A stretch of 64,000 nt of DNA, from NCBI GenBank assembly GCA_963817285.1, contig CAWFOE010000008.1, positions 123,577 to 187,576 on the forward strand. The letters run 5' to 3'. Of this stretch, positions 1 through 64,000 are shown one piece after another. Origin of the DNA: an uncultured Pseudomonadota bacterium (GTDB lineage Bacteria > Pseudomonadota > Gammaproteobacteria > Natronospirales > REEB76). Below the pieces are notes generated by a model, which ran no database searches, was not told where the DNA came from, and saw only the letters and a program-made list of their open reading frames with translations. A program made the position numbers and the translations under genes. Each line of letters opens with the position of its first letter. Position 1 is the stretch's first letter.

Positions 1-114
1 CCGGCCAAAGGCCAGGTGGAGCGTGTCTCGCGCATCCACAGGGAACTGTTGCGCGCCGCCGGCATCGAACCCTTCGTACGCTCCGCAGGCCGCCGCAAAC
101 CCGTGGAGAAGTGA
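1..114 (+). CDS. 3' end of an unidentified CDS (partial, enters from upstream of the window)
   Basis: Frame 1 is open from base 1 to TGA at 112-114 (...RIHRELLRAAGIEPFVRSAGRRKPVEK*). No family recognised. Confidence 0.3.
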   Translation, partial: PAKGQVERVSRIHRELLRAAGIEPFVRSAGRRKPVEK

Positions 115-192
115 TCGCTCGCCGTGGACCTCGTGGGTCTACGCGTGGACGGTGTAGGGGTTTTGGCATTAAGGTGAACCGCGGAGGTACAC

Positions 193-1159
193 ATGGTCGC
201 GGATAAACGGGCAGTGGCTCATGAAAGCCAAGTCCATCCCCATATGCGTAAGCTCGAGCAAGCCCTCACGGAGGCGAATCGTGTGGTGCTCGGCAAGGAC
301 CCACAGATCCGACTCTGCCTCGCTTGCTTGCTGGCCGGCGGCCATCTGCTCATCGAAGACATCCCCGGCGTGGGCAAGACCACACTCGCCCATACCCTCG
401 CGCGGGTGCTCGGTCTCTCCTATCAGCGCATCCAGTTCACCAGCGACTTATTGCCGGCGGACATCATCGGCGCATCCATCTTCGAGCGGCAGACCGAGAC
501 CTTCCGGTTCCATCCGGGTCCGATCTTCGCGCAGCTGATCCTCGCGGACGAAGTGAACCGTGCTACCCCTAAGACCCAGAGCGCACTCCTGGAAGCCATG
601 GAGGAACGACAGGTGACGGTGGATGGCGAGACGCGCCCCCTGCCTCAGCCTTTCTTCGTCATCGCCACCCAGAATCCCTTGCACCAAGTGGGCACCTTCC
701 CGCTGCCGGAATCCCAGCTGGACCGCTTCCTCATGCGCATCGAACTCGGTTACCCAGGCCAGGATGCGGAACGCGAACTGCTGCAGGGCCGTGACCGGCG
801 CGAGATCCTCGCTGCGCTGCAACCGGCCATGGACATGCGTGACCTCGCTGCATTGCGGGAAGCGACTTCCAAGATCCACGTATCCGACGCGCTCCTGGAT
901 TATCTGCAATCCCTGGTGCGCCATACCCGCAACTCAGCGGCGTACGAGAATGGTCTGTCGCCCCGTGCAGCGCTCGGACTGAAACACGCTGCCCAAGCCT
1001 GGGCGCTGCTGGCCGGCCGGCCCGGTGTGCTGCCGGAAGACCTGCAAGCGGTGTTGCCGGGTGTCGTGGGTCATCGTCTGCGCCCCCGCGGTGGCCAGGA
1101 TGCGCCACCCGCAGCGCAACTCGCCCGTCAACTGCTCGACAGCCGTCCCGATCCCTTAA
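193..1159 (+). CDS. MoxR-family AAA+ ATPase (frame slip near the 3' end in this sequence)
   Basis: Walker A 'GVGKTT', 'ILADEVNRATPKTQSALLEAMEE' and 'FFVIATQNP' motifs. The expected C-terminus '...AVPIP*' (TAA 1157-1159) is in the next frame, implying an indel at about 1135-1145. The 653-aa track ORF 193..2154 is a read-through artefact. Confidence 0.85.
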
Positions 1160-1162
1160 GCC

Positions 1163-2154
1163 ATGTTCACCGCCCTGCGCGCACGATTCCGGCGCCGCAT
1201 CCGGGAATGGGCCCGCAGCCGCCAAGGGCCCGATGGCCGGCGCGTGACCATCGCCCAGCGTCGCCTCTACATCCTACCCACCGGCCAGGGACTGCTCTTC
1301 GGCGTCTCGGTGTTCGTGATGATGCTGGCCTCCATGAACTACGCGAACAGCATGGGCTTCATGCTGGTGTTCCTCCTGGCGTCTCTCGGCATGGTGGCCA
1401 TGAACGCCACCCACGCGAACCTCCTGGGGCTGGCAGATCGATGGGTGAACGTGGAACCGGTGTTCGCCGGCGAGACTGCACGCTTCCAGGTGAAGGTCTC
1501 CAACGCCGGCCGCCAGCTGCGCACTGGCGTGACGCTGGGCGCGGAGGCGGACGAACGCACCATCACCAACGATATCCCGGCGGCCTCAGACAGTCTCGCT
1601 CCCGTGCCGCTCGATCACCACACGCCGCGGCTGGCAGCCCGTCGGCAGACTGGCGGTGGAGACCACCTATCCGCTGGCACTGTTCCATGCCTGGAGTTGG
1701 GCCTATATGGATTGGCGGGTGCTGGTGTATCCGGCACCGGCAGAACGAGGCGCCCCCCATGCCGGAGCCCCTGGGTGGTCGGGGCCTCGGCCGACCTAAC
1801 GACCAGGGAGAAGATGACTTCAGCGGACTGCGTACGTACCAGCCTGGCGATTCACCCCGGCGCATCGCCTGGAAAGCGTCTGCCAAGGAACGGGAGCTGC
1901 TCACCAAACGCTTCTCTGGCACCGGTGAGGAAGCCCGCTGGTTCGATTGGGCTGAACTTGCCGGTCTGGGTGACGAAGCCCGCCTCTCGATCCTGTGCCG
2001 CTGGGTGTTGGAAGCCCACGCCGAAGAGTTAGCTTATGGCTTACGCATGCCCGGCATGCTGATCGTGCCCGCTGCCGGTGAAGAGCAGCGGGACCGCTGC
2101 CTGAAAGCCCTGGCGCTCTTCGGCACGGATAGCACGATGGAAACGGCTGCATGA
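1163..2154 (+). CDS. DUF58 domain protein (at least 2 frame slips)
   Basis: N-terminus with TM helices in frame 2 (MFTALRARF...). Middle 'RLAVETTYPLALFHAWSWAYMDWRVLVYPAP' in frame 0. C-terminus 'DDFSGLRTYQPGDSPRRIAWKASAK' in frame 1. Sits between MoxR and transglutaminase genes as in the conserved triad. Slips at about 1600-1640 and 1745-1760. Confidence 0.8.
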
Positions 2155-4130
2155 CGCCAGACCAGCAGCCCCTGGATTACGCACGGCGTATGGAACAGCA
2201 GCGGCTCGGTTGGACGCTGCTGGCGCTCGTCGCCATGGCAGCGCCCCATGTACCCAACATCGCGCCCTGGATCACCGCCGTGGCCCTGCTGCTCGGCTTC
2301 TGGCGCGTGGCCTGCGCTTGGCGCGGCTGGACGCTACCCTCCCGCAAACTGCTCATGGCACTTGCCATCGGCGAACTGGTCTGCGTGCTGCTCACTTATC
2401 GCACCATCAACGGGCCGGAGCCCGGAGCGGCTCTCCTGCTCCTGCTCGCCACTCTCAAGCTCATGGAGTCAAAGGGCTTGCGGGATTATTTCCTGGTGAT
2501 GATCACGGCCTATTTCATCGGCCTCGCCAACTTCCTCTACGACCAGACTGTGCCATTGGCCCTCTACATGATCCCCGCGGTGTGGATCACCACCGTGGCG
2601 CTCCTGAACGTGGGGCACCCGGACCCTGAGCGCAGCTTCAGGGCTTCTCTCCGCGCCACCGGCCGCCTGCTCTTGCCGGCCCTGCCCCTGGCAGCGGTAT
2701 TGTTCCTGCTGTTCCCGCGCATCTCGGGCCCTTTATGGGGTTTCGCTTCCCAGAAGCACGCGGGTGTCACCGGACTCTCTTCGAGCATGACGCCGGGAGA
2801 CTTGAGCGAACTCGCCCAATCGGATGAGATCGCCTTCAGGGTGAAGTTCGAAGGGCAAGCGCCGCGACCAAGCGCCCTCTATTGGCGCGCCATGGTGCTG
2901 CATGACTACGACGGCAAGACCTGGAGCAGCGGTAACCTGCCCTGGCACCGACAACTAGAGCTCAGCACCCGCGGCCAGGCGGTGAACTACCAAGTCACCC
3001 TGGAGCCCACCAATCTCTCCATCCTCTATGCACTGGACCTGCCGTCGAAGATACCGGAGGATACAGGGCTCTCGGCCAGCTACGAGATAGACACCCGCAC
3101 GCCGGTCACTGAACGCAAACTCTATAGCGCCACGTCGTACACCGATTACAGCTATGGCGCGAACATGCCCAACTGGATGCTGCGGCGCGACCTGCAGCTG
3201 CCCCGAGACGATCCCCGAGCCCATGCGCTGGCGACAGAATGGAGCAACACCGCCAAGTCGCCCGAACAGGTGGTGCAGGATGCGCTCACCATGTTCCACC
3301 AGGAGAAGTTCTCCTACACCCTGCAGCCGGGAGTATTGAGCGGCGACGACCGGATCGACCAGTTCCTGTTCGATACGCGGCGCGGCTTCTGCGAACACTA
3401 TGCGGGTGCCTTCGTGTATCTCATGCGGGCCGCCGGCATCCCGGCTCACGTAGTCATCGGTTATCAGGGCGGTGAGCTGAACCCCGTGGATGGTTATTAC
3501 GTGGTGCGCCAGCAAGAAGCCCATGCCTGGGCGGAGGTCTGGCTGGCTGGCAAGGGCTGGGTGCGGGTGGACCCCACTGCTGCAGTAGACCCGGCCCGTG
3601 TGGAACAGGGTCTCGAGGCTTCACTGCCGGAAGATGAAGTAGCGGATTCCTTCTACATCGCGCACCCCTGGTTCGGGGATGTGCGCAATAGCTGGGATGC
3701 TCTGAACACTGGATGGAACGAATGGGTACTGGCTTACGGTCCGGAACTGCAAGAGAAGTTCTACAAGAAGGTCGGTCTCGACTACGGCGATTGGCTGCAG
3801 CTCGCCCTGGTGCTGGCACTCTGCATCGTCCTGACCCTCGGCTTCTTCTGGCTCTATCTCCTATGGGAACGACGCCGACCGGGAGCTGCGCCGGTAGTAC
3901 GGGATTACGCCCGCTTCTGCGCGCGCTTGGCTCGCATCGGCTTCAGGCGCCAGGCCCATGAGGGTCCGCTGGATTACGGGATACGAGTGGCGCGAGCGCG
4001 TCCAGATCTGGAACGCCAGGTGCTGGACATCACAGACCGCTACATAGAACTACGTTATCTCGACGATGGTGACCGCCACCACTTCAATAAGCTCGTGCGC
4101 GGGTTCCGCCCGGCAAGATCAGCTCGCTGA
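2151..4130 (+). CDS. Transglutaminase-like membrane protein (TgpA-like; N-terminal multi-TM region plus transglutaminase core)
   Basis: Intact 659-aa ORF with ATGA overlap onto the DUF58 stop. Core 'RRGFCEHYAGAFVYLMRAAGIPAHVVIGYQGG ... EAHAWAEVW ... WVRVDPT'. Confidence 0.85.
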   Translation: MTPDQQPLDYARRMEQQRLGWTLLALVAMAAPHVPNIAPWITAVALLLGFWRVACAWRGWTLPSRKLLMALAIGELVCVLLTYRTINGPEPGAALLLLLATLKLMESKGLRDYFLVMITAYFIGLANFLYDQTVPLALYMIPAVWITTVALLNVGHPDPERSFRASLRATGRLLLPALPLAAVLFLLFPRISGPLWGFASQKHAGVTGLSSSMTPGDLSELAQSDEIAFRVKFEGQAPRPSALYWRAMVLHDYDGKTWSSGNLPWHRQLELSTRGQAVNYQVTLEPTNLSILYALDLPSKIPEDTGLSASYEIDTRTPVTERKLYSATSYTDYSYGANMPNWMLRRDLQLPRDDPRAHALATEWSNTAKSPEQVVQDALTMFHQEKFSYTLQPGVLSGDDRIDQFLFDTRRGFCEHYAGAFVYLMRAAGIPAHVVIGYQGGELNPVDGYYVVRQQEAHAWAEVWLAGKGWVRVDPTAAVDPARVEQGLEASLPEDEVADSFYIAHPWFGDVRNSWDALNTGWNEWVLAYGPELQEKFYKKVGLDYGDWLQLALVLALCIVLTLGFFWLYLLWERRRPGAAPVVRDYARFCARLARIGFRRQAHEGPLDYGIRVARARPDLERQVLDITDRYIELRYLDDGDRHHFNKLVRGFRPARSAR

Positions 4131-5375
4131 GCCCTTCACGGACTCGACCCGGGATAGCAGGAAGGCGCCCACGGCGAACAAGATGATCACTGAGAGGATG
4201 GAAGCCCGCGGGCTACCCGTCATGAGGCTCACGGTTCCGATGAGCACCGGACCGATGATGGCGGCGAACTCACCCAGCATGTTATAGAAACCGAAGAACT
4301 CCCCAGCCCGCTCTGCCGGCACGAGACGCGCGTAGTAAGAGCGGCTCAAGAGCTGCACCCCGCCCTGCACCAAGCCGATCATGGCCGCCAGTAGATAGAA
4401 CTGCCAGGCGGCGTGCATGAAGGAAGCGAACACCGACACGAACACGTAGACAGATAGGCCGATGAAGATGCCGTGCTTCGGTCCGATGCGCTCACCGATG
4501 CGACCGAATATCAGGGCTGCCGGTATCCCCACGAACTGCACCAGTACAACCGCGGCGATGAGGTCGCTGGTACCGAAACCGATGGCTTTGCCGTAGTCCA
4601 CTGCCATCTGGATGATGGTGTTGACGCCGTCTATGTAGACCCAATAGGCGATGAGGAACATGAACACGGGCTTGTAGCTGCGCACATGGCGGAAGGTGTC
4701 GCCCAGCTGCCGTAGACCCTGCTTGATCGCCGTGCCGAGACTCTCGCCGGTAGACGCCATGGGTTCCGGTACCCAGAACCAGAGGGGGATGGAGAACAGG
4801 AGCCACCAGACGGCGGTGAGCACGAGGATGACTTTCACCGCCGATGCTGCGTCTTCGAGACCGAACCATTGCGGCTTCTGGCTCATGGCGAGCCCTAGCA
4901 CCAGGAACAGGCCACCGCCGAGATAACCCGAGAAGTAGCCGATGGCGGAGGTCATATCGAACTTGCCGGGCTCCGCCACGCTCACCAGCATGGAATCCCC
5001 GAACACGTTACCCCACCAATAACCGATGGACGCTGCCATGAAGAAGAACATGGCCCACTGCCATTGCCCCAGACCCACGAAGTGCAAAGCGAACACCATG
5101 ACGACCCCGAGGAAAGCCGAGCCCATGAGGAAGCGTTTCTTGTGCCCGCCCTTGTCGGCGATGGCGCCCAGGATGGGCGCCGTGAGGGCCACGATCAGGC
5201 TGGCGCCTGAATTGGCGAGACCGAGACGGAACGTGCTGACGCTGGCGTCGACCCCGTGGTTCCAGTAATCCTTGAAGAAGATGGGGAAGAAGACCGTGAT
5301 GATAGCGGTGGTGAACGCGTGGTTGCCCCAGTAGTACAGGGCCCAACCTTTCACCTTGCGGCTCAGCTTCAGCAT
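4119..5375 (-). CDS. MFS transporter (UMF1/Atg22-like family, recollection-level call)
   Basis: Intact 418-aa ORF, hydrophobic throughout with about 12 TM-like segments. Convergent 12-nt overlap with the transglutaminase gene. Confidence 0.7.
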   Translation of the reverse strand: MLKLSRKVKGWALYYWGNHAFTTAIITVFFPIFFKDYWNHGVDASVSTFRLGLANSGASLIVALTAPILGAIADKGGHKKRFLMGSAFLGVVMVFALHFVGLGQWQWAMFFFMAASIGYWWGNVFGDSMLVSVAEPGKFDMTSAIGYFSGYLGGGLFLVLGLAMSQKPQWFGLEDAASAVKVILVLTAVWWLLFSIPLWFWVPEPMASTGESLGTAIKQGLRQLGDTFRHVRSYKPVFMFLIAYWVYIDGVNTIIQMAVDYGKAIGFGTSDLIAAVVLVQFVGIPAALIFGRIGERIGPKHGIFIGLSVYVFVSVFASFMHAAWQFYLLAAMIGLVQGGVQLLSRSYYARLVPAERAGEFFGFYNMLGEFAAIIGPVLIGTVSLMTGSPRASILSVIILFAVGAFLLSRVESVKGSAS

Positions 5376-5549
5376 GTCTCACCCCCATAATCGGAAGGGT
5401 TAGCCTAGCACGTAAGCCTTTCAAAAGCGTCGCGAGCGCAGGCAGGACGAGGCGCGCGAGGCGAGTACCCGGTGCGTACTCTTATGTACGTGAGGGCGGC
5501 GAGTCGCAGCGCAACAAAGTCATGGCAAGCGCAGCAGCTTTTGAATGGC

Positions 5550-7149
5550 TTACGCGGCTAATGCGGTCTCGATACCGTGTTCACGCGTCTTACGGAAGCG
5601 CACATCCGGCCAGCGTTCCTGGGTGAGCTGCAGGTTCACCTGGGTAGGGGCTATGTAGACCAAGCTGCCGGTGTGATCCAGCGCCAGGTTGTCGAAGGCC
5701 TTGTCCCGAAATTCCTCCAGGCGCTTCTCGTCGTCACATTCCACCCAGCGGGCAGTGGCCACGGAGATGCCTTCGAAGATGCATTCCACGCCGTACTCTT
5801 CCTTCAAGCGGAAAGCGACGACGTCGAACTGCAGCAGGCCCACGGCCCCCAGGATCAGCTCGTTGCTGCGCAGAGGCTTGAACAGCTGGGTGGCGCCCTC
5901 TTCGCAGAGCTGGGCCAGACCCTTGTTGAGGGCTTTGGCTTTCAGCGGGATCCTTGAGGATGGCACGGCGGAATATCTCCGGCGCGAAGTTGGGGATCCC
6001 GGTGAAGGTGAGGGTCTCGCCCTGGGTGAATGTGTCGCCGATGGCCACGGTGCCGTGGTTATGCACGCCGATGATGTCGCCGGCATAGGCTTCTTCCACC
6101 CGCTCGCGATCCGCCGCCATGAAGGTCATGGCATCGGCGATCTTCACTTCACGGCCGATACGCACATGTTTCACGCGCATACCGGGCACGTAACGCCCCG
6201 AGCACAGGCGCACGAAAGCGATGCGATCGTGGTGCTGCGGGTCCATGTTAGCCTGGATCTTAAACACGAACCCCGTGAGCTTCTCCTCGCCCGGTTGCAC
6301 TTCCCGGCTGGAGGTGGCCCGGGGGCGCGGCGCGGGAGCATGGGCCACGAACTCGTCCAAGAGTTCGCGCACGCCGAAGTTGCTGATGGCGGAACCGAAG
6401 AACACCGGCGTGAGACGGCCAGCTAGGTACTCTGCCAGATCGAAGTCATGGGAAGCGCCGCGCACCAGCTCCACTTCGGCGCGATAGCTCTCGGCGTCGG
6501 AGCCCAGGAGTTCGCCGGCTTCCGCGCTCATCAGGCCCTGGATGACCCGGGTCTCGCCCAGGCGTCCGCTCTTCTCACCCTCATAGATGTGGATGCGGTC
6601 CGTACCAAAATGGTAGATGCCCTTGAGAGCCCGGCCCATGCCGATGGGCCAGGTGACTGGCGCGCAACGGATCTTGAGCACGGACTCTACTTCGTCCAGT
6701 AGCACCATGGGATCCCGGGCATCCCGATCCAGTTTGTTGATGAAGGTCATGATGGGTGTGTCTCGCAGACGGCACACGTCCATGAGCTTGATGGTGCGCT
6801 CTTCCACACCCTTGGCGCAGTCGATGACCATGAGCGCCGAATCCACAGCTGTCAGAGTGCGATAGGTGTCTTCGGAGAAGTCCTCGTGGCCCGGGGTGTC
6901 CAGCAGGTTCACGATGCAGTCGCGATAAGGGAACTGCATGACCGAGGAGGTCACGGAGATACCGCGTTGCTGCTCCAGCTTCATCCAATCGGAAGTGGCG
7001 TGGCGCGCGGCCTTACGGCCTTTCACGGCGCCCGCCATCTGGATGGCGCCGCCGAACAACAGGAGCTTCTCCGTCAGCGTGGTCTTGCCGGCGTCCGGAT
7101 GGGAGATGATGGCGAAGGTACGCCGCCGGCGGATTTCCTGGTCCAACAT
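5550..7149 (-). CDS. prfC: Peptide chain release factor 3 (one frame slip at about 5948)
   Basis: GTPase motifs '[18 protein letters not shown]', 'DTPGHEDF', 'NKLDR'. The C-terminal part '...[52 protein letters not shown]...' continues in the 5550..6086 frame. Confidence 0.9.
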
Positions 7150-7206
7150 GCCGTCTGAGCCCTGAGGTTAGGTCACAAAGCCGGCTATTTTACCCGATAC
7201 CAGGGC

Positions 7207-7680
7207 TCAGCTTACGGATAGGTCCTTGGCGAGGATGAGGGCATCTTCCCGGCCTTTCTCGCCCGGATAATAGTTCTTGCGCATGCCCACTTCGTTGAAG
7301 CCCCGCCCGCGGTAGAGGGCGATGGCCTGATGGTTGGAGAGGCGCACTTCCAGGAACATCTGCCCCGCGCCACGTTCCTGGGCCAGCTCCATGAAGTGAT
7401 CCAAGAGCAGCCGACCGTAGCCCTGGCGCTGCCAATCCGGGGAGACACAGATGTTGAGGAGATGAGCCTCGCCCACCACCAGGGACATGACGCCGTAGCC
7501 CGCTACCTGGCCTGAGAGTTCCAAGACCCAGCAGCAATAACCCACCCTCAGGCAATCCCGGAAGATGCCGTCGGTCCAATGGAACTGGTAGGCGCTGCGC
7601 TCAATCTCCATGACCAGGCGCAGGTCCCCCTCGTGCATGGGCCGGCAGACCGGCAACTCATGCTTCACTACCGCGCTCAC
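7207..7680 (-). CDS. rimI: Ribosomal-protein-alanine N-acetyltransferase (GNAT)
   Basis: Intact 157-aa GNAT ORF ('QRQGYGRLLL', 'ALYRGRGFNEVGMRKNYYP'). 4-nt overlap with the upstream UDG gene. Confidence 0.7.
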   Translation of the reverse strand: MSAVVKHELPVCRPMHEGDLRLVMEIERSAYQFHWTDGIFRDCLRVGYCCWVLELSGQVAGYGVMSLVVGEAHLLNICVSPDWQRQGYGRLLLDHFMELAQERGAGQMFLEVRLSNHQAIALYRGRGFNEVGMRKNYYPGEKGREDALILAKDLSVS

Positions 7681-8405
7681 GGCGCCGCTTCCTTGAGGGT
7701 CTGCACCGCGAGCTTGAGATCAGTCCAGGACTTGCGCTTCTCGCCGGGTGAGCGCAGCAGGTAGGCGGGATGGTAGGTGACCACCACAGGCACGCCACCT
7801 AGGCGATGTACGGTGCCGCGCAGACGGCCGATGGTGGTGTCGGTATGCAGCAGGTTCTGGGCCGCGATACGCCCCACCGCCAGGATGATCTTGGGCTGGA
7901 TGAGCGCGATCTGACGCTCCAGGAAGGGGCGGCAGAGCTCGGCTTCTTCCGGTTTGGGGTCGCGGTTACCGGGAGGTCGGCATTTCAGCACGTTGGCGAT
8001 GTAGACCTGCTCGCGCTTGAGGCCGATGGCCATGAGCATGGAATTCAGGAGCTGTCCGGCGCGGCCAACGAAGGGCTCACCTTGCCGATCTTCATCGGCC
8101 CCCGGCGCTTCACCGATGACAAGCCATCTCGCACTCTCATCACCCACACCGAACACGGTCTGGGTGCAACCGGCGCGCAGCCCGCAAGCAGTGCACTCCT
8201 TCACGGCAGCCTTGAGGGCGGTCCAATCCATGGCAGCGATGGCGGCAGCCCGCTCACCGGGTGCGACGCTGAGCTGCACGCTGACGGAAGCGGCCGGCGC
8301 TTGCGTGGGTCGAGCGGGTCTTAAGGCTTGGGCGGTGGCAGCGCGTCTCGAGACCCAGGGCGTGATGCCGAGGTCATGCAGGCGGCCGAGGCGTTTCGCA
8401 TCCAT
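7677..8405 (-). CDS. Uracil-DNA glycosylase, family 4
   Basis: 'CTACGL...C', '[29 protein letters not shown]' and '[12 protein letters not shown]' motifs. Confidence 0.8.
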
Positions 8406-8415
8406 GGGAAGCGGC

Positions 8416-10315
<1,900 letters not shown>

Positions 10316-10395
10316 GGGGTCCGCCGCCGCTAGGCTCCAGGGAGCACAGGCCGTTAGAATACGGTCTTTCCGCTCCAAAACCTATAAGTACACCC

Positions 10396-12124
10396 ATGCG
10401 CGCCTCCCGCTTCCCGCTGAACACCGTCAAGGAAACCCCCGCCGATGCGGAGACCATGAGCCATAAGCTCATGCTGCGCTCCGGCATGCTGCGCAAGCTC
10501 GCCGCCGGCATCTATACCTGGACGCCGCTGGGCTTACGGGTGCTCGCTAAAGTAGAGGGCATCGTGCGCGAGGAGATGGACCGGGCCGGCGCCCTGGAGA
10601 TGCTCATGCCTTCGGTGCAGCCGCGGGAACTGTGGGAAGAGACGGGTCGCTGGGAGAAGTTCGGTGGACAGCTCCTCAAGATGAAGGATCGCAAGGACCA
10701 GGAATACTGCTACGGCCCCACCCATGAAGAGGTGGTGACGGATTGGGCTCGAGCGGAACTGAAGAGCTACAAACAGTTGCCCCTGAACGTCTACCAGATC
10801 CAGACCAAGTTCCGGGACGAGATCCGCCCGCGCTTCGGCGTGATGCGTGCCCGCGAGTTCATCATGAAGGACGCCTATTCCTTCCATGCGACAGAAACCG
10901 ATCTGGCGCGGGAATACCAGAACATGTACGACACCTATGCGCGTATCTTCACGCGCCTGGGCCTCAAGTTCCGCGCCGTGAAGGCCGACACCGGCGCCAT
11001 CGGCGGCAACGCCTCCCATGAGTTCCATGTGCTGGCCGAATCCGGTGAAGACGCCATCGCCTTCTCCTCCGGTTCCGATTACGCGGCCAACGTGGAGCTG
11101 GCGGAAGCCCTGGCGCCCGCCGGCCCGCGCCCGGCCCCGGGTGCCACGCTGGAGACGGTGGATACGCCCACCCAGAAGACCATCGATGAGCTGACGGCCT
11201 TCCTCAAGATCGATCCCGAAGCAGTGCGTGAAGACCATCATCGTGCGCGGCGAGAAGGGTCTGGTGGCTCTGTGCCTGCGCGGCGATCACGAGATAAACG
11301 AGGCGAAGGCCGCGAAGCTCCCGGAACTCCCAGGCGAGTCGGTGCTGGCGGACGAGAGCCGAGATCTGGAAAGCCATCCAGTGCAAGCCGGGCTTCATCG
11401 GCCCGGTGAAACTGCCCAAGGACATGCCCATGATCGTGGACCGGGCCGCGGCGGCAACTGACCGATTTCGTCTGCGGTGCCAACGAGGCGGGCAAGCATT
11501 ACAAAGGCGCCAACTGGGAGCGAGACGCGCATGTCACGCGGGTAGAAGATCTGCGCAAGGTGAAGGACGGCGATCCTTCACCCGATGGCAAGGGCACCTT
11601 GAGCATCGGCCGGGGCATCGAGGTGGGTCACGTGTTCTCCCTGGGCAGCCAAGTATGCGAAAGCCATGAGGCGCTACGGTGCTGGACCACCAGGGCAAGG
11701 CCGTGCCTCTGCAGATGGGCTGCTACGGCCTCGGCGTGACCCGGGTGGTGGCGGCAGCCATCGAACAGAACCACGACGAGCGCGGCATCATCTGGCCCGC
11801 ACCTCTCGACGCCTTTCGACGTCGCGCTCCTGCCCCTCAACATGGCGCAAGTCCGAGAAGCTCAAGGCCGCGGCTGAGAAACTCTATCAAGGAGCTGCAG
11901 GCCGCGGGCTATGACGTGCTCATGGACGACCGGGACCTGCGCCCCGGCCCCATGTTCGCGGACGTGGAACTCATCGGCATCCCGCACCGGTTGGTGCTGT
12001 CGGAGCGCGGTCTCGATGCGGGCACGGTGGAATACAAGGGTCGGCGCGATGCGGAAAACCAGAACATCCCCGCAGGCGAGCTCATGGCCTTCCTGAAGAA
12101 GCGGCTCCCGCCGCAGCCGCCTGA
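10396..12124 (+). CDS. proS: Proline--tRNA ligase (about 6-7 frame slips between 11220 and 12110)
   Basis: N-terminal 275 aa are intact ('[44 protein letters not shown]', '[31 protein letters not shown]'). Later pieces ('[24 protein letters not shown]', '[12 protein letters not shown]', '[11 protein letters not shown]', '[39 protein letters not shown]', '[18 protein letters not shown]') are scattered over all three frames. The 3' end is uncertain. Confidence 0.88.
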
Positions 12125-12700
12125 TGCGCGGACCGGGCTGGGATGGGGTCTACTGCTCGCCGGCCTCCTGGCCGGCAGCCCCGCCCATGCCCAGAAGTTC
12201 TCCACGCCGGATCCGGAGCTCATCGCCCTGGTGCAGCAGGCGGAGGACGATAAGAGGATTTCACGGACAAGTACGACGAGCAGGTCTGGCTCACGGATAT
12301 GTCCCTGCGTCTCGCGGACATCGTGCCGGACCCGGACGAACGCCTGAAGCTCCTCAAGATGATCCACGCGGAAGCGAGTCGCGCCCAGCTGCCACCGCAG
12401 CTGGTGCTGGCCCTCATCCAGGTGGAGAGCAAGTTCGACCCCTATGCCGTATCCCACGCCGGCGCTGTGGGTCTGATGCAGATCATGCCCTTCTGGCTGA
12501 AGCTCATCGGCCGGCCCGACGACAGTCTGGTGCACGCCAAGACCAACCTGCGCATGGGCTGCACCATCCTGAAGTATTACCTCGGCAAATCCCATGGCGA
12601 CATCCGCGAGGCGCTGCAACGCTACAACGGCGCCACGGTAGGGATCGACTATTCGGACAGCGTGCTCAAGGCCTTGAGCAGGAAATGGTCCTGGAACTGA
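12124..12700 (+). CDS. Lytic transglycosylase (SLT domain), secreted (2 frame slips at about 12135 and 12265)
   Basis: Signal-like '[18 protein letters not shown]'. SLT core '[30 protein letters not shown]' with the catalytic E in 'VES'. ATG 12124 overlaps a TGA (TGATG) that could be the proS stop. Confidence 0.75.
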
Positions 12701-13000
12701 GAGCTCTCAGCGGTCTTAAACCCCTCGGCAGCTCCTCGGTCTCTCGAACGTCAGCGATCTCGATCTGTTCGACCTTCGCTGCCGGTGGGCCTTGCCAAAG
12801 CCACTCAATCAACTCTTTAACCTTCGCTTCTTCTCCACAAGCCAGCACTTCGACCCGGCCGTCTGGCAGGTTCTTGGCATAGCCGGTGACACCAAGGCCC
12901 GGGCACGCTCGGCGGCGCTAGCACGGTAGAACACGCCCTGCACTTTGCGACCGGAAACCAAACAACGTTTGATAGACCCGCTGTGATGATCCTGACGCAA
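12666..13000 (-). CDS. acyP: Acylphosphatase (frame slip at about 12895; start uncertain, TTG 13000 or ATG 13048)
   Basis: '[22 protein letters not shown]' joins '[43 protein letters not shown]' across two frames. Confidence 0.7.
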
Positions 13001-13059
13001 TAAATGAGAAAGGCCCCTTGCGGGGCCTTTTCGCGCTATCGACTTCAAGAAGAAGGAGC

Positions 13060-13812
13060 CTAGTTACCGCCAGCAGCGTACTTCCGGTCCTTCTTGTCGG
13101 CCTTGTGGCCGCGCCAGGCACCGCGATGCTTGGCGTAGTTCACAGCGGCGTCCACATCGGACTGGACCGGGTTCTTGCTTCACGTCCAGATCCTGCTTCG
13201 GATAGATGAGGTCCGCGTGCTTGATCTTGTCGGCATTGGCCTTGTAGATCAGCGGCCACTGGTAGGGGTTGCCGTACACGTCGGACTTGCCGGCGATGCG
13301 CCAGAGGCTGTCGCCCTTGACGACGCTGTAGGTCATCTTGGCAGCCTGCAGTTCGGCGACCAGGGCCGAGAGGGTGTCATAGGCAGCCTTGCAGTTGCCG
13401 TTGGTGTCGTCGGTCTGGGCCTGGGTCAGGCGGGCCTGCTGGTCGGCGGTGAGGCCTTTGTAAGCCCTGGGCCTGGGCGGCAGATCCTTCGCCTTGGCGC
13501 AGTAGCACGCGTTCTGCGCGTCGGTGGCCACCTGCTTCGCCTGGGCGGCGAGCTGCTGGGCCTTGGCGTTGTCGCCGCTCTGTCGCGGCAGCCTGAGCCT
13601 GGGTGATCAGGTCGGCGGCATTGCCAGTGTCGGTGCAAGGCGCCTGGGCGCTCGCGACCACGGCCTGGGCATCACTGATGGCCTGGGTGGTGGCGGCAGC
13701 AGGCTGCGGAGCAGCGGCAGCGGCGAGGAGCAGGCGCTGGCTTGGTAGCGCAACCGGCGATCAGGCCGGCGGCAAGCAACAGCACTGCGGATTGCTTGAG
13801 TAAATTCTTCAT
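13060..13812 (-). CDS. LysM-domain lipoprotein (several frame slips)
   Basis: Lipobox N-terminus 'MKNLLKQSAVLLLAAGLIAGCATKPA'. LysM 'YSVVKGDSLWRIAGKSDVYGNPYQWPLIYKANADKIKHADLIYPKQDL'. The tail 'NPVQSDVDAAVNYAKHRGAWRGHKADKKDRKYAAGGN*' is in another frame. Confidence 0.7.
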
Positions 13813-14013
13813 GGTGTTGTCTCCGACCTCAAAATTGTTTTTCTGCGAGATAATGGCAATGGGGACACGCTACAGGAGACCCCATCTACTCATTATTGAG
13901 TGGCAAGGTTAGCCCTCCGGCAACTCCGGTGTCAAGGAAACAGCGAGCATTAACATAAGGAAAATCACGGGAGTTTCACGGCGGATTAGCGGCCAGATAC
14001 GTCTTGTCCCTGA

Positions 14014-14315
14014 CTAATCTCCGAGGGCTTTCAGTGCAGACTGTTGGGCTTTCAGTGCGTCTTCCCGGGCCGTGGAATAGTCACCGGCATCCAGGGCCGT
14101 CTGGGCAGCGTCCAGGTAATGTCGGGCGTTTTCCATATCCACCGGCGAGCTCTTCTCCGCCTGGGCCTGTTGGGCGGCTGCCAGGCTCTGGCGCGCGTTG
14201 CTCATCTCCTGCACCGGCGCGCCGGCGCAGGCGAACAGCATGAGCGTGCCACTGCGACCACAAACAGACGCAAGGCGCGGGCCGCGATGTATTTGGCGAT
14301 ATCCAGGGGGAGCAC
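14014..14315 (-). CDS. DUF4398-like small lipoprotein (frame slip at about 14245; GTG start inferred)
   Basis: Lipobox '...LFVVAVA/TLMLFACAG', then 'APVQEMSNARQSLAAAQQAQAEKSSPVDMENARHYLDAAQTALDAGDYSTAREDALKAQQSALKA', a helical A/Q-rich pattern typical of DUF4398. Confidence 0.55.
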
Positions 14316-14395
14316 CGTGATTCGTTGATGCCTTAACCGGAGGCCACGCTAGCAGCGCCCGCCGATGACCGTCAAGCGCGCCCTCTGCGCTATAG

Positions 14396-15719
<1,324 letters not shown>

Positions 15720-15723
<4 letters not shown>

Positions 15724-16434
15724 CGTTTCTCGATAACCGATTTGACAAACGGCACCGTGAGCTTGCGCTGCGCCACCAGCGAAGCTGAGTCCAAAGCATC
15801 CACGGTGCTGCAGAGGGTGCTCATGTCACGCTGCAGGCGATTGAGCAGGAACTTGGCGGTGTCTTCCGGCAACTCGAAGCCACGACGATGGGCCCGCTGT
15901 TGCAGGGCGGCGATCTTGTCCGCATCGCCCATGACCTCCAGTTGGAACACCGGCCCCCAGGACAGGCGTGATACCAGGTCCGGCAAGCAGCCGCTTGATG
16001 CTGGTAGGCGCGCCGCGGGCGCTGGCCACGAAGCCGCCGCCGTTCTGCTTGAGGGAATCGATGAGGGTGAGCAGCGCCCGTTGCCAGGGCTCGGTGCCGG
16101 CCACCCGTTGCACGTCGTCCAGGCACACCAGGGCATAACGGTCGAAGTTCTCCACCGCGGAAGGATCCAAGAGCACCGCCTGACCCATGGGCAGGTACAT
16201 GGCGCGCCTTCCCGCCGCCGTGGCCGCGCGGAAGGCCGCCTGCAACAGATGAGATTTGCCGGTGCCGTCAGCACCGTGCAGGAACATCACCGGCGTACCG
16301 CCCTGCTTCGCAAGAGTCTTCAGGGCATCCACAGCCGCAGCGTTGGGCCCGGCATGGAAACTCTCGAAAGTAGCGCCTTCGTCGAGAGTGATGGGCAGGG
16401 GCAGCTGACCTTCCAGCACGCGTTCCGCGCTCAT
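15720..16434 (-). CDS. hda: DnaA regulatory inactivator Hda (frame slip at about 15985)
   Basis: '[25 protein letters not shown]', Walker A-like '[13 protein letters not shown]', 'LVCLDDVQ'. The C-terminus '[50 protein letters not shown]' is in the 15720..16274 frame. ATGA overlap with the perM stop. Confidence 0.8.
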
Positions 16435-17492
16435 GGGGTGCCACCGCGGTAGAACTCGGTCTCGAGATAGCGGTCGCGCACGTGCCGCGCGAGCACCATG
16501 CCGGCCGCGGCTACGGGCAAGGCCAGCAACACACCCACGAAGCCGAAGAGCTGGCCGCCGGCCAGGATGGCGAAGATGACCATCACGGGATGCAGGCCGA
16601 TGCGTCCGCCCACGAGGCGCGGAGTGAGCAGGAAGCTGTCCAGGCTGAGACCCACGCCGAACACCACCAGCACCCACAGAGGCAGCCAGCCATCCCCGCC
16701 CTGCAGCACCGCGGACAGGAGCGCCAGGATGATGCCGGTGGTGAGGCCGAGATAAGGCACGAAACCCAGGAGACCCGCGATCACGCCGATGGCCACGGCG
16801 TTCTGCAGGCCTGCGATAGACAGGCCCACGGAGTAGATGCTGGAGAGGCAGATCATGACCAGGAGCTGGCCGCGGAAGAACGCCGCCAGCACCCCTTCGC
16901 ATTCCCGCACCAGCCGCTCGATGAGGGGGGCATGGCTGCGCGGCAGGAGGTCGGTGATACGGGCCTTGAAGATGTCCCAGTCCCGCAACCAATAGAAGGT
17001 CACCACCGGCACCAGGAGCAGGTTGAGGACGAACACGAATACCACATGGCTCGAATGGAACACGGTCGCCAGGGTGTTGTTGGCGATCTGTCCGGCGCTC
17101 TGGAAGTTCTGGGTGAGGAAACCCGACAGGTTCTCGATGCGCAGGCGTTCCGGATCCACGCGCAGATGCGCCGCGAGCCAGGGCGTGGCGGTGTCCTGGA
17201 ACCAGGCCGCGAGCTGGGGCGCGCGGGTGGAGAGTTCGGCGAACTCACGCCCCACCATGGGGATGATCAAGAGGAGCAGCAGGCCGAGCACCACGAAGGT
17301 ACCGATGAACACCACCGCTACCGCGAGACTACGAGGGAAATGCCAGGCCTCGAGCTTGTCCGCCACAGGATCGCCGAGCCACGCGAGTAGCGCACTGATG
17401 AGGAAGGGCGTGAGGACGGGTCCTAAGAGATACAGCAGGAGGCAGACGGATATACCGCTCACCACCAACCATATCTTCGTCTCGCGATTCAT
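16431..17492 (-). CDS. AI-2E family transporter (PerM-like permease)
   Basis: Intact 353-aa polytopic ORF in the conserved hda-perM-DUF2066 arrangement. Confidence 0.8.
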   Translation of the reverse strand: MNRETKIWLVVSGISVCLLLYLLGPVLTPFLISALLAWLGDPVADKLEAWHFPRSLAVAVVFIGTFVVLGLLLLLIIPMVGREFAELSTRAPQLAAWFQDTATPWLAAHLRVDPERLRIENLSGFLTQNFQSAGQIANNTLATVFHSSHVVFVFVLNLLLVPVVTFYWLRDWDIFKARITDLLPRSHAPLIERLVRECEGVLAAFFRGQLLVMICLSSIYSVGLSIAGLQNAVAIGVIAGLLGFVPYLGLTTGIILALLSAVLQGGDGWLPLWVLVVFGVGLSLDSFLLTPRLVGGRIGLHPVMVIFAILAGGQLFGFVGVLLALPVAAAGMVLARHVRDRYLETEFYRGGTP

Positions 17493-18634
17493 GGGCCGGG
17501 GACGTAGCGGTAGGACAGAGCTTGAGTCGGGATGGGCGCCGGGGTCACCGCTCCGTTGGCACCGGTGCCGGCGGCAGGCGCGATAGCGTCTGCCGGCGCC
17601 AGCAAGCCGCCCAACATCAATGCGGATTGCAGGTTATCCAGGCTACCGTGTGCATCCACGGTGAGATAGGCGTTGCCACCCGCCATGCGTTGCACGTGCA
17701 CCGCGCGCACCGGCGTGAGGCCGTTGAGATAGCTCAAGACCTTGGCATAGACATCCAAGCTGGTGACGCCCTGCACCACCAACGGCACGCCAGCGATGTC
17801 GCCCGCATCCATGGCGATAGCGTAACGTGCCGCGTAACGGTCGGCAGAAACCTGCACGCCATCCACCACTGCAGCCACTTCATCACCGGGCGGCGTCTGC
17901 CAGACCTGTTGATCAGCCCCGTTCAAGAGCTGCCAATGGGCTGCGTACTGGCTGGCGCCGAAAGGCATGACGCTGCCCACTAGCACTGCATCTGGTTTGT
18001 AGCGCTCGGAAGCCTGGCGGATGCGGTCGGCTGAGAAAGCGGTGATGTCCGGCACCCCGATGGCGGCGCGATCCACCGGATCCATCTGGGGGAACAGCAG
18101 TACGATGCCGCGCTGTTCAGCCGCGGTAGTCAGGGCCTGCATCAGGAAGGAACTGTCGGTGGCGGGCAAGATGCGCGCGCCAGTGCTGTCCTGCAGAGCG
18201 AGCCAGACCAGAGTGCGTGGACGCTCGGCACCCCATAGGGGTGCATGGGCAGCGCCGACGGCACTGTTGACCACCTTGGGATCGAAACGCGCCCATAGGA
18301 GCAGAGACGGCGCCTGGCCGGACTGCGCAGTGGGGTCGGGCTGTGCCTGCTCATAACGGTATTGCTGCATGTAGTGAGCGGCATCGCCCAGGGCGGCGTT
18401 CAGGGAGGCAGGCATGGTGCGTGAGCCAGTGACCTTCACCAGCACCACGGCGAGGGCCTGCTGCAGCGCTGCGGCGCGGGCGGAGGAGGACTGATCCGCC
18501 ACCGGCACGCGCGCCTCGTAGAGCCCCGGGACGGAAGCAGCATGGGCGGGCACGGCCGCGGCCATCCACAGGATGGCGACCAAGAGCCATAGGAAAGGGC
18601 GACGGGTTGTATCCACAGGCATATTCTCCCGCAT
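17489..18634 (-). CDS. DUF2066 domain protein, secreted
   Basis: Signal peptide '[22 protein letters not shown]'. Intact 381-aa ORF. Lies divergent from purM as in many gammaproteobacteria (family call from memory). Confidence 0.6.
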
Positions 18635-18709
18635 CCGGCGGCGGAAATCAGGCGTCGTGTAGAATATACAGTCTCAAACTGCCTCCCAGCGAGCAGTTTC
18701 AAGGCCAGA

Positions 18710-19759
18710 TTGCCCGGGAAACATCCCCAAATGACCGTCAAAAAACCCCTCACTTACCGCGATGCCGGCGTGGATATCGACGCGGGCGACGCGCTCGTGG
18801 AGCGCATCAAGCCCGCTGCGAAACGCACCCTGCGCCCCGAAGTGCTCGGTGGACTCGGCGGCTTCGGCGCGCTGGTGGAACTGCCGTCACGTTACCGTCA
18901 CCCGGTGCTGGTCTCCGGCACCGACGGCGTGGGCACCAAACTCAAGCTCGCCATCGAGAGCGGTCGCCACAGCGGCATCGGCACCGACCTCGTAGCCATG
19001 TGTGTCAACGACGTGGTGGTGCAAGGCGCCGAACCTCTCTTCTTCCTGGACTACTACGCCACGGGCAAGCTGGACGTGGACATGGCGACGGAAGTGATCG
19101 AGGGCATCGCCCGCGGTTGCGAGCTGGCGGGCTGCGCGCTCGTGGGCGGCGAGACTGCTGAACTGCCCGGCATGTACCAAGGCGAGGATTACGACCTGGC
19201 GGGCTTCTGCGTCGGCGTAGTGGAGAAAGAGAAGATCATCGACGGCAGCAAGGTGCAAGCAGGTGACGTGATCATCGGCCTCGCCTCCTCAGGGCCCCAT
19301 TCCAACGGTTACTCGCTGATCCGCAAGGTGCTGGCGGTGTCCGGCGCGCAGTTCGAGCAGCGGCTCGAGGGACGCGCGCTCATCGAGCTACTCATGGAGC
19401 CCACGCGCATCTACGTGAAGTCGCTGCTCAAGCTACTCGACCAGGTGCCAGTGCATGCTTTCGCCCACATCACGGGCGGTGGACTCACGGAGAACATCCC
19501 GCGAGTAGTGCCTGAAGACCTGGGCGTGAAGCTGGATGCGAAATCCTGGCCGCGGCCGGCCATATTCCAGTGGCTGATGCAGGAAGGTGGCATACCGGAA
19601 GCGGAGATGTATCGCACTTTCAACATGGGCATCGGTATGGTGGCTTGCGTGGCAGAAGCGGACGCTGCGCGCGTGCTGGAGCTCCTCACTGCCTCCGGCG
19701 AAAAAGCCTGGCGCGTGGGCCGCATCGAGAGCGGCATCACCGGCGTCGTCATCCGCTGA
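18710..19759 (+). CDS. purM: Phosphoribosylformylglycinamidine cyclo-ligase
   Basis: '[21 protein letters not shown]', '[15 protein letters not shown]', 'DYYATGKLD', '[11 protein letters not shown]'. The start may be the internal ATG at about 18731. Confidence 0.92.
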
Positions 19760-20424
19760 TGTCTCCCCGCAAGGCACCGGTGGTGGTGCTGGTCTCAGGT
19801 CACGGCAGCAATCTCCAAGCGATACTCGATCATGCCGCCCGCTCCCTCCCCGTGCAGGTGCAGGCGGTGGTGAGCGACCGACCCGAGGCCGAAGCCCTCA
19901 AGCGGGCTCGGGCAGCAGGCGTGCCGGTGGAGACGGTGACCACGGCGGAATTCCCCGACAAACAGGCCTACGACGCGGCGCTCATCCGCGCCGTGGACCG
20001 CTACGCACCACAGCTCGTAGTGCTGGCCGGATTCATGCGCATCCTCGGCCCTGGCTTCGTGCACCGCCATCTGGGGCACATGCTCAACATCCACCCCTCG
20101 CTCTTGCCGAAATATCGGGGACTGCACACCCATCGACGTGCACTGGAGGCAGGAGACACACTCCACGGCTGCAGCGTGCATTTCGTCACTGAGGAGTTGG
20201 ACAGCGGTGCGGTGATCGCCCAGGCTCATGTGCCGGTGCTACCCGGTGACGACGAGAGTTCACTGCGGACGCGGGTACAGCGCCGCGAACATATGATCTA
20301 CCCCGAGGTGATCGGCTGGTATGCGGCAGGCCGCCTTGGATACGACGGCGGGCATGTCATGTTTGACGGTACCCCCCTCACCATGCCAAGAATATTTCCA
20401 TGGAACGACAAGGATCAGCCATGA
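19759..20424 (+). CDS. purN: Phosphoribosylglycinamide formyltransferase
   Basis: ATG 19759 overlaps the purM TGA. 'VVVLVSGHGSNLQAILD', 'LVVLAGFMRILGPGFV', 'NIHPSLLPKYRGLHTHRRALEAGD..HGCSVHFVTEELDSG'. Confidence 0.9.
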   Translation: MSPRKAPVVVLVSGHGSNLQAILDHAARSLPVQVQAVVSDRPEAEALKRARAAGVPVETVTTAEFPDKQAYDAALIRAVDRYAPQLVVLAGFMRILGPGFVHRHLGHMLNIHPSLLPKYRGLHTHRRALEAGDTLHGCSVHFVTEELDSGAVIAQAHVPVLPGDDESSLRTRVQRREHMIYPEVIGWYAAGRLGYDGGHVMFDGTPLTMPRIFPWNDKDQP

Positions 20425-21176
20425 AGAACCTGAAAGCAGGAACGTTCGCCCTGGTCCTGGTGCTCTTGTTCGCGGTGGATGCGTGGGCGGATGACGGCGT
20501 GCTCGCGCCCTACCATGCGGACTACACCCTGGCCCGCAACAGCTTGACCCTGGGCGTGTCCCATTTCAGCCTGATGCAGGGTGGTGGTGGTGGCCGCTAC
20601 ACCTATACCTCAAGCTCTGAGACCACCGGTCTCGCGGCACTCTTGGCCGGCAACATCACGGTGACCCAGAAGACCCAGTTCGATGTCGTGAACGGACGAC
20701 CACGCCCACTGGAGTACAGCTACACCCAGACCGGCAAGGACAAGAAATCAGATTCTATCCAGTTCGATTGGAACAAGCTCATCGCTCAGGGCGAGGATGA
20801 CGGTCATCAGCGCAAGAACCCTCTCACGCCCGAGGTGAGCGACGTGTTCCTGATCCAGTTGATCCTGGCGGTGGATGCGGCTTCTGGAAAACTGGCGGAT
20901 AGCTATAAGCTGCTGGACCACGGCTCCATCACGACCTACACACCGCGCAAACTGCCGGACCAGAAGATGAAAGTGGGCAAGGTGGAAGTGGATGCCGCGG
21001 TGCTCGAACTGAAGGAGCTAATCAAGGGGCGGACCATCACCGTGTGGCTCGCGCCCACGTTCCATTATCTGCCCCTGCAGATCCAGCAGGCGGAACCGGA
21101 TAAGGCGACCATCACGCTGTCTCTGGACAGCATCAGCTTCGAGAACACAGCTGCGACAGCAGCTACCGCGAAATGA
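20421..21176 (+). CDS. DUF3108 domain protein, secreted
   Basis: ATGA overlap with the purN stop. Signal peptide 'MKNLKAGTFALVLVLLFAVDAWA'. Conserved purN-downstream position. Confidence 0.6.
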   Translation: MKNLKAGTFALVLVLLFAVDAWADDGVLAPYHADYTLARNSLTLGVSHFSLMQGGGGGRYTYTSSSETTGLAALLAGNITVTQKTQFDVVNGRPRPLEYSYTQTGKDKKSDSIQFDWNKLIAQGEDDGHQRKNPLTPEVSDVFLIQLILAVDAASGKLADSYKLLDHGSITTYTPRKLPDQKMKVGKVEVDAAVLELKELIKGRTITVWLAPTFHYLPLQIQQAEPDKATITLSLDSISFENTAATAATAK

Positions 21177-21186
21177 TCGAAGCTGA

Positions 21187-21754
21187 TCAGGTTTTGGGCA
21201 GAGTCACACCTTTCTGACCCTGATACTTCCCGCCCCTATCCTTATAAGACGTCTCGCAGATCTCGTCGGACTCGAAGAACAGCATCTGGGCCACGCCTTC
21301 GTTGGCATAGATCTTGGCGGGCAATGGCGTCGTGTTGGAGAACTCCAGGGTCACGTGACCTTCCCACTCGGGTTCCAACGGAGTGACGTTCACGATGATG
21401 CCGCAGCGCGCATAAGTGGACTTGCCTAGGCAGACCGTGAGCACGCTGCGCGGGATGCGGAAGAACTCCACGGTGCGGGCCAGAGCGAATGAGTTGGGCG
21501 GGATCACGCAGCATTCGCCCTTGAAGTCCACGAAACTGCGTTCGTCGAACTTCTTCAGGATCCACGATGGTGCTGTTGATGTTGGTGAATATCTTGAACT
21601 CGTCGGCACAGCGCACGTCATAGCCGTAGCTCGAGGTGCCATAGGACACGATCCTGCCGCTGGCGTTCTGCCGTACCTGACCCGGCTCGAAGGGCTCGAT
21701 CATCCCCTGCTTCTCGGCCATGCGCCGTATCCACTTGTCTGCTTTGATGCTCAT
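21187..21754 (-). CDS. dcd: dCTP deaminase (frame slip at about 21565)
   Basis: '[28 protein letters not shown]...[29 protein letters not shown]' plus '[72 protein letters not shown]' in a second frame. Confidence 0.88.
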
Positions 21755-21780
21755 GGACTCATGCTCCTGGTCGTTATGCT

Positions 21781-22869
21781 TCAATCTTCTATGACGATCT
21801 TGGGGAAGGCTCCCGCGTAATCCTTGCCTGCGAGTGCGAGGCGCGCCGTGGCACGCCGGGCGATCTCCCGATAGCGCGCCGCTATCGCGCTCTCTGGTTC
21901 TGCCACCACCGTGGGTCGGCCGGCATCGGTCTGCTCGCGGATCTTGAGTTCCAACGGTAGGCTGCCGAGGAACGGCACCTGGTATTGGGCGGCGAGACTC
22001 TCGCCGCCACCGCTGCCGAAGATGTGTTCTTCATGACCGCACTGGCTGCACACGTGGGTGCTCATGTTCTCCACCACACCGAGCACGTTCACTTCCACTT
22101 TCTGGAACATCTTGAGACCCTTGCGGGCGTCCAGGAGCGCGATCTCCTGAGGCGTGGTGACGATCACGGCACCGGAGACCGGCACCTGCTGGGAGAGCGT
22201 GAGCTGGATGTCACCGGTACCCGGCGGCATGTCGACGATGAGATAGTCGAGGTCGCCCCACAGGGTGTCGCGGATGAGCTGCACCAAGGCTTGGGTGACC
22301 ATGGGTCCGCGCCAGACCATGGGCGTCTCGGCGTCGATGAGGAAGCCGATGGACATGCACTTCACGCCGTAGGCTTCCATGGGCTCGATGTGCTTGCCGT
22401 CTTTGCTGCTCGGCCGGCCCGTTAGACCCAACATACGCGGCTGGCTGGGGCCGTAGATGTCTGCATCCAGCATGCCGACGGCAGCGCCATCGGCAGCCAA
22501 GGCGAGAGCTAAATTCACTGCTACGGTGGATTTGCCTACACCACCCTTGCCGGAGGCGACAGCGATGACATTCTTCACGCCGGCCAGAGGGGTGAGATTG
22601 CGTTGCACGGCATGAGACAGGATGGTGCTGTCTACCCGCACCTGGACCTGTTCGATGCCGGGCAGATCCTGCAAGAGCTTCTGTACATCCCCGGCCAGGG
22701 TCTCGCGATAAGCTCCCAGGGGGAAACCCGCATCCAGATGCAGGTCCAGCTTGCCGCCATCGAGCTGCATGCCGCGCACGGCCCCCGCGGTCACGAGATC
22801 CGTGCCCAGGTGGGGTTCGGTCCAGGTTTTAAGGGCCGCCTCGACGCGGTCCCGGGAAACAGCGGTCAT
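21781..22869 (-). CDS. apbC: Iron-sulfur cluster carrier ATPase ApbC/Mrp
   Basis: '[24 protein letters not shown]', 'DADIYGPS' and the '[12 protein letters not shown]' CxxC motif. Start taken at the internal ATG 22869. Confidence 0.88.
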
Positions 22870-23003
22870 GGCGATGGTCGCGGGTTCGGATGGGATGGCG
22901 GCGCATTCTAGCATCCCGGCTCGGGAGCACAGGCCGGCCGCGGGGCTATGGCATAATTCAATGCCTGCCTACCGGCCGCATAAGAAGCAGACTGAACCCG
23001 CCC

Positions 23004-25083
23004 ATGCCGCAGAAAGACCGCGACATCCTAGTCACCTACGCCCTGCCCTACGCCAACGGCTCCATACACCTGGGGCACCTGGTGGGATATATCTCCACCG
23101 ACATCTGGGTGCGCTACCAGAAGATGTCCGGGCAGGACTGCATTTACGTCTGCGCTGACGATGCCCATGGCACGCCCATCATGCTGAAGGCGCGGGAACT
23201 CGGCATCACCCCCGAGGAGCTGATCGCCGGGGTCAAGGTGGAGCACGAGCGGGACTTCAAGGATTTCCTGATCAGCTTCGACAACTACCACAGCACGCAC
23301 AGCGACGAGAACCGGGAGCTGGCGACGCTCATCTACAAGAACCTGCGGGACGCGAAGCCCAGCCATATCGCGGTACGCACGATCCGCCAGTTCTACGACG
23401 AGCAGGCCACGATGTTCCTGCCGGACCGCTTCATCAAGGGCACCTGCCCGCGCTGCGCCACGCCGGACCAGTACGGCGATTCCTGCGAGAACTGCGGCGC
23501 CACCTACAGCCCGGCCGACCTCAAGAACCCGGTGTCGGTGATCTCCGGCTGCCGCCCGGTGGAACGCGAGTCTGAGCATTACTTCTTCAAGCTCGGCGAC
23601 TTCGACACGATGCTGCACGAGTGGACCCGCGCAGGCCACCTGCACGAGGCCGGTGCACCCGCAAGCTGGATGAGTGGTTCGCCGCCGGCCTGCAGGACTG
23701 GGACATCTCGCGCGACGCGCCCTACTTCGGCTTCGAGATACCCGATGCACCGGGCAAGTACTTCTACGTGTGGCTGGACGCGCCCATCGGCTACATGGCG
23801 AGCTTCAAGAACCTGTGTGCCCGCCGCAAGGACCTGGACTTCGATTCCTACTGGAAGAAGGGCAGCACCAAAGAGGTGTACCACTTCATCGGCAAGGACA
23901 TCATCTATTTCCATTCGCTGTTCTGGCCGGCGATGCTCCAGGGCGCGGGCTTCCGCACGCCCACCGCGGTGTATGCCCACGGCTTCCTGACGGTGAACGG
24001 CCAGAAGATGTCCAAGTCCCGCGGGCACCTTCATCAAGGGCGCGTACATATCTGGATGCGGGCTGCACCCGGAATATCTGCGCTACTACTTCGCCGCGAA
24101 ATTTGGACCGGGCATCGATGACATCGATTTCAATCTGGACGATTTTTCGCAGCGGGTGAACAGGGACTTGATTGGCAAGCTCGTCAACATCGCAAGTCGT
24201 TGCGCTGGTTTCATAACGAAAAAATTTAATGGTGAAATTAATTGCCGGCAGTCTCCATGACTATGGGGCTGAACGAGGCGGATTGAATCCAGTAAAATTA
24301 CTGGGGAACTAAAGTCACCGCGCCGACAACATAGCCCAGGCCTACGAGAATCGGGAATACGGCCAGCGCCATCCGCGAGGTGATGGATGTCGCCGACAGT
24401 GCGAACGGATACATAGATGAAGTAAAGCCATGGGCCCAGGCGAAACAGCACCGGTAGCGACAGACGTTGCAGCACGACCTGCTCCATTGCTTTCAACCTG
24501 TTTAGCCTGTTCATGATCTACTTAAAACCGGTGCTGCCCAAGCTGGCTGCGCAGGTTGAAAATAATTTCCTGGCGATACCTCCTCTTAAGTGGAGCGATG
24601 CCAATTCGCTTCGACCGCTAATGGGCACAAGATCAAACCTTACGACACCCCTGATGGGACGTGTGGATCCTAAACAAGATAGACACCATGGTCGAGTCCT
24701 CCAAGGAAGACCTGGCGAAAACCACTCAGAAGGCATCGAACATGGATCCCATCGCCGCGGAGATCAGCTACGACGACTTCGCCAAGATAGACCTGCGCAT
24801 CGCGCGCATCGTCAAAGCGGAGCACGTGGAAGGCGCCGACAAACTGCTCAGGCTGACCTTGGATATCGGCGAAGGCACACGCAACGTGTTCGCCGGCATC
24901 AAGAGCGCATATACCCCCGAGCAGCTCGAGGGCAAGCTCACGGTGATGGTGGCGAACCTGGCACCGCGCAAGATGAAGTTCGGCATGTCCGAAGGAATGG
25001 TGCTGGCAGCGGGCCCCGGCGGCAAGGACCTGTGGATCCTCGAACCGCATCAGGGCGCGCAACCCGGGATGAAGGTGAAGTAA
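23004..25083 (+). CDS. metG: Methionine--tRNA ligase (about 7 frame slips plus in-frame stops, densest in 24000-24700)
   Basis: '[19 protein letters not shown]', Zn knuckle '[18 protein letters not shown]', 'KMSKSRG'. Anticodon-binding region '[25 protein letters not shown]', '[18 protein letters not shown]'. C-terminal EMAP/Trbp111 domain '[50 protein letters not shown]...[22 protein letters not shown]'. Pieces are spread over three frames. Confidence 0.9.
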
Positions 25084-25094
25084 CCTCCCCTGCC

Positions 25095-25727
25095 GTGGCC
25101 ACGGTAGACAAAATCGACGCCCTGCTACCGCAGACCCAATGCACCCGCTGCGGCTATCCCGATTGCCGCGCTTACGCTGAAGCCATCGTGCGGGACGAGA
25201 CCGGCATCGATCGCTGCCCGCCCGGGGGCGATGACACTCTGCGGGATCTCTCGATACTTCTGCAGCGCACAGTCAACGGGTTGGACCCGGCGGTCGGTGC
25301 GTTCACTGTCGGTACCGTGGCTTTCATCGATGAACCCCTCTGTATAGGCTGCACCAAGTGCATCGACGCCTGCCCGATGGATGCCATCGTGGGCGGACCC
25401 AAGCTCATGCACACAGTGGTGGAAGCCCTTTGTACCGGCTGTGAACTCTGTCTACCCCCCTGCCCCGTGGATTGCATACGACTGGTACCGACCCAGGGCG
25501 TGACCGAAGGTTATGAAGGCTGGCAGTTCCCTCAAGGCGGTCGTGATCGCGCCGATGCCCTGCGCAGCCGCTATCAGCGCCACGCCGAACGCCAGGACCG
25601 CGAACAGGACGCACGGCGGGAACGCGCCACACAGCGGAGCGCCGTGGCGGACCGGAAAGCAGAGATCGCCGCGGCCGTGGCGCGTGTGCGGGCGAAACGC
25701 GCGCAGTCCGCCCCGGGGAAACACTGA
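25095..25727 (+). CDS. RnfB-like ferredoxin (4Fe-4S dicluster protein upstream of nth)
   Basis: GTG 25095 start inferred. '[33 protein letters not shown]', '[16 protein letters not shown]', '[16 protein letters not shown]'. The track ORF 24513..25727 is a chimera with out-of-frame metG. Confidence 0.72.
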
Positions 25728-25728
25728 G

Positions 25729-26420
25729 ATGAACCCGGAGAAACGCGCTGAGATCTATCGCCGGCTGCGGGCCGCGAACCCGAAGCCCACCACCGAACTG
25801 CAATACCAGACACCCTACGAATTGCTGGTGTCAGTCACTCTCTCGGCTCAGGCCACGGACAAGAGCGTGAACGCGGCCACGGTGAAGCTCTTCCCGCTGG
25901 CCAACACCCCCGCCGCCATGCTCAAACTCGGTGAAGCGGGACTGAAACCCTATATCCAGACCATCGGCCTCTATAACACCAAGGCCAAGAACATCATCGC
26001 TGCAGCCCGGATGCTGCTGGAACAGCACGGCGGCGAAGTGCCCCGGGACAGGGAAGCCCTGGAAGCGTTGCCGGGGGTGGGCCGCAAGACCGCCAACGTG
26101 GTGCTTAACACCGCCTTCGGAGAGCCTACCATCGCCGTGGACACCCATATCTTCCGGGTCGGCAACCGCACGGGACTGGCGCCGGGCAAGGACGTGCGGG
26201 CGGTGGAAGACACGCTGGTGAAGTTCACGCCGGATGAGTTCAAGCAGGACGCCCACCATTGGCTGATCCTGCATGGGCGCTACGTGTGCAAAGCCCGCAA
26301 GCCCGAGTGCCCCCGCTGCTCGATCGCTGATCTCTGTGAGTACAAGCAGAAGACTAAACCTGAACCCGAAGTGCCCTCGCCCTGGGCAAGAAGAAACCCG
26401 CCAAGGCACGCAAGCGCTAG
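25729..26420 (+). CDS. nth: Endonuclease III (frame slip at about 26380)
   Basis: 'TPYELLVSVTLSAQATDKSVN', HhH 'LPGVGRKTANVVLN', 'DTHIFRV' and the 4Fe-4S 'CKARKPECPRCSIADLCEY' motif. The likely tail 'LALGKKKPAKARKR*' (TAG 26418-26420) is in another frame. Confidence 0.9.
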
Positions 26421-26430
26421 AATCACGCCC

Positions 26431-26861
26431 ATGTACAACAGCAACCGCAGCGATACCCGTCAGCCGTTCTTCGACGCCTGGAAGAAGATGCAGGCGGGCA
26501 GCCCATGACGGCACTGGAGACCATCATCGCCGACGTCATCCGGCTGCACCCGGAATACCATCCGCTGCTGGCGGACGGTGGCCAGCAACCTGGACAAGGA
26601 CTGGCTGCCGGAAGGTGGCGAGACCAATCCCTTCCTGCATATGGGGATGCACATCGCCATCCGCGAGCAACTCTCCATCGACCGGCCCGCCGGTATCAAG
26701 GCTGCTCACGCTGCGCTCCTGGCCCGCGGGCCCGCGATGCCCACGCAGTCGAACACCTCATGCTGGAATGTCTGGGGGAAGCCCTGTGGCGGGCGCAGCG
26801 GGAGAATCGGCTACCGGACGAGAAGGCCTATCTCGCCTGTATCAAAACGCGTACGACCTAG
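26431..26861 (+). CDS. DUF1841 family protein (2 frame slips at about 26575 and 26740)
   Basis: 'MYNSNRSDTRQPFFDAWKKMQAG', 'IIADVIRLHPEYHPLL', 'NPFLHMGMHIAIREQLSIDRPAGI' and 'DAHAVEHLMLECLGEALWRAQRENRLPDEKAYL' lie in three frames. Confidence 0.7.
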
Positions 26862-26869
26862 ACCTGTCC

Positions 26870-27172
26870 CTATTCGGGTTCCGCCGGTTTCGTCAACAGC
26901 ATGAACAAGGCCACGGCCATGAGGCCTTCCGGCGCCTTGTCGATGTGCTTGCGGAAGTTCTCCATGCTGTCCATGCGGTTGTTGGTGGAGCTGTACACGT
27001 CCGTATCCCGCAGGAAAGCCATGCGCCGGTTCAGGGAATCGTAGATGTCGTTGCCGCGCACGTAACCCATGCGGCGGTTGACCGCGTCGAAGACGGTGTT
27101 GTCCCGCGCGTAACCCAGGCGGTTCCGGTTGCGATCGTAGAGGTCGCTGCCCTGCATGCGGTATTCCGCCAT
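26870..27172 (-). CDS. Small hypothetical protein with four tandem 16-aa repeats
   Basis: Intact 100-aa ORF with high third-position GC and a GAGGG RBS 8 nt after the DsbA-like stop. Repeats: LYDRNRNRLGYARDNT / VFDAVNRRMGYVRGND / IYDSLNRRMAFLRDTD / VYSSTNNRMDSMENFR. Short hydrophobic C-terminal segment 'GLMAVALFMLL'. Confidence 0.55.
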   Translation of the reverse strand: MAEYRMQGSDLYDRNRNRLGYARDNTVFDAVNRRMGYVRGNDIYDSLNRRMAFLRDTDVYSSTNNRMDSMENFRKHIDKAPEGLMAVALFMLLTKPAEPE

Positions 27173-27180
27173 GACGGACC

Positions 27181-27934
27181 CTCAGGGTTTCTGCGTAGCG
27201 GCCTTGGGTTTGTGCACCAAGGCGTACTGCTGCTCGATGAGCTTGCTCAGTTCCTCGTAGGCATGGCTCCCGCGCGCCCTGCCCCGTTAACCCCGTAGCT
27301 CGGCGTGGCGTTGATGCCGAGCGCTTCGCCATAGGCCTGGCTTCTCGCCACATCGCCGTGGGTGGTGCCCGCCCGCACACAACCCAGGATCGCGCCGGGA
27401 TCTAGGCCCAGTTCCTGCGCATAAGCCTGGAACTTGGCGATGGGGTCGGGGAGTTCAGCCCACTCCTGCTGGCGGGCGTAGAGCAGATCGTGCATGGGCC
27501 AGAAATGCCCGAGGGTACCGGCGCAACGCGCCACTAGGGAAGCCATCATGGCGTTCTTGTGGATGTCCAGGGGGTAATCGAAGAACACGAAGCGCACCAT
27601 GCCGGTGTCCACGTAATCCTTGCGCATCTTCTCCAGCACCGGCTCGAAGGCGCTGCAGGCGGGGCACTGGTAGTCGGCGAACTCGCGCACCACCACGGGT
27701 GCGTCCGCCTGGCCTAGGGACACGCCCACCACGTCCTCCTCGGGCACGAACTGCACCTGAGGCGCATTGGCCGCGGCGGCCTCGGTCTCGGCGCTCTGCT
27801 CCGCCGTCCCTGCCCGGCCACGGATGATGAGGATGCCCGTATAGACGATGGCGACGATCAGGCAGCGCTATGCCTCCGTAGAGCCAATAGCGGGAGCGAT
27901 CGGGCGGAACGGCCTTGTCAGCTGGCTTCTGCAT
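27181..27934 (-). CDS. DsbA-family thiol:disulfide oxidoreductase, membrane-anchored/periplasmic (2 frame slips at about 27255 and 27850)
   Basis: N-terminal anchor 'MQKPADKAVPPDRSRYWLYGGIAL...'. Thioredoxin motif 'FADYQCPACSAF', 'VRFVFFDYPLDIHKNAMMAS', 'GINATPSYGVNG'. The tail 'AYEELSKLIEQQYALVHKPKAATQKP*' is in another frame. Confidence 0.72.
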
Positions 27935-28329
27935 GGCATTGACTCCCCAGGTGTTCAATCCTGAGTGTAATACTCAGGTTAAGTACCCGCCGTGACGGCC
28001 ACGGGCCACCACCCCGTATACATCATAGCGGCCCCTTTAAGCCTCTGTTAATGTCATATTGGCGTCAGACTAACAGTTGTGTAATAAATACTGCCCTTCC
28101 GGGTCTTCCATCATGTGTGGAAACACTGGGTTACGGTCGTGAGGCCGCATCCGAGTGACCCGGACGTCCGTATCTTAAGACGAACCTGCTGCAGGCCGGG
28201 TTCAGCTCGAGATGCGGATGAACCCGCACGGTGAACCGGGCCCCCAGGGGTATTCCGGATCTCCTGGCGGTCCGTGGAGTAATCCGCATCCAACATTTTG
28301 TAACAACCACTCTATAGAGGACGTCTATC

Positions 28330-28593
28330 ATGAATACGACTAAAGTCTCCGGTATCGCTATCGCCGCCGTTGCTGCCAGCCTGTTCGTGCTGGCCCCGCT
28401 CGCCACGGCTGCCGACAGCGCCGCCACCGGCAAGTGCCTGGGTGGCAATTCTTGCAAGGGCCAGAGCTCCTGCAAGAGCTTCGATCACGGCTGCAAGGGT
28501 CAGAACTCCTGCAAGGGCAAGGGCTTCGTGGTGACCACGAAGGCTGACTGCGACAAGGCCGGCGGCAAGTTCGATGCCAAAGGCGGCAAGTAG
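28330..28593 (+). CDS. Sec-signal 6-Cys precursor peptide, BufA2-like (bufferin 6/12-Cys class) RiPP precursor candidate
   Basis: 87 aa. Signal peptide '[27 protein letters not shown]|AD'. Core '[48 protein letters not shown]' with 6 Cys and a duplicated CKGQxSCK module. Lies directly upstream of the DUF692/DUF2063 genes. Confidence 0.85.
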
Positions 28594-28620
28594 CTTTACG
28601 TCATGGCTTGATGATAGAAG

Positions 28621-28655
28621 GACCCGGTCGCTCACAGGCGGCCGGGTCTTTTTTT
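28621..28655 (+). terminator. Intrinsic terminator/attenuator between the precursor and the maturase genes
   Basis: 11-bp stem gacccggtcgc / gcggccgggtc (one G-U pair), 6-nt loop, then T7 (28649-28655). Confidence 0.8.
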
Positions 28656-28691
28656 GAGCGGAAGCGCAACACGACGGGTAGAATTTCCATC

Positions 28692-29546
28692 GTGAGCAAC
28701 AAGACAACAACCCATCGCCGACCATATCTGGGCTTCGGACTCGGCCTGCGCACCGAACACTACGAAGCGATACTGGCGGAGAAACCGCCGCTCGACTGGC
28801 TCGAGATCCTTTCGGAGAACTACATGGTGGACGGCGGCAAGCCGCTCCATTATCTCGATCGCTTCCGCGCCCTCTATCCCCTGGTGATGCACGGCGTCTC
28901 GCTCTCCATCGGCAGCGGCGATCCGCTGGACATGGATTACCTGAAGCGCCTGAAAGCGTTAGCGGCCAAGGTGGAGCCGCGTTGGATGTCCGATCATCTG
29001 TGCTGGACCGGCATCGCGGGCAAGAACCTGCACGACCTCATGCCCCTGCCCTACACCGAAGAAGCGGTAAATCACGTGGCCTCACGCGTGCGCCAGGTGC
29101 AGGACTACTTAGGCAGGCAGATCCTGCTGGAGAACGTGTCCAGCTACGTCACCTATACCCAGTCAGCCATGAGCGAGTGGGAATTCCTCACGGCCATCTG
29201 CGAGGCGGCGGATTGCCATATCCTGCTGGACATCAACAACATCTACGTGAGCAGCCATAACCACGAGTTCGATCCGCGGGAATACCTGCGGGGTGTGCCG
29301 TCGGCGCGAGTGCGCCAATTCCATCTGGCGGGCCACACCTATAACGGCAACATCATCGTGGATACCCACGACCAGCCCATCATCGGTGGCGTGTGGGAAC
29401 TCTACGCCGAAGCGGTGCGCCACTTCGGCCCGGTGTCCACCATGATCGAGCGGGATGCCAACATCCCACCCCTGGCGGAAGTGCTGGCAGAACTGGAACA
29501 GGCACGCGCCATCGCCAACCCTATCCTGAAAGAGAGAGCAGCATGA
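28692..29546 (+). CDS. bufB: DUF692 / MbnB-like MNIO enzyme (bufferin maturase-like)
   Basis: GTG 28692 inferred; the track start 28608 would run through the terminator hairpin. Motifs '[12 protein letters not shown]', 'LEILSENY', 'HGVSLSIGS', 'MSDHLCW', 'LLENVSSY', '[14 protein letters not shown]', 'FHLAGH', 'VDTHD'. Confidence 0.88.
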
Positions 29547-30322
29547 GTGCGCTCCTCGGCCTCGAGAAAGATTTCCAACAGTGCATGCTCAAGAACAACT
29601 TGGACATGCAAGGCCAGGTGGTGAGCACTGCTAAGGCGGATGCAGCCGAGCGGGTGCGCGTTTATGTGGAGGCCTATCGCCTGCGGCTCCTGGAAGTGCT
29701 GCAGGATAACTACACGGGGCTGCATGGACTCTTGGGCGATGACGAGTTCGATCGTCTGGGCCGCGCGTACATAGACGCTCGCCCTTCCACCCATCCTTCG
29801 GTGCGCTGGTTTAGTCGACACCTCGAGGATTTCCTGCGCCACACCGAACCTTACGACACGCACCCTTATCTCGCGGAGATGGCGGCCTTCGAATGGGCCC
29901 AAGGTCTGGTATTCGACGCAGCCGATGAACCCATCGCCGGTCTCGAATCACTGGCCACGGTGCCGCCGGAAGCCTGGGCAGGTCTGCGCTTCAGCCCGCA
30001 CGCGGCGGTGCAGCGGCTAAGCCTGGAGTGGAACGTGCCCCAAGTGTGGCAGACCCTAGAAGCCGGCGAGACACCTGAATTGCAGAAGAGCGAGACGCCA
30101 GCCAACTGGCTCCTGTGGCGGGTGGAACTTCTGACCCACTGGCGCTCTCTGAATGAAGACGAAGCCTGGGCACTCAGCGCCATAGCGGAAGGCAAGAACT
30201 TCGGCGAACTCTGCGAAGGCCTCTGCCAATGGCACGATGCCTCGGAAGTGGCCATGCAGGCTGCGAGTTTCCTGAAACGCTGGATCATGGACGGACTCAT
30301 CACTGGAGTGCATATCGAGTGA
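29543..30322 (+). CDS. DUF2063 protein (MNIO partner, BufC-like)
   Basis: ATGA overlap with the DUF692 stop. '[21 protein letters not shown]', '[11 protein letters not shown]'. Same architecture as the paralogue at 31803..32567. Confidence 0.82.
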
Positions 30323-31227
30323 AATCACACGCTGCTGCCCTGCTCTTCCTGCTTCCGATCATCGCGCCCCTCGCTCATGCTGACACCCCGACCGCTGCCC
30401 CCGACCCGGTGCAGGTGGAATTCACCCCCGGCGATCTCACGGTGAGCCGGGACCAGGTCCTGCAATGGATCCATACGGCTCAGAAGGCCGTGACCCACTA
30501 CTACGGACGTTATCCGGTGCCGGCAGTAAAGATACAGGTGGAAGCAAGACCAGGCCGGCGCGGTAACGCCTCCGGAACCACCTACGGCAGCGAAGACGGC
30601 GCTTTCATCCAGATGGGCATAGGCAGCGTGGTCAGTAACGACGAACTGCAAGCAGACTGGGTCATGACCCACGAGATGGTACATCTGGCTTTCCCGCGAG
30701 TGGCAGAGAACCAGCATTGGATAGAAGAAGGTCTGGCGACCTATGTAGAGCCCGTGGCCCGAGCCCAGATAGGCGACCTCAGCGTAGATTATCTCTGGCA
30801 GGAGACCATCGAAGGCATGCCCAAAGGGCTGCCGGATACTGGGGATAAAGGGCTGGACAACACCGCTACCTGGGGCCGCACCTACTGGGGTGGCGCCATG
30901 TTCTGCTTGCTGGCAGACGTGCAGATACGGGAACGGACCCATAACCGCTACGGCCTGCAGGATGCCCTGCGGGGGATCCTGGCCGCCGGCGGCAACATCG
31001 ATAGTGCCTGGCCCTTGAGCAAGGCTTTTGCCATAGCCGACAAGACTGTGGGGGTCTCGGTGCTGGAAGACTTATACGCCGGGATGAAGGACAAACCGGT
31101 GGACCCGAACCTACCCGCCCTCTGGAAGAAGCTCGGGGTCGCACTGGTGGAAGGCAAAGTGGCCTACGACGATGCCGCGCCTGACGCAGCCATCCGTAAA
31201 GCCATCACGGCTGCCGACACTCAATAA
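30319..31227 (+). CDS. Secreted zinc metallopeptidase-like protein (HExxH ... EEG, gluzincin-like)
   Basis: GTGA overlap with the DUF2063 stop (GTG 30319). Signal peptide '[20 protein letters not shown]|DT'. Motif 'WVMTHEMVHLAFPRVAENQHWIEEGLATYVEP'. Family not recognised beyond the motif. Confidence 0.6.
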   Translation: MKSHAAALLFLLPIIAPLAHADTPTAAPDPVQVEFTPGDLTVSRDQVLQWIHTAQKAVTHYYGRYPVPAVKIQVEARPGRRGNASGTTYGSEDGAFIQMGIGSVVSNDELQADWVMTHEMVHLAFPRVAENQHWIEEGLATYVEPVARAQIGDLSVDYLWQETIEGMPKGLPDTGDKGLDNTATWGRTYWGGAMFCLLADVQIRERTHNRYGLQDALRGILAAGGNIDSAWPLSKAFAIADKTVGVSVLEDLYAGMKDKPVDPNLPALWKKLGVALVEGKVAYDDAAPDAAIRKAITAADTQ

Positions 31228-31246
31228 AAAGGATAGACGATAGAAG

Positions 31247-31278
31247 CGGCAGAGCTCTCAAGGAGCTCTGCCGTTTTT
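31247..31278 (+). terminator. Intrinsic terminator between the convergent peptidase and DoxX genes
   Basis: Perfect 11-bp stem cggcagagctc / gagctctgccg, loop tcaag, then T5 (31274-31278). Confidence 0.8.
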
Positions 31279-31287
31279 CATTCGAGT

Positions 31288-31779
31288 TCAGGCCGTAGGT
31301 TTGAAGCGCGGAAAGAATTTCATCATCAGATAATCGATGGAAAGCTTCCCAGGGCCATACACCAGCGTCACCAGCAGCATCAGCCCCCATATCTTGTGAT
31401 CCTTGAAGGCGGAACCGAACAGCCCCACCCAAAAGCCATCCGGCCAGAGGTCCGGGAAGGAGATCACGCAGATCAGGTTGTACACGAACAGGAAGCCAGC
31501 AGTCAGACGTCCGAAGATGCCGAACGCCAGCAATACCGGTATCACCAGCTCCACTCCAGTGCCGAGATAGGCGGCGAACACCGGCGGCAGGAACGGCACG
31601 TGATAGGTGTTGGTGAAGAGATCGATGGTGGAATCCATGTTCGCGATCTTGGCCAGGCCAGCGCGGAAGAAGGCGTTGGCCACCCACAGACGCAAGGCGA
31701 GATCCACCAGTGGCTTGGCGTATTCCAGCCAGCCCACCAGCATGCAGTACAGACCCTGGATCTTGGTGAACATCTTCAT
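31288..31779 (-). CDS. DoxX family membrane protein (BufD-like position)
   Basis: Intact 163-aa ORF with four TM helices ('LALRLWVANAFFRAGLAKI', 'YLGTGVELVIPVLLAFG'). Last gene of the minus-strand cluster. Confidence 0.78.
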   Translation of the reverse strand: MKMFTKIQGLYCMLVGWLEYAKPLVDLALRLWVANAFFRAGLAKIANMDSTIDLFTNTYHVPFLPPVFAAYLGTGVELVIPVLLAFGIFGRLTAGFLFVYNLICVISFPDLWPDGFWVGLFGSAFKDHKIWGLMLLVTLVYGPGKLSIDYLMMKFFPRFKPTA

Positions 31780-31802
31780 CTGACTCTCCCCCTGGGTAGG
31801 TC

Positions 31803-32567
31803 TTAATTGTGGAAACCGGTGAGTATCTCTTCTCGCACCAAACCAGCGAACGTCTTCTCCACGTCAAACCCGGGCTCTGCTTCGAGAGCTGCGAGGCAGG
31901 CTTGCTCGAAGGTGTCGGCATCTATCACCCGCTGCAAGAACTCATGTTCCCCGGCACTCAATCGTCGCATATATACATCCAGAGCGGGTCGGGCTAACAG
32001 TACATACTCGCCGGGCAAGTCTATATCGAGCCCGGTCTCAGGCGCCGGGGAACGGCAATACTCCCAGAGTGTGAGCACCGGGAAGCGGGAGCGTAACACC
32101 CGCACCGCCGGTTGCACCCGGAATCGCAGCTTGGGCTGAAGCTCGCTCGGCAACGCGGCCAAGGCCGCGAGATCCATCGGTATGTGTCCAGGTGCGAGAG
32201 CTGCCTGAAGATTGTGCCATTCCAATTCGGCCACATCAGCCAGATAAGCCAGGCTGCTTGCCGGCTCGTAGCTACGGATGAACCCTGCGAACTGGCCACC
32301 GTAATCCTGGATGTTCCCGGAACGGGAAGGCTCGGTCTTGAGATAGATCGCAGCCATGGCGGTGAAGAACGCCTCTCCTACCAGGCGCTCGGTGGCGGGG
32401 TACACGTTCTTGAGAGCGCCCACGAGAGCGCTCTGCATGTTGTGGCGATAGACCTGCAGGCGTTGCGCGGCAGTGAGTCCGTTGCCGCGTACCGGCAGCT
32501 CTCCGGTCGGCTTGCCGGTGAGGCCTCGGCCGAGACAGCTTTGCAGTTCAGGCAGCAGCATGGCCAT
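31803..32567 (-). CDS. DUF2063 protein (MNIO partner, BufC-like)
   Basis: 'TAAQRLQVYRHNMQSALVGALKNVYP', 'YLADVAELEWH'. 20-nt overlap with the upstream DUF692 gene. Confidence 0.82.
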   Translation of the reverse strand: MAMLLPELQSCLGRGLTGKPTGELPVRGNGLTAAQRLQVYRHNMQSALVGALKNVYPATERLVGEAFFTAMAAIYLKTEPSRSGNIQDYGGQFAGFIRSYEPASSLAYLADVAELEWHNLQAALAPGHIPMDLAALAALPSELQPKLRFRVQPAVRVLRSRFPVLTLWEYCRSPAPETGLDIDLPGEYVLLARPALDVYMRRLSAGEHEFLQRVIDADTFEQACLAALEAEPGFDVEKTFAGLVREEILTGFHN

Positions 32568-33409
32568 GCATCAGCAGTGCATCCGCCTTGGCGGCTTCTG
32601 TGATCAGTTCCGGCAAGGCCGGGAGTTCGCTGTCCCATTCCAGGAGAGTGGGCTTCGGGCCCAGCGCACCCAGCGCATAGGCATACAATTCCCAGACGGC
32701 CTCTTTCACCGGACGATCATGGGTATCGATGAGAAGTTCGACTCCATCCACGCGTTTCTCGGCGTGACCCGCCAGATGGATCTCCTGCACATCCTGGGCG
32801 GGGATCGAGTCTATATAGTGGCGTGCATCGAAGCCATGGTTCACGGCGCTCACGTAGATGTTGTTGACATCCAGCAAGATGCCGCAGCCGGAGCGGGCCG
32901 CCACTTCCCGCAGGAACTCCCATTCAGGGATGGCCGAGTGTTCGAACTCGAGATAGCTGGAGACATTCTCGATGAGTATCTGGCGACCCAGGTGATCCTG
33001 CACTTCGGCGATGCGGGCCGTCACATGCTGCAAAGCTTCTTCAGTGTAGGGCAGCGGCAGGAGGTCATGGAAATGGACGCCGCCGGTGGAGACCCAGCAG
33101 AGATGCTCGGACACGAGCATGGGTGAGAACCGGGCTACGGCAGCCTTGAGCTTCGCGAGATGTCCGTGATCGAGCGGATCCACGGAGCCGAGGGAGAGGC
33201 CTACGCCGTGCAGACTCAAGGGATAATCCACGCGCACCCGATCCAGCTCAGCGACCGGCGCGACCGCCCTCGGCGAAATAATTCTCGCTATGTACTTCCA
33301 GCCAGGCGACCGCTGGGCGGTCCTCCAGGAGAACCTGCACATGGGGAGCACGCAGGCCTATCCCCGCGCGAGCGGAGATGGGCTGCGGTGTATGGGTGGG
33401 CGTAGGCAT
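32548..33409 (-). CDS. bufB: DUF692 / MbnB-like MNIO enzyme (bufferin maturase-like) (frame slip at about 33260)
   Basis: N-terminus '[45 protein letters not shown]' in the 33248..33598 frame. The rest carries 'HGVGLSLGS', 'VSEHLCW', 'LIENVSSY', '[14 protein letters not shown]', 'IHLAGH', 'IDTHD'. Confidence 0.86.
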
Positions 33410-33420
33410 AGGCCTCAAGC

Positions 33421-33714
33421 TTAGCCGTTCTCCGGTGCATGTTTCAGGAGGGCGAGGTTGCCGCCGCCGATCTTCCGGCACAGACCCTTGGGTACCAGGA
33501 GGAAGGAATCCCACTCCCGGTCCTGTTGGCTGGTCGAAGCGCAGGAGTTGTATAGCGTCTGGCAATCGTTCTGCTGAGCCGCGGCTACGCCGTAACACTT
33601 CTCCTGGGGCATGGGTCGATTGGCTTCCACGCCGTAACCCACGGCAGCCCCGGCGGTACCTGTGACCAAGCTCGCGACCGCGCCATAGATGGCTAATCTG
33701 ACTTCGTTACGCAT
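33421..33714 (-). CDS. DUF2282 4-Cys precursor peptide, BufA1-like, divergent second copy
   Basis: 97 aa. N-terminal hydrophobic region '[20 protein letters not shown]'. Core '[49 protein letters not shown]' with C-x10-C-x6-C-x20-C spacing. Confidence 0.8.
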
Positions 33715-33821
33715 CTCGGTAGTCTCCTTGAATGGCTGATGGTTACTTGCGTGGCTCGCAACGAGGACACAAGTTCAGCAGAGACCAGGATGCAGCTGGA
33801 TTTATTACCGGTTTCACCGCA

Positions 33822-33849
33822 GGCCGGTCCCCGCGCTCGCGGGGACCGG
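33822..33849 (-). promoter_or_regulatory. GC-rich stem-loop between the two tandem precursor genes (possible attenuation/processing site)
   Basis: 12-bp perfect stem gccggtccccgc / gcggggaccggc with loop gctc. No U-tract follows on the coding (minus) strand. Confidence 0.4.
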
Positions 33850-33870
33850 CTGGGTAAAGATGGGAGTTAC

Positions 33871-34146
33871 TTAGCCCTTCTTCTTCATAGGAGCGCCCGG
33901 GGTCAGGGAACCACCGGCGATCTTGCTGCACAGACCCTTCGGCAAGTTCACGAAGGCATCGGGCTGGCGGTCTTTCTCCGCGGTGCCGGCACAAGAATTG
34001 CTGGCAGTCTGGCAATCGTTCTTGGCGGCGGCGGCGACGCCGTAGCACTTCTCCTGGGCTACGGGCTTGTCAGCAGCCAGGGCAGATGCGGTGATCAGGG
34101 TGGCGGCGATGGCGGCACCGATAGCGAATTTGATGTCTTTATCCAT
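33871..34146 (-). CDS. DUF2282 4-Cys precursor peptide, BufA1-like, first copy
   Basis: Start at ATG 34146 (GGAGGA RBS upstream). Signal peptide 'MDKDIKFAIGAAIAATLITASALA|AD'. Core '[50 protein letters not shown]' with C-x10-C-x6-C-x20-C spacing. Confidence 0.85.
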   Translation of the reverse strand: MDKDIKFAIGAAIAATLITASALAADKPVAQEKCYGVAAAAKNDCQTASNSCAGTAEKDRQPDAFVNLPKGLCSKIAGGSLTPGAPMKKKG

Positions 34147-34491
34147 GAACCTATCCTCCAAAAGGGTTTGAAAACCGCAGGACTCACATATCAGGGTACT
34201 CGAAACTCGCGGCTCCGGAGGCACCCCAAAAGCCCGTCCCAATGCCTCTTAAGACCCGGTTTAGAGAGATTTGTTACGGTCATGAGGGGGTATGACGCGG
34301 ATTTTACTGGTAAAACACCCCGGACTCGTTATAATGCCCACGAGTTTGACGCGGCGCGACCCGGTCTCAAGTCCCGCAAACCTGTCTCGGCGTACCTCGT
34401 ACTTCCCGATTCCCCTTAGTAAAAAATCACTGCCTGGACCGGCACGACGCTCACTGAGTGTGAGCGCGAGCAGGCGGATCCAGGAGTAAAC

Positions 34492-35790
34492 ATGTCATTT
34501 TCGTCCCTCGGCCTTTCGGCCGAATTGCTGCGTGCTGTCACCGAACAGGGCTATACCGAGCCCACCCCCGTCCAGTCGCAAGCCATCCCCGTGGTCCTCA
34601 CCGGCCGCGACCTGCAAGCCGCCGCCCAGACGGGCACCGGCAAGACCGCCGGCTTCACCCTGCCGCTGTTGCAGCGCCTGCAGGCTGCCCCCGTCCCCCA
34701 GGCGCATAAGCGCCCGGTGCGCGTGCTCATCCTCACCCCCACCCGCGAACTCGCCGCCCAGGTGGGTGAGAGCGTGCCGACTTACGGCAAGTACCTGCGC
34801 TTCCAGTGCGTGACCATCTTCGGCGGTGTGAACATCAACCCGCAGATAGACAAGCTGCGCCGCGGCGTGGACATCGTCATCGCCACACCTGGCCGGCTCC
34901 TCGACCACGTGGAACAGCGGACCATCGACCTCTCCAGGGTAGAGATCCTAGTGCTGGACGAGGCGGACCGCATGCTGGACATGGGCTTCATTCGCGACAT
35001 CCGCCGCATCCTGACGCTACTACCCTCGGGCCGGCAGAACCTGATGTTCTCCGCCACCTTCTCCGATGACATCCGCAAGCTCGCGGGCGGCATCCTGCGT
35101 GATCCGGCCACAATCGACGTGGCACCGCGCAACTCCACCGCCGAGCGGGTGAGCCAGCGAGTCTATCCTGTGGATCAGCACCGCAAGCGCGTACTGCTGG
35201 CGCAGCTCATCAAGGAAGGCGATTGGAAACAGGTGCTGGTCTTCACCCGCACCAAGCACGGCGCCAACCGCTTGGCCGAACAGCTCGCCAAGGAAGGCAT
35301 CCAGTCGTCTGCCATCCACGGCAACAAGAGCCAGGGTGCCCGCACCCGTGCGCTCGCCGATTTCAAACAGAACCGGGTCCGGGTGCTGGTGGCGACGGAC
35401 ATCGCCGCCCGTGGCCTGGACATCGACCAGCTGCCCCACGTGGTGAACTACGAGTTGCCGAACGTGCCGGAAGATTACGTGCACCGCATCGGCCGCACCG
35501 GTCGTGCTGGTAGCTCGGGTGAAGCGGTGTCGCTGGTGGCCGGCCCCGAACGGAGCCTGCTGCGAGACATCGAACGCCTGCTCCGCCAGGAGATACCCCA
35601 GACGATAGTGCCGGGATTCGAGCCGGGCTCGGGTCCCGCGCCGGAAGCGGAGCAGCGTGAGCCCCGTCAGGGCCACGGACAGCGCCGCGGTCATGGCGGT
35701 GGTGGCGGACATCGCAGCGGCCATAGCCGCCCCGGTTCCCGCGACCATGGTCGTAGCAGCGGCCGTCAGCGCAGCAGTGGCAATCGCTAA
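34492..35790 (+). CDS. rhlE: ATP-dependent RNA helicase RhlE (DEAD-box)
   Basis: Q-motif 'GYTEPTPVQ', 'AQTGTGKT', 'PTRELA', 'DEAD', 'SAT', '[10 protein letters not shown]'. Basic Gly/Arg/His-rich tail. Confidence 0.9.
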
Positions 35791-35845
35791 AGACTGAATC
35801 CATCGAATCTGCACGAGTCCACGGACGGGCTTGTGCGGATATCTG

Positions 35846-36436
35846 TCAGCGGGATAGCCTGGCTTCCAAGCGGCTCTTCACTTCCGGCCATTCCTCATCG
35901 ATGACGCTGAAATACACGCTGTCGCGCATGCGCCCCGTGTGGGTCAGCACGTGGCGACGGAAGATACCTTCCTGTTTCGCCCCTATGCGCAGGATAGCCT
36001 CGCGTGATTGCTGGTTGAGCACGTCGGTCTTGAGCTCCACCCTGGCGCAGCCTAAGGTCTCGAAGGCGTAGCGGAACATCAGGTATTTCGCCTCGGTGTT
36101 CACCCGGCTGCGCTGCCAGGCTTGGCCTATCCAGGTGGCGCCTATCTCAAGACGCCTATTCTTCAGGTCCATGTTCATGTAGCGGGTGGAACCCACCACC
36201 TGGCCACTTGCCCGCAAGAGTGTGGCGAATGGCATGGCCGAGCCCCGCTCCTGATCATCCAAGACAGCCTGCACGTAGGCCCGCATCTCTGCAGGATCAC
36301 GCACCGGCGTCGGTATCCACTGCCAGAGTCTCGGATCCAGGCCCACGGCACAGAGTCCGTCCAGATGCGCGAGTGACAGGGGTTCGAGACGCACTTGGGC
36401 GCCTTCGAGGACGGGAGGGATGGGACGCCCACTCAT
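35846..36436 (-). CDS. GNAT family N-acetyltransferase (RimJ/RimL-like)
   Basis: Intact 196-aa ORF. 'RLEIGATWIGQAWQRSRVNTEAKYLMFRYAFETLGCARVELKTD..NQQSREAILRIGAKQEG'. Confidence 0.72.
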   Translation of the reverse strand: MSGRPIPPVLEGAQVRLEPLSLAHLDGLCAVGLDPRLWQWIPTPVRDPAEMRAYVQAVLDDQERGSAMPFATLLRASGQVVGSTRYMNMDLKNRRLEIGATWIGQAWQRSRVNTEAKYLMFRYAFETLGCARVELKTDVLNQQSREAILRIGAKQEGIFRRHVLTHTGRMRDSVYFSVIDEEWPEVKSRLEARLSR

Positions 36437-36466
36437 GTCAGGCAGATATCCAGCCGATGTACAGGG

Positions 36467-37123
36467 TCAGAAAAGCCCACCGGGCATCACTTTTTGAGAG
36501 GTGAAATCCGCGAGGTCTTTCTCGTTGCTGAGACAGATGCCGATCTCTTTCAGCAAGCCGCTCTGCAGGCGATAGGCCCAGCCATGCAGGGTGAGCGGCT
36601 GACCACGCCGCCAAGCGTCTTGCACGATGGTGGTACGCGCCACATGCAGAGTCTGCTCGATCACATTCAGTTCACAGAGGCGGTCCACCCGCGTCTCCTC
36701 GTCTGGCCGGGCGGCGATGTCATCGGAGTATTTCTCAGCTACGTCTTTCACATGCCTGAGCCAGTTGTCGATGAGACCCAGGGAAGCACCACGCCAGGCG
36801 GCCTGCACACCGCCGCAGCCGTAATGGCCGCAGACGATGACGTGCTCCACCTTGAGCACATCCACCGCATACTGCAGCACTGACAAGCAATTGAGGTCGC
36901 TATGCACTACCACGTTGGCCACGTTGCGGTGCACGAAGACTTCGCCGGGCATGAGGCCGACGATCTCATTAGCCGGCACGCGGCTGTCGGCACAGCCTAT
37001 CCAGAGGTAGCGCGGCGACTGTTGCTGGGCCAGGCGCTTGAAGAAATCCGGCTGCTCGCGATTGACGCCTTCGGCCCAGGCGCGATTGTTGTCGAAGAGT
37101 TCCGGGAGTTTTTGCATGTTCAT
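36467..37123 (-). CDS. can: Beta-class carbonic anhydrase
   Basis: 'LWIGCADSRVPANEI', 'GEVFVHRNVANVV', 'HVIVCGHYGCGGV'. Confidence 0.88.
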   Translation of the reverse strand: MNMQKLPELFDNNRAWAEGVNREQPDFFKRLAQQQSPRYLWIGCADSRVPANEIVGLMPGEVFVHRNVANVVVHSDLNCLSVLQYAVDVLKVEHVIVCGHYGCGGVQAAWRGASLGLIDNWLRHVKDVAEKYSDDIAARPDEETRVDRLCELNVIEQTLHVARTTIVQDAWRRGQPLTLHGWAYRLQSGLLKEIGICLSNEKDLADFTSQKVMPGGLF

Positions 37124-37145
37124 CCCCGTGCAGCAGTCGCATAAG

Positions 37146-37883
37146 TCATTGGTAAGCCGCAGCCCCGGCAGCGTAACTGAAAGAACCCAGGAAAGCAGTG
37201 GCCCGGCTATCGGTCGCCAGCGCCTTCTCTATCTCATCGGCCCCGGGTGCTGGAGCGGCTCCTGCGGGCATTGGTGCGCAGACACCACAATCTTGGGGCC
37301 ATTCCGCCCACAACATGGCCACCTTGCCGTTCTTCGCCGTGACGTACATGAGTATATAGGCGGTGTAGTCCTCTGCGAGTCCCGGACCCTGCATGATGTC
37401 CAGAGACAGGGTCTCGGTGGGAACCTTCTGGGTATAGAACCTCAACAAGCCCTGGGTGCCACCTAGTTGCCAGGATCTCTCCTGTTGCAATTCCATGGGG
37501 GTTGCCCGCGCCGCCATCAGCTGTCGGCCGTATACCTGCAAGACTGAATCCGCCACCTGATCCATATCCGGCACTTTATGGTTGGAAGCGAAGAAATCCT
37601 CGGTATAAGCCCGGTAATACTCCCCGGGATTAAAGGGCGACATGAAAGCCACGTAGGAGATGTTCGCCGGATAATTCTCCTCCAGCTGCACATAGCGGTA
37701 ATCATCGGCGCCTTGCCGGAGCGGGATGCTGACCGTGAACCAGCCCCGCTTATCGTGGAATACACCCGCGCTGACGCTGCCCTGGAGCGCCCCAGAGATG
37801 ACCACAGGCCCGCTAGATTGCGGTGCATCGGCACAGGCTCCGACGAGTACGGTGATAGCGAAGACGTAAGCGATCTTATTCAA
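37146..37883 (-). CDS. Hypothetical lipoprotein
   Basis: TTG start overlapping the DUF1272 stop (TTGA). Lipobox 'FAITVLVGAC'. Intact 245-aa ORF. No family recognised. Confidence 0.5.
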   Translation of the reverse strand: MNKIAYVFAITVLVGACADAPQSSGPVVISGALQGSVSAGVFHDKRGWFTVSIPLRQGADDYRYVQLEENYPANISYVAFMSPFNPGEYYRAYTEDFFASNHKVPDMDQVADSVLQVYGRQLMAARATPMELQQERSWQLGGTQGLLRFYTQKVPTETLSLDIMQGPGLAEDYTAYILMYVTAKNGKVAMLWAEWPQDCGVCAPMPAGAAPAPGADEIEKALATDSRATAFLGSFSYAAGAAAYQ

Positions 37884-38128
37884 GAAGCCTCACCTGCACA
37901 CTTGGAGTTATGGACACGCTTCAGAGAGGCAGGATGTCTCTGCAATGACGAACCGGTGCGGGTCGGGCGTCGGGTCAAGTCGCCGCCACAGTTGGGGCAG
38001 ACGTTGCCGAACCGCGTCCGCGCGCAGTCCTCGCAGAAGGTGCACTCGAAGCTGCAGATCATGGCCACAGAAGAATCCGGCGGCAGATCCCGATCGCAGC
38101 ATTCACAGTTGGGTCGCATCTCCAGCAT
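37880..38128 (-). CDS. DUF1272 zinc-ribbon protein
   Basis: Start taken at ATG 38128. 'MLEMRPNCECCDRDLPPDSSVAMICSFECTFCEDCARTRFGNVCPNCGGDLTRRP'. Confidence 0.7.
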   Translation of the reverse strand: MLEMRPNCECCDRDLPPDSSVAMICSFECTFCEDCARTRFGNVCPNCGGDLTRRPTRTGSSLQRHPASLKRVHNSKCAGEAS

Positions 38129-38145
38129 GGTCCATGCCTCTCGCA

Positions 38146-38760
38146 TCAACCGGACGGCGGTTTGGCAGCAGTCGGCGTCTGGGCCGTGACTGCAGCCGGT
38201 GCAGTCGTCGAAGACGGCGCCAGGAAGATCGGCGCTGGCGGCGTGAGATCCGTGCCATAGAGCCGGTTCAGGCAACGCATGTCCTGAGTGGGATACTCCA
38301 CGAACACGTTATGGGCCGGATCGTATGCCCAGGCAGCGGGGATGCTGTCGAACCATTCTTTGGTATGGTCGTAGTTCACCACCGCCACCACCCGGGACAT
38401 GAACCCGCCGTGCTCCTTGCAGATGCCCATCACCAGTATCTGGTCGTACAGGAGCAACGGGATGCGCTGCACCGCCTGCACCCGCCATGACTGGATCAGG
38501 CCACCTGGTGTGACATTCCGATCTGCGCTCAGGAGGTAATGATCCCCCTCCCACACCAGGGAAAACCCCCAGTCGGCATTGGGATGGGTGGAGTCCACCT
38601 GGATGAGGGCCTGGTCCACCAGCTGGAATGCAGGGAAGACCATATGGGGATCCTTGCCTACATACTGGTTCACATCCCGTGAGACACAGCCAGAGGCCAG
38701 CAGCAGGAGGCCGCAGACGGCGAACAATGATGCATCAGGATGACGGCGAGGGCTTTTCAC
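38146..38760 (-). CDS. Hypothetical lipoprotein with Pro/Ala/Thr-rich C-terminus
   Basis: Lipobox 'LLLLASGC'. Intact 204-aa ORF. Tail 'TPPAPIFLAPSSTTAPAAVTAQTPTAAKPPSG'. Confidence 0.5.
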   Translation of the reverse strand: MKSPRRHPDASLFAVCGLLLLASGCVSRDVNQYVGKDPHMVFPAFQLVDQALIQVDSTHPNADWGFSLVWEGDHYLLSADRNVTPGGLIQSWRVQAVQRIPLLLYDQILVMGICKEHGGFMSRVVAVVNYDHTKEWFDSIPAAWAYDPAHNVFVEYPTQDMRCLNRLYGTDLTPPAPIFLAPSSTTAPAAVTAQTPTAAKPPSG

Positions 38761-38793
38761 GGACTTATTCTAACGTGCGAGGCCTGCTTGCGC

Positions 38794-38958
38794 TTGACAG
38801 CCTGTGGTCAAAGGTTAGGATAGCGACTCACGAAACAGAGACACCCATGGCTTACAGTCTTCATAACCTCCAGCAACAGTCCCGCCGACAACCCGGGTTG
38901 GACTGAACGCGCCTCTGCGCGATGTTTTCAGGAAACCCGCTCTCACAGCGGGTTTTTT
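38794..38958 (+). promoter_or_regulatory. Candidate promoter plus terminator-containing leader (attenuator/riboswitch or small RNA) upstream of the LysE-family gene
   Basis: TTGACA (38794-38799), 16-nt spacer, TAGGAT (38816-38821). GC hairpin cgcgc/gcgcg followed by TTTT near 38906-38927. Strong hairpin acccgct/agcgggt (38935-38953) followed by a T6 run (38953-38958). Then GGAGG and ATG 38979. Confidence 0.45.
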
Positions 38959-38978
38959 ATCATCTGGAGGTCAGGAAA

Positions 38979-39602
38979 ATGGTCGTCGAAGTCTTTGCAC
39001 GTGGACTCATCATCGGTTTCTCTATGGCCGCTCCCGTCGGCCCGATCGGAATGCTGGTCATCCGCCGTACCCTCGCGGGAGGACGTCTCCTCGGGCTCTG
39101 CACCGGCATGGGTGCCGCGGTGGCGGATACGCTCTATGGCTGTGTGGGAGCCTTCGGCCTGACATTCATATCGAGCTTCCTCATGGGTCATGCCTTCTGG
39201 ACCAAGCTCGTGGGTGGCCTGTTCCTGTGCTATCTCGGCATCGGTACCTGCTGGGCAAAACCCACGCAGGGTGAAGGGACGCTTTCCCATGTGCGCTATG
39301 CAGGAGCGCTCTTCTCTACCGTGCTGCTGACGCTGGCCAACCCGGTGACCATCCTGTCTTTCATGGCGATCTTCGCAGGGTTGGGCTTGGGTACGGGAAA
39401 CGGCGGGTATGCAGCCGCCGGCGTGGTGGTGGCAGGCATATTCCTGGGCTCGACGCTCTGGTGGGTGATCCTGTCGGAAGGGGTGTCGCGGGTGAGGCAC
39501 CGGTTATCGCCATCCACACTGACATGGATAAACCGGGGTTCCGGTGCATTCCTTTTCTTGTTCGGTGTCTGGGCTATCTCAGGGGTGGTCTGGGATGCAT
39601 GA
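38979..39602 (+). CDS. LysE/RhtB family amino-acid exporter
   Basis: Start at the internal ATG behind GGAGG. 'GLIIGFSMAAPVGPIGMLVIRRTL'. Six hydrophobic segments. Confidence 0.8.
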   Translation: MVVEVFARGLIIGFSMAAPVGPIGMLVIRRTLAGGRLLGLCTGMGAAVADTLYGCVGAFGLTFISSFLMGHAFWTKLVGGLFLCYLGIGTCWAKPTQGEGTLSHVRYAGALFSTVLLTLANPVTILSFMAIFAGLGLGTGNGGYAAAGVVVAGIFLGSTLWWVILSEGVSRVRHRLSPSTLTWINRGSGAFLFLFGVWAISGVVWDA

Positions 39603-39615
39603 CCGGCCGGCTTCT

Positions 39616-40140
39616 TCAGTCGCCCGCATCGTCGTGTGAGGACTTCATGAGAGTGTCGGTCGCTTCGGTGCAGTCTTGCAGGTTGAAGAACCCACGCCGG
39701 TCGTGCACCACTGCGATATCCGTGCAGCGTTTCGCGTTGAAGCTGTATTGCAGGTCCGCCGATTTGCTCATGATCTTGTCGATAGGAGCATAGAACTCCA
39801 GGGCCCATAGCTGCCCGTCCGGTGCGCGGACGGCGCCCTTGCAGTAGCCGAAGAATTTGTCGGCATTCTGGAAACCGAACCGAAAGGTCTGGCCGCTGGC
39901 CACCGCGGATTTTGCGCAGTCCATTATGTTCAGGAAATCCTTGTCGGAAGCGCTCAAGGCAAGGAAGCCACAGTCCACGGGAGATGGGCCAGGCAATGAC
40001 TGGATGACCTCCCGCATGGCGCCTTTGCAGGCATCGTCCCAGGTGCTCGCGTTCAAAGCCGTGATCGAGCTGCCGAGGCTGCCGCATCCAGCGCAGATGA
40101 CCGTTGTGATCAGTAGAGCTCTTTGGAAAGCACGTTTCAT
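39616..40140 (-). CDS. Hypothetical Cys-rich lipoprotein
   Basis: Start taken at 'MKRAFQRALLITTVICAGC' (lipobox). 174 aa. No family recognised. Confidence 0.5.
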   Translation of the reverse strand: MKRAFQRALLITTVICAGCGSLGSSITALNASTWDDACKGAMREVIQSLPGPSPVDCGFLALSASDKDFLNIMDCAKSAVASGQTFRFGFQNADKFFGYCKGAVRAPDGQLWALEFYAPIDKIMSKSADLQYSFNAKRCTDIAVVHDRRGFFNLQDCTEATDTLMKSSHDDAGD

Positions 40141-40147
40141 CGTGAAC

Positions 40148-41935
40148 TCACTTCGGACGTTTGGGTGCATAGAGGTCCGTCACCGTCCCTTCGAACACTT
40201 CCGCCGCCAACATCACGCTCTCGTTGAGAGTCGGATGGGGATGGATGGTGAGGGCGATGTCTTCCGCATTGGCCCCCATCTCGATGGCCAGCGCCAACTC
40301 TCCGATGAGCTCACCGGCGTTCACGCCCACGGTGGCAGCACCGATGAGGCGATCGCTGCCTTCCTCGAACAAGAGCTTGGTCATGCCATCGGTGCGGTCG
40401 ATGGAACGTGCCCTGCCTGAAGCCACCCAGGGGAACACGCCTTTGCCGTATCTGATGCCCTGGGCGTTCGCTTCCAGTTCCGTCAGACCCACCCAAGCCA
40501 CTTCGGGGTCGGTATAAGCCACGGAGGGGATCACGCGCGCATCGAAGAAGCGTTTATGCCCCGCCGCCACTTCCGCAGCGATATGACCCTCGTGGCTCGC
40601 CTTGTGAGCCAGCATGGGATTGCCGATGACATCGCCGATGGCGAAGATGTTGCCTGCGCTGGTGCGCATCTGCCGGTCCACGGGGATGAAGCCCCGCTCG
40701 TCCACTGTGACACCCGCCTTCTCCGCATCCAGCAGTTTGCCGTTGGGTCGGCGGCCCACGGCCACCAGTACACGACCATAGGTCTGGGGTTCAGGTGCAT
40801 TGGCACCCTCGAAGCTCGCCTTGATGCCCTGCTTCGTGGCTTCCAGCTTCGCTACCTTCACGCCAAGCAATATCTGCTCATAGCGCTTCTTGATGCGCTG
40901 CTCCAGAGGGCGCACCACATCCCGGTCTGCGCCGGGGATGAGGGTCTCGGTCAGTTCGACCACCGTGACCTTGACGCCCAGTGCGTCATACACACAGGCC
41001 ATCTCCAGGCCGATGATGCCGCCGCCGATCACCAGCATGCGTTCCGGCAGCTCGGCGAGCTCCAGCGCACCTGTGGAATCCATGATGCGCGGGTCATCCG
41101 GCAGACCCGGGATGCGGGTGACGGAACTCCCGGCGGCGATGATGCATTGCTCAAACTTGATGACAGTCTTCTTGCCATCCTGCTCTGTGGCCAGGTGATG
41201 GGGTCCCAGGAATTTGCCGTAACCCTGCACCACCTGCACCTTGCGCTGCTTGGCCAGCATGGTGAGGCCATCCACGGATTTCTTCACCACCTTGTTCTTG
41301 AAGCCTCTGAGCTTATCCAGCTCGATCTTGGGCTTGGCGAACACCAGACCATTCTCAGCCATGGCTTCCGCATCTTCGATGACCTTGGCTGCATGCAACA
41401 GGGCCTTGGAAGGGATGCAGCCCACGTTGAGACAGACACCGCCCAAGACGGCATATCTTTCCACCAGTACCGTCTGCAGACCCAGATCAGCGGCACGGAA
41501 TGCAGCTGCATAGCCGCCGGGACCGGAACCCAGCACCACCATCTGACATTCGATGTCGTGGGGACCTTTGTATTCCGGCACGTTTGCCGCCGGTACAGGC
41601 GTGGCTTTAGGAGCCTCAGCCCTGGTAGCTTGTGGAGCCGGTGCCACCGCTGCTTTCTGCGCAGCAGTCTTGGGCGCAGCAGCGGCAGCGCCCTCTTCCA
41701 CTTCCAGCGTCAGGACCAGGGTGCCTTCAGAAGCCTTATCGCCCTTCTTGAGCTTCAATTCCTTCACGATGCCGGCCTGGGGCGACGGCACATCCATGGC
41801 AGCTTTGTCGGTCTCCAGGGTCACGAGACCCTGTTCTTTCTCTACCTTGTCACCCGATTTCACCATCACTTCGATGACGTCCACGTCCTTGAAGCCGCCG
41901 ATGTCCGGGACTTTGATCTCGATGACTTTTGCCAT
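40148..41935 (-). CDS. lpdA: Dihydrolipoyl dehydrogenase (E3) with N-terminal lipoyl domain
   Basis: Lipoyl motif 'LVTLETDKAAMDVPSP', FAD 'VVLGSGPGGYAAAFRAAD', redox 'GGVCLNVGCIPSK', 'HAHPTL'-like 'IHPHPTLNE'. Confidence 0.92.
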   Translation of the reverse strand: MAKVIEIKVPDIGGFKDVDVIEVMVKSGDKVEKEQGLVTLETDKAAMDVPSPQAGIVKELKLKKGDKASEGTLVLTLEVEEGAAAAAPKTAAQKAAVAPAPQATRAEAPKATPVPAANVPEYKGPHDIECQMVVLGSGPGGYAAAFRAADLGLQTVLVERYAVLGGVCLNVGCIPSKALLHAAKVIEDAEAMAENGLVFAKPKIELDKLRGFKNKVVKKSVDGLTMLAKQRKVQVVQGYGKFLGPHHLATEQDGKKTVIKFEQCIIAAGSSVTRIPGLPDDPRIMDSTGALELAELPERMLVIGGGIIGLEMACVYDALGVKVTVVELTETLIPGADRDVVRPLEQRIKKRYEQILLGVKVAKLEATKQGIKASFEGANAPEPQTYGRVLVAVGRRPNGKLLDAEKAGVTVDERGFIPVDRQMRTSAGNIFAIGDVIGNPMLAHKASHEGHIAAEVAAGHKRFFDARVIPSVAYTDPEVAWVGLTELEANAQGIRYGKGVFPWVASGRARSIDRTDGMTKLLFEEGSDRLIGAATVGVNAGELIGELALAIEMGANAEDIALTIHPHPTLNESVMLAAEVFEGTVTDLYAPKRPK

Positions 41936-41962
41936 GGTATCTCTCGGGGTCTTTAAGCCGGG

Positions 41963-42343
41963 TCAATCCCAGCGGTTAGCATTCTTGGGGAAACCGGGGC
42001 GCTGTACACGCACCACACAGAAGCGCTGACCCGTGGGAGCTTCCATCACCACCCAGCGGGGTAATTCCTTGAATACCTTGGCACCCAGCTTGGTGAGGCG
42101 GGCTACTTCGGCAGGGATGTCGTCGGTCTCGATGTCGATATGGACCCGACTCTCATGCTCCACACGCTGCACTTGCACGATGAGCTCATCGGGCGGTGTC
42201 TCCAGCATGCGGTAGTGGTCACGGCTGCCTGGGTGAGCGAGATCCACAGGCCTACCCAAGGCCGCGCCCCAGAAGCGGGCAGCGTCGTCCACGTCGCCAC
42301 CCTGGCAATCGATCAGGACGGCACAGAGTCGAGAGTGATGCAT
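41963..42343 (-). CDS. VOC (glyoxalase/bleomycin-resistance fold) family protein
   Basis: Intact 126-aa ORF. 'RVHIDIETDDIPAEVARLTKLGA' pattern. Lies between aceF and lpdA. Confidence 0.65.
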   Translation of the reverse strand: MHHSRLCAVLIDCQGGDVDDAARFWGAALGRPVDLAHPGSRDHYRMLETPPDELIVQVQRVEHESRVHIDIETDDIPAEVARLTKLGAKVFKELPRWVVMEAPTGQRFCVVRVQRPGFPKNANRWD

Positions 42344-42366
42344 GGCTCAACCCTCACACATAGATA

Positions 42367-43647
42367 TCAGAGTACGAGCCCTCGGGCTTCCGACAGGATC
42401 TTGCTCAGGAAGGTGGTGAAGCGCGCGGCCGCGGCGCCGTCGATGACCCGGTGGTCATAGGACAGAGACAAGGGCAGCATCAATCTCGGCTGGAAGGCCT
42501 TGCCATCCCAGACCGGTTTCATGGAGGACTTGGAGACTCCGAGAATAGCCACCTCCGGCGCATTCACGATGGGTGTGAACGCAGTACCGCCGATACCACC
42601 CAGGCTCGAGATGCTGAAGCAACCACCCTGCATCTCATCCACCTTGAGTTTGCCGTCCCGGGCCTTGGCTGCCAGTTCGCCCAACTCCTTGGCGATCTCG
42701 AACACGTTCTTCTTGTCGGCGTTCTTGATCACCGGCACCACGAGGCCATTGGGCGTGTCCGCTGCAAACCCGATGTGGAAATACTTCTTCATCACCTGGT
42801 TCTGGCCCGTAGGATCCAGAGAAGAATTGAAGTCCGGGTATTCCTTCATGGCGGCTACGGTGGCCTTCACCAGGAAAGCCAGGGGCGTGAGCTTGGCGCC
42901 GATCTTCTCCGCATCGGACTTGAGTTCCTGTCGCAACTGCTCGAGACCGGTGATATCTGCCTCGTCATGCTGGGTGACATGAGGCACATTGACCCAGGCA
43001 GCCTGCAAGCGCGGACCTGAGATGCGCTTGATGCGCGAGAGAGGCTTGATCTCGATCTCGCCGAAGCGGGCAAAATCCACTTCCGGCACTTTCGGCAAGC
43101 CGCCGCCGGCGGCTTGCCCACCCTGCATGACGGCCTTCACGAAGGCTTTCACGTCATCCTGAGTGATACGGCTCTTGCGACCACTGCCGGTGACGCGGGA
43201 GAGATCCACACCCAATTCGCGAGCGAACTTGCGCACCGAGGGGCCTGCATGGGCCTTGCCGAAACCCGCTTCGTTGATGGGCGGGAGTGAGGCCGCTTGT
43301 TGGATGACCGGCGTGGGAGCAGCGGGTCTCGGCGCTGCGGGTGCAGGTGTAGGCGCGCTGGCGGCAGGTGTCGCAGCCTTGGGGGCAGCAGCGGGTTTTG
43401 CTGCTTCCTCACTGGCATCCATGACGAGCACGAGGGAGCCTTCCGAGACCTTGTCGCCCTTCTTCACTTTCAGCGCTTTCACGGTGCCCGCATAGGGCGC
43501 GGGCACGTCCATGGCGGCCTTGTCGGTCTCGATGGTGATGAGACCCTGCTCCTTGGCAACCACGTCGCCGGGTTTCACCATCACCTCGATGACTTCCACA
43601 TCCTTGAAGTTACCGATATCCGGGACTTTGACTTCTTTTTCTGCCAC
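42367..43647 (-). CDS. aceF: Dihydrolipoyllysine-residue acetyltransferase (PDH E2), single lipoyl domain
   Basis: 'LITIETDKAAMDVPAP', E3-binding 'AGPSVRKFARELGVDLSRVTGSG', catalytic 'SLSYDHRVIDGA'. Confidence 0.92.
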   Translation of the reverse strand: MAEKEVKVPDIGNFKDVEVIEVMVKPGDVVAKEQGLITIETDKAAMDVPAPYAGTVKALKVKKGDKVSEGSLVLVMDASEEAAKPAAAPKAATPAASAPTPAPAAPRPAAPTPVIQQAASLPPINEAGFGKAHAGPSVRKFARELGVDLSRVTGSGRKSRITQDDVKAFVKAVMQGGQAAGGGLPKVPEVDFARFGEIEIKPLSRIKRISGPRLQAAWVNVPHVTQHDEADITGLEQLRQELKSDAEKIGAKLTPLAFLVKATVAAMKEYPDFNSSLDPTGQNQVMKKYFHIGFAADTPNGLVVPVIKNADKKNVFEIAKELGELAAKARDGKLKVDEMQGGCFSISSLGGIGGTAFTPIVNAPEVAILGVSKSSMKPVWDGKAFQPRLMLPLSLSYDHRVIDGAAAARFTTFLSKILSEARGLVL

Positions 43648-43659
43648 GGCGTGCTCTCC

Positions 43660-46329
43660 TTAAACCGTGACCGGATTGGGTTTTTCGGGATTGATACCAT
43701 ATTTCTTGATGGCCTCAGCCACCTTCTTGGCATCCAGCTGGCCTTCGTCCACCAGGGACTTCAGCGCGGCCACCACCACATAGCGCTTGTCCACCTCGAA
43801 GAAGTGGCGCAAGCCTACGCGGGTATCGCTGCGACCGAAGCCGTCAGTACCCAACACCATGTAGCGCCGCGGCACGAATTCGCGGATCTGGTCCGCGAAG
43901 AGTTTCATGTAATCCGTGGCAGCGATGATCGGCCCCGTAGTCTTGGCCAGGGCCTCTGTCACATAAGGGACCTTCGGCTTCTGGTCCGCGTGATACAGGT
44001 TCCAGCGGCTGCAATCGAGACCATCGCGGCGCAGTTCCGTGAAACTGGTAGCGCTCCAAATGTCTGCCGACACACCCCAGTCTTTCTCCAGCATCTCGGC
44101 GGCGGCTTCCACTTCCCGCAGGATGGTGCCTGACCCCAAGAGCTGCACCTTGAGCTTCTGCTTACCGCCCTCCTTCAGTAGATACATGCCCTTCAGGATG
44201 CCGGCTTCAGCGCCCTTCGGCATGGCCGGCTGCACGTAGTTCTCGTTCATGCAGGTGAGGTAATAGAAGACGCTCTCCTGATCCTTGAACATGCGCCGCA
44301 TGCCGTCCTGCACGATCACCGCCACTTCATACATATAAGTGGGGTCGTAAGACACGCAGTTGGGGATGGTGGAAGACAGGATGTGGCTGTGGCCATCTTC
44401 GTGCTGCAGACCTTCGCCTTCGAGAGTGGTCCGCCCCGCAGTGCCACCGACGAGGAAGCCGCGGGCCTGGATGTCTCCTGCGGCCCAGGCGAGATCGCCG
44501 ATGCGCTGGAAGCCGAACATGGAGTAATAGATGTAGAACGGCACCATCTGGATGCCATGGTTGCTGTAGGAAGTGGCAGCTGCGATCCAGGACGCCATGG
44601 AGCCAGGCTCGGTGATGCCCTCTTCCAGGATCTGGCCCGACTTGTCTTCCTTGTAGAACATGAGCTGATCGGCATCCGCCGGCTCATAGAGCTGACCCAC
44701 GGAAGAATAGATGCCGATCTGGCGGAACAAGCCTTCCATGCCGAAGGTGCGCGCTTCGTCCGGCACGATGGGCACGATGTGCTTGCCGATGCCCTTGTCC
44801 TTCACCAGCGCCGTGATGACCCGGACCATGGCCATGGTGGTGGAGATCTCCCGATCGCCGGTGCTCTCCAGGAAGGTCTTGAAGAAATCCAGCTCCGGTA
44901 CCGGCAGGGCCTTGGCTTCATGGCGTCGCTGGGGCAAATAGCCGCCCAAGGCGGCGCGCCGGGCCTTCAGGTATTTGATCTCTTCGCTGTCATCCGCGGG
45001 ACGTGCGAAGGGCACCTTGGCGATGTCTTCGTTGCTCACCGGGATGCTGAAGGTATCGCGGAAACCCTTGAGTGAATCCTCGTCCAGCTTCTTCTGCTGG
45101 TGGGCACCCATCTGGCCCTGGCCGGCCTTGCCCATACCGAAGCCTTTCACGGTGTGCGCCAGGATCACCGTAGGCTGTCCCTTGTGCTGCACCGCCGCCT
45201 GGTAAGCCGCATGCACCTTGCGGGCATCGTGGCCACCGCGGTTCAGGTTCCAGATCTCCTCGTCGCTCATGTTGGCGACCATCTCCAGGAGTTCCGGATA
45301 CTTGCCGAAGAACTTCTCCCGGACGAACTTACCGTCCTTGGATTTGAAGTTTTGGTACTCGCCGTCCACGCACTCCATCATGAGGCGCTTCAGCAGGTCG
45401 TCGTGGTCGCGCTCCAGCAACGCATCCCAACGGGTGCCCCACAGCACCTTGATCACATTCCAGCCGCTGCCACGGAAGTTGGCTTCCAGCTCCTGGATAA
45501 TCTTGCCGTTGCCGCGCACCGGACCGTCCAGGCGCTGCAGGTTGCAGTTCACCACGAAGATGAGGTTGTCGAGCTTCTCGCGGGAAGCGAGAGAGATGGC
45601 GCCCAAGGACTCCGGCTCATCCATCTCGCCGTCGCCCAGGAAAGCCCAGACCTTGCGGTCGCTCTCAGGGATGAAGCCGCGGTGCTCCATGTAGCGGGTG
45701 AAGCGCGCTTGGTAGATGGCTTGCAGGGGCCCAAGGCCCATGGACACCGTGGGGAACTGCCAGTAGTCCGGCATCAGCCAAGGGTGCGGATAGGAAGAGA
45801 GTCCATCCCGCTCCACTTCGCGACGGAAGTTCAGGAGCTGCTGTTCGGTGAAGCGGCCTTCCATGAAAGAGCGCGCATAGATACCGGGGGAGGAATGTCC
45901 CTGGATATAGATCATGTCGCCGCCCTGGTCTTGAGTGGGCGCGCGCCAGAAGTGGTTGAATCCCACTTCATATAAGGTGCCGGAGGAGGCATAGGTGGCG
46001 ATGTGGCCGCCGATGCCACTGTTCTCCTTGTTGGCATGCACCACCATGGCCATGGCGTTCCAACGCAAGTAGGCCTCGATGCGCTTCTCGATGGCGCGGT
46101 CGCCCGGATAGGCAGCCTGCTGGTTGGCGTTGATGGTGTTTACATAGGCGGTGTTAGGGCTATACGGCAGGTAAGCGCCGGAGCGGCGAGCCTTGTCGAT
46201 GAGCTGCTCGATGAGGTAATGGGCCCGTTCGGTGCCCTCCGCTTCCAGGACCGAGGCGAGGGCATCAAGCCACTCGTGGGTCTCGACCGGATCGGCGTCC
46301 TGCGGCTGGTTGGTCACATCGTTCGCCAT
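43660..46329 (-). CDS. aceE: Pyruvate dehydrogenase E1 component (homodimeric type)
   Basis: Start at 'MANDVTNQPQDADPVETHEWLDAL'. Intact 889-aa frame. 'GGHIATYASS', 'GDGEMDEPES'. Confidence 0.93.
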   Translation of the reverse strand: MANDVTNQPQDADPVETHEWLDALASVLEAEGTERAHYLIEQLIDKARRSGAYLPYSPNTAYVNTINANQQAAYPGDRAIEKRIEAYLRWNAMAMVVHANKENSGIGGHIATYASSGTLYEVGFNHFWRAPTQDQGGDMIYIQGHSSPGIYARSFMEGRFTEQQLLNFRREVERDGLSSYPHPWLMPDYWQFPTVSMGLGPLQAIYQARFTRYMEHRGFIPESDRKVWAFLGDGEMDEPESLGAISLASREKLDNLIFVVNCNLQRLDGPVRGNGKIIQELEANFRGSGWNVIKVLWGTRWDALLERDHDDLLKRLMMECVDGEYQNFKSKDGKFVREKFFGKYPELLEMVANMSDEEIWNLNRGGHDARKVHAAYQAAVQHKGQPTVILAHTVKGFGMGKAGQGQMGAHQQKKLDEDSLKGFRDTFSIPVSNEDIAKVPFARPADDSEEIKYLKARRAALGGYLPQRRHEAKALPVPELDFFKTFLESTGDREISTTMAMVRVITALVKDKGIGKHIVPIVPDEARTFGMEGLFRQIGIYSSVGQLYEPADADQLMFYKEDKSGQILEEGITEPGSMASWIAAATSYSNHGIQMVPFYIYYSMFGFQRIGDLAWAAGDIQARGFLVGGTAGRTTLEGEGLQHEDGHSHILSSTIPNCVSYDPTYMYEVAVIVQDGMRRMFKDQESVFYYLTCMNENYVQPAMPKGAEAGILKGMYLLKEGGKQKLKVQLLGSGTILREVEAAAEMLEKDWGVSADIWSATSFTELRRDGLDCSRWNLYHADQKPKVPYVTEALAKTTGPIIAATDYMKLFADQIREFVPRRYMVLGTDGFGRSDTRVGLRHFFEVDKRYVVVAALKSLVDEGQLDAKKVAEAIKKYGINPEKPNPVTV

Positions 46330-46504
46330 GGCAAAACCTTGTGGTTCGTCATTCAGGGCATCGCGGGGGACGGCGGGAATAAACAGCCCTCCGCCGCGGG
46401 GTTTTTGCGGTCTCAAGCATCGGGCCGGCACGCTATCGCGCCTTCCGGCGGGGCTCCAAGCCCTATATCATCACTGTCCGGATTCCCTAGAACGTCGGGC
46501 ACCC

Positions 46505-48013
46505 ATGACTAGCAAGCCGCCGCAAGCACACAAACTCGAGATCAAACAGCCTTTGACGGCGGCGGATACGGCCAAGGTCGATATCCTGGACGCCATCATT
46601 ATACTGCTGCCGGAAAGTTCTCTCCAAAAGGGCTGGCCGGATTTTCCCCATGCCGAACGCCTGAAGAAGCGTGTACCAGAAGGCAAGACGAGCCTGGGGC
46701 CCACACGCGCCGACCTGCCGAACCCGCGGGGGACCGTGGCGATCATGGCCACCTACAAGGCCGGTGGCTCGACCTTCGAATTCCTCACTCTGGCCCGTAA
46801 ATGCCTCGCCAAAGCATGTGAATCGGAACCTGCGAGCATAGGGCTCCTGTTACCTGGCAGCGATGAATACCTGTGGCCGGCACTGGCGGAAGCGATGGTC
46901 GCAGCTGTGACAGCCGCCGATTTTGAACCGCCCCAGTTCAAGGTCAAGCCGGAGCCTCACCGAGCCATCACGAGCCTCACGCTCTTCGATGGCAAGCAGG
47001 CTCTCGATTTCACCCGGACCCTGGCGGAAGCAGAAGGCAACCGTCTCGCCCGCTGGCTGACGCTATTGCCTGCCAATCACCTGACCCCTACTGAGTACCG
47101 TGGCTATGTGAAAGACATGGCACGACGGGAAGGCTGGAAGTTCGAATTCCTGGACGAGAAGAAACTGAAGTCACTGGGTGCTGGCGCTTTCCTCGCCGTG
47201 TCCCAAGGCAGCGAGACCCGCGATGCGGGTATCGTGCACCTGACCTACAAACCCGCCAAGGGCGCGCGCGCCGCCAACCATCTGGCGCTCGTGGGTAAGG
47301 GCATCTGCTACGACACCGGCGGCGTGAACCTGAAATCCGACAAGTCCATGTTCGGCATGCACGGTGACATGCAAGGCTCAGCGGTGGCGCTCGGCACCCT
47401 GCTCGCTCTCACCCGCCTCAAGGTGCCTTTCCAGGTTGAGGCTTGGCTCGCCATCGCGCGCAACCAGATCGGCCCCAAGGCCTATACCCAGAACGATGTG
47501 ATCAAAGCCCTCAACGGCGTCAGCATCGAAGTCACCCACACCGATGCAGAAGGTCGCATGGTGCTGGCGGATACTCTGGCCCTCGCCACCCGCCAGAAGC
47601 CGGGCCTGACTCTGGACTACGCCACCCTCACGGGCGCCTGCGTGATGGCCCTCGGCACACGCTACAGCGGTGCTTTCACTCAGAGTGCGGCCCTTGCGAA
47701 ATCCGTGATCGCTGCCGGTGTCGCTAGCGGCGAACGGGTCTGGCCCTTCCCGGTGGATACGGATTACGACGAAGCCCTGGAGAGCGAAGTGGCAGACGTG
47801 AAACAGTGCGTGCTGGAGAGCAGTCGGGCGGACCACATCCTCGCATCACGCTTCCTCTCGCGCTTCGTGGAGAAAGATGCCCCCTGGATCCACGTGGACT
47901 TGGCGGCTTCCGACCACAAGGGCGGTCTCGCCCATGTGCCCACGGAAGTGACGGGCTTCGGCGTGCGCTTCACCCTGAACTTGCTGCTGGACCAGGGGCT
48001 CGCCCCCCGATGA
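46505..48013 (+). CDS. M17 leucyl aminopeptidase family protein
   Basis: '[16 protein letters not shown]', 'MHGDMQGSA', '[14 protein letters not shown]', 'ATLTGA'. Confidence 0.8.
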
Positions 48014-49044
48014 GCGACACGCTCACACTCACTCGGCCTGACGACTGGCACCTGCATCTGCGGGACGGCGCGGTATTGAAGGATGTCGTCCCTCCCACTG
48101 CCAAGCGCTTCGCCCGGGCCATCGTGATGCCCAACCTGAAGCCGCCGGTGACGACGACTCAGCAAGCCCTGGAATATCGCGAGCGGATCCTGGCGGCACT
48201 GCCGAATGGCAGCACCTTCATTCCGCTCATGACGCTGTATCTCACGGAGAAGACTGCGCCCGATGAAGTCCGCCGCGCCAAATCCAGCGGCCACGTGTAT
48301 GCGGTGAAGTATTACCCGGCAGGTGCCACCACCAATGCGGATGCGGGCGTCACGGATATCCTGCGCTGCCAGGCCACGTTAGAAGCCATGGCGGAAGCGG
48401 GTCTGCCGCTATTGGTACATGGGGAAGTGACGGATCCTGCGGTCGATGTGTTCGACCGGGAGGCGGTATTCATAGATAAGGTACTGGCGCCGCTCATCGG
48501 GCGCTTGCCGAAGCTGAAAGTCGTGTTCGAGCACATCACCACCCGCAAGGCCGTGGACTTCGTGCTATCAGCCCCAGCCAACGTGGCAGCTACCCTCACC
48601 CCCCAACACCTGCTGCATAACCGCAACGCCATGTTCAAAGGCGGCATCCGGCCCCATTACTACTGTCTGCCGGTGTTGAAACGTGAGACGGATCGGGAAG
48701 CCCTGGTGCGTGCGGCCGTCAGCGGCAACCCGAAGTTCTTCCTGGGCACTGACAGTGCGCCCCATCCCCGTCATCTCAAGGAACAGGCCTGCGGTTGTGC
48801 CGGCATCTTCAGTGCCCATGCAGGCATCGAGCTCTACGCAGAAGTGTTCGAGCAGGCCGGCGCCCTCGGCAAGCTCGAAGGTTTTGCGAGCTTCTATGGC
48901 GCCGATTTCTATGGCCTGCCGCGCAACAGCGACAAGCTCACTCTGGTGAAGAGATCCTGGATGCCGCCTGCCACTTATCGTTTCGGCGATGCAGAGCTCG
49001 TGCCCTTGCGCGCCGGAGAAGAAATCGCCTGGAGTCTCGCCTAA
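48010..49044 (+). CDS. pyrC: Dihydroorotase (class II, homodimeric type)
   Basis: ATGA overlap. '[12 protein letters not shown]', '[10 protein letters not shown]', '[11 protein letters not shown]', 'FEHITT', 'FLGTDSAPH'. Confidence 0.9.
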
Positions 49045-49082
49045 GCATATCTTCCGAGCCTGCCATCCTTTATCCTGCATCC

Positions 49083-49728
49083 ATGGACGAGACCCGAGCC
49101 CCGCACCCCTTCTCGCACGCGTTTCCGCGGCTTCCTGCCTGTGGTGGTGGACGTGGAGACCGGCGGCTTCAACCATCAGACCGATGCACTCCTGGAGATC
49201 GCCGGAGTGATGCTTGAGATGGACGAAGACGGGCATATCAGCCGTGGCGAGACCCACACCTACCACGTGGAACCCTTCGAGGGCGCGAATCTCGAACCAG
49301 CGGCCCTGGCCATCACGGGCATAGATCCGCATCATCCGCTGCGCCCGGCCCTGCCGGAGCGGGAAGTCCTGCGGCGACTGTTCCGGGAAGTACGCAATGA
49401 GCTGGATAAATATGGCTGCAACCGCGCCGTGCTGGTGGGCCACAATGCTTTCTTCGATCTGAACTTCTTGAACGCTGCCGTGGCCCGCAGCGGCGTGAAA
49501 CGCAATCCCTTCCATCCCTTCTCGAGCTTCGACACCGCGACCTTGGGTGGTGTAGCCGTGGGTCAGACCGTGTTGGCCCGGGCCGTGGAAGCGGTCGGTC
49601 TGGCCTGGGATAGCTCCGCGGCCCATTCCGCCGCCTACGATGCCGAGAAGACTGCCGATCTCTTCTGCGAGATCGTGAACCGCTTCCGACCCATATACAC
49701 AGCTTCCCTGCCTACCGGTCTGTCATAA
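49083..49728 (+). CDS. rnt: Ribonuclease T (frame slip at about 49112)
   Basis: '[17 protein letters not shown]', '[13 protein letters not shown]', '[20 protein letters not shown]' (DEDDh exonuclease). ATG 49083 is in a different frame from the body. Confidence 0.87.
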
Positions 49729-49750
49729 AAAAACGGGGCTTGCGCCCCGT
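49727..49750 (-). terminator. Intrinsic terminator after grxD (hairpin shared with the convergent rnt)
   Basis: Stem acggggc/gccccgt (49733-49750). On the minus strand it is followed by the U-run encoded by A7 at 49727-49733. Confidence 0.7.
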
Positions 49751-49785
49751 CTCAGTTCCGATCCTCCCCGAAAAGCATTCTTTCT

Positions 49786-50106
49786 TCAGGAATGCGTGAT
49801 GCTCTTCTCGTCGAATAGTTTCTGAGTTCGCCCGACTGGAACATCTCCACCACGATGTCACAGCCACCCACCAGTTCGCCCTTGACGAACAGCTGTGGGA
49901 AAGTGGGCCAGTTGGAATATTGGGCAGGTTGGCGCGCACCTCTGGTTCTGTCAGCACGTTCACGTGACCGAACTCCACGCCCAGGGTCTTCAGCACCTGG
50001 GTGGTACGGGCCGAGAAACCGCATTGGGGAAAGTCCGGCGTACCCTTCATGAAGAGTACGACCGGCTGGCGTCTATCTCTTGCTTGATGCGTTCCACAAT
50101 ATCCAT
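49786..50106 (-). CDS. grxD: Monothiol glutaredoxin, Grx4 family (3 frame slips at about 50065, 49925, 49815)
   Basis: '[13 protein letters not shown]', '[24 protein letters not shown]', '[32 protein letters not shown]' and '[12 protein letters not shown]' are reconstructed across frames. Confidence 0.85.
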
Positions 50107-50146
50107 GTCTGGTTCTCGATATTTCGGGCGGGCCATACGGGCCCTG

Positions 50147-50473
50147 TTACGGTGATTTTACTTCAATTTTGGATATCACGTCTTTGACCCCGCCCACGCT
50201 CTTGGTCACGGTGAGGGCCTCATCGCGCAGGGCCTCCGTCGGCAGTGTACCGCTGAGGGTGACTACCTGGTTCACGGTGATCACTTTGAGGCTAAAGGTC
50301 TTGAGTCCCGCATCTACCGCCAGCTTGGATTTGACCGCCGTGGTGAGATACGAGTCGTCCATGAAGGTGCCGGCTGTGGCGCCCGGCATGGGCTTATCGG
50401 TGGAGCAGCCACCCATAGTGGCGAGCCCAGCGACCAGCAGTAGTGCGATGAGGACATTGGCTTTGATGCGCAT
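50147..50473 (-). CDS. BON-domain lipoprotein (OsmY-like)
   Basis: Start at 'MRIKANVLIALLLVAGLATMGGCS' (lipobox). 'DDSYLTTAVKSKL', 'VTLSGTLPTEALRDEALTVTKSVGGVKDV'. Confidence 0.75.
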   Translation of the reverse strand: MRIKANVLIALLLVAGLATMGGCSTDKPMPGATAGTFMDDSYLTTAVKSKLAVDAGLKTFSLKVITVNQVVTLSGTLPTEALRDEALTVTKSVGGVKDVISKIEVKSP

Positions 50474-50489
50474 AGTCGTTCTCCTTCCG

Positions 50490-50669
50490 TTAGCGTTTAT
50501 CGTCCGGTGAGCCGCCCCGCTGTGGCAGCTCGTCGAGTATGCGGCGGCGCTCCACTTCGGACATCCGCAGCCAGTTTGCGATCTCGCCGATGTGGCGACG
50601 GCAACCCACGCAGTATTCCGCATCATCCAGCGTACATATGCCTATGCAGGGCGAGTCGGACGGGTTCAT
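50490..50669 (-). CDS. DUF1289 (YdhL-like) small Cys protein; below the ORF-track length cut-off
   Basis: Hand translation gives 59 aa: MNPSDSPCIGICTLDDAEYCVGCRRHIGEIANWLRMSEVERRRILDELPQRGGSPDDKR*. This carries the typical 'SPCIGIC...C.GC.R' signature. Confidence 0.7.
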   Translation of the reverse strand: MNPSDSPCIGICTLDDAEYCVGCRRHIGEIANWLRMSEVERRRILDELPQRGGSPDDKR

Positions 50670-50814
50670 GGTAAGCGGCGTGGCATGGCAGGATGATGGC
50701 AGGGTCTACGGGAAGGATTATACTAACGATATGCCTGATCCCGGCTCTCGATTTGACACTTGCCGGGGATACCGCTCTGACTTCACACCTTAAAGAATGT
50801 AAGAGGAGTATGCG

Positions 50815-51429
50815 ATGAATCCCCTGAATAGCATCAAAGGCACCCTGATCGCGGGCTTCGTGCTCGCCATCATCGTCGCATTCGCGCTCAACATGGGCCT
50901 GGGTACGGTCAACTGGCTGACAGTGTTCCGCTGGGTACATATCCTCGCGGGCATAACCTGGATCGGCCTGCTCTACTACTTCAACTTCGTGCAGACCCCT
51001 GCTCTGGCTGCAGCGGCTGCTGACAAGGGCGGCCCGGGTGGTGCTGGCATCTCTAAATACGTGGCGCCGCGCGCCCTCCTCTGGTTCCGCTGGTCCGCTG
51101 CCCTCACCTGGCTCATGGGTGTCGCCTACCTCGGTTACCGTAATAGCCTGGGCGCCTTCGCCCTCGGCTTCGAGAAGTCCCCGGTGGATAACTATGAGCT
51201 CACGATCGGCGTGGGCGCCTGGCTCGGCACCATCATGCTGTTCAACGTGTGGGTGCTGATCTGGCCGAACCAGAAGAAGATCCTTGGCATCGTGTCGGCC
51301 ACCGATGAGCAGAAGGCAAAGGCCCGTAAGATCGCGGCCCTGGCGTCCCGCACCAACACCATGCTCTCCATCCCCATGCTCCTGTGCATGGCTTCTGCAA
51401 GCCACGGCTTGCCGCTCATCCACGGCTGA
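50815..51429 (+). CDS. Integral membrane protein resembling the N-terminal membrane domain of PuuD-type urate hydroxylases (DUF989-like; call from memory)
   Basis: Intact 204-aa ORF with a GAGGAG RBS. 'WVHILAGITWIGLLYYFNFVQ'. Four or five TM segments. Confidence 0.5.
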   Translation: MNPLNSIKGTLIAGFVLAIIVAFALNMGLGTVNWLTVFRWVHILAGITWIGLLYYFNFVQTPALAAAAADKGGPGGAGISKYVAPRALLWFRWSAALTWLMGVAYLGYRNSLGAFALGFEKSPVDNYELTIGVGAWLGTIMLFNVWVLIWPNQKKILGIVSATDEQKAKARKIAALASRTNTMLSIPMLLCMASASHGLPLIHG

Positions 51430-51450
51430 AGCCTGTCCGACCATATGCGA

Positions 51451-51478
51451 TAAGGCCCGGCTTTCCAGCCGGGCCTTA
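51451..51478 (+). terminator. Stem-loop terminator candidate after the membrane-protein gene
   Basis: taaggcccggc / gccgggcctta 11-bp stem, loop tttcca, followed by a T-rich 'ttcatt'. A TATAAT box for nadC follows at about 51494. Confidence 0.6.
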
Positions 51479-51510
51479 TTCATTCCCAGCATTTATAATG
51501 GCAGCCACCC

Positions 51511-52356
51511 ATGTCTACTTCCCTGCCCACTGATATCTCCGCCACAGTGCAGCGCGCGCTCGCCGAAGACATCGGTGACGGCGATCTCACGGCAGCTCTG
51601 GTCCCGGAGTCTGCACAGGCCCGCGGCCAAGTCATCTCCCGCGAGGAAGCGGTGCTGTGCGGTGCTGCATGGTTCGACGAGGTGTTCCGGCAGGTGGATG
51701 ACCGCATCCGCATCCATTGGGAAGCACAGGACGGGTCCGCGGTGCACCGAGACCAGGTGCTTTGCCGCCTTGAAGGTCCCGCGCGCGGCCTGCTCACCAG
51801 CGAGCGTAGCGCATTGAACTTCCTGCAGGCACTGTCCGGTACCGCCACGGAGGCCCGGCGCTATGCCGAGGCCGTACGCGGAACCCGTGCAACCATCCTG
51901 GATACCCGCAAGACACTACCGGGGCTGCGCACTGCCCAGAAATATGCGGTCCGCTGCGGCGGGGCCACCAATTACCGCATGGGCCTGTATGACGGTATCC
52001 TTATAAAGGAGAACCACATCATAGCCGCCGGCGGCATCACCGCCGTCGTGCGCAATGCCCGTACCGGTGAAGCCCGAGTACCGGTGGAGGTGGAAGTGGA
52101 GACACTGGACCAGGTGAGGGAGGCATTGGACGCCGGCGCCGACATCCTGCTGTTGGACAACTTCGACGTCCAAGGCATGCGTGAGGCGGTAAAGGTCACT
52201 GCCGGGCGCGCCAAACTCGAGGCCTCCGGCGGCATAGGCATCGAAGCGGTGCGCCGGGTCGCAGAGACGGGGGTGGATTACATCTCGGTGGGCGCGCTCA
52301 CCAAGCACGTGCGGGCAGTGGACCTGTCCATGCGCTTCGAATTCGGGAAACACTGA
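51511..52356 (+). CDS. nadC: Nicotinate-nucleotide diphosphorylase (carboxylating)
   Basis: '[13 protein letters not shown]', '[16 protein letters not shown]', '[12 protein letters not shown]', '[13 protein letters not shown]', 'ILLDNF'. Confidence 0.9.
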
Positions 52357-52402
52357 ATAACGGCATCGTCGCTATGGCGGCCAAGATCATCGAGGATCAA
52401 GC

Positions 52403-54817
52403 ATGTCCGGACTCATATTTGCGCTCATCGTCATCGCAGCCCTCTGGGCGCTGGCTTATCTCGCGGCCCCCCTCTGGCTGTGGACCGGCACCATCGCCCT
52501 GGCCCTGGTGGCCGAAGGCTGGCGCACCCATGAGGCTCCCCTGCTGGCCTGGGTAGTGTTCTTGGTTCTGGGAACGGCTCTCAACCTGCGTCCGCTGCGC
52601 CGCATGCTCGTCACTGACAACCTCTTAGGTTGGTTCCGTAAAGTGCTGCCACCTATCTCCGAGACCGAACGCATCGCCATCGACGCCGGCAACACCTGGT
52701 GGGATGCGGACCTGTTCACCGGGCGCCCCGACTGGAAGAAGCTCCTGGGCACTCCCGCCCCGACTCTCAGCGATGAAGAGCAGGCGTTCCTGGATGGGCC
52801 AGTAGAAGAGTTCTGCAAATCCCTGGACGACTGGAAGATCACCCACGATCTCAATGACTTGACGCCAGAAGCTTGGGATCTTATCCGCAAACACCGTTTC
52901 TTCGGCATGATCATCCCCAAGCAGTACGGCGGTCATGGCTTCTCCGCACTCGCCCACTCCACGGTGGTGATGAAGATCGGCACTCGCAGCACCAGTGCCG
53001 CCGTGACAGTGATGGTGCCGAACTCCCTCGGCCCCGGCGAGCTCTTGCTGCATTACGGCACCGACGAGCAGAAGAACCATTACCTGCCGCGGCTCGCGCG
53101 CGCCGAGGAGATCCCCTGCTTCGCCCTCACGGGTCCCTATGTGGGTTCGGATGCAGGTGCGCTGCCGGACAACGGCATCGTCTGCAAGGGCGTGTACCAG
53201 GGGAAAGAGACCTTAGGATTCCGCGTCAGCTGGGATAAGCGCTATATCACATTGGCTCCCATCGCCACGGTACTGGGCGTAGCCTTCAAAGCCTATGACC
53301 CGGACCACCTCATGGGTGACAAGGAAGATCTTGGCATCACCCTCGCCCTCATCCCCACGAACCTGCCGGGAGTGGAGATCGGTCCGCGCCACAACCCGCT
53401 GAATTCGGCATTCATGAACGGGCCGACCCGTGGCAAAGACGTGTTCATCCCCTTCGATAGCCTCATCGGCGGTACGCAGTACATCGGCCAGGGCTGGCGC
53501 ATGCTCATGAACTGCCTGTCCGTCGGCCGCGCCATCTCTCTGCCGGCCCTCGGCACCGGTGCTGGCAAACACGCGAGCCGCGTCACCGGCGCTTATGCGC
53601 GAGTGCGCAAGCAGTTCCGGGTGCCTATCGGCAAATTCGAAGGCGTCGAGGAAGCCTTGGCGCGCATCGGGGGTTACACCTATCGCATGGATGCTGCAAG
53701 GCGACTCACGGCAGGCGCTTTGGACCGAGGCGAGAAACCCTCGGTGCTATCTGCCATCCTCAAGTATCACTGCACCGAAGGCATGCGTCTGGTGCTGGGC
53801 GATGCCATGGACGTACACGGCGGCCGCGGCGTGATGATGGGGCCGCGCAACTATCTGGCGCGCGGCTACCAAGCGGTGCCCGTGAGTATCACTGTGGAAG
53901 GCGCGAATATCCTCACTCGCAGCATGATCATCTTCGGCCAGGGCGCGATCCGTGCCCATCCGTATCTCCTGAAGGAGATGGAAGCCGCCTCCAGCGACGA
54001 TCATATCAAGGCGGCAGTGGATTTCGATCGTGCCCTCTTCGCTCACATCGGGTTCACCATCAGCAACGCGGCCCGCTCCTTGTTCCTGGGCCTCACCGGT
54101 GCATTGTTCTCACCCGCGCCCGGCGGCGCGCCCACCCGGCGTTATTACCGGCAGTTATCTCGCATGAGCGCTGCGTTCACTTTCACTGCTGATGTGGGCC
54201 TCCTCATGTTGGGTGGCGAGATGAAGCGCCGCGAGAAGCTCTCCGCGCGCTACGGCGACATGCTGAGCCATCTCTACCTGGCTTCAGCCGTGCTCAAGCA
54301 GTTCGAGGATCAGGGACGCCCCCCGGCGGATATACCGCTGGTGGAATGGGCTTGCCAGGACTCGCTCTATGCCATGCAACAGGCTTTGGAAGGCATCCTG
54401 CGCAACTTCCCCTCCAGGCCCTTCGGCTGGTTGATGCGGCTCCTGGTGCTGCCCCTCGGCAGGCCTTACGCCCCGGCGGATGACCGGCTGGGCCACCAAG
54501 TCGCCAAGCTCTTGCTGGAACCTTCCGACGCACGGGACCGCCTGACACGCCATGCCTTCACCTCCATGGACCCCAAGGATCCGGTGGGCCGCATGGAACA
54601 TGCGCTCAAGCAGACCCTCGCTTCGGAGCCCGTGGAAGACAAGCTGCAGCAGGGTCTCAAGAGACGCCTGACCCCGGCGAATTACTTGAAGCTGGTGGAA
54701 GAAGGCAACGCGAAAGGCGTACTGGACGCGAAGGAAGCTGCTTTCCTGAAAGCGACCTACGCCGTGGTGCGCGATGCCATCGACGTGGACGAGTTCGGGG
54801 ATCTGAGAAGCACCTGA
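52403..54817 (+). CDS. fadE: Large acyl-CoA dehydrogenase, FadE type (N-terminal membrane segment, C-terminal DUF1974-like extension)
   Basis: Intact 804-aa ORF. 'CFALTGPYVGSDAGA', 'GQGWRMLMNCLSVGR', 'ITVEGANILTRS'. Confidence 0.85.
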   Translation: MSGLIFALIVIAALWALAYLAAPLWLWTGTIALALVAEGWRTHEAPLLAWVVFLVLGTALNLRPLRRMLVTDNLLGWFRKVLPPISETERIAIDAGNTWWDADLFTGRPDWKKLLGTPAPTLSDEEQAFLDGPVEEFCKSLDDWKITHDLNDLTPEAWDLIRKHRFFGMIIPKQYGGHGFSALAHSTVVMKIGTRSTSAAVTVMVPNSLGPGELLLHYGTDEQKNHYLPRLARAEEIPCFALTGPYVGSDAGALPDNGIVCKGVYQGKETLGFRVSWDKRYITLAPIATVLGVAFKAYDPDHLMGDKEDLGITLALIPTNLPGVEIGPRHNPLNSAFMNGPTRGKDVFIPFDSLIGGTQYIGQGWRMLMNCLSVGRAISLPALGTGAGKHASRVTGAYARVRKQFRVPIGKFEGVEEALARIGGYTYRMDAARRLTAGALDRGEKPSVLSAILKYHCTEGMRLVLGDAMDVHGGRGVMMGPRNYLARGYQAVPVSITVEGANILTRSMIIFGQGAIRAHPYLLKEMEAASSDDHIKAAVDFDRALFAHIGFTISNAARSLFLGLTGALFSPAPGGAPTRRYYRQLSRMSAAFTFTADVGLLMLGGEMKRREKLSARYGDMLSHLYLASAVLKQFEDQGRPPADIPLVEWACQDSLYAMQQALEGILRNFPSRPFGWLMRLLVLPLGRPYAPADDRLGHQVAKLLLEPSDARDRLTRHAFTSMDPKDPVGRMEHALKQTLASEPVEDKLQQGLKRRLTPANYLKLVEEGNAKGVLDAKEAAFLKATYAVVRDAIDVDEFGDLRST

Positions 54818-54841
54818 AGGACTCGGGCAGACCGAACGAAG

Positions 54842-54867
54842 AAGCCCCGGTCTTCCGGGGCTTTTTT
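54842..54867. terminator. Bidirectional intrinsic terminator between fadE and the first GGDEF-EAL gene
   Basis: aagccccgg / ccggggctt stem with loop tctt and a T-run. A-rich on the other side. Confidence 0.75.
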
Positions 54868-57409
54868 ATATCTCGAGATCAGGCGTGCCGCGCAAAAGTT
54901 TGTCGCATTCAGCTGCCGGCAAAGGCTGGCTGAACAGGAAACCCTGCATCAAATGGCAGCCTTCTGCCATGAGCTGCTGCATCTGGCCGATGGTCTCGAC
55001 ACCTTCCGCGATCACGCGGAACTTAAGCCGGTCGGCCAGCGTCAGGATCACGCGGGCGATGGCCGCGTCATATTCGCTGGTAGCGATGCCCTGCACGAAA
55101 GCGCGATCGATCTTGATCACGTCCACCGGCAGATGCTTGATATACATGAGAGACGAATGGCCGGTGCCGAAATCGTCCAGCGCGATGCGCACACCCAGGG
55201 ACTTGAGGTCTTCCAAGATGCGGATACTGGCCTTCACGTCCTGCATGATCAGGCTCTCGGTGATCTCGAACTGCAATGCGGAGGGTGGCAAGCCGGAAGC
55301 CATGAGCGCGTCTTCCACCACTCGCCTCAGGTTCTGCATGGTGAACTGCCGCACCGAGAGGTTCACCGCTACGTGCAGGCGGCGACCGCGAGAACTCTTG
55401 TACCAGATGCCCACCTGACGGCAAGCTTCTTCCAACACCCATTGTCCTAAAGGAACGATCAGTCCAGTCTCTTCGGCGAGATGGATGAACTCTCCCGGCG
55501 GCACCAGGCCCACTTGCGGATCCTGCCACCGAACGAGAGCTTCCACGCCCACGATGCCGCCTTCCCGGGTGTCGAACTGCGGCTGGTAATGCAACACCAT
55601 CTCATTGTTCCTGAGAGCGCGGCGCAGGGCGTTCTCACTGGACAAGCGCTTCATCGCCTTGGTGTGCATGTCCTGGGTGAAGAACTGATAATTGTTGCGG
55701 CCGCGTTCCTTGGCCTTATACATGGCGCTATCGGCGTTCTGCAGCAGCGCCTGCACCGTGGAACCATCCGCGGGATACATGCTTACCCCGATGCTGGCGC
55801 CGAGGTTCACCTCGGTACCTTCCAGCAAGATGGGCTCAGCCAGAGAAGACAATATCCGCTCGCAAGTCAGCGGCACCGCTTGCTGTTCGGTGCAGTCTTC
55901 CACGATCACCGTGAACTCGTCTCCGCCGAGTCGGGCCACCGTATCCGAAGTGCGTACGCATTCCAGCAAACGCTGTCCGATCTGATAGAGCAGTTGGTCG
56001 CCGACGTTGTGGCCCAGAGAATCGTTCACGCTCTTGAACCGATCGACATCTATGAATAGCAACGCCAGCGGATGCCGCGAACGGCGTGCCCGCGCCAGGG
56101 ATTGCTCCATACGATCCATGAACAGAGTGCGGTTAGGCAGACCGGTCAGGTGATCGTAGTTCGCCAACCGACGCATCTCTTCCTCGGCCTGCTTGCGATC
56201 CGCGGCAGAGAGTGCGAGAGCCATGAAATCCGCCAGCGCGCTGGCGTAGTTGATCTCTTCGGCGGTCCAATGTCGGGTGTTCCCTGCCCACTCGTGGAAC
56301 ACCACGCCGCGGACCTTGTAGCCATGGCGGAAAGGCACCACCAGGGTGGCATTCACGTCCCGCTGCTTGAAGTAGTAATGCCAGACTTTAGCCAAGCGCA
56401 CATCGCGACGGATGTCTGAGATCGGCACCGCACGACTCTGCTGCAACTCTTCGAAGAGCTCGGGGCACTCGTCTTTCTCGATGTTCGCGCGGGACTGGGT
56501 GGAATGTTCGCCGTGATCGAAGGTATGCACACAGCGCATGGCCGTGCCGATGGAGTTCATCAGCCAGATGCTGATGCGTCCGCACTGGGTGGCCTGGGTG
56601 GAACGAGCGCTGATCACTTCGAAAGCGGCGCGCAGGTCGCCGGTGGAGATGCTGGGATCGCGGGTCAGTTCGTAGAGTTGTGAATCCTTGTGGCGCGTGC
56701 GCTCCTCTTCGCGCTTAAGGCGCGTCTCGAGACGGGTGCGCTGGTTGGCTTCGTTGTCCAGTTCTTCGGCCATGCCCTCGTAAGAAAGCTTGAGCCTCAA
56801 CCTGTCGGCGATGTCTTCCTGTTGGGTCCTGGCGATGAGGCAGAGGGTGACCACTACCACAGCGCTGACCAGCGCCACCAAGAGACCAGATATGCCTGGC
56901 TCCAGCGCGAGCCGGAGATCGATGGGCACGAACAGGATCACGAGATAGATAGCGTAGAAAGACACGCTGCCGGCCAGCATCATGGAGGGCAGCGCACCCA
57001 TGGCCACCAGCAAGACCAGGAGCGTCACCTGGTTCTCCATGGAGCCCGGATGGAACATGAACCATCCGGCAGTGCCCCATACGATGCCCATCACGAAGGT
57101 GAGCACCAGGAAGACTTTCTGCCAGCGGCTCGCGCTCGTGAGCGAGACGATCTCACCTTCCGATGAGCGCCAACTGAGCCAGATGCGCACCACGCTCACG
57201 AGGGCCATGCACACGAGCCACGCGCCCATGGCGAGATGGTTGATCTCCGGCCAGAACGCAGCCGCGGCCAAACCGGCTGCGCAGATCACTGCGAAGTCGG
57301 TCCAACGTCCAAATTTGCGCAAGGCATTGACCCGCGCCAGCTGCACATGCTGGTCGAAGGAAATGACCTTCTTTACCGGATTTTCAGCGACCATCCCGTG
57401 CTGCCTCAC
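54866..57409 (-). CDS. Membrane-bound GAF-GGDEF-EAL protein (c-di-GMP synthase/phosphodiesterase), paralogue 1
   Basis: Intact 847-aa ORF with an N-terminal region of about 6 TM helices. 'RLGGDEFTVIVEDC', 'EALVRWQDP', 'DDFGTGHSSL', 'KIDRAFV', 'AEGVET'. Confidence 0.88.
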   Translation of the reverse strand: MRQHGMVAENPVKKVISFDQHVQLARVNALRKFGRWTDFAVICAAGLAAAAFWPEINHLAMGAWLVCMALVSVVRIWLSWRSSEGEIVSLTSASRWQKVFLVLTFVMGIVWGTAGWFMFHPGSMENQVTLLVLLVAMGALPSMMLAGSVSFYAIYLVILFVPIDLRLALEPGISGLLVALVSAVVVVTLCLIARTQQEDIADRLRLKLSYEGMAEELDNEANQRTRLETRLKREEERTRHKDSQLYELTRDPSISTGDLRAAFEVISARSTQATQCGRISIWLMNSIGTAMRCVHTFDHGEHSTQSRANIEKDECPELFEELQQSRAVPISDIRRDVRLAKVWHYYFKQRDVNATLVVPFRHGYKVRGVVFHEWAGNTRHWTAEEINYASALADFMALALSAADRKQAEEEMRRLANYDHLTGLPNRTLFMDRMEQSLARARRSRHPLALLFIDVDRFKSVNDSLGHNVGDQLLYQIGQRLLECVRTSDTVARLGGDEFTVIVEDCTEQQAVPLTCERILSSLAEPILLEGTEVNLGASIGVSMYPADGSTVQALLQNADSAMYKAKERGRNNYQFFTQDMHTKAMKRLSSENALRRALRNNEMVLHYQPQFDTREGGIVGVEALVRWQDPQVGLVPPGEFIHLAEETGLIVPLGQWVLEEACRQVGIWYKSSRGRRLHVAVNLSVRQFTMQNLRRVVEDALMASGLPPSALQFEITESLIMQDVKASIRILEDLKSLGVRIALDDFGTGHSSLMYIKHLPVDVIKIDRAFVQGIATSEYDAAIARVILTLADRLKFRVIAEGVETIGQMQQLMAEGCHLMQGFLFSQPLPAAECDKLLRGTPDLEI

Positions 57410-57527
57410 CCCTGAAGCTTGCTAGATGCACTCCCCCCTACAATAGACGGGTTTGGGCACATAACGCATTTGCATTATGTTATATCACAATCAAAAGTAT
57501 TTGGCAGTTAATAGTTTCGCATACAAA

Positions 57528-60062
57528 CTAAATGGCCAAATCGGGGATTCCGCGCAAGAGCCGATCGCATTCTTCCTCGGCTAAAGGCGGGCTGAACAGA
57601 TAGCCCTGCATGATGTGACAGCCCTGGGCCCGCAAGGTCTCCATCTGGCTCACGGTCTCCACCCCTTCTGCGATCACCTCGAGTTTCAGGCTCTCGCCCA
57701 GGGAGATGATCGAATGGGCGATGGCCGTGTCGTACTGGCTCTTATGTATCACGTCCACGAACTCGCGGTCGATCTTGAGCACGTCTACCGGCAGGCGCTT
57801 CAGGTAGAGCAACGAGGAATGGCCGGTGCCGAAATCATCGAGGGCGATGCGCACGCCTAGCCCTTTGAGCTGCTCCAGCACACCGATGTTGGTCTCCACC
57901 TCCTGCATGATGAGGCTCTCGGTGATCTCGAGCTGCAAGGCCGAGGGTGGCAGACCGGAATCCCGTAAGGCCGCTCCCACGACCTCTACCAGGTTCTTCA
58001 TGCCGAACTGCCGCACGGAGAGGTTCACAGCGATGTGGAAGGGTCCCCCTCTCGCCGCTTCGTACCAGGGCTTGGCGCGACGACAGGCCTCCTCCAGCAC
58101 CCACTGGCCTAAGGGCACGATGAGCCCGGTCTCTTCGGCCAGGGGAATGAACTCGCCCGGCCATATCATGCCGAGCTCCGGATCCTGCCAGCGCACCAGC
58201 GCTTCGAGTCCGATGATGCCGCCGCTCTTCACATCGAACTGCGGCTGGTAGTGCAGCACCATCTCGGTGCGTTGCAGGGCCTTGCGCAGAGCATTCTCCC
58301 GGGACAGGTGCAGCATGGCCCGCACATGCATGTCCTGGGTGAAGAACTGGTAATTGTTGCGGCCGCGCTCCTTTGCCTTGTACATGGCACTGTCAGCATT
58401 CTGCAAGAGCAGATCGCCGTCTGCCCCATCGTTGGGGAAGAGGCTGATGCCGATACTGCAAGTGAGGTTAACGTCGGTCTGCCCGAGCGAGATAGGCTCG
58501 ACTGTCGCCTTCAGGATGCGCTCGCAGGCCAGGGTCACGAACTCGGCGTCCTGGCAATTCTCGAGGATCACTGTGAACTCATCGCCACCAAGGCGAGCCA
58601 CCGTGTCGGAAGCACGCACACAGGCCAAGAGACGCTTGCCGATGGCCCGCAGTACCAGGTCGCCCGCATGGTGCCCCAGGGAATCATTGATGCTCTTGAA
58701 GCGGTCCACGTCGATGAACAAAAGTGCCACCCGCTGATGCGAGCGTCGTGCTTTGGCGAGAGCTTGGGCCAGCCGGTCCATGAAAAGGGAGCGGTTGGGT
58801 AAGCCCGTGAGGCGGTCATAGTTCGCCATCTCCCGAAGCTTGTCTTCCGCTTCCCGCCGATCGTTGGCGGTGATGGCGAGCGCCACGAAATCCGCCAGAG
58901 AACTGGCGAAACTCGCCTCATCCCGTGTCCATTCTCGGGGTCCACCCTGGTATTCATGGGTGATCACCCCACGCACCTTGTTGCCCTGGCGGAAAGGCGC
59001 CACCAGCACGGCCGTGACGCCATTGGATTTCAGATAGTCCGCCCGCAACTCCCCTATGCGCTCATCCCCGGCCACATCGCTGATGGCATAGGTGCGCGTC
59101 TCTTGGATAGCCTCGAACAGGGCGGGACTGCGACGCCGATCCAGCATCAGCCCGCCACCGTTGGCATGTTGCCCGTTCTGGAAGACATGGGCGCAGCGCA
59201 AGGTGGATCCGGTATCGTCCAGGAACCATACCGCGACCCGCTTGCAATGCATGGCGAGGGCGGCCTTGTCCGCGATCACCGTGAGCGCACCCTTGATGTC
59301 GCCGCCGGAGACACTGGATTCCCGTGCCAAGTCCAACAGCGATTGGCTCTGGCGCCGCATGCGCTCCTCGCCTTCCCGCAGCTTCGTCTCCACCTTGGTT
59401 CGCTCGGAGACCTGGCCCGTCAGTTCTTCCACGATGGAAGCATAAGAGAACCGCAGGTTCAGCCCTTCCAGGACACGGCCATTGGCAAGCTTCGCCACAC
59501 CAGAGAAAAGTCCGGCTGCTGACAACAGTAGGAAGGCTGAGCCGAGCCCCGGATCACCACCATAGATACTGAGACGCAAGGTCGCCGGCAAGAAAGCGAG
59601 AGCGAGGAAAGACAGATAATGCAGCAGGCTGGCGCTCAAGAGCGGCATGGCGGCGGCGGCCACGGTGGTCAGCAGCATGGCGGGTATGAGCGCACCAGCC
59701 CAGTCATCTGTGTGGACCAGCAGTACCCCACTGAGGCCCCAGCCCAGGCCGAGGACGGACGTAGATACGAGCATCGCCCGTTGCCAGGGGAGAGACTGCT
59801 CCACCTGGATAGTCTGCTGTCTGAAGAAGTAGCCCAGGCCACCGCGGAAGAGGCTCCCTACCCCTAAGAAGACCGCCGCCGAGGTCAGAAGTGCCTGGGT
59901 TTCGGTCCCATGGGCGATCCAGGCCAGCAGACCGGCTGCTATGAAGCTCGGCCAGTCTGCGCCCCAGCCAAAGCGATACAAGAGGTTGGTCTGCTCGGCC
60001 CTGACCTGCCGTGCGACCTCCTCGTTATGTATCTCCGGGCAGACCGCTGTTGTTATGGGCAC
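57528..60062 (-). CDS. Membrane-bound GAF-GGDEF-EAL protein, paralogue 2 (tandem duplicate of 54866..57409)
   Basis: Intact 844-aa ORF with the same architecture. 'RLGGDEFTVILENC', 'EALVRWQDP', 'DDFGTGHSSL', 'KIDREFV', 'AEGVET'. Shares long identical peptides with paralogue 1 ('LLQNADSAMYKAKERGRNNYQFFTQDMH', 'AEETGLIVPLGQWVLEEACR'). Confidence 0.88.
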   Translation of the reverse strand: MPITTAVCPEIHNEEVARQVRAEQTNLLYRFGWGADWPSFIAAGLLAWIAHGTETQALLTSAAVFLGVGSLFRGGLGYFFRQQTIQVEQSLPWQRAMLVSTSVLGLGWGLSGVLLVHTDDWAGALIPAMLLTTVAAAAMPLLSASLLHYLSFLALAFLPATLRLSIYGGDPGLGSAFLLLSAAGLFSGVAKLANGRVLEGLNLRFSYASIVEELTGQVSERTKVETKLREGEERMRRQSQSLLDLARESSVSGGDIKGALTVIADKAALAMHCKRVAVWFLDDTGSTLRCAHVFQNGQHANGGGLMLDRRRSPALFEAIQETRTYAISDVAGDERIGELRADYLKSNGVTAVLVAPFRQGNKVRGVITHEYQGGPREWTRDEASFASSLADFVALAITANDRREAEDKLREMANYDRLTGLPNRSLFMDRLAQALAKARRSHQRVALLFIDVDRFKSINDSLGHHAGDLVLRAIGKRLLACVRASDTVARLGGDEFTVILENCQDAEFVTLACERILKATVEPISLGQTDVNLTCSIGISLFPNDGADGDLLLQNADSAMYKAKERGRNNYQFFTQDMHVRAMLHLSRENALRKALQRTEMVLHYQPQFDVKSGGIIGLEALVRWQDPELGMIWPGEFIPLAEETGLIVPLGQWVLEEACRRAKPWYEAARGGPFHIAVNLSVRQFGMKNLVEVVGAALRDSGLPPSALQLEITESLIMQEVETNIGVLEQLKGLGVRIALDDFGTGHSSLLYLKRLPVDVLKIDREFVDVIHKSQYDTAIAHSIISLGESLKLEVIAEGVETVSQMETLRAQGCHIMQGYLFSPPLAEEECDRLLRGIPDLAI

Positions 60063-60322
60063 GCTCAGGATCTCTGCATGCGTTATGGAATCCAGGCCCC
60101 CAGGGCCTGCTCAGGAAACGGGCCTCGATGGCCTGCGAACCTGACCCCTCTCAATATGAGGATACTAGTTAACTTAAAATAAGTATGCCAGCGGCTGAAT
60201 TTTGCCCTTCCGGACATAAAATGAGTGCTCGATTTCGCCTGCGAAACTCATAGTCGACGCAGCTGCGAAGACCCCGTTGGCTGAAGCGGGTGTCCATCCA
60301 CGTGAGATCTCGGAGAGCATGC

Positions 60323-62185
60323 ATGTCGTTCCAGCATCTATCCTCACGCTTGCTCCGGACTTGCGCTTTGATTCTTATCGCGTCTCTCTATGCATGCGGT
60401 GGCTCCGATTCTGGCACCGTGGCCCTGCCCACGGACTGCACTAACCCCTCCATTTCTGATGTTAAGGGTTGCGCCTACGTTGCCCTGACTGATGCTCCGG
60501 GTGACTTCCTGTCATACACGGTCGATGTCACTGCGCTCACCTTGACCCGTAGCGATGGCACTGTCGTCAATCTATTGCCGAACGCCACACGGGTGGATTT
60601 CGCCCAATACAATGACCTTAACGAGTTCCTCACCCTCACGGCTATGCCGATCGGCATCTATAGTAGCGGCAGCATCACCCTCGATTACACCGATGCGGAT
60701 ATCGAAGTCGCGGACAGCGCTGGCGATGCCCACCAAGTCATGCCGGTAAATGCGAACGGGGACCCTATCACCACCATCACCCTCGCGATAAATCTGGACA
60801 GCCAGGGCACACTCGCACTTGCTCCGGGTATACCGCAGGTCTACCAGGTTGGCTTCGATCTTGATGCATCCAATGTTGTGAACCTAACCAATTTCACCGT
60901 CACCGTGCAGCCATTCCTCATCGCGAACGCGAACCCAGATCTGGATGACCAGGTGCAAGTGCGCGGACCGCTGGCGACCATCGATAATGTAGCCGATAGC
61001 TTCACACTAGAGCTGCAACCCTTCTATGCCACCACTGGTGATTATGGCAACTTGAGCGTTTTAACTAAGAACGACACTGTCTACAACATCAACCAGACTG
61101 CCTATTCAGGCAATAGAGGGTTCGCGGCTCTGGCGGCTGCCGGCGCTACTACGCCAGTGATCGTAAAGGGTACGTTCAATTACAACGCCGATGAGTTTAT
61201 AGCTACGGAAGTGGATGCGGGCTCCAGCGTGCCTGGCGGCACCCTGGATATGGCTGAAGGCGTCGTATTGAGCCGCAGTGGCAACAGCCTGGTGCTGCGC
61301 GGCACGACTTTGTACCGCGCTGGTCAGACTGCAGTGTTCCGGGACAAGGTCACCGTCACCCTGGGTAGCGGTACTAAAGTGCACGAAGCCGGTTCCTCTT
61401 TGAACAGTTTAGACATCGGCGCCATCTCGGTAGGGCAGCGCCTGCTAGTGTTCGGCAATCTTACGAATACCGATCCTTCGAGTCTGGTTCTGGATGCCAG
61501 CAGCGGCTTCGCGCGGCTGGACTACACCCGATCTGATGGGTATGTGCAGACTGCTCCCACTAGCAGTGGCGGCAATGTCTCCATGGCAGTCAACCTGCAG
61601 TTCATCGAGAGCCGGCCAGTGAGCATGTTCAACTTCGCAGGCGCCAGCACGACTGTCACCGATCCTACGAACTATGTGGTCGCGATGCCACGCCTGTTGA
61701 GTAGTATCGCCGTGAACGATCCAGTCCGCGTATGGGGCTTCACCACTCCGTTCGGCACTGCGCCACCAGATTTCACTGCGACCTCTGTAGCCGATTATGT
61801 CGATGCTGACAGTCGTCTCGTGATGGTTTGGCCCAGCCCAGGGACATCGAACGCCTTCCTTGCCTTGGCGACCGCCAACGGCATCATTCCTAGTCTTACG
61901 AGCTCGCCCGCTCCGCTGCTTTTCGGTCTCAGGCAGGGCGGCATTTTCACACCGATATCGATCTCGGGCACCCTAAGCAACCCCACCGTTCAGGCGAGCC
62001 TTGGCGTCTTCGCCATAGAGCAAGGCGGTACGGTGCAGTTGCACCTGACCTTCGCTGATTTCGTCTCGGACCTGAACGCACGGCTTAATGCGGGAGGCAA
62101 GTTGAGTGGCTTCTTCGCTCGCGGAGGTTTCGCGAGCGGCACCCAGATCCTGACGGCGACGGAGATCGAGGCGATAATCCAGTAA
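60323..62185 (+). CDS. Large lipoprotein with an N-terminal DUF4382-like domain and repeated beta-rich modules
   Basis: Start at ATG 60323, 'MSFQHLSSRLLRTCALILIASLYACGG' (lipobox). 'YVALTDAPGDFLSYTVDVTALTL...VDFAQY' is DUF4382-like. Recurrent 'V(Q/I/R)V(R/K/W)G' modules follow. GC is visibly lower than in the flanks. Confidence 0.6.
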   Translation: MSFQHLSSRLLRTCALILIASLYACGGSDSGTVALPTDCTNPSISDVKGCAYVALTDAPGDFLSYTVDVTALTLTRSDGTVVNLLPNATRVDFAQYNDLNEFLTLTAMPIGIYSSGSITLDYTDADIEVADSAGDAHQVMPVNANGDPITTITLAINLDSQGTLALAPGIPQVYQVGFDLDASNVVNLTNFTVTVQPFLIANANPDLDDQVQVRGPLATIDNVADSFTLELQPFYATTGDYGNLSVLTKNDTVYNINQTAYSGNRGFAALAAAGATTPVIVKGTFNYNADEFIATEVDAGSSVPGGTLDMAEGVVLSRSGNSLVLRGTTLYRAGQTAVFRDKVTVTLGSGTKVHEAGSSLNSLDIGAISVGQRLLVFGNLTNTDPSSLVLDASSGFARLDYTRSDGYVQTAPTSSGGNVSMAVNLQFIESRPVSMFNFAGASTTVTDPTNYVVAMPRLLSSIAVNDPVRVWGFTTPFGTAPPDFTATSVADYVDADSRLVMVWPSPGTSNAFLALATANGIIPSLTSSPAPLLFGLRQGGIFTPISISGTLSNPTVQASLGVFAIEQGGTVQLHLTFADFVSDLNARLNAGGKLSGFFARGGFASGTQILTATEIEAIIQ

Positions 62186-62231
62186 GATCCGAAGGATATG
62201 CCGGACGAAATGCCTGCGTGAACGGGCCGTT

Positions 62232-63992
62232 TCATTCGGCCCTGAAGAACATCGCACCGGTACGCAGGATCTCCTCGATGCGCGCAGCGGGTTGCGGATG
62301 GGCGAAGAGGAATCCCTGACCCTGCTCGCACTCCAAGCTCTTAAGAAACTCCCATTGAGCTGCGGTCTCGACCCCTTCAGCGATCACCTGTATGCCCAGG
62401 CTCTTGGCCATGGCGATGATGGCACGCATGATCGCCTGCTGGTGCTCATCGTGGGGTAGGTTGCTGACGAACGCCCGATCCACTTTCAGGTAGTCCACCC
62501 GGTATTGGCGCAGGTAATTCAGGGATGAATAGCCGGTACCGAAATCGTCGATGGCGATCCCCACCCCCATCTCGTGGAAGTGGTCGAACACAGCCCGCGT
62601 CCGTTCCGGATCTTCCATCATGCTGCTCTCGGTGAGCTCCAGCACGAGGCTTCCAGGCAAGAGACCAGTCTCGTCCAGGATGGCCACCAGGCGGTCGAGG
62701 AAATCGGGTTGCCGCAGCTGGCGCGCCGAGATGTTCACTGCCATGTGCATGTCCTGCAGACCTGCGTCCTGCCAGGCACGCATCTGCAGACAGGCGCTCT
62801 TCAGCACCCATTCACCCAACCGCACGATATGCCCCGTCTCCTCCGCCACCGGGATGAAGCGCGAGGGTGGGATCAGGCCGAGCTCAGGGTGCTGCCAGCG
62901 CAAGAGCGCCTCAGCGCCGCTGATGTTACCGCTGTAGAGATCGAAATAAGGCTGGTAATGCAGGAAGAGCTCGCCATGCTCCATGGCTTGGCGTAGGCCT
63001 GTGGCAAGACGCAAGGATTCGCTGGCATCACTCTCCGCCCCCGCGAAGCATTCGATGCTACCTGCACCGCGACGCATGGCCATGTGCATTGCATGGCCCG
63101 CGTGCCGGAAGACCATCTGCGCGTCCTGATCCGGCGGCGCCAGGGCGATGCCGATGCTCGCCGAGAGATACAGGTTCTGCCCGTTCGCCTGTAGCGGAGC
63201 CTCCAGCCCGGCGAGGATGCTCTGGGCCATCTCCAGAGCGTCTTTCTTCGATTCGATGTCGGCGAGTACCACCCCGAACCCGTCACTGCCCAGATGGAAC
63301 GCCTCGCCCCAACCTGCCACCGTCTCTTGCAAGCGGTGCGCCAGCTTGCGCAAGACCTCATCTCCCACGGCGGTACCGAAGGAACTGTTCACCAAGGCGA
63401 AGTTGTCGATATCCAGATACAACAGCGCCATGGGAGTGTTGGAGTGCGAAGCATGATCTACCACCTGTGTGAGGCGGCGCATGAGCATGAAACGATTGGG
63501 CAGGCCGCTCAGGGAATCGTGGCTCGCGAGATAAGCCATGCGGTCTTCATATTTGTGGAGCTGCGTCATGTCCGTGACCACCGCCACGTACTGCACGGGG
63601 CGGCCGTGCCTGTCACGCACCGCGCTCAAGCTCGCTAGCTCAGGGAACATACCGCCGCTGGCACGGCGGTCCTGGAGTTCGCCGCGCCAATGCCCGTCGC
63701 TCGCCACGGTCCGCAATATCTCCTTGCGCAAGGCCGCAGGCATGACCTCCTCCTGCAGGCTGAAAGGCGTCTTGCCGACCATCTCGGCCTGCGTACAGCC
63801 CGTTATGTTCGTATAAGCCCGATTCACGGATATCACACTCAGATCCTGATCCAATATCAGGATGCCTTCTGCGATGTGCTCGAGCGCCTGCGATGCCAAC
63901 AGGAGTTTATCTTCGAGTTCTTTGTCAGCCGGTGCGATGACAGGCTGGATCTGCATGAAACCAAGCAAGAGATGCCGCGCGCCCATCTGCAT
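62232..63992 (-). CDS. PAS / degenerate-GGDEF / EAL protein (probable c-di-GMP phosphodiesterase); the N-terminus may extend past the window end
   Basis: 586-aa ORF. PAS-like 'GILILDQDLSVISVNRAYTNITGCTQAEMVGK'. 'HLGSDGFGVVL' replaces GGDEF. 'EALLRWQHP', 'DDFGTGYSSL', 'AEGVET'. Confidence 0.82.
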   Translation of the reverse strand: MQMGARHLLLGFMQIQPVIAPADKELEDKLLLASQALEHIAEGILILDQDLSVISVNRAYTNITGCTQAEMVGKTPFSLQEEVMPAALRKEILRTVASDGHWRGELQDRRASGGMFPELASLSAVRDRHGRPVQYVAVVTDMTQLHKYEDRMAYLASHDSLSGLPNRFMLMRRLTQVVDHASHSNTPMALLYLDIDNFALVNSSFGTAVGDEVLRKLAHRLQETVAGWGEAFHLGSDGFGVVLADIESKKDALEMAQSILAGLEAPLQANGQNLYLSASIGIALAPPDQDAQMVFRHAGHAMHMAMRRGAGSIECFAGAESDASESLRLATGLRQAMEHGELFLHYQPYFDLYSGNISGAEALLRWQHPELGLIPPSRFIPVAEETGHIVRLGEWVLKSACLQMRAWQDAGLQDMHMAVNISARQLRQPDFLDRLVAILDETGLLPGSLVLELTESSMMEDPERTRAVFDHFHEMGVGIAIDDFGTGYSSLNYLRQYRVDYLKVDRAFVSNLPHDEHQQAIMRAIIAMAKSLGIQVIAEGVETAAQWEFLKSLECEQGQGFLFAHPQPAARIEEILRTGAMFFRAE

Positions 63993-64000
63993 GCGTTCGA

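Follow-up and report, generated by a model that had tools for sequence, protein, structure and literature searches.

The window, that is the whole 64,000-nt stretch analyzed here and the frame of all coordinates below, is very probably part of a strain-collapsed metagenome contig whose consensus was degraded where strains differ, while the genes of the organism itself would be intact. Judged from the sequence comparisons, the substitutions in the affected patches are real strain alleles and it is mainly the indels that are artefacts. The source is probably a long-read assembly, a platform that we infer only because the contig is 278 kb long and the sister assemblies carry Flye-style "contig_N" names.

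Frame-Broken Genes and Chimeric ORFs

Frame changes were located by tblastn of intact reference proteins, taken from near-identical or closely related contigs, against the window, and the DNA alignments were checked too. A sequence-only reading of this DNA had proposed at least 24 frame-broken genes. All 20 genes that it named carry at least one frame change each, and the count is 20, not 24; its list of patches was borne out by the alignments, with the slips falling inside them. Slip patch 1 (1140..1747, plus strand) affects two genes that are intact in the sister contig contig_615: moxR (intact at 321 aa in contig_615) has a +1 at 1140 that removes its stop codon, and DUF58 (intact at 329 aa) has a +1 at 1429, a -1 at 1445, and a +1 at both 1613 and 1747. 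Together these slips produce the chimeric ORF 193..2154. Slip patch 2 (9450..14700) covers ilvC (slips 9450 to 9698), proS (nine insertions, 11214 to 12107), SLT (12132 and 12257), the LysM protein (13174 to 13726), and the frame-changed acyP, DUF4398, and ArsC genes; beyond ~11.0 kb the patch is a segment 3-10% divergent from contig_615. The metG gene (23004..25083, plus strand) changes frame six times from 23650 to 24680 and includes a low-GC, hypervariable stretch (24200-24680); the gene is intact in contig_615 (676 aa) and also in the outgroup MAG L001. Slip patch 4 (26375..27861) includes the C-terminus of nth (slip at ~26375), DUF1841, and DsbA (27259 and 27861), and slip patch 5 (49115..50071) includes rnt (+1 at 49115), an intergenic +1 at 49753, and grxD (-1 at 49823, 49920, and ~50071). 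Isolated +1 slips were found in five minus-strand genes: prfC (C at 5946, splitting a 532-aa gene into a 471-aa ORF and an RF3_C fragment), pssA (C at 8557), hda (C at 15988), dcd (21556, G on the plus strand), and MbnB/DUF692 (G at 33258; intact at 287 aa in a third contig, contig_95754). In coding sequence the slips number about 60. The alignments are free of slips at 15.0-15.9, 16.0-21.5, 28.7-33.2, 35.8-49.0, and 50.14-64 kb.

Five long ORFs that had been called chimeric (193..2154, 14438..15382, 11679..12347, 24513..25727, and 25513..26508) are indeed chimeras by tblastn. A further one is the 366-aa ORF 22890..23990, which consists of the metG N-terminus and then runs out of frame; the real gene apbC occupies the minus strand at 21781-22914. 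One more slip, suspected in a BON-domain gene near 50516, was ruled out, the Logan contig L169 being gap-free against 50140-51521. Rfam and tRNA scans over the window gave no matches, and look-ups of UDG 7677..8405, the shadow ORF 50623..51492, and the window's own truncated prfC also returned none.

The Broken Genes Are Intact in Other Assemblies

For each broken gene, an intact counterpart is present on a contig of another assembly that is near-identical or closely related to the window, and the homologues of these genes are single uninterrupted ORFs. De Bruijn (Logan) contigs with 97.6-99.7% identity span 12 of the window indels and contain none of them: L083 (99.7% identical) lacks the dcd indel at 21556, as does contig_615; seven frameshifting indels between 26375 and 27861 are missing from L084; and L170 (99.6% identical) lacks the first four indels of patch 5 (49115, 49753, 49823, and 49920). 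The genes dcd, DsbA, DUF1841, rnt, and the covered part of grxD are thereby found intact, and four more Logan contigs align without gaps over 9.1 kb in which the window has no slips. In the sister contig (ERZ25039518 contig_615) all window-broken genes at 1-33 kb are intact; for patches 1 and 2 this contig is the sole intact reference, and it is of the same style as the window.

Other assemblies of the same population have slips of their own, in genes that are intact in the window. In contig_615, valS is fragmented and tgpA is interrupted at the equivalent of position 3206, a place at which the window does not differ from a Logan contig. The third contig (ERZ25039522 contig_95754) has its own set of 11 indels, at 28969-31714 in window coordinates, a region in which the window equals contig_615. 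These comparisons bear on the possibility that the indels are real, either as gene loss in reductive evolution or as shifts tolerated through recoding or programmed frameshifting. The deposited sequence does contain the indels, and a truncated 471-aa prfC product from the 278-kb contig is on record; however, the indels are missing from every independent contig of 97.6-99.7% identity, the sister assemblies have different genes broken, and the homologues are uninterrupted. We regard real indels as extremely improbable.

Coding Constraint Is Kept in the Broken Genes

After removal of the indels no stop codon remained in 5,111 codons of 18 broken genes. Mismatches fall mainly on the third position of codons, with counts at positions 1/2/3 of 18/5/77 in proS, 43/22/125 in metG, and 1/1/20 in moxR, and 18 of the 22 ProS residue differences match residues of other natural ProS proteins. 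Pseudogenisation would be expected to bring relaxed selection, seen as an even spread over codon positions and as nonsense codons, and these genes display neither; nor did the contig comparison reproduce the lesions in independent samples of the lineage. Programmed frameshifting or recoding would rely on a single conserved slippery site common to the homologues. The inspected slip contexts are instead heterogeneous and have no common slippery motif, and up to nine shifts fall within one gene, an essential synthetase. A variant in which very recent massive decay or recoding left lesions too young for nonsense codons or relaxed substitutions is likewise highly implausible.

Pseudogene-rich reductive genomes such as that of Mycobacterium leprae have nonsense codons, larger deletions, relaxed constraint, and lesions that are reproducible between isolates. 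The window resembles them in its many interrupted genes, housekeeping genes included, but none of their decay hallmarks hold in it. The argument from essentiality made in the sequence-only reading can be kept for proS and metG, on which it rests, but not for dcd and ilvC, which are not strictly essential.

Slip Density Follows Strain Divergence

The clustering of slips is far beyond chance. Frameshifting indels occur at 0.12/kb in bins that match the sister contig vs 14/kb in the most divergent bins, and across 33 kb the slip density rises with the local divergence between window and sister contig (Spearman 0.63, p = 2e-19). At sites where the window and contig_615 differ, the outgroup L001 sides about equally with both; because the divergence is symmetric in this respect, it represents real strain variation. 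Among 80 single-base indels (49 insertions vs 31 deletions), 64 do not adjoin the same base and are thus not homopolymer changes, which led us to reject homopolymer error as the explanation and differs from the classic nanopore signature of homopolymer deletions.

Plain long-read error in low-coverage or unpolished sequence, where depth or polishing failed in patches without any strain mixture, has to be weighed against these results. Six slips (1140, 5946, 8557, 15988, 21556, and 33258) are isolated +1 insertions in nearly invariant sequence that is otherwise identical to the sister contig, and these need plain consensus error, not haplotype mixing. Mismatches are few in the slip patch of contig_95754 at 30.0-31.7 kb, and patch 5 is only ~1.3% divergent from L170, with indels that do not adjoin mismatches. 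Against plain error as the general cause, slip density follows real strain divergence across 33 kb, the patch sequence is a mix of alleles with indels at hybrid junctions (see below), and private substitutions are almost absent from the window (0 in 3,146 nt at 2483-5628 and 5 in 2,200 nt at 26.1-28.3 kb), so that the raw error is not generally high. We consider plain error unlikely as the whole explanation, though with an appreciable chance of being right; it overlaps with strain collapse, because splitting reads among haplotypes also cuts depth. The sequence-only reading had attributed the slips to patchy sequence or assembly error and not to pseudogenisation. Error is supported by the independent contigs, by the intact genes of the sister contig, by the assembly-specific slips, by coding constraint, and by the position of the slips in strain-variable segments and at hybrid junctions, but the patches are strain-variable and not simply error-prone read regions.

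Haplotype Alleles Alternate at 26.1-28.3 kb

The region 26.1-28.3 kb is the sole patch for which a pure second haplotype (haplotype B, L084) is available, and the hybrid-junction test covers this region; a search for the ProS of a pure second haplotype found nothing closer than that of contig_615 (96%). The window alleles in this region comprise 387 of haplotype B, 37 of haplotype A, and 5 private ones, with A and B alleles alternating within tens of bases. Slip patch 4 is thus haplotype B with intruding A alleles, its indels sit at out-of-register A/B junctions, and each indel in the region reads as an A/B hybrid. The indels are nearer to intruding A alleles than expected by chance (P = 0.004, and 0.009 in a nearly pure B stretch).

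A mosaic of backbone and patches could also result from natural recombination within one real strain, with only the indels being erroneous. In favor of recombination, the substitutions in the patches are genuine alleles, the haplotypes number at least three, and the window at 2483-5628 equals a Logan contig exactly while 46 sites there differ from contig_615. Recombination does not explain the alternation of A and B within tens of bases or the out-of-register joins, however, and it leaves the concentration of indels in recombined tracts unexplained unless the sample held several haplotypes. We judge it improbable, and strain collapse remains our preferred reading.

Discussion

Long-read assemblers collapse strains into a species-level consensus (10.1101/2023.01.31.526521), and frameshift errors occur in long-read consensus (PMC9262707). 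In the mechanism that we propose, several close strains would share a nearly identical backbone and differ by 3-20% in short patches. On the backbone the reads would agree and give a clean consensus, with frameshifting indels at ~0.1/kb. Where the patches vary, reads of different haplotypes would either be split, so that each haplotype has less depth, or be stacked in one pile, and the consensus may then blend alleles and join haplotypes out of register, leaving one- or two-base indels and broken frames. The exact consensus step that failed we can only infer.

The window shares with long-read consensus frameshift errors (the problem addressed by the IDEEL test) that one- or two-base indels split genes which are full length in relatives, and that the indels disappear with short-read or independent data (PMC9262707). 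It differs in that its errors are mostly non-homopolymer and concentrated in strain-variable patches, not evenly spread. With the strain collapse and strain switches of metaFlye assemblies described in the Strainy preprint (10.1101/2023.01.31.526521), it shares one contig standing for several strains and the interleaving of haplotype alleles. The preprint describes collapse and strain switches; that out-of-register hybrid joins may cause frameshifts in hypervariable codons is suggested by the window and does not come from that work.

The broken frames hold no biological novelty and do not touch any open question in biology. Their value lies in data quality, as a curation warning: the translations of about 20 genes within 50 kb of a public contig are wrong, six or more long ORFs are chimeric, and protein databases already contain a truncated prfC product. 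This genome would mislead anyone who draws on it to reconstruct metabolism, count pseudogenes, or cluster proteins. The combination of frameshifts that track strain-variable patches, real substitutions biased to third positions, and hybrid haplotype joins forms a signature of strain collapse that tells such artefacts from pseudogenes and from uniform read error.

Window and compared assemblies

The window (59-65% G+C) comes from an uncultured gammaproteobacterium whose nearest species-representative genome is the soil MAG DASYGE010000007 (L001), collinear with window positions 13062-34262 at ~84% nucleotide identity. No RNA genes were found within the window by Rfam and tRNA scans. Its truncated prfC product is already on record from the 278,459-nt contig (NCBI, ENA). 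The comparison DNA consisted of independent assemblies encoding proteins identical to intact window genes. The sister contigs are from ENA: the 260-kb contig_615 of ERZ25039518 (L082/L086, haplotype A) covers window positions 1-32943 with a ~100% identical backbone and patches of 3-20% divergence, and contig_95754 of ERZ25039522 (L087) covers 24480-35707 at 94.4% identity overall. Independent de Bruijn contigs were taken from Logan runs ERR12035940 (L085, 2483-5628, 100%; L088, 24966-25987, 98.6%; L084 or haplotype B, 26118-28344, 97.6%), ERR10755941 (L083, 18514-23408, 99.7%), ERR11523669 (L170, 45610-49983, 99.6%), SRR28062043 (L169, 50140-51521, 99.9%) and ERR10755945 (L081, 51258-54837, 99.8%).

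Broken genes in the window

The sequence-only reading had counted at least 24 genes disrupted by slips (small indels that change the reading frame). When intact reference proteins were compared with the window by tblastn, 18 genes at 1-34 kb showed frame changes, and Pfam and alignment with L170 added rnt and grxD; all the genes named were broken in the patches named, but they number 20, not 24. The slips per gene are roughly as proposed (nine in proS vs. the six to seven suggested, six in metG and three in grxD). The regions called intact are indeed intact in comparison with contig_615, 80 JGI relatives and L169: there are no gaps against contig_615 at 16.0-21.5 and 29.0-32.5 kb, and no frame junctions supported by the JGI relatives and L169 at 35.8-49.0 kb or past 50.14 kb. 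The five ORFs suspected to be chimeric are all chimeras by tblastn with reference proteins, and a 366-aa ORF (22890..23990) is a sixth. The corrected spans are 23004-25083 for metG and 21781-22914 (minus strand) for apbC.

In the BON-domain gene (50147-50700), one distant relative hinted at a shift of frame near 50516, but a Logan contig that is 99.9% identical and aligns without gaps rules this out. The 289-aa ORF at 50623-51492 (minus strand) is a shadow ORF of the real gene, which encodes a 204-aa Urate_ox_N protein (50815-51429, plus strand), and the start codon of pyrC is the ATG at 48010, which overlaps the gene before it (ATGA), rather than the GTG at 47806. Two neighboring MbnB/DUF692-HvfC_N loci, at 28330-31224 (plus strand) and, with DoxX, at 31291-34146 (minus strand), presumably resemble bufferin-type RiPP clusters; the second contains two tandem BufA1 (PF10048) precursor genes (33424-33714 and 33874-34146).

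The slips are not real mutations

Four lines of evidence show, as had been proposed, that the slips are errors and not pseudogenisation. All 12 window-specific indels lying under a Logan contig (21556 in dcd, seven in 26375-27861 and four in 49115-49920) are absent from that contig, while slip-free window stretches under four Logan contigs align over 9.1 kb without gaps. All broken genes of 1-33 kb are intact in contig_615 (moxR 321 aa, DUF58 329, prfC 532, pssA 277, ilvC 329, proS 572, hda 237, dcd 188, metG 676, nth 230, DUF1841 142 and DsbA 251). After indel removal the 18 broken genes contain no internal stop in 5,111 codons, and their differences from the reference fall mostly at third codon positions (mismatches at positions 1/2/3: proS 18/5/77, metG 43/22/125, moxR 1/1/20, hda 2/0/13). 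Frame-corrected ProS is 96% identical to contig_615 ProS, and 18 of the 22 differing residues are used in other natural ProS proteins. With up to nine frameshifts per gene and no relaxed constraint, the broken genes are therefore not pseudogenes.

The sister contigs are broken elsewhere. In contig_615, tgpA is interrupted at a site (window position 3206) where window and L085 are exactly identical, and valS is fragmented too; contig_95754 carries 11 small indels in a segment (window positions 28969-31714) that is identical between window and contig_615. Since the sister contigs have their own frameshifted genes, the quality problem is common to the whole assembly set. Against real gene decay or recoding stand the independent contigs, the coding constraint that is kept, the high number of shifts per essential gene, the absence of a common motif and the fact that other genes are broken in the sister assemblies. 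The frameshifted tgpA and valS lie at L086 13019-14997 and 18274-21599; in contig_95754 (L087 4231-6544) MbnB, HvfC and one hypothetical gene are split.

Slips follow strain divergence and, in one patch, mixed haplotypes

The window differs from contig_615 by 0-3 mismatches per 500 nt at 15-23, 25-26 and 29-33 kb and by 3-20% at 11-15, 23-25 and 26-29 kb, where the indels are located. Counted in 200-nt bins, frameshifting indels climb from 0.12 per kb where there are 0-1 mismatches to 14 per kb where there are >20, and indel density follows divergence (Spearman 0.63, p = 2e-19). This patch divergence reflects true variation among strains rather than read error, because it is biased to third positions and the outgroup L001 sides with the window and contig_615 about equally at differing sites (51 vs. 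42 in bin 27000).

Both haplotypes are in hand for one patch, 26118-28344, where 387 discriminating sites match haplotype B and 37 haplotype A, with only five private substitutions. Its indels look like A/B hybrids: at 26495 the window takes the A-type gap but lacks the base that compensates for it in A, and at 26725 a prefix from A runs into a suffix from B with an offset of two bases. The sole indels of a nearly pure B stretch, 27259 and 27861, have a rare intruding A allele at a distance of 11 and 2 nt, respectively. Indels are nearer to intruding alleles than by chance (P = 0.004 overall, 0.009 in the pure B stretch). Seen more broadly, the window is likewise a mosaic: it matches the ERR12035940 strain at 46/46 discriminating sites in 2483-5628, matches contig_615 at 29-33 kb and carries a third haplotype in metG. 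Natural recombination would account for this mosaic, but leaves the out-of-register joins unexplained.

The ERR12035940 contigs match the window exactly at 2483-5628 and at only 97.6% at 26118-28344, and thus this run contains a strain whose sequence the window tracks in part of its segments and departs from in others. Within metG, the anticodon-binding part (24200-24680) is low in GC and highly variable, and the window version is closer to the 84%-identical outgroup MAG than to the near-identical sister contig, which suggests that real allele exchange has occurred inside this essential gene.

A probable strain-collapsed contig

The explanation with the best support is that the window belongs to a strain-collapsed contig. 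Reads would all agree, and the consensus come out clean, wherever strains are identical; where they are several percent apart, reads would be either split up or stacked together, leaving a consensus that could blend alleles and join haplotypes out of register. It is known that long-read assemblers merge differing strains into a species-level consensus (10.1101/2023.01.31.526521) and that indels in long-read consensus give rise to frameshifted gene calls (PMC9262707). A long-read assembly is suggested by the 278-kb length of the contig and by the Flye-style naming of its sister contigs. Six solitary +1 insertions, each of C or G, fall in nearly invariant sequence (1140, 5946, 8557, 15988, 21556 and 33258) and instead resemble the ordinary errors left over in a consensus. 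Uniform low-coverage error can account for such isolated slips, but not for the link to real divergence or the hybrid joins. The error spectrum (49 insertions vs. 31 deletions; 64/80 single-base indels without the same base adjacent) differs from the classic homopolymer type.

The sequence-only observation was thus accurate and its interpretation right, given the independent contigs, the coding constraint and the sister-contig slips, with one refinement: the patches are strain-variable segments that combine real substitutions with artefactual indels. Nothing in this is biologically new; it serves as a curation warning about the deposited contig and the proteins predicted from it.

Follow-up and report, generated by a model that had tools for sequence, protein, structure and literature searches.

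The closest described relative of the locus analyzed here is buf1ABCD of Caulobacter vibrioides (CCNA_03363-03366), in which a gene for a four-Cys DUF2282 precursor with a Sec signal peptide is followed by genes for an MNIO/DUF692 enzyme, a DUF2063 protein and a DoxX protein (PMC11626156). The conversion of the central cysteines to 5-thiooxazoles, copper binding and a copper-stress phenotype are known only for this model, in which DoxX is dispensable (PMC11626156). A DoxX gene is frequent in bufferin 1 clusters though not obligatory, and control by an ECF sigma factor and an NrsF anti-sigma factor is common, not universal. The gig (gold-induced genes) operons of Cupriavidus metallidurans and Legionella pneumophila are metal-induced and consist of the same four genes, DUF2282-DUF692-DUF2063-DoxX (PMC11626156). 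Oxazolin/Hvf and fontiphorin-type 'captophorin' clusters also combine an MNIO with a DUF2063/RRE partner and often a DoxX protein, and make Cys-derived copper-binding heterocycles (PMC11252979, PMC13097082). A published survey of MNIO enzymes noted the existence of BGCs with tandem precursor genes and suggested multiple substrates for some MNIO enzymes (PMC12452194). Experimental tests of tandem-precursor bufferin BGCs have not been reported in the bufferin and MNIO literature cited here.

The window, a 64,000-nucleotide stretch of DNA from an uncultured soil gammaproteobacterium, contains a bufferin 1 ("gig"-type) gene cluster on the minus strand at 31288-34146, in the order bufA1a-bufA1b-bufB-bufC-doxX. 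The initial annotation had recognized the gig/bufferin 1 order of precursor(s), DUF692, DUF2063 and DoxX genes, and the family assignments all score above curated thresholds. Both precursors match DUF2282/BufA1 (PF10048, cut-off 22.4): BufA1a (33871..34146, 91 aa) with 78 bits (E 5.5e-22), and BufA1b (33421..33714, 97 aa), which is diverged from it, with 71 bits (E 8.3e-20). The bufB gene (32548..33409, ATG at 33409, stop at 32548-32550) encodes the MNIO/DUF692 maturase and is split between two frames in this assembly. The first frame (33248-33409) matches positions 1-37 of the NCBIfam MNIO_BufB profile NF050167 and the second (32548-33291) positions 37-261 (341 bits, cut-off 310). The DUF2063 partner BufC (31803..32567, ATG at 32567, 254 aa) matches PF09836 with 78 bits (E 5.2e-22, cut-off 27.2) and, weakly, HvfC over residues 33-237. 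The last gene, doxX (bufD; 31288..31779), encodes a 163 aa DoxX-family membrane protein (PF07681, E 3.2e-15, 57 bits, cut-off 23.6) that also matches the HvfX family with 53 bits. As described earlier, 11 nt separate the bufA1b stop from the bufB ATG, and bufB overlaps bufC by 20 nt. Among GTDB representatives, which do not include the species of the window, the best BufB match is 84% identical and comes from a soil Gammaproteobacteria MAG.

The locus is an ordinary bufferin 1 cluster and adds a further member to a family already known. Assignment to the oxazolin type is not borne out, as BufB reaches only 232 bits with the HvfB model NF003818 (cut-off 360), and the precursors are of the DUF2282 type without EGKCG repeats, whereas captophorin clusters have EGKCG-repeat precursors. 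The nearest solved structure to BufB, 3BWW, nevertheless belongs to the oxazolin/Hvf-captophorin group. Pfam's old label for DUF2282, "integral membrane protein", was set aside in favor of the experimentally based precursor role (PMC11626156). The cluster differs from Caulobacter buf1 and the gig operons in having two precursor genes instead of one. Unlike Caulobacter buf1, it has no adjoining sigF/nrsF genes within the window; no ECF sigma/NrsF (Sigma70_r2, DUF1109) proteins were found among the window ORFs scanned.

As in Caulobacter, the genome carries a second bufferin operon, buf2, without doxX. In Caulobacter the two operons are at separate loci, whereas here they lie side by side and are convergent. 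The neighboring operon pointed out in the initial annotation occupies 28330-31227 on the plus strand and begins with bufA2 (28330-28593), whose product matches NCBIfam BufA2 (NF050166) with 80.4 bits (cut-off 60). The adjoining bufB2 (28692-29546; NF050167, 385 bits) and DUF2063 gene bufC2 (29543-30322; PF09836, 62 bits) place the operon in the bufferin 2 (BufA2/Buf_6/12Cys) class. Unlike Caulobacter buf2, it ends with an additional, unannotated gene (30319-31227) for a 302 aa protein of catalytic-domain size only, which has no Pfam or NCBIfam match and no PDB relative by sequence. In this protein H118-E119-x-x-H122 and E137, which fit the gluzincin zinc site of HEXXH plus a downstream Glu on a thermolysin-like catalytic fold, are invariant across 30 homologues, and its AF2 model (pLDDT 90.9) matches M61/M1 catalytic domains (7xyo, E 1.8e-6, TMq 0.53), suggesting an M1/M61-like peptidase. 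The buf2 arrangement is conserved in four related loci (L008, L011, L012 and L089); a fifth, L010, keeps only the peptidase-like gene, at a contig end. Between this gene and doxX is a 14-bp hairpin (I5, 31244..31276) with 93% complementarity and a 5-nt loop, followed on the plus strand by a T-run. Hairpin I5 is likely a terminator for both strands, even though the consensus terminator scan did not call it.

The window contains four copies of a promoter-like motif, GTAAYA-N16/17-GTCT, where 0.08 would be expected, and all four are upstream of bufferin genes on the correct strand. P1 (GTAACA-N16-GTCT, 34252..34277, minus strand) lies 106 nt upstream of the bufA1a ATG; across seven species both of its boxes are conserved and the spacer sequence is variable. 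P2 (GTAATA-N17-GTCT, 33782..33808, minus strand) lies 68 nt upstream of bufA1b. The remaining copies precede the buf2 operon on the plus strand (28081-28106 and 28300-28326). P1 resembles the sigmaF site of C. crescentus, GTAACC-N16-CGAA (PMC3511200), sharing its GTAAC -35 box and N16 spacing but differing in the -10 box (GTCT instead of CGAA). This enrichment and placement suggest that the motif copies may act as promoters. Scans of 31000-34600 for consensus sigma-70 promoters and intrinsic terminators returned nothing, and an Rfam scan of the same interval gave only two chance-level matches. Between P1 and bufA1a is a leader block, GCCTCC-N12-TTCGAGTA (34197..34222, minus strand), of which the window and all close relatives carry a single copy per locus, in each case upstream of bufA1a.

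The intergenic region between the two precursor genes folds strongly (z = -6.1). It contains a perfect, G+C-rich 13-bp hairpin (I6, 33823..33850, minus strand) that is kept in eight sequences, with four pairs preserved through compensatory changes on both sides. A P2-type motif follows the hairpin in L008, L009, L023, L089 and L091-L093 as well. Hairpin I6, which shares homology with the beginning of bufB (repeat D1, 80%), could be an attenuator or a transcript-stabilizing 3' structure. Because a conserved hairpin and a second promoter-like motif separate the precursor genes, transcription of the cluster may be more complex than that of a single simple unit.

The two precursors are 50% identical over 88 aa (BLASTP E 2e-31). 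Direct reading of the translations confirmed that both have four cysteines with the spacing C-x10-C-x6-C-x20-C. Both also have a charged N-terminus and, by a simple hydropathy method, a putative signal peptide, with 11-aa peaks of 2.29 (A1a) and 2.13 (A1b) within the first 20 residues and values of at most 0.97 elsewhere. Small-x-small sites are found at the ends of the predicted signal peptides (ALA/AD in A1a, AGA/A in A1b), and that of BufA1a is of the Sec type (MDKDIKFAIGAAIAATLITASALA before AD). The bufA1a ATG start and GGAGGA ribosome-binding site are common to its orthologues. Compared with BufA1a, BufA1b has its own N-terminal extension, a Trp that is conserved, and a tail that is hydrophobic instead of Lys-rich; these features could give the two products different metal preferences or partners. 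No PDB relative of BufA1b was found by sequence.

The initial annotation regarded the tandem pair as specific to this sequence, which is incorrect. Orthologous A1a/A1b pairs are found in the GTDB MAG SMAG_U2522 (L023) and in metagenome contigs from farmland and elsewhere (L089, L091, L092). The order A1a-A1b-bufB-bufC-doxX recurs in related soil metagenome contigs and one GTDB genome. Six further loci of the 80 scanned contain independent tandem precursor pairs. The locus is thus a case of the tandem-precursor bufferin BGCs of the MNIO survey (PMC12452194), which does not describe the A1a/A1b lineage, its hairpin or its internal promoter-like motif.

It was considered whether bufA1b is a decaying, functionless duplicate that leaves bufA1a as the sole real substrate gene. 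BufA1b is the more diverged copy of the pair, and the closest GTDB relatives (L008, L009, L010 and L012) have the A1a type only, in line with such decay. But the A1b subfamily, while small, is conserved, comprising ten clusters at 76-100% identity. Across species its members are 76-91% identical and retain the four cysteines, the signal peptide and the length (96-97 aa), and the four cysteines are invariant across the subfamily and A1a. The A1b gene always follows an A1a-type gene where the context is known, and bufA1b is preceded by its own ribosome-binding site (AAGGAG) as well as by P2. L023 carries an orthologue of each precursor, with core identities to the window of 93% (A1a) and 91% (A1b), against 62% between the two paralogues. 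Given these orthologues and the invariant A1b cysteines, we conclude that both precursors are maintained, as judged from sequence conservation, and decay of bufA1b is improbable.

The frame slip in bufB near 33260 is real in this sequence, and the initial annotation left open whether it is genuine or an error. The evidence now favors an artefact. Comparison with near-identical contigs shows one extra C on the coding strand at window position 33258, GGTCGCG[C]CGGTCGC. It is absent from five independent contigs (L001-L005; ENA, Logan), which are 98.9-99.8% identical to the window over the operon-region stretches that each covers and encode an intact 287 aa BufB, as do more distant relatives of the same architecture. 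The alignment of the repaired 286 aa BufB with 3BWW, a DUF692 structure (E 6.5e-52), runs through the slip site without a gap. The products of the slip (a 53 aa N-terminal fragment, a 267 aa ORF and a 229 aa gene call) are on record on no other contig. Other genes of the same window are also broken: proS is in four frame segments (profile positions 1-273, 271-330, 349-420 and 421-558), metG in at least four (3-213, 215-337, 336-407 and 538-676) and dcd in two (2-66 and 66-152), and prfC is truncated with loss of its C-terminal domain. One metG slip is an extra G within the codons of the KMSKS motif, in a short G/C-run context like that of the bufB slip. A look-up of proS and metG in other assemblies returned only L088, a 2.4-kb contig identical to the window. 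Five near-identical assemblies without the slip, together with the breaks in proS, metG, dcd and prfC, indicate that an assembly indel is the most likely cause of the slip and that the cluster is most likely intact.

Alternatively, the slip could be a recent mutation private to this strain, making bufB1 a pseudogene and leaving the BufA1 precursors unmodified or served by BufB2/BufC2. The window does represent a distinct strain, differing from the intact contigs by five SNPs and a 3-nt indel over the 3.1-kb operon region, so a strain-private mutation is conceivable. Its SNPs and the 3-nt indel were confirmed by the independent contig L007, which also encodes an identical BufC. Only two indels distinguish the window from L002 and L003 over 29000-38500, so, the slip base aside, the local indel error rate is below that in proS and metG. 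Independent sequence from this strain is limited to contigs L006 and L007 (ERR12035940), neither of which covers the slip site, as L006 stops at 33343 and L007 starts at 32830. The exact repaired BufB of this strain is absent from a collection of 15 billion proteins, and JGI metagenome contigs matched neither variant of the slip site. A second MNIO/DUF2063 pair is present 2 kb away. However, at least eight other frame breaks hit essential or housekeeping genes within the same 64 kb, making an assembly indel the simplest cause. Apart from the slip, bufB has no sign of decay, its repaired ORF being full length and sharing 99.7% identity with intact versions. Service of the BufA1 precursors by the neighboring pair, as raised earlier, is also not assured, since the two substrate-recognition partners, BufC1 and BufC2, share only 24% identity, and the two enzymes, BufB1 and BufB2, 49%. 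We consider a private mutation unlikely. A programmed ribosomal frameshift or transcriptional slippage site regulating BufB output was rejected, and its probability is close to nil, because every relative, at BufB identities between 99.8% and about 50%, encodes BufB in a single frame. Its sole support is the existence of the slip; the slip site GGTCGCGCCGGTCGC contains no slippery heptamer, and a degenerate hairpin (33357-33382) is upstream rather than downstream of it. An assembly indel thus remains the preferred explanation.

Taken together, the locus is very probably an intact two-precursor bufferin 1 BGC with a predicted Caulobacter-like pathway and two putative sigmaF-type promoters, in which the bufB slip is an assembly indel. 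By analogy with buf1ABCD (PMC11626156, PMC3511200), the iron enzyme BufB and its partner BufC would act together on the precursors in the cytoplasm and convert the two central cysteines of each to 5-thiooxazoles. The precursors would then be exported by Sec, their signal peptides removed and the outer two cysteines joined in a disulfide, and the small folded proteins would bind excess periplasmic copper, with DoxX as an accessory membrane protein. Expression is probably driven by a sigmaF-type ECF sigma factor from two similar promoters, one ahead of bufA1a and the other after the hairpin, ahead of bufA1b-bufB-bufC-doxX. This layout would yield more bufA1a transcript than enzyme transcript. 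More tentatively, the A1a/A1b pair could be a natural two-substrate system: a single MNIO/DUF2063 pair would mature both of the diverged metallophores, the hairpin and the second ECF-type promoter would set their ratio, and the convergent buf2 operon, with its gene for an M1/M61-like peptidase, would complete a co-regulated three-bufferin locus.

The locus itself matters little for discovery, as thousands of bufferins exist and tandem precursor genes are already on record. It does offer a caution: where a single slip interrupts an otherwise perfect gene in a metagenome, essential genes on the same contig should be checked before any pseudogenization or cross-complementation is proposed. For bufferin biology, the A1a/A1b lineage is a convenient natural case for asking whether one BufB/BufC pair can handle two different DUF2282 substrates, and the enriched GTAAYA-N16/17-GTCT motif provides a testable entry point to the regulon where, as in this clade, no sigma factor gene adjoins the cluster.

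The buf1 operon comprises five genes on the minus strand (34146 to 31288). The first two encode the precursors BufA1a (33871-34146, 91 aa) and BufA1b (33421-33714, 97 aa). Both match Pfam PF10048 (DUF2282, presently named BufA1) far over the gathering score, with E-values of 5.5e-22 and 8.3e-20, respectively. They share the cysteine spacing C-x10-C-x6-C-x20-C, and each has a charged N-terminus followed by a hydrophobic stretch and a small-x-small cleavage site. The MNIO/DUF692 gene bufB starts 11 nt past bufA1b and overlaps the DUF2063 gene bufC (31803-32567) by 20 nt. The DoxX gene (31288-31779) follows 23 nt later. The C-terminal part of the MNIO alone is assigned to the NCBIfam BufB equivalog (341 bits, cut-off 310), and it was not assigned to the HvfB, MbnB, ApyH or ChrH models in the same search. 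The initial annotation had described the precursor ORFs, their cysteine spacing, the gap, the overlap and the terminal DoxX gene correctly in every element, and its placement of the operon in the bufferin-1 family is right, as judged by family matches and gene order.

In the window bufB is split between two frames: 33248-33409 encodes profile positions 1-37, and 32548-33291 encodes positions 37-261. An exact look-up of BufA1b in ENA assemblies and in public runs assembled by Logan returned six independent contigs, which are 98.9-99.9% identical to the window over the operon stretches that each covers. At the slip site L001-L005 read GGTCGCG-CGGTCGC and the window reads GGTCGCGCCGGTCGC, a difference of one C at 33258. 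The single slip reported initially is thus present in the window sequence but lacking in 5/5 contigs that cover the site, all of which encode an intact BufB of 287 aa. BufB of this length is also encoded by three metagenome contigs with 80% BufA1b identity (L089, L091 and L092). Without the extra base, the window encodes a 286-aa product that differs from BufB of L001-L005 by one substitution and one alanine less at the C-terminus. This product aligns with the DUF692 crystal structure 3BWW without gaps through the slip site (E 6.5e-52).

The slip is very probably an indel introduced by assembly. Both proS and metG are essential single-copy genes, and both are broken in the window. proS (10213-12344, plus strand) falls into four frame segments (profile positions 1-273, 271-330, 349-420 and 421-558), and metG (22833-25080, plus strand) into at least four (positions 3-213, 215-337, 336-407 and 538-676). 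It follows that indel errors must be present in the contig, about one per 6-8 kb. One metG break is an extra G within the KMSKS-motif codons near 24026, and it shares a short G/C-run context with the bufB slip. Two minus-strand genes look like further frame breaks: the profile of dcd (dCTP deaminase, 21187-21784) is split at position 66 between two frames, and the C-terminal domain match of prfC (RF3, 5734-7167) is limited to positions 1-29 of 132. Similar noise is found in the neighbouring operon of the companion contig L001 from the same collection.

A real frameshift private to the strain of the window is improbable, since proS, metG, dcd and prfC are broken as well and the extra C is missing from every near-identical contig over the site. 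Several observations do point toward it. The window represents a genuine separate strain, as its SNPs and a 3-nt deletion are repeated in the independent contig L007, and between 29 and 38.5 kb there are otherwise hardly any indels against L002 and L003. The slip site falls in the gap between the independent same-strain contigs L006 (end 33343) and L007 (start 32830), and the deposited record calls a truncated gene of 229 aa there (P0003). L006, L007 and L088 are short contigs of Logan run ERR12035940; L007 and L088 are 100% identical to the window and L006 differs by one base, so the strain is present in that sample. Programmed frameshifting is excluded in practice because the two-frame layout occurs in no relative.

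The convergent buf2 operon (28330-31227, plus strand) has four genes. BufA2 scores 80 bits (cut-off 60), the second BufB scores 385 bits and the third gene encodes a second DUF2063 protein. Like the Caulobacter buf2 operon, it has no DoxX gene. The fourth gene (30319-31227), which follows bufC2, encodes a secreted protein of 302 aa with no match in Pfam or NCBIfam and more than 7,500 homologues annotated only as hypothetical. In 30 aligned homologues, H118-E119-x-x-H122 and E137 never vary. Its AF2 model (pLDDT 90.9) matches the catalytic domains of M61/M1 gluzincin aminopeptidases (7xyo, E 1.8e-6). The protein may process BufA2. The convergent arrangement, including the 302-aa gene, is kept in L008, L011, L012 and L089; in L010 the contig stops inside the 302-aa gene, short of where buf2 genes would lie. 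This conserved pairing of two bufferin operons, the second with a peptidase-like gene in fourth place, is a modest new point. The initial annotation proposed that buf2 might complement an inactive buf1. Identity is 49% between BufB1 and BufB2 and only 24% between BufC1 and BufC2; complementation is possible but not favoured, and would be unnecessary if the slip is an artefact.

The region 27452-29000, which takes in a DsbA-like gene, bufA2 with its upstream region and the beginning of bufB2, varies between strains. Compared with L001-L003, every 500 bases show roughly 50-110 mismatches and 5-17 gap columns, in contrast to only a few differences over the same length between 29000 and 38500, and the region looks like a recombination tract. 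The DsbA/thioredoxin-like gene (27247-27756, minus strand) is divergent from bufA2, has the same position in L001 and L002, and could be linked to disulfide formation in exported bufferins.

The tandem precursor pair is a trait conserved within its lineage. When every GTDB species was scanned through a single genome, a set from which the species of the window is absent, 80 loci were obtained, the best BufB match being 84% identical (a soil Gammaproteobacteria MAG). Two DUF2282 genes lie upstream of bufB in 7/80 loci, and the MAG SMAG_U2522 (L023) has orthologues of both precursors, so the pair is not specific to this sequence as first thought. Core identity to L023 is 93% for BufA1a and 91% for BufA1b, compared with 62% between the two paralogues (50% overall). 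The duplication is therefore older than the divergence of these species, and neither copy has been lost. A homologue search found ten BufA1b-type clusters (76-100% identity), all 96-97 aa with four invariant cysteines. Their hallmarks are a 14-letter extension, another conserved 14-letter stretch and a GGNLALLK tail where BufA1a has a Lys-rich one. Wherever context is available bufA1b lies past bufA1a and ahead of bufB-bufC-doxX. The nearest GTDB relatives L008, L009, L010 and L012 have bufA1a alone. An unrelated second lineage of tandem pairs (e.g. L034, L050, L059 and L068) shows that such pairs have more than one origin. "BGCs with tandem precursor genes" were already reported in an MNIO survey (PMC12452194); the orthologous BufA1a and BufA1b subfamilies are a modest new point.

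A perfect 13-bp hairpin (33823-33850) lies 3' of bufA1a. It forms a 35-nt direct repeat, 80% identical, with the first codons of bufB (33351-33385). Given this repeat and the 450-467 nt between precursor copies, the duplicated unit consisted of bufA1 and the 5' end of bufB. The hairpin is kept in eight sequences, with four base pairs retained through two-sided changes. It occupies the spacer past bufA1a in L008, L009, L023, L089 and L091; in L010 and L012, where the bufA1-bufB spacer is short, it is made by the first codons of bufB itself. No clear U-run follows it and a terminator scan made no call there. We infer a putative attenuator or 3'-end stabiliser that would raise precursor over enzyme transcript.

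When the 300 nt preceding bufA1a were aligned across seven species, two short conserved boxes emerged, GTAACA and GTCT, with 16-17 nt of variable sequence between them. The 64-kb window contains four matches to GTAAYA-N16/17-GTCT (0.08 expected; 0/100 shuffles reached four), although the bufA1a and bufA1b sites informed the pattern, so independent confirmation is limited to the two bufA2 sites. Each of the four precedes a bufferin gene and is on its coding strand: before bufA1a (34252-34277, minus), past the hairpin and before bufA1b (33782-33808, minus), and before bufA2 (28081-28106 and 28300-28326, plus). The motif is found at the same positions in relatives, including the more distant L039, L045, L049, L075 and L087. 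The conserved hairpin, together with the promoter-like motif internal to the operon, is a modest new point. The motif resembles the sigmaF site established by experiment in Caulobacter crescentus, GTAACC-N16-CGAA (PMC3511200), which drives both bufferin operons in that organism (PMC3511200; PMC11626156). The window ORFs that were scanned include no ECF sigma or NrsF gene; the putative regulator, if it exists, is encoded elsewhere. The copy at 28300-28326 ends 4 nt ahead of the bufA2 ATG (28330), so a transcript starting from it would have little or no leader, paralleling the -7 transcript start reported for Caulobacter CC2907.

Two other conserved elements lie upstream of bufA1a. GCCTCC-N12-TTCGAGTA (34197-34222, minus), between the promoter-like motif and bufA1a, occurs once per locus in close relatives only, with a variable spacer, and could act as a second promoter or an operator, or form a leader structure. 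About 120 nt (about 34327-34446) between the DEAD-box helicase gene (34492-35790, plus) and the bufA1a promoter region are nearly invariant in seven species whose BufB is 71-84% identical to the query, with the pattern TGCCGGTCCAGGC ... GACTTGAGACCGG.TCG.G.C.C.TCAAACT ... GCATTATA. Rfam gave no match above chance for this stretch, which may be the helicase promoter or 5' leader.

The wider surroundings are ordinary housekeeping genes, namely a MoxR-DUF58-TgpA (transglutaminase-like) set (178-4130, plus) and pyruvate/2-oxoacid dehydrogenase E3, E2 and probably E1 (40148-46467, minus). The long frame of the DUF58 gene matches profile positions 3-37 only and may also be frame-broken.

Judged by the families of its genes and their order, the cluster is expected to function as Caulobacter buf1 does, a system in which DoxX is dispensable for modification. 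By analogy, BufB and BufC would place 5-thiooxazoles on the two central cysteines. The precursors would be exported via Sec, the signal peptide cleaved and a disulfide formed between the outer cysteines. The folded product would then chelate copper in the periplasm.
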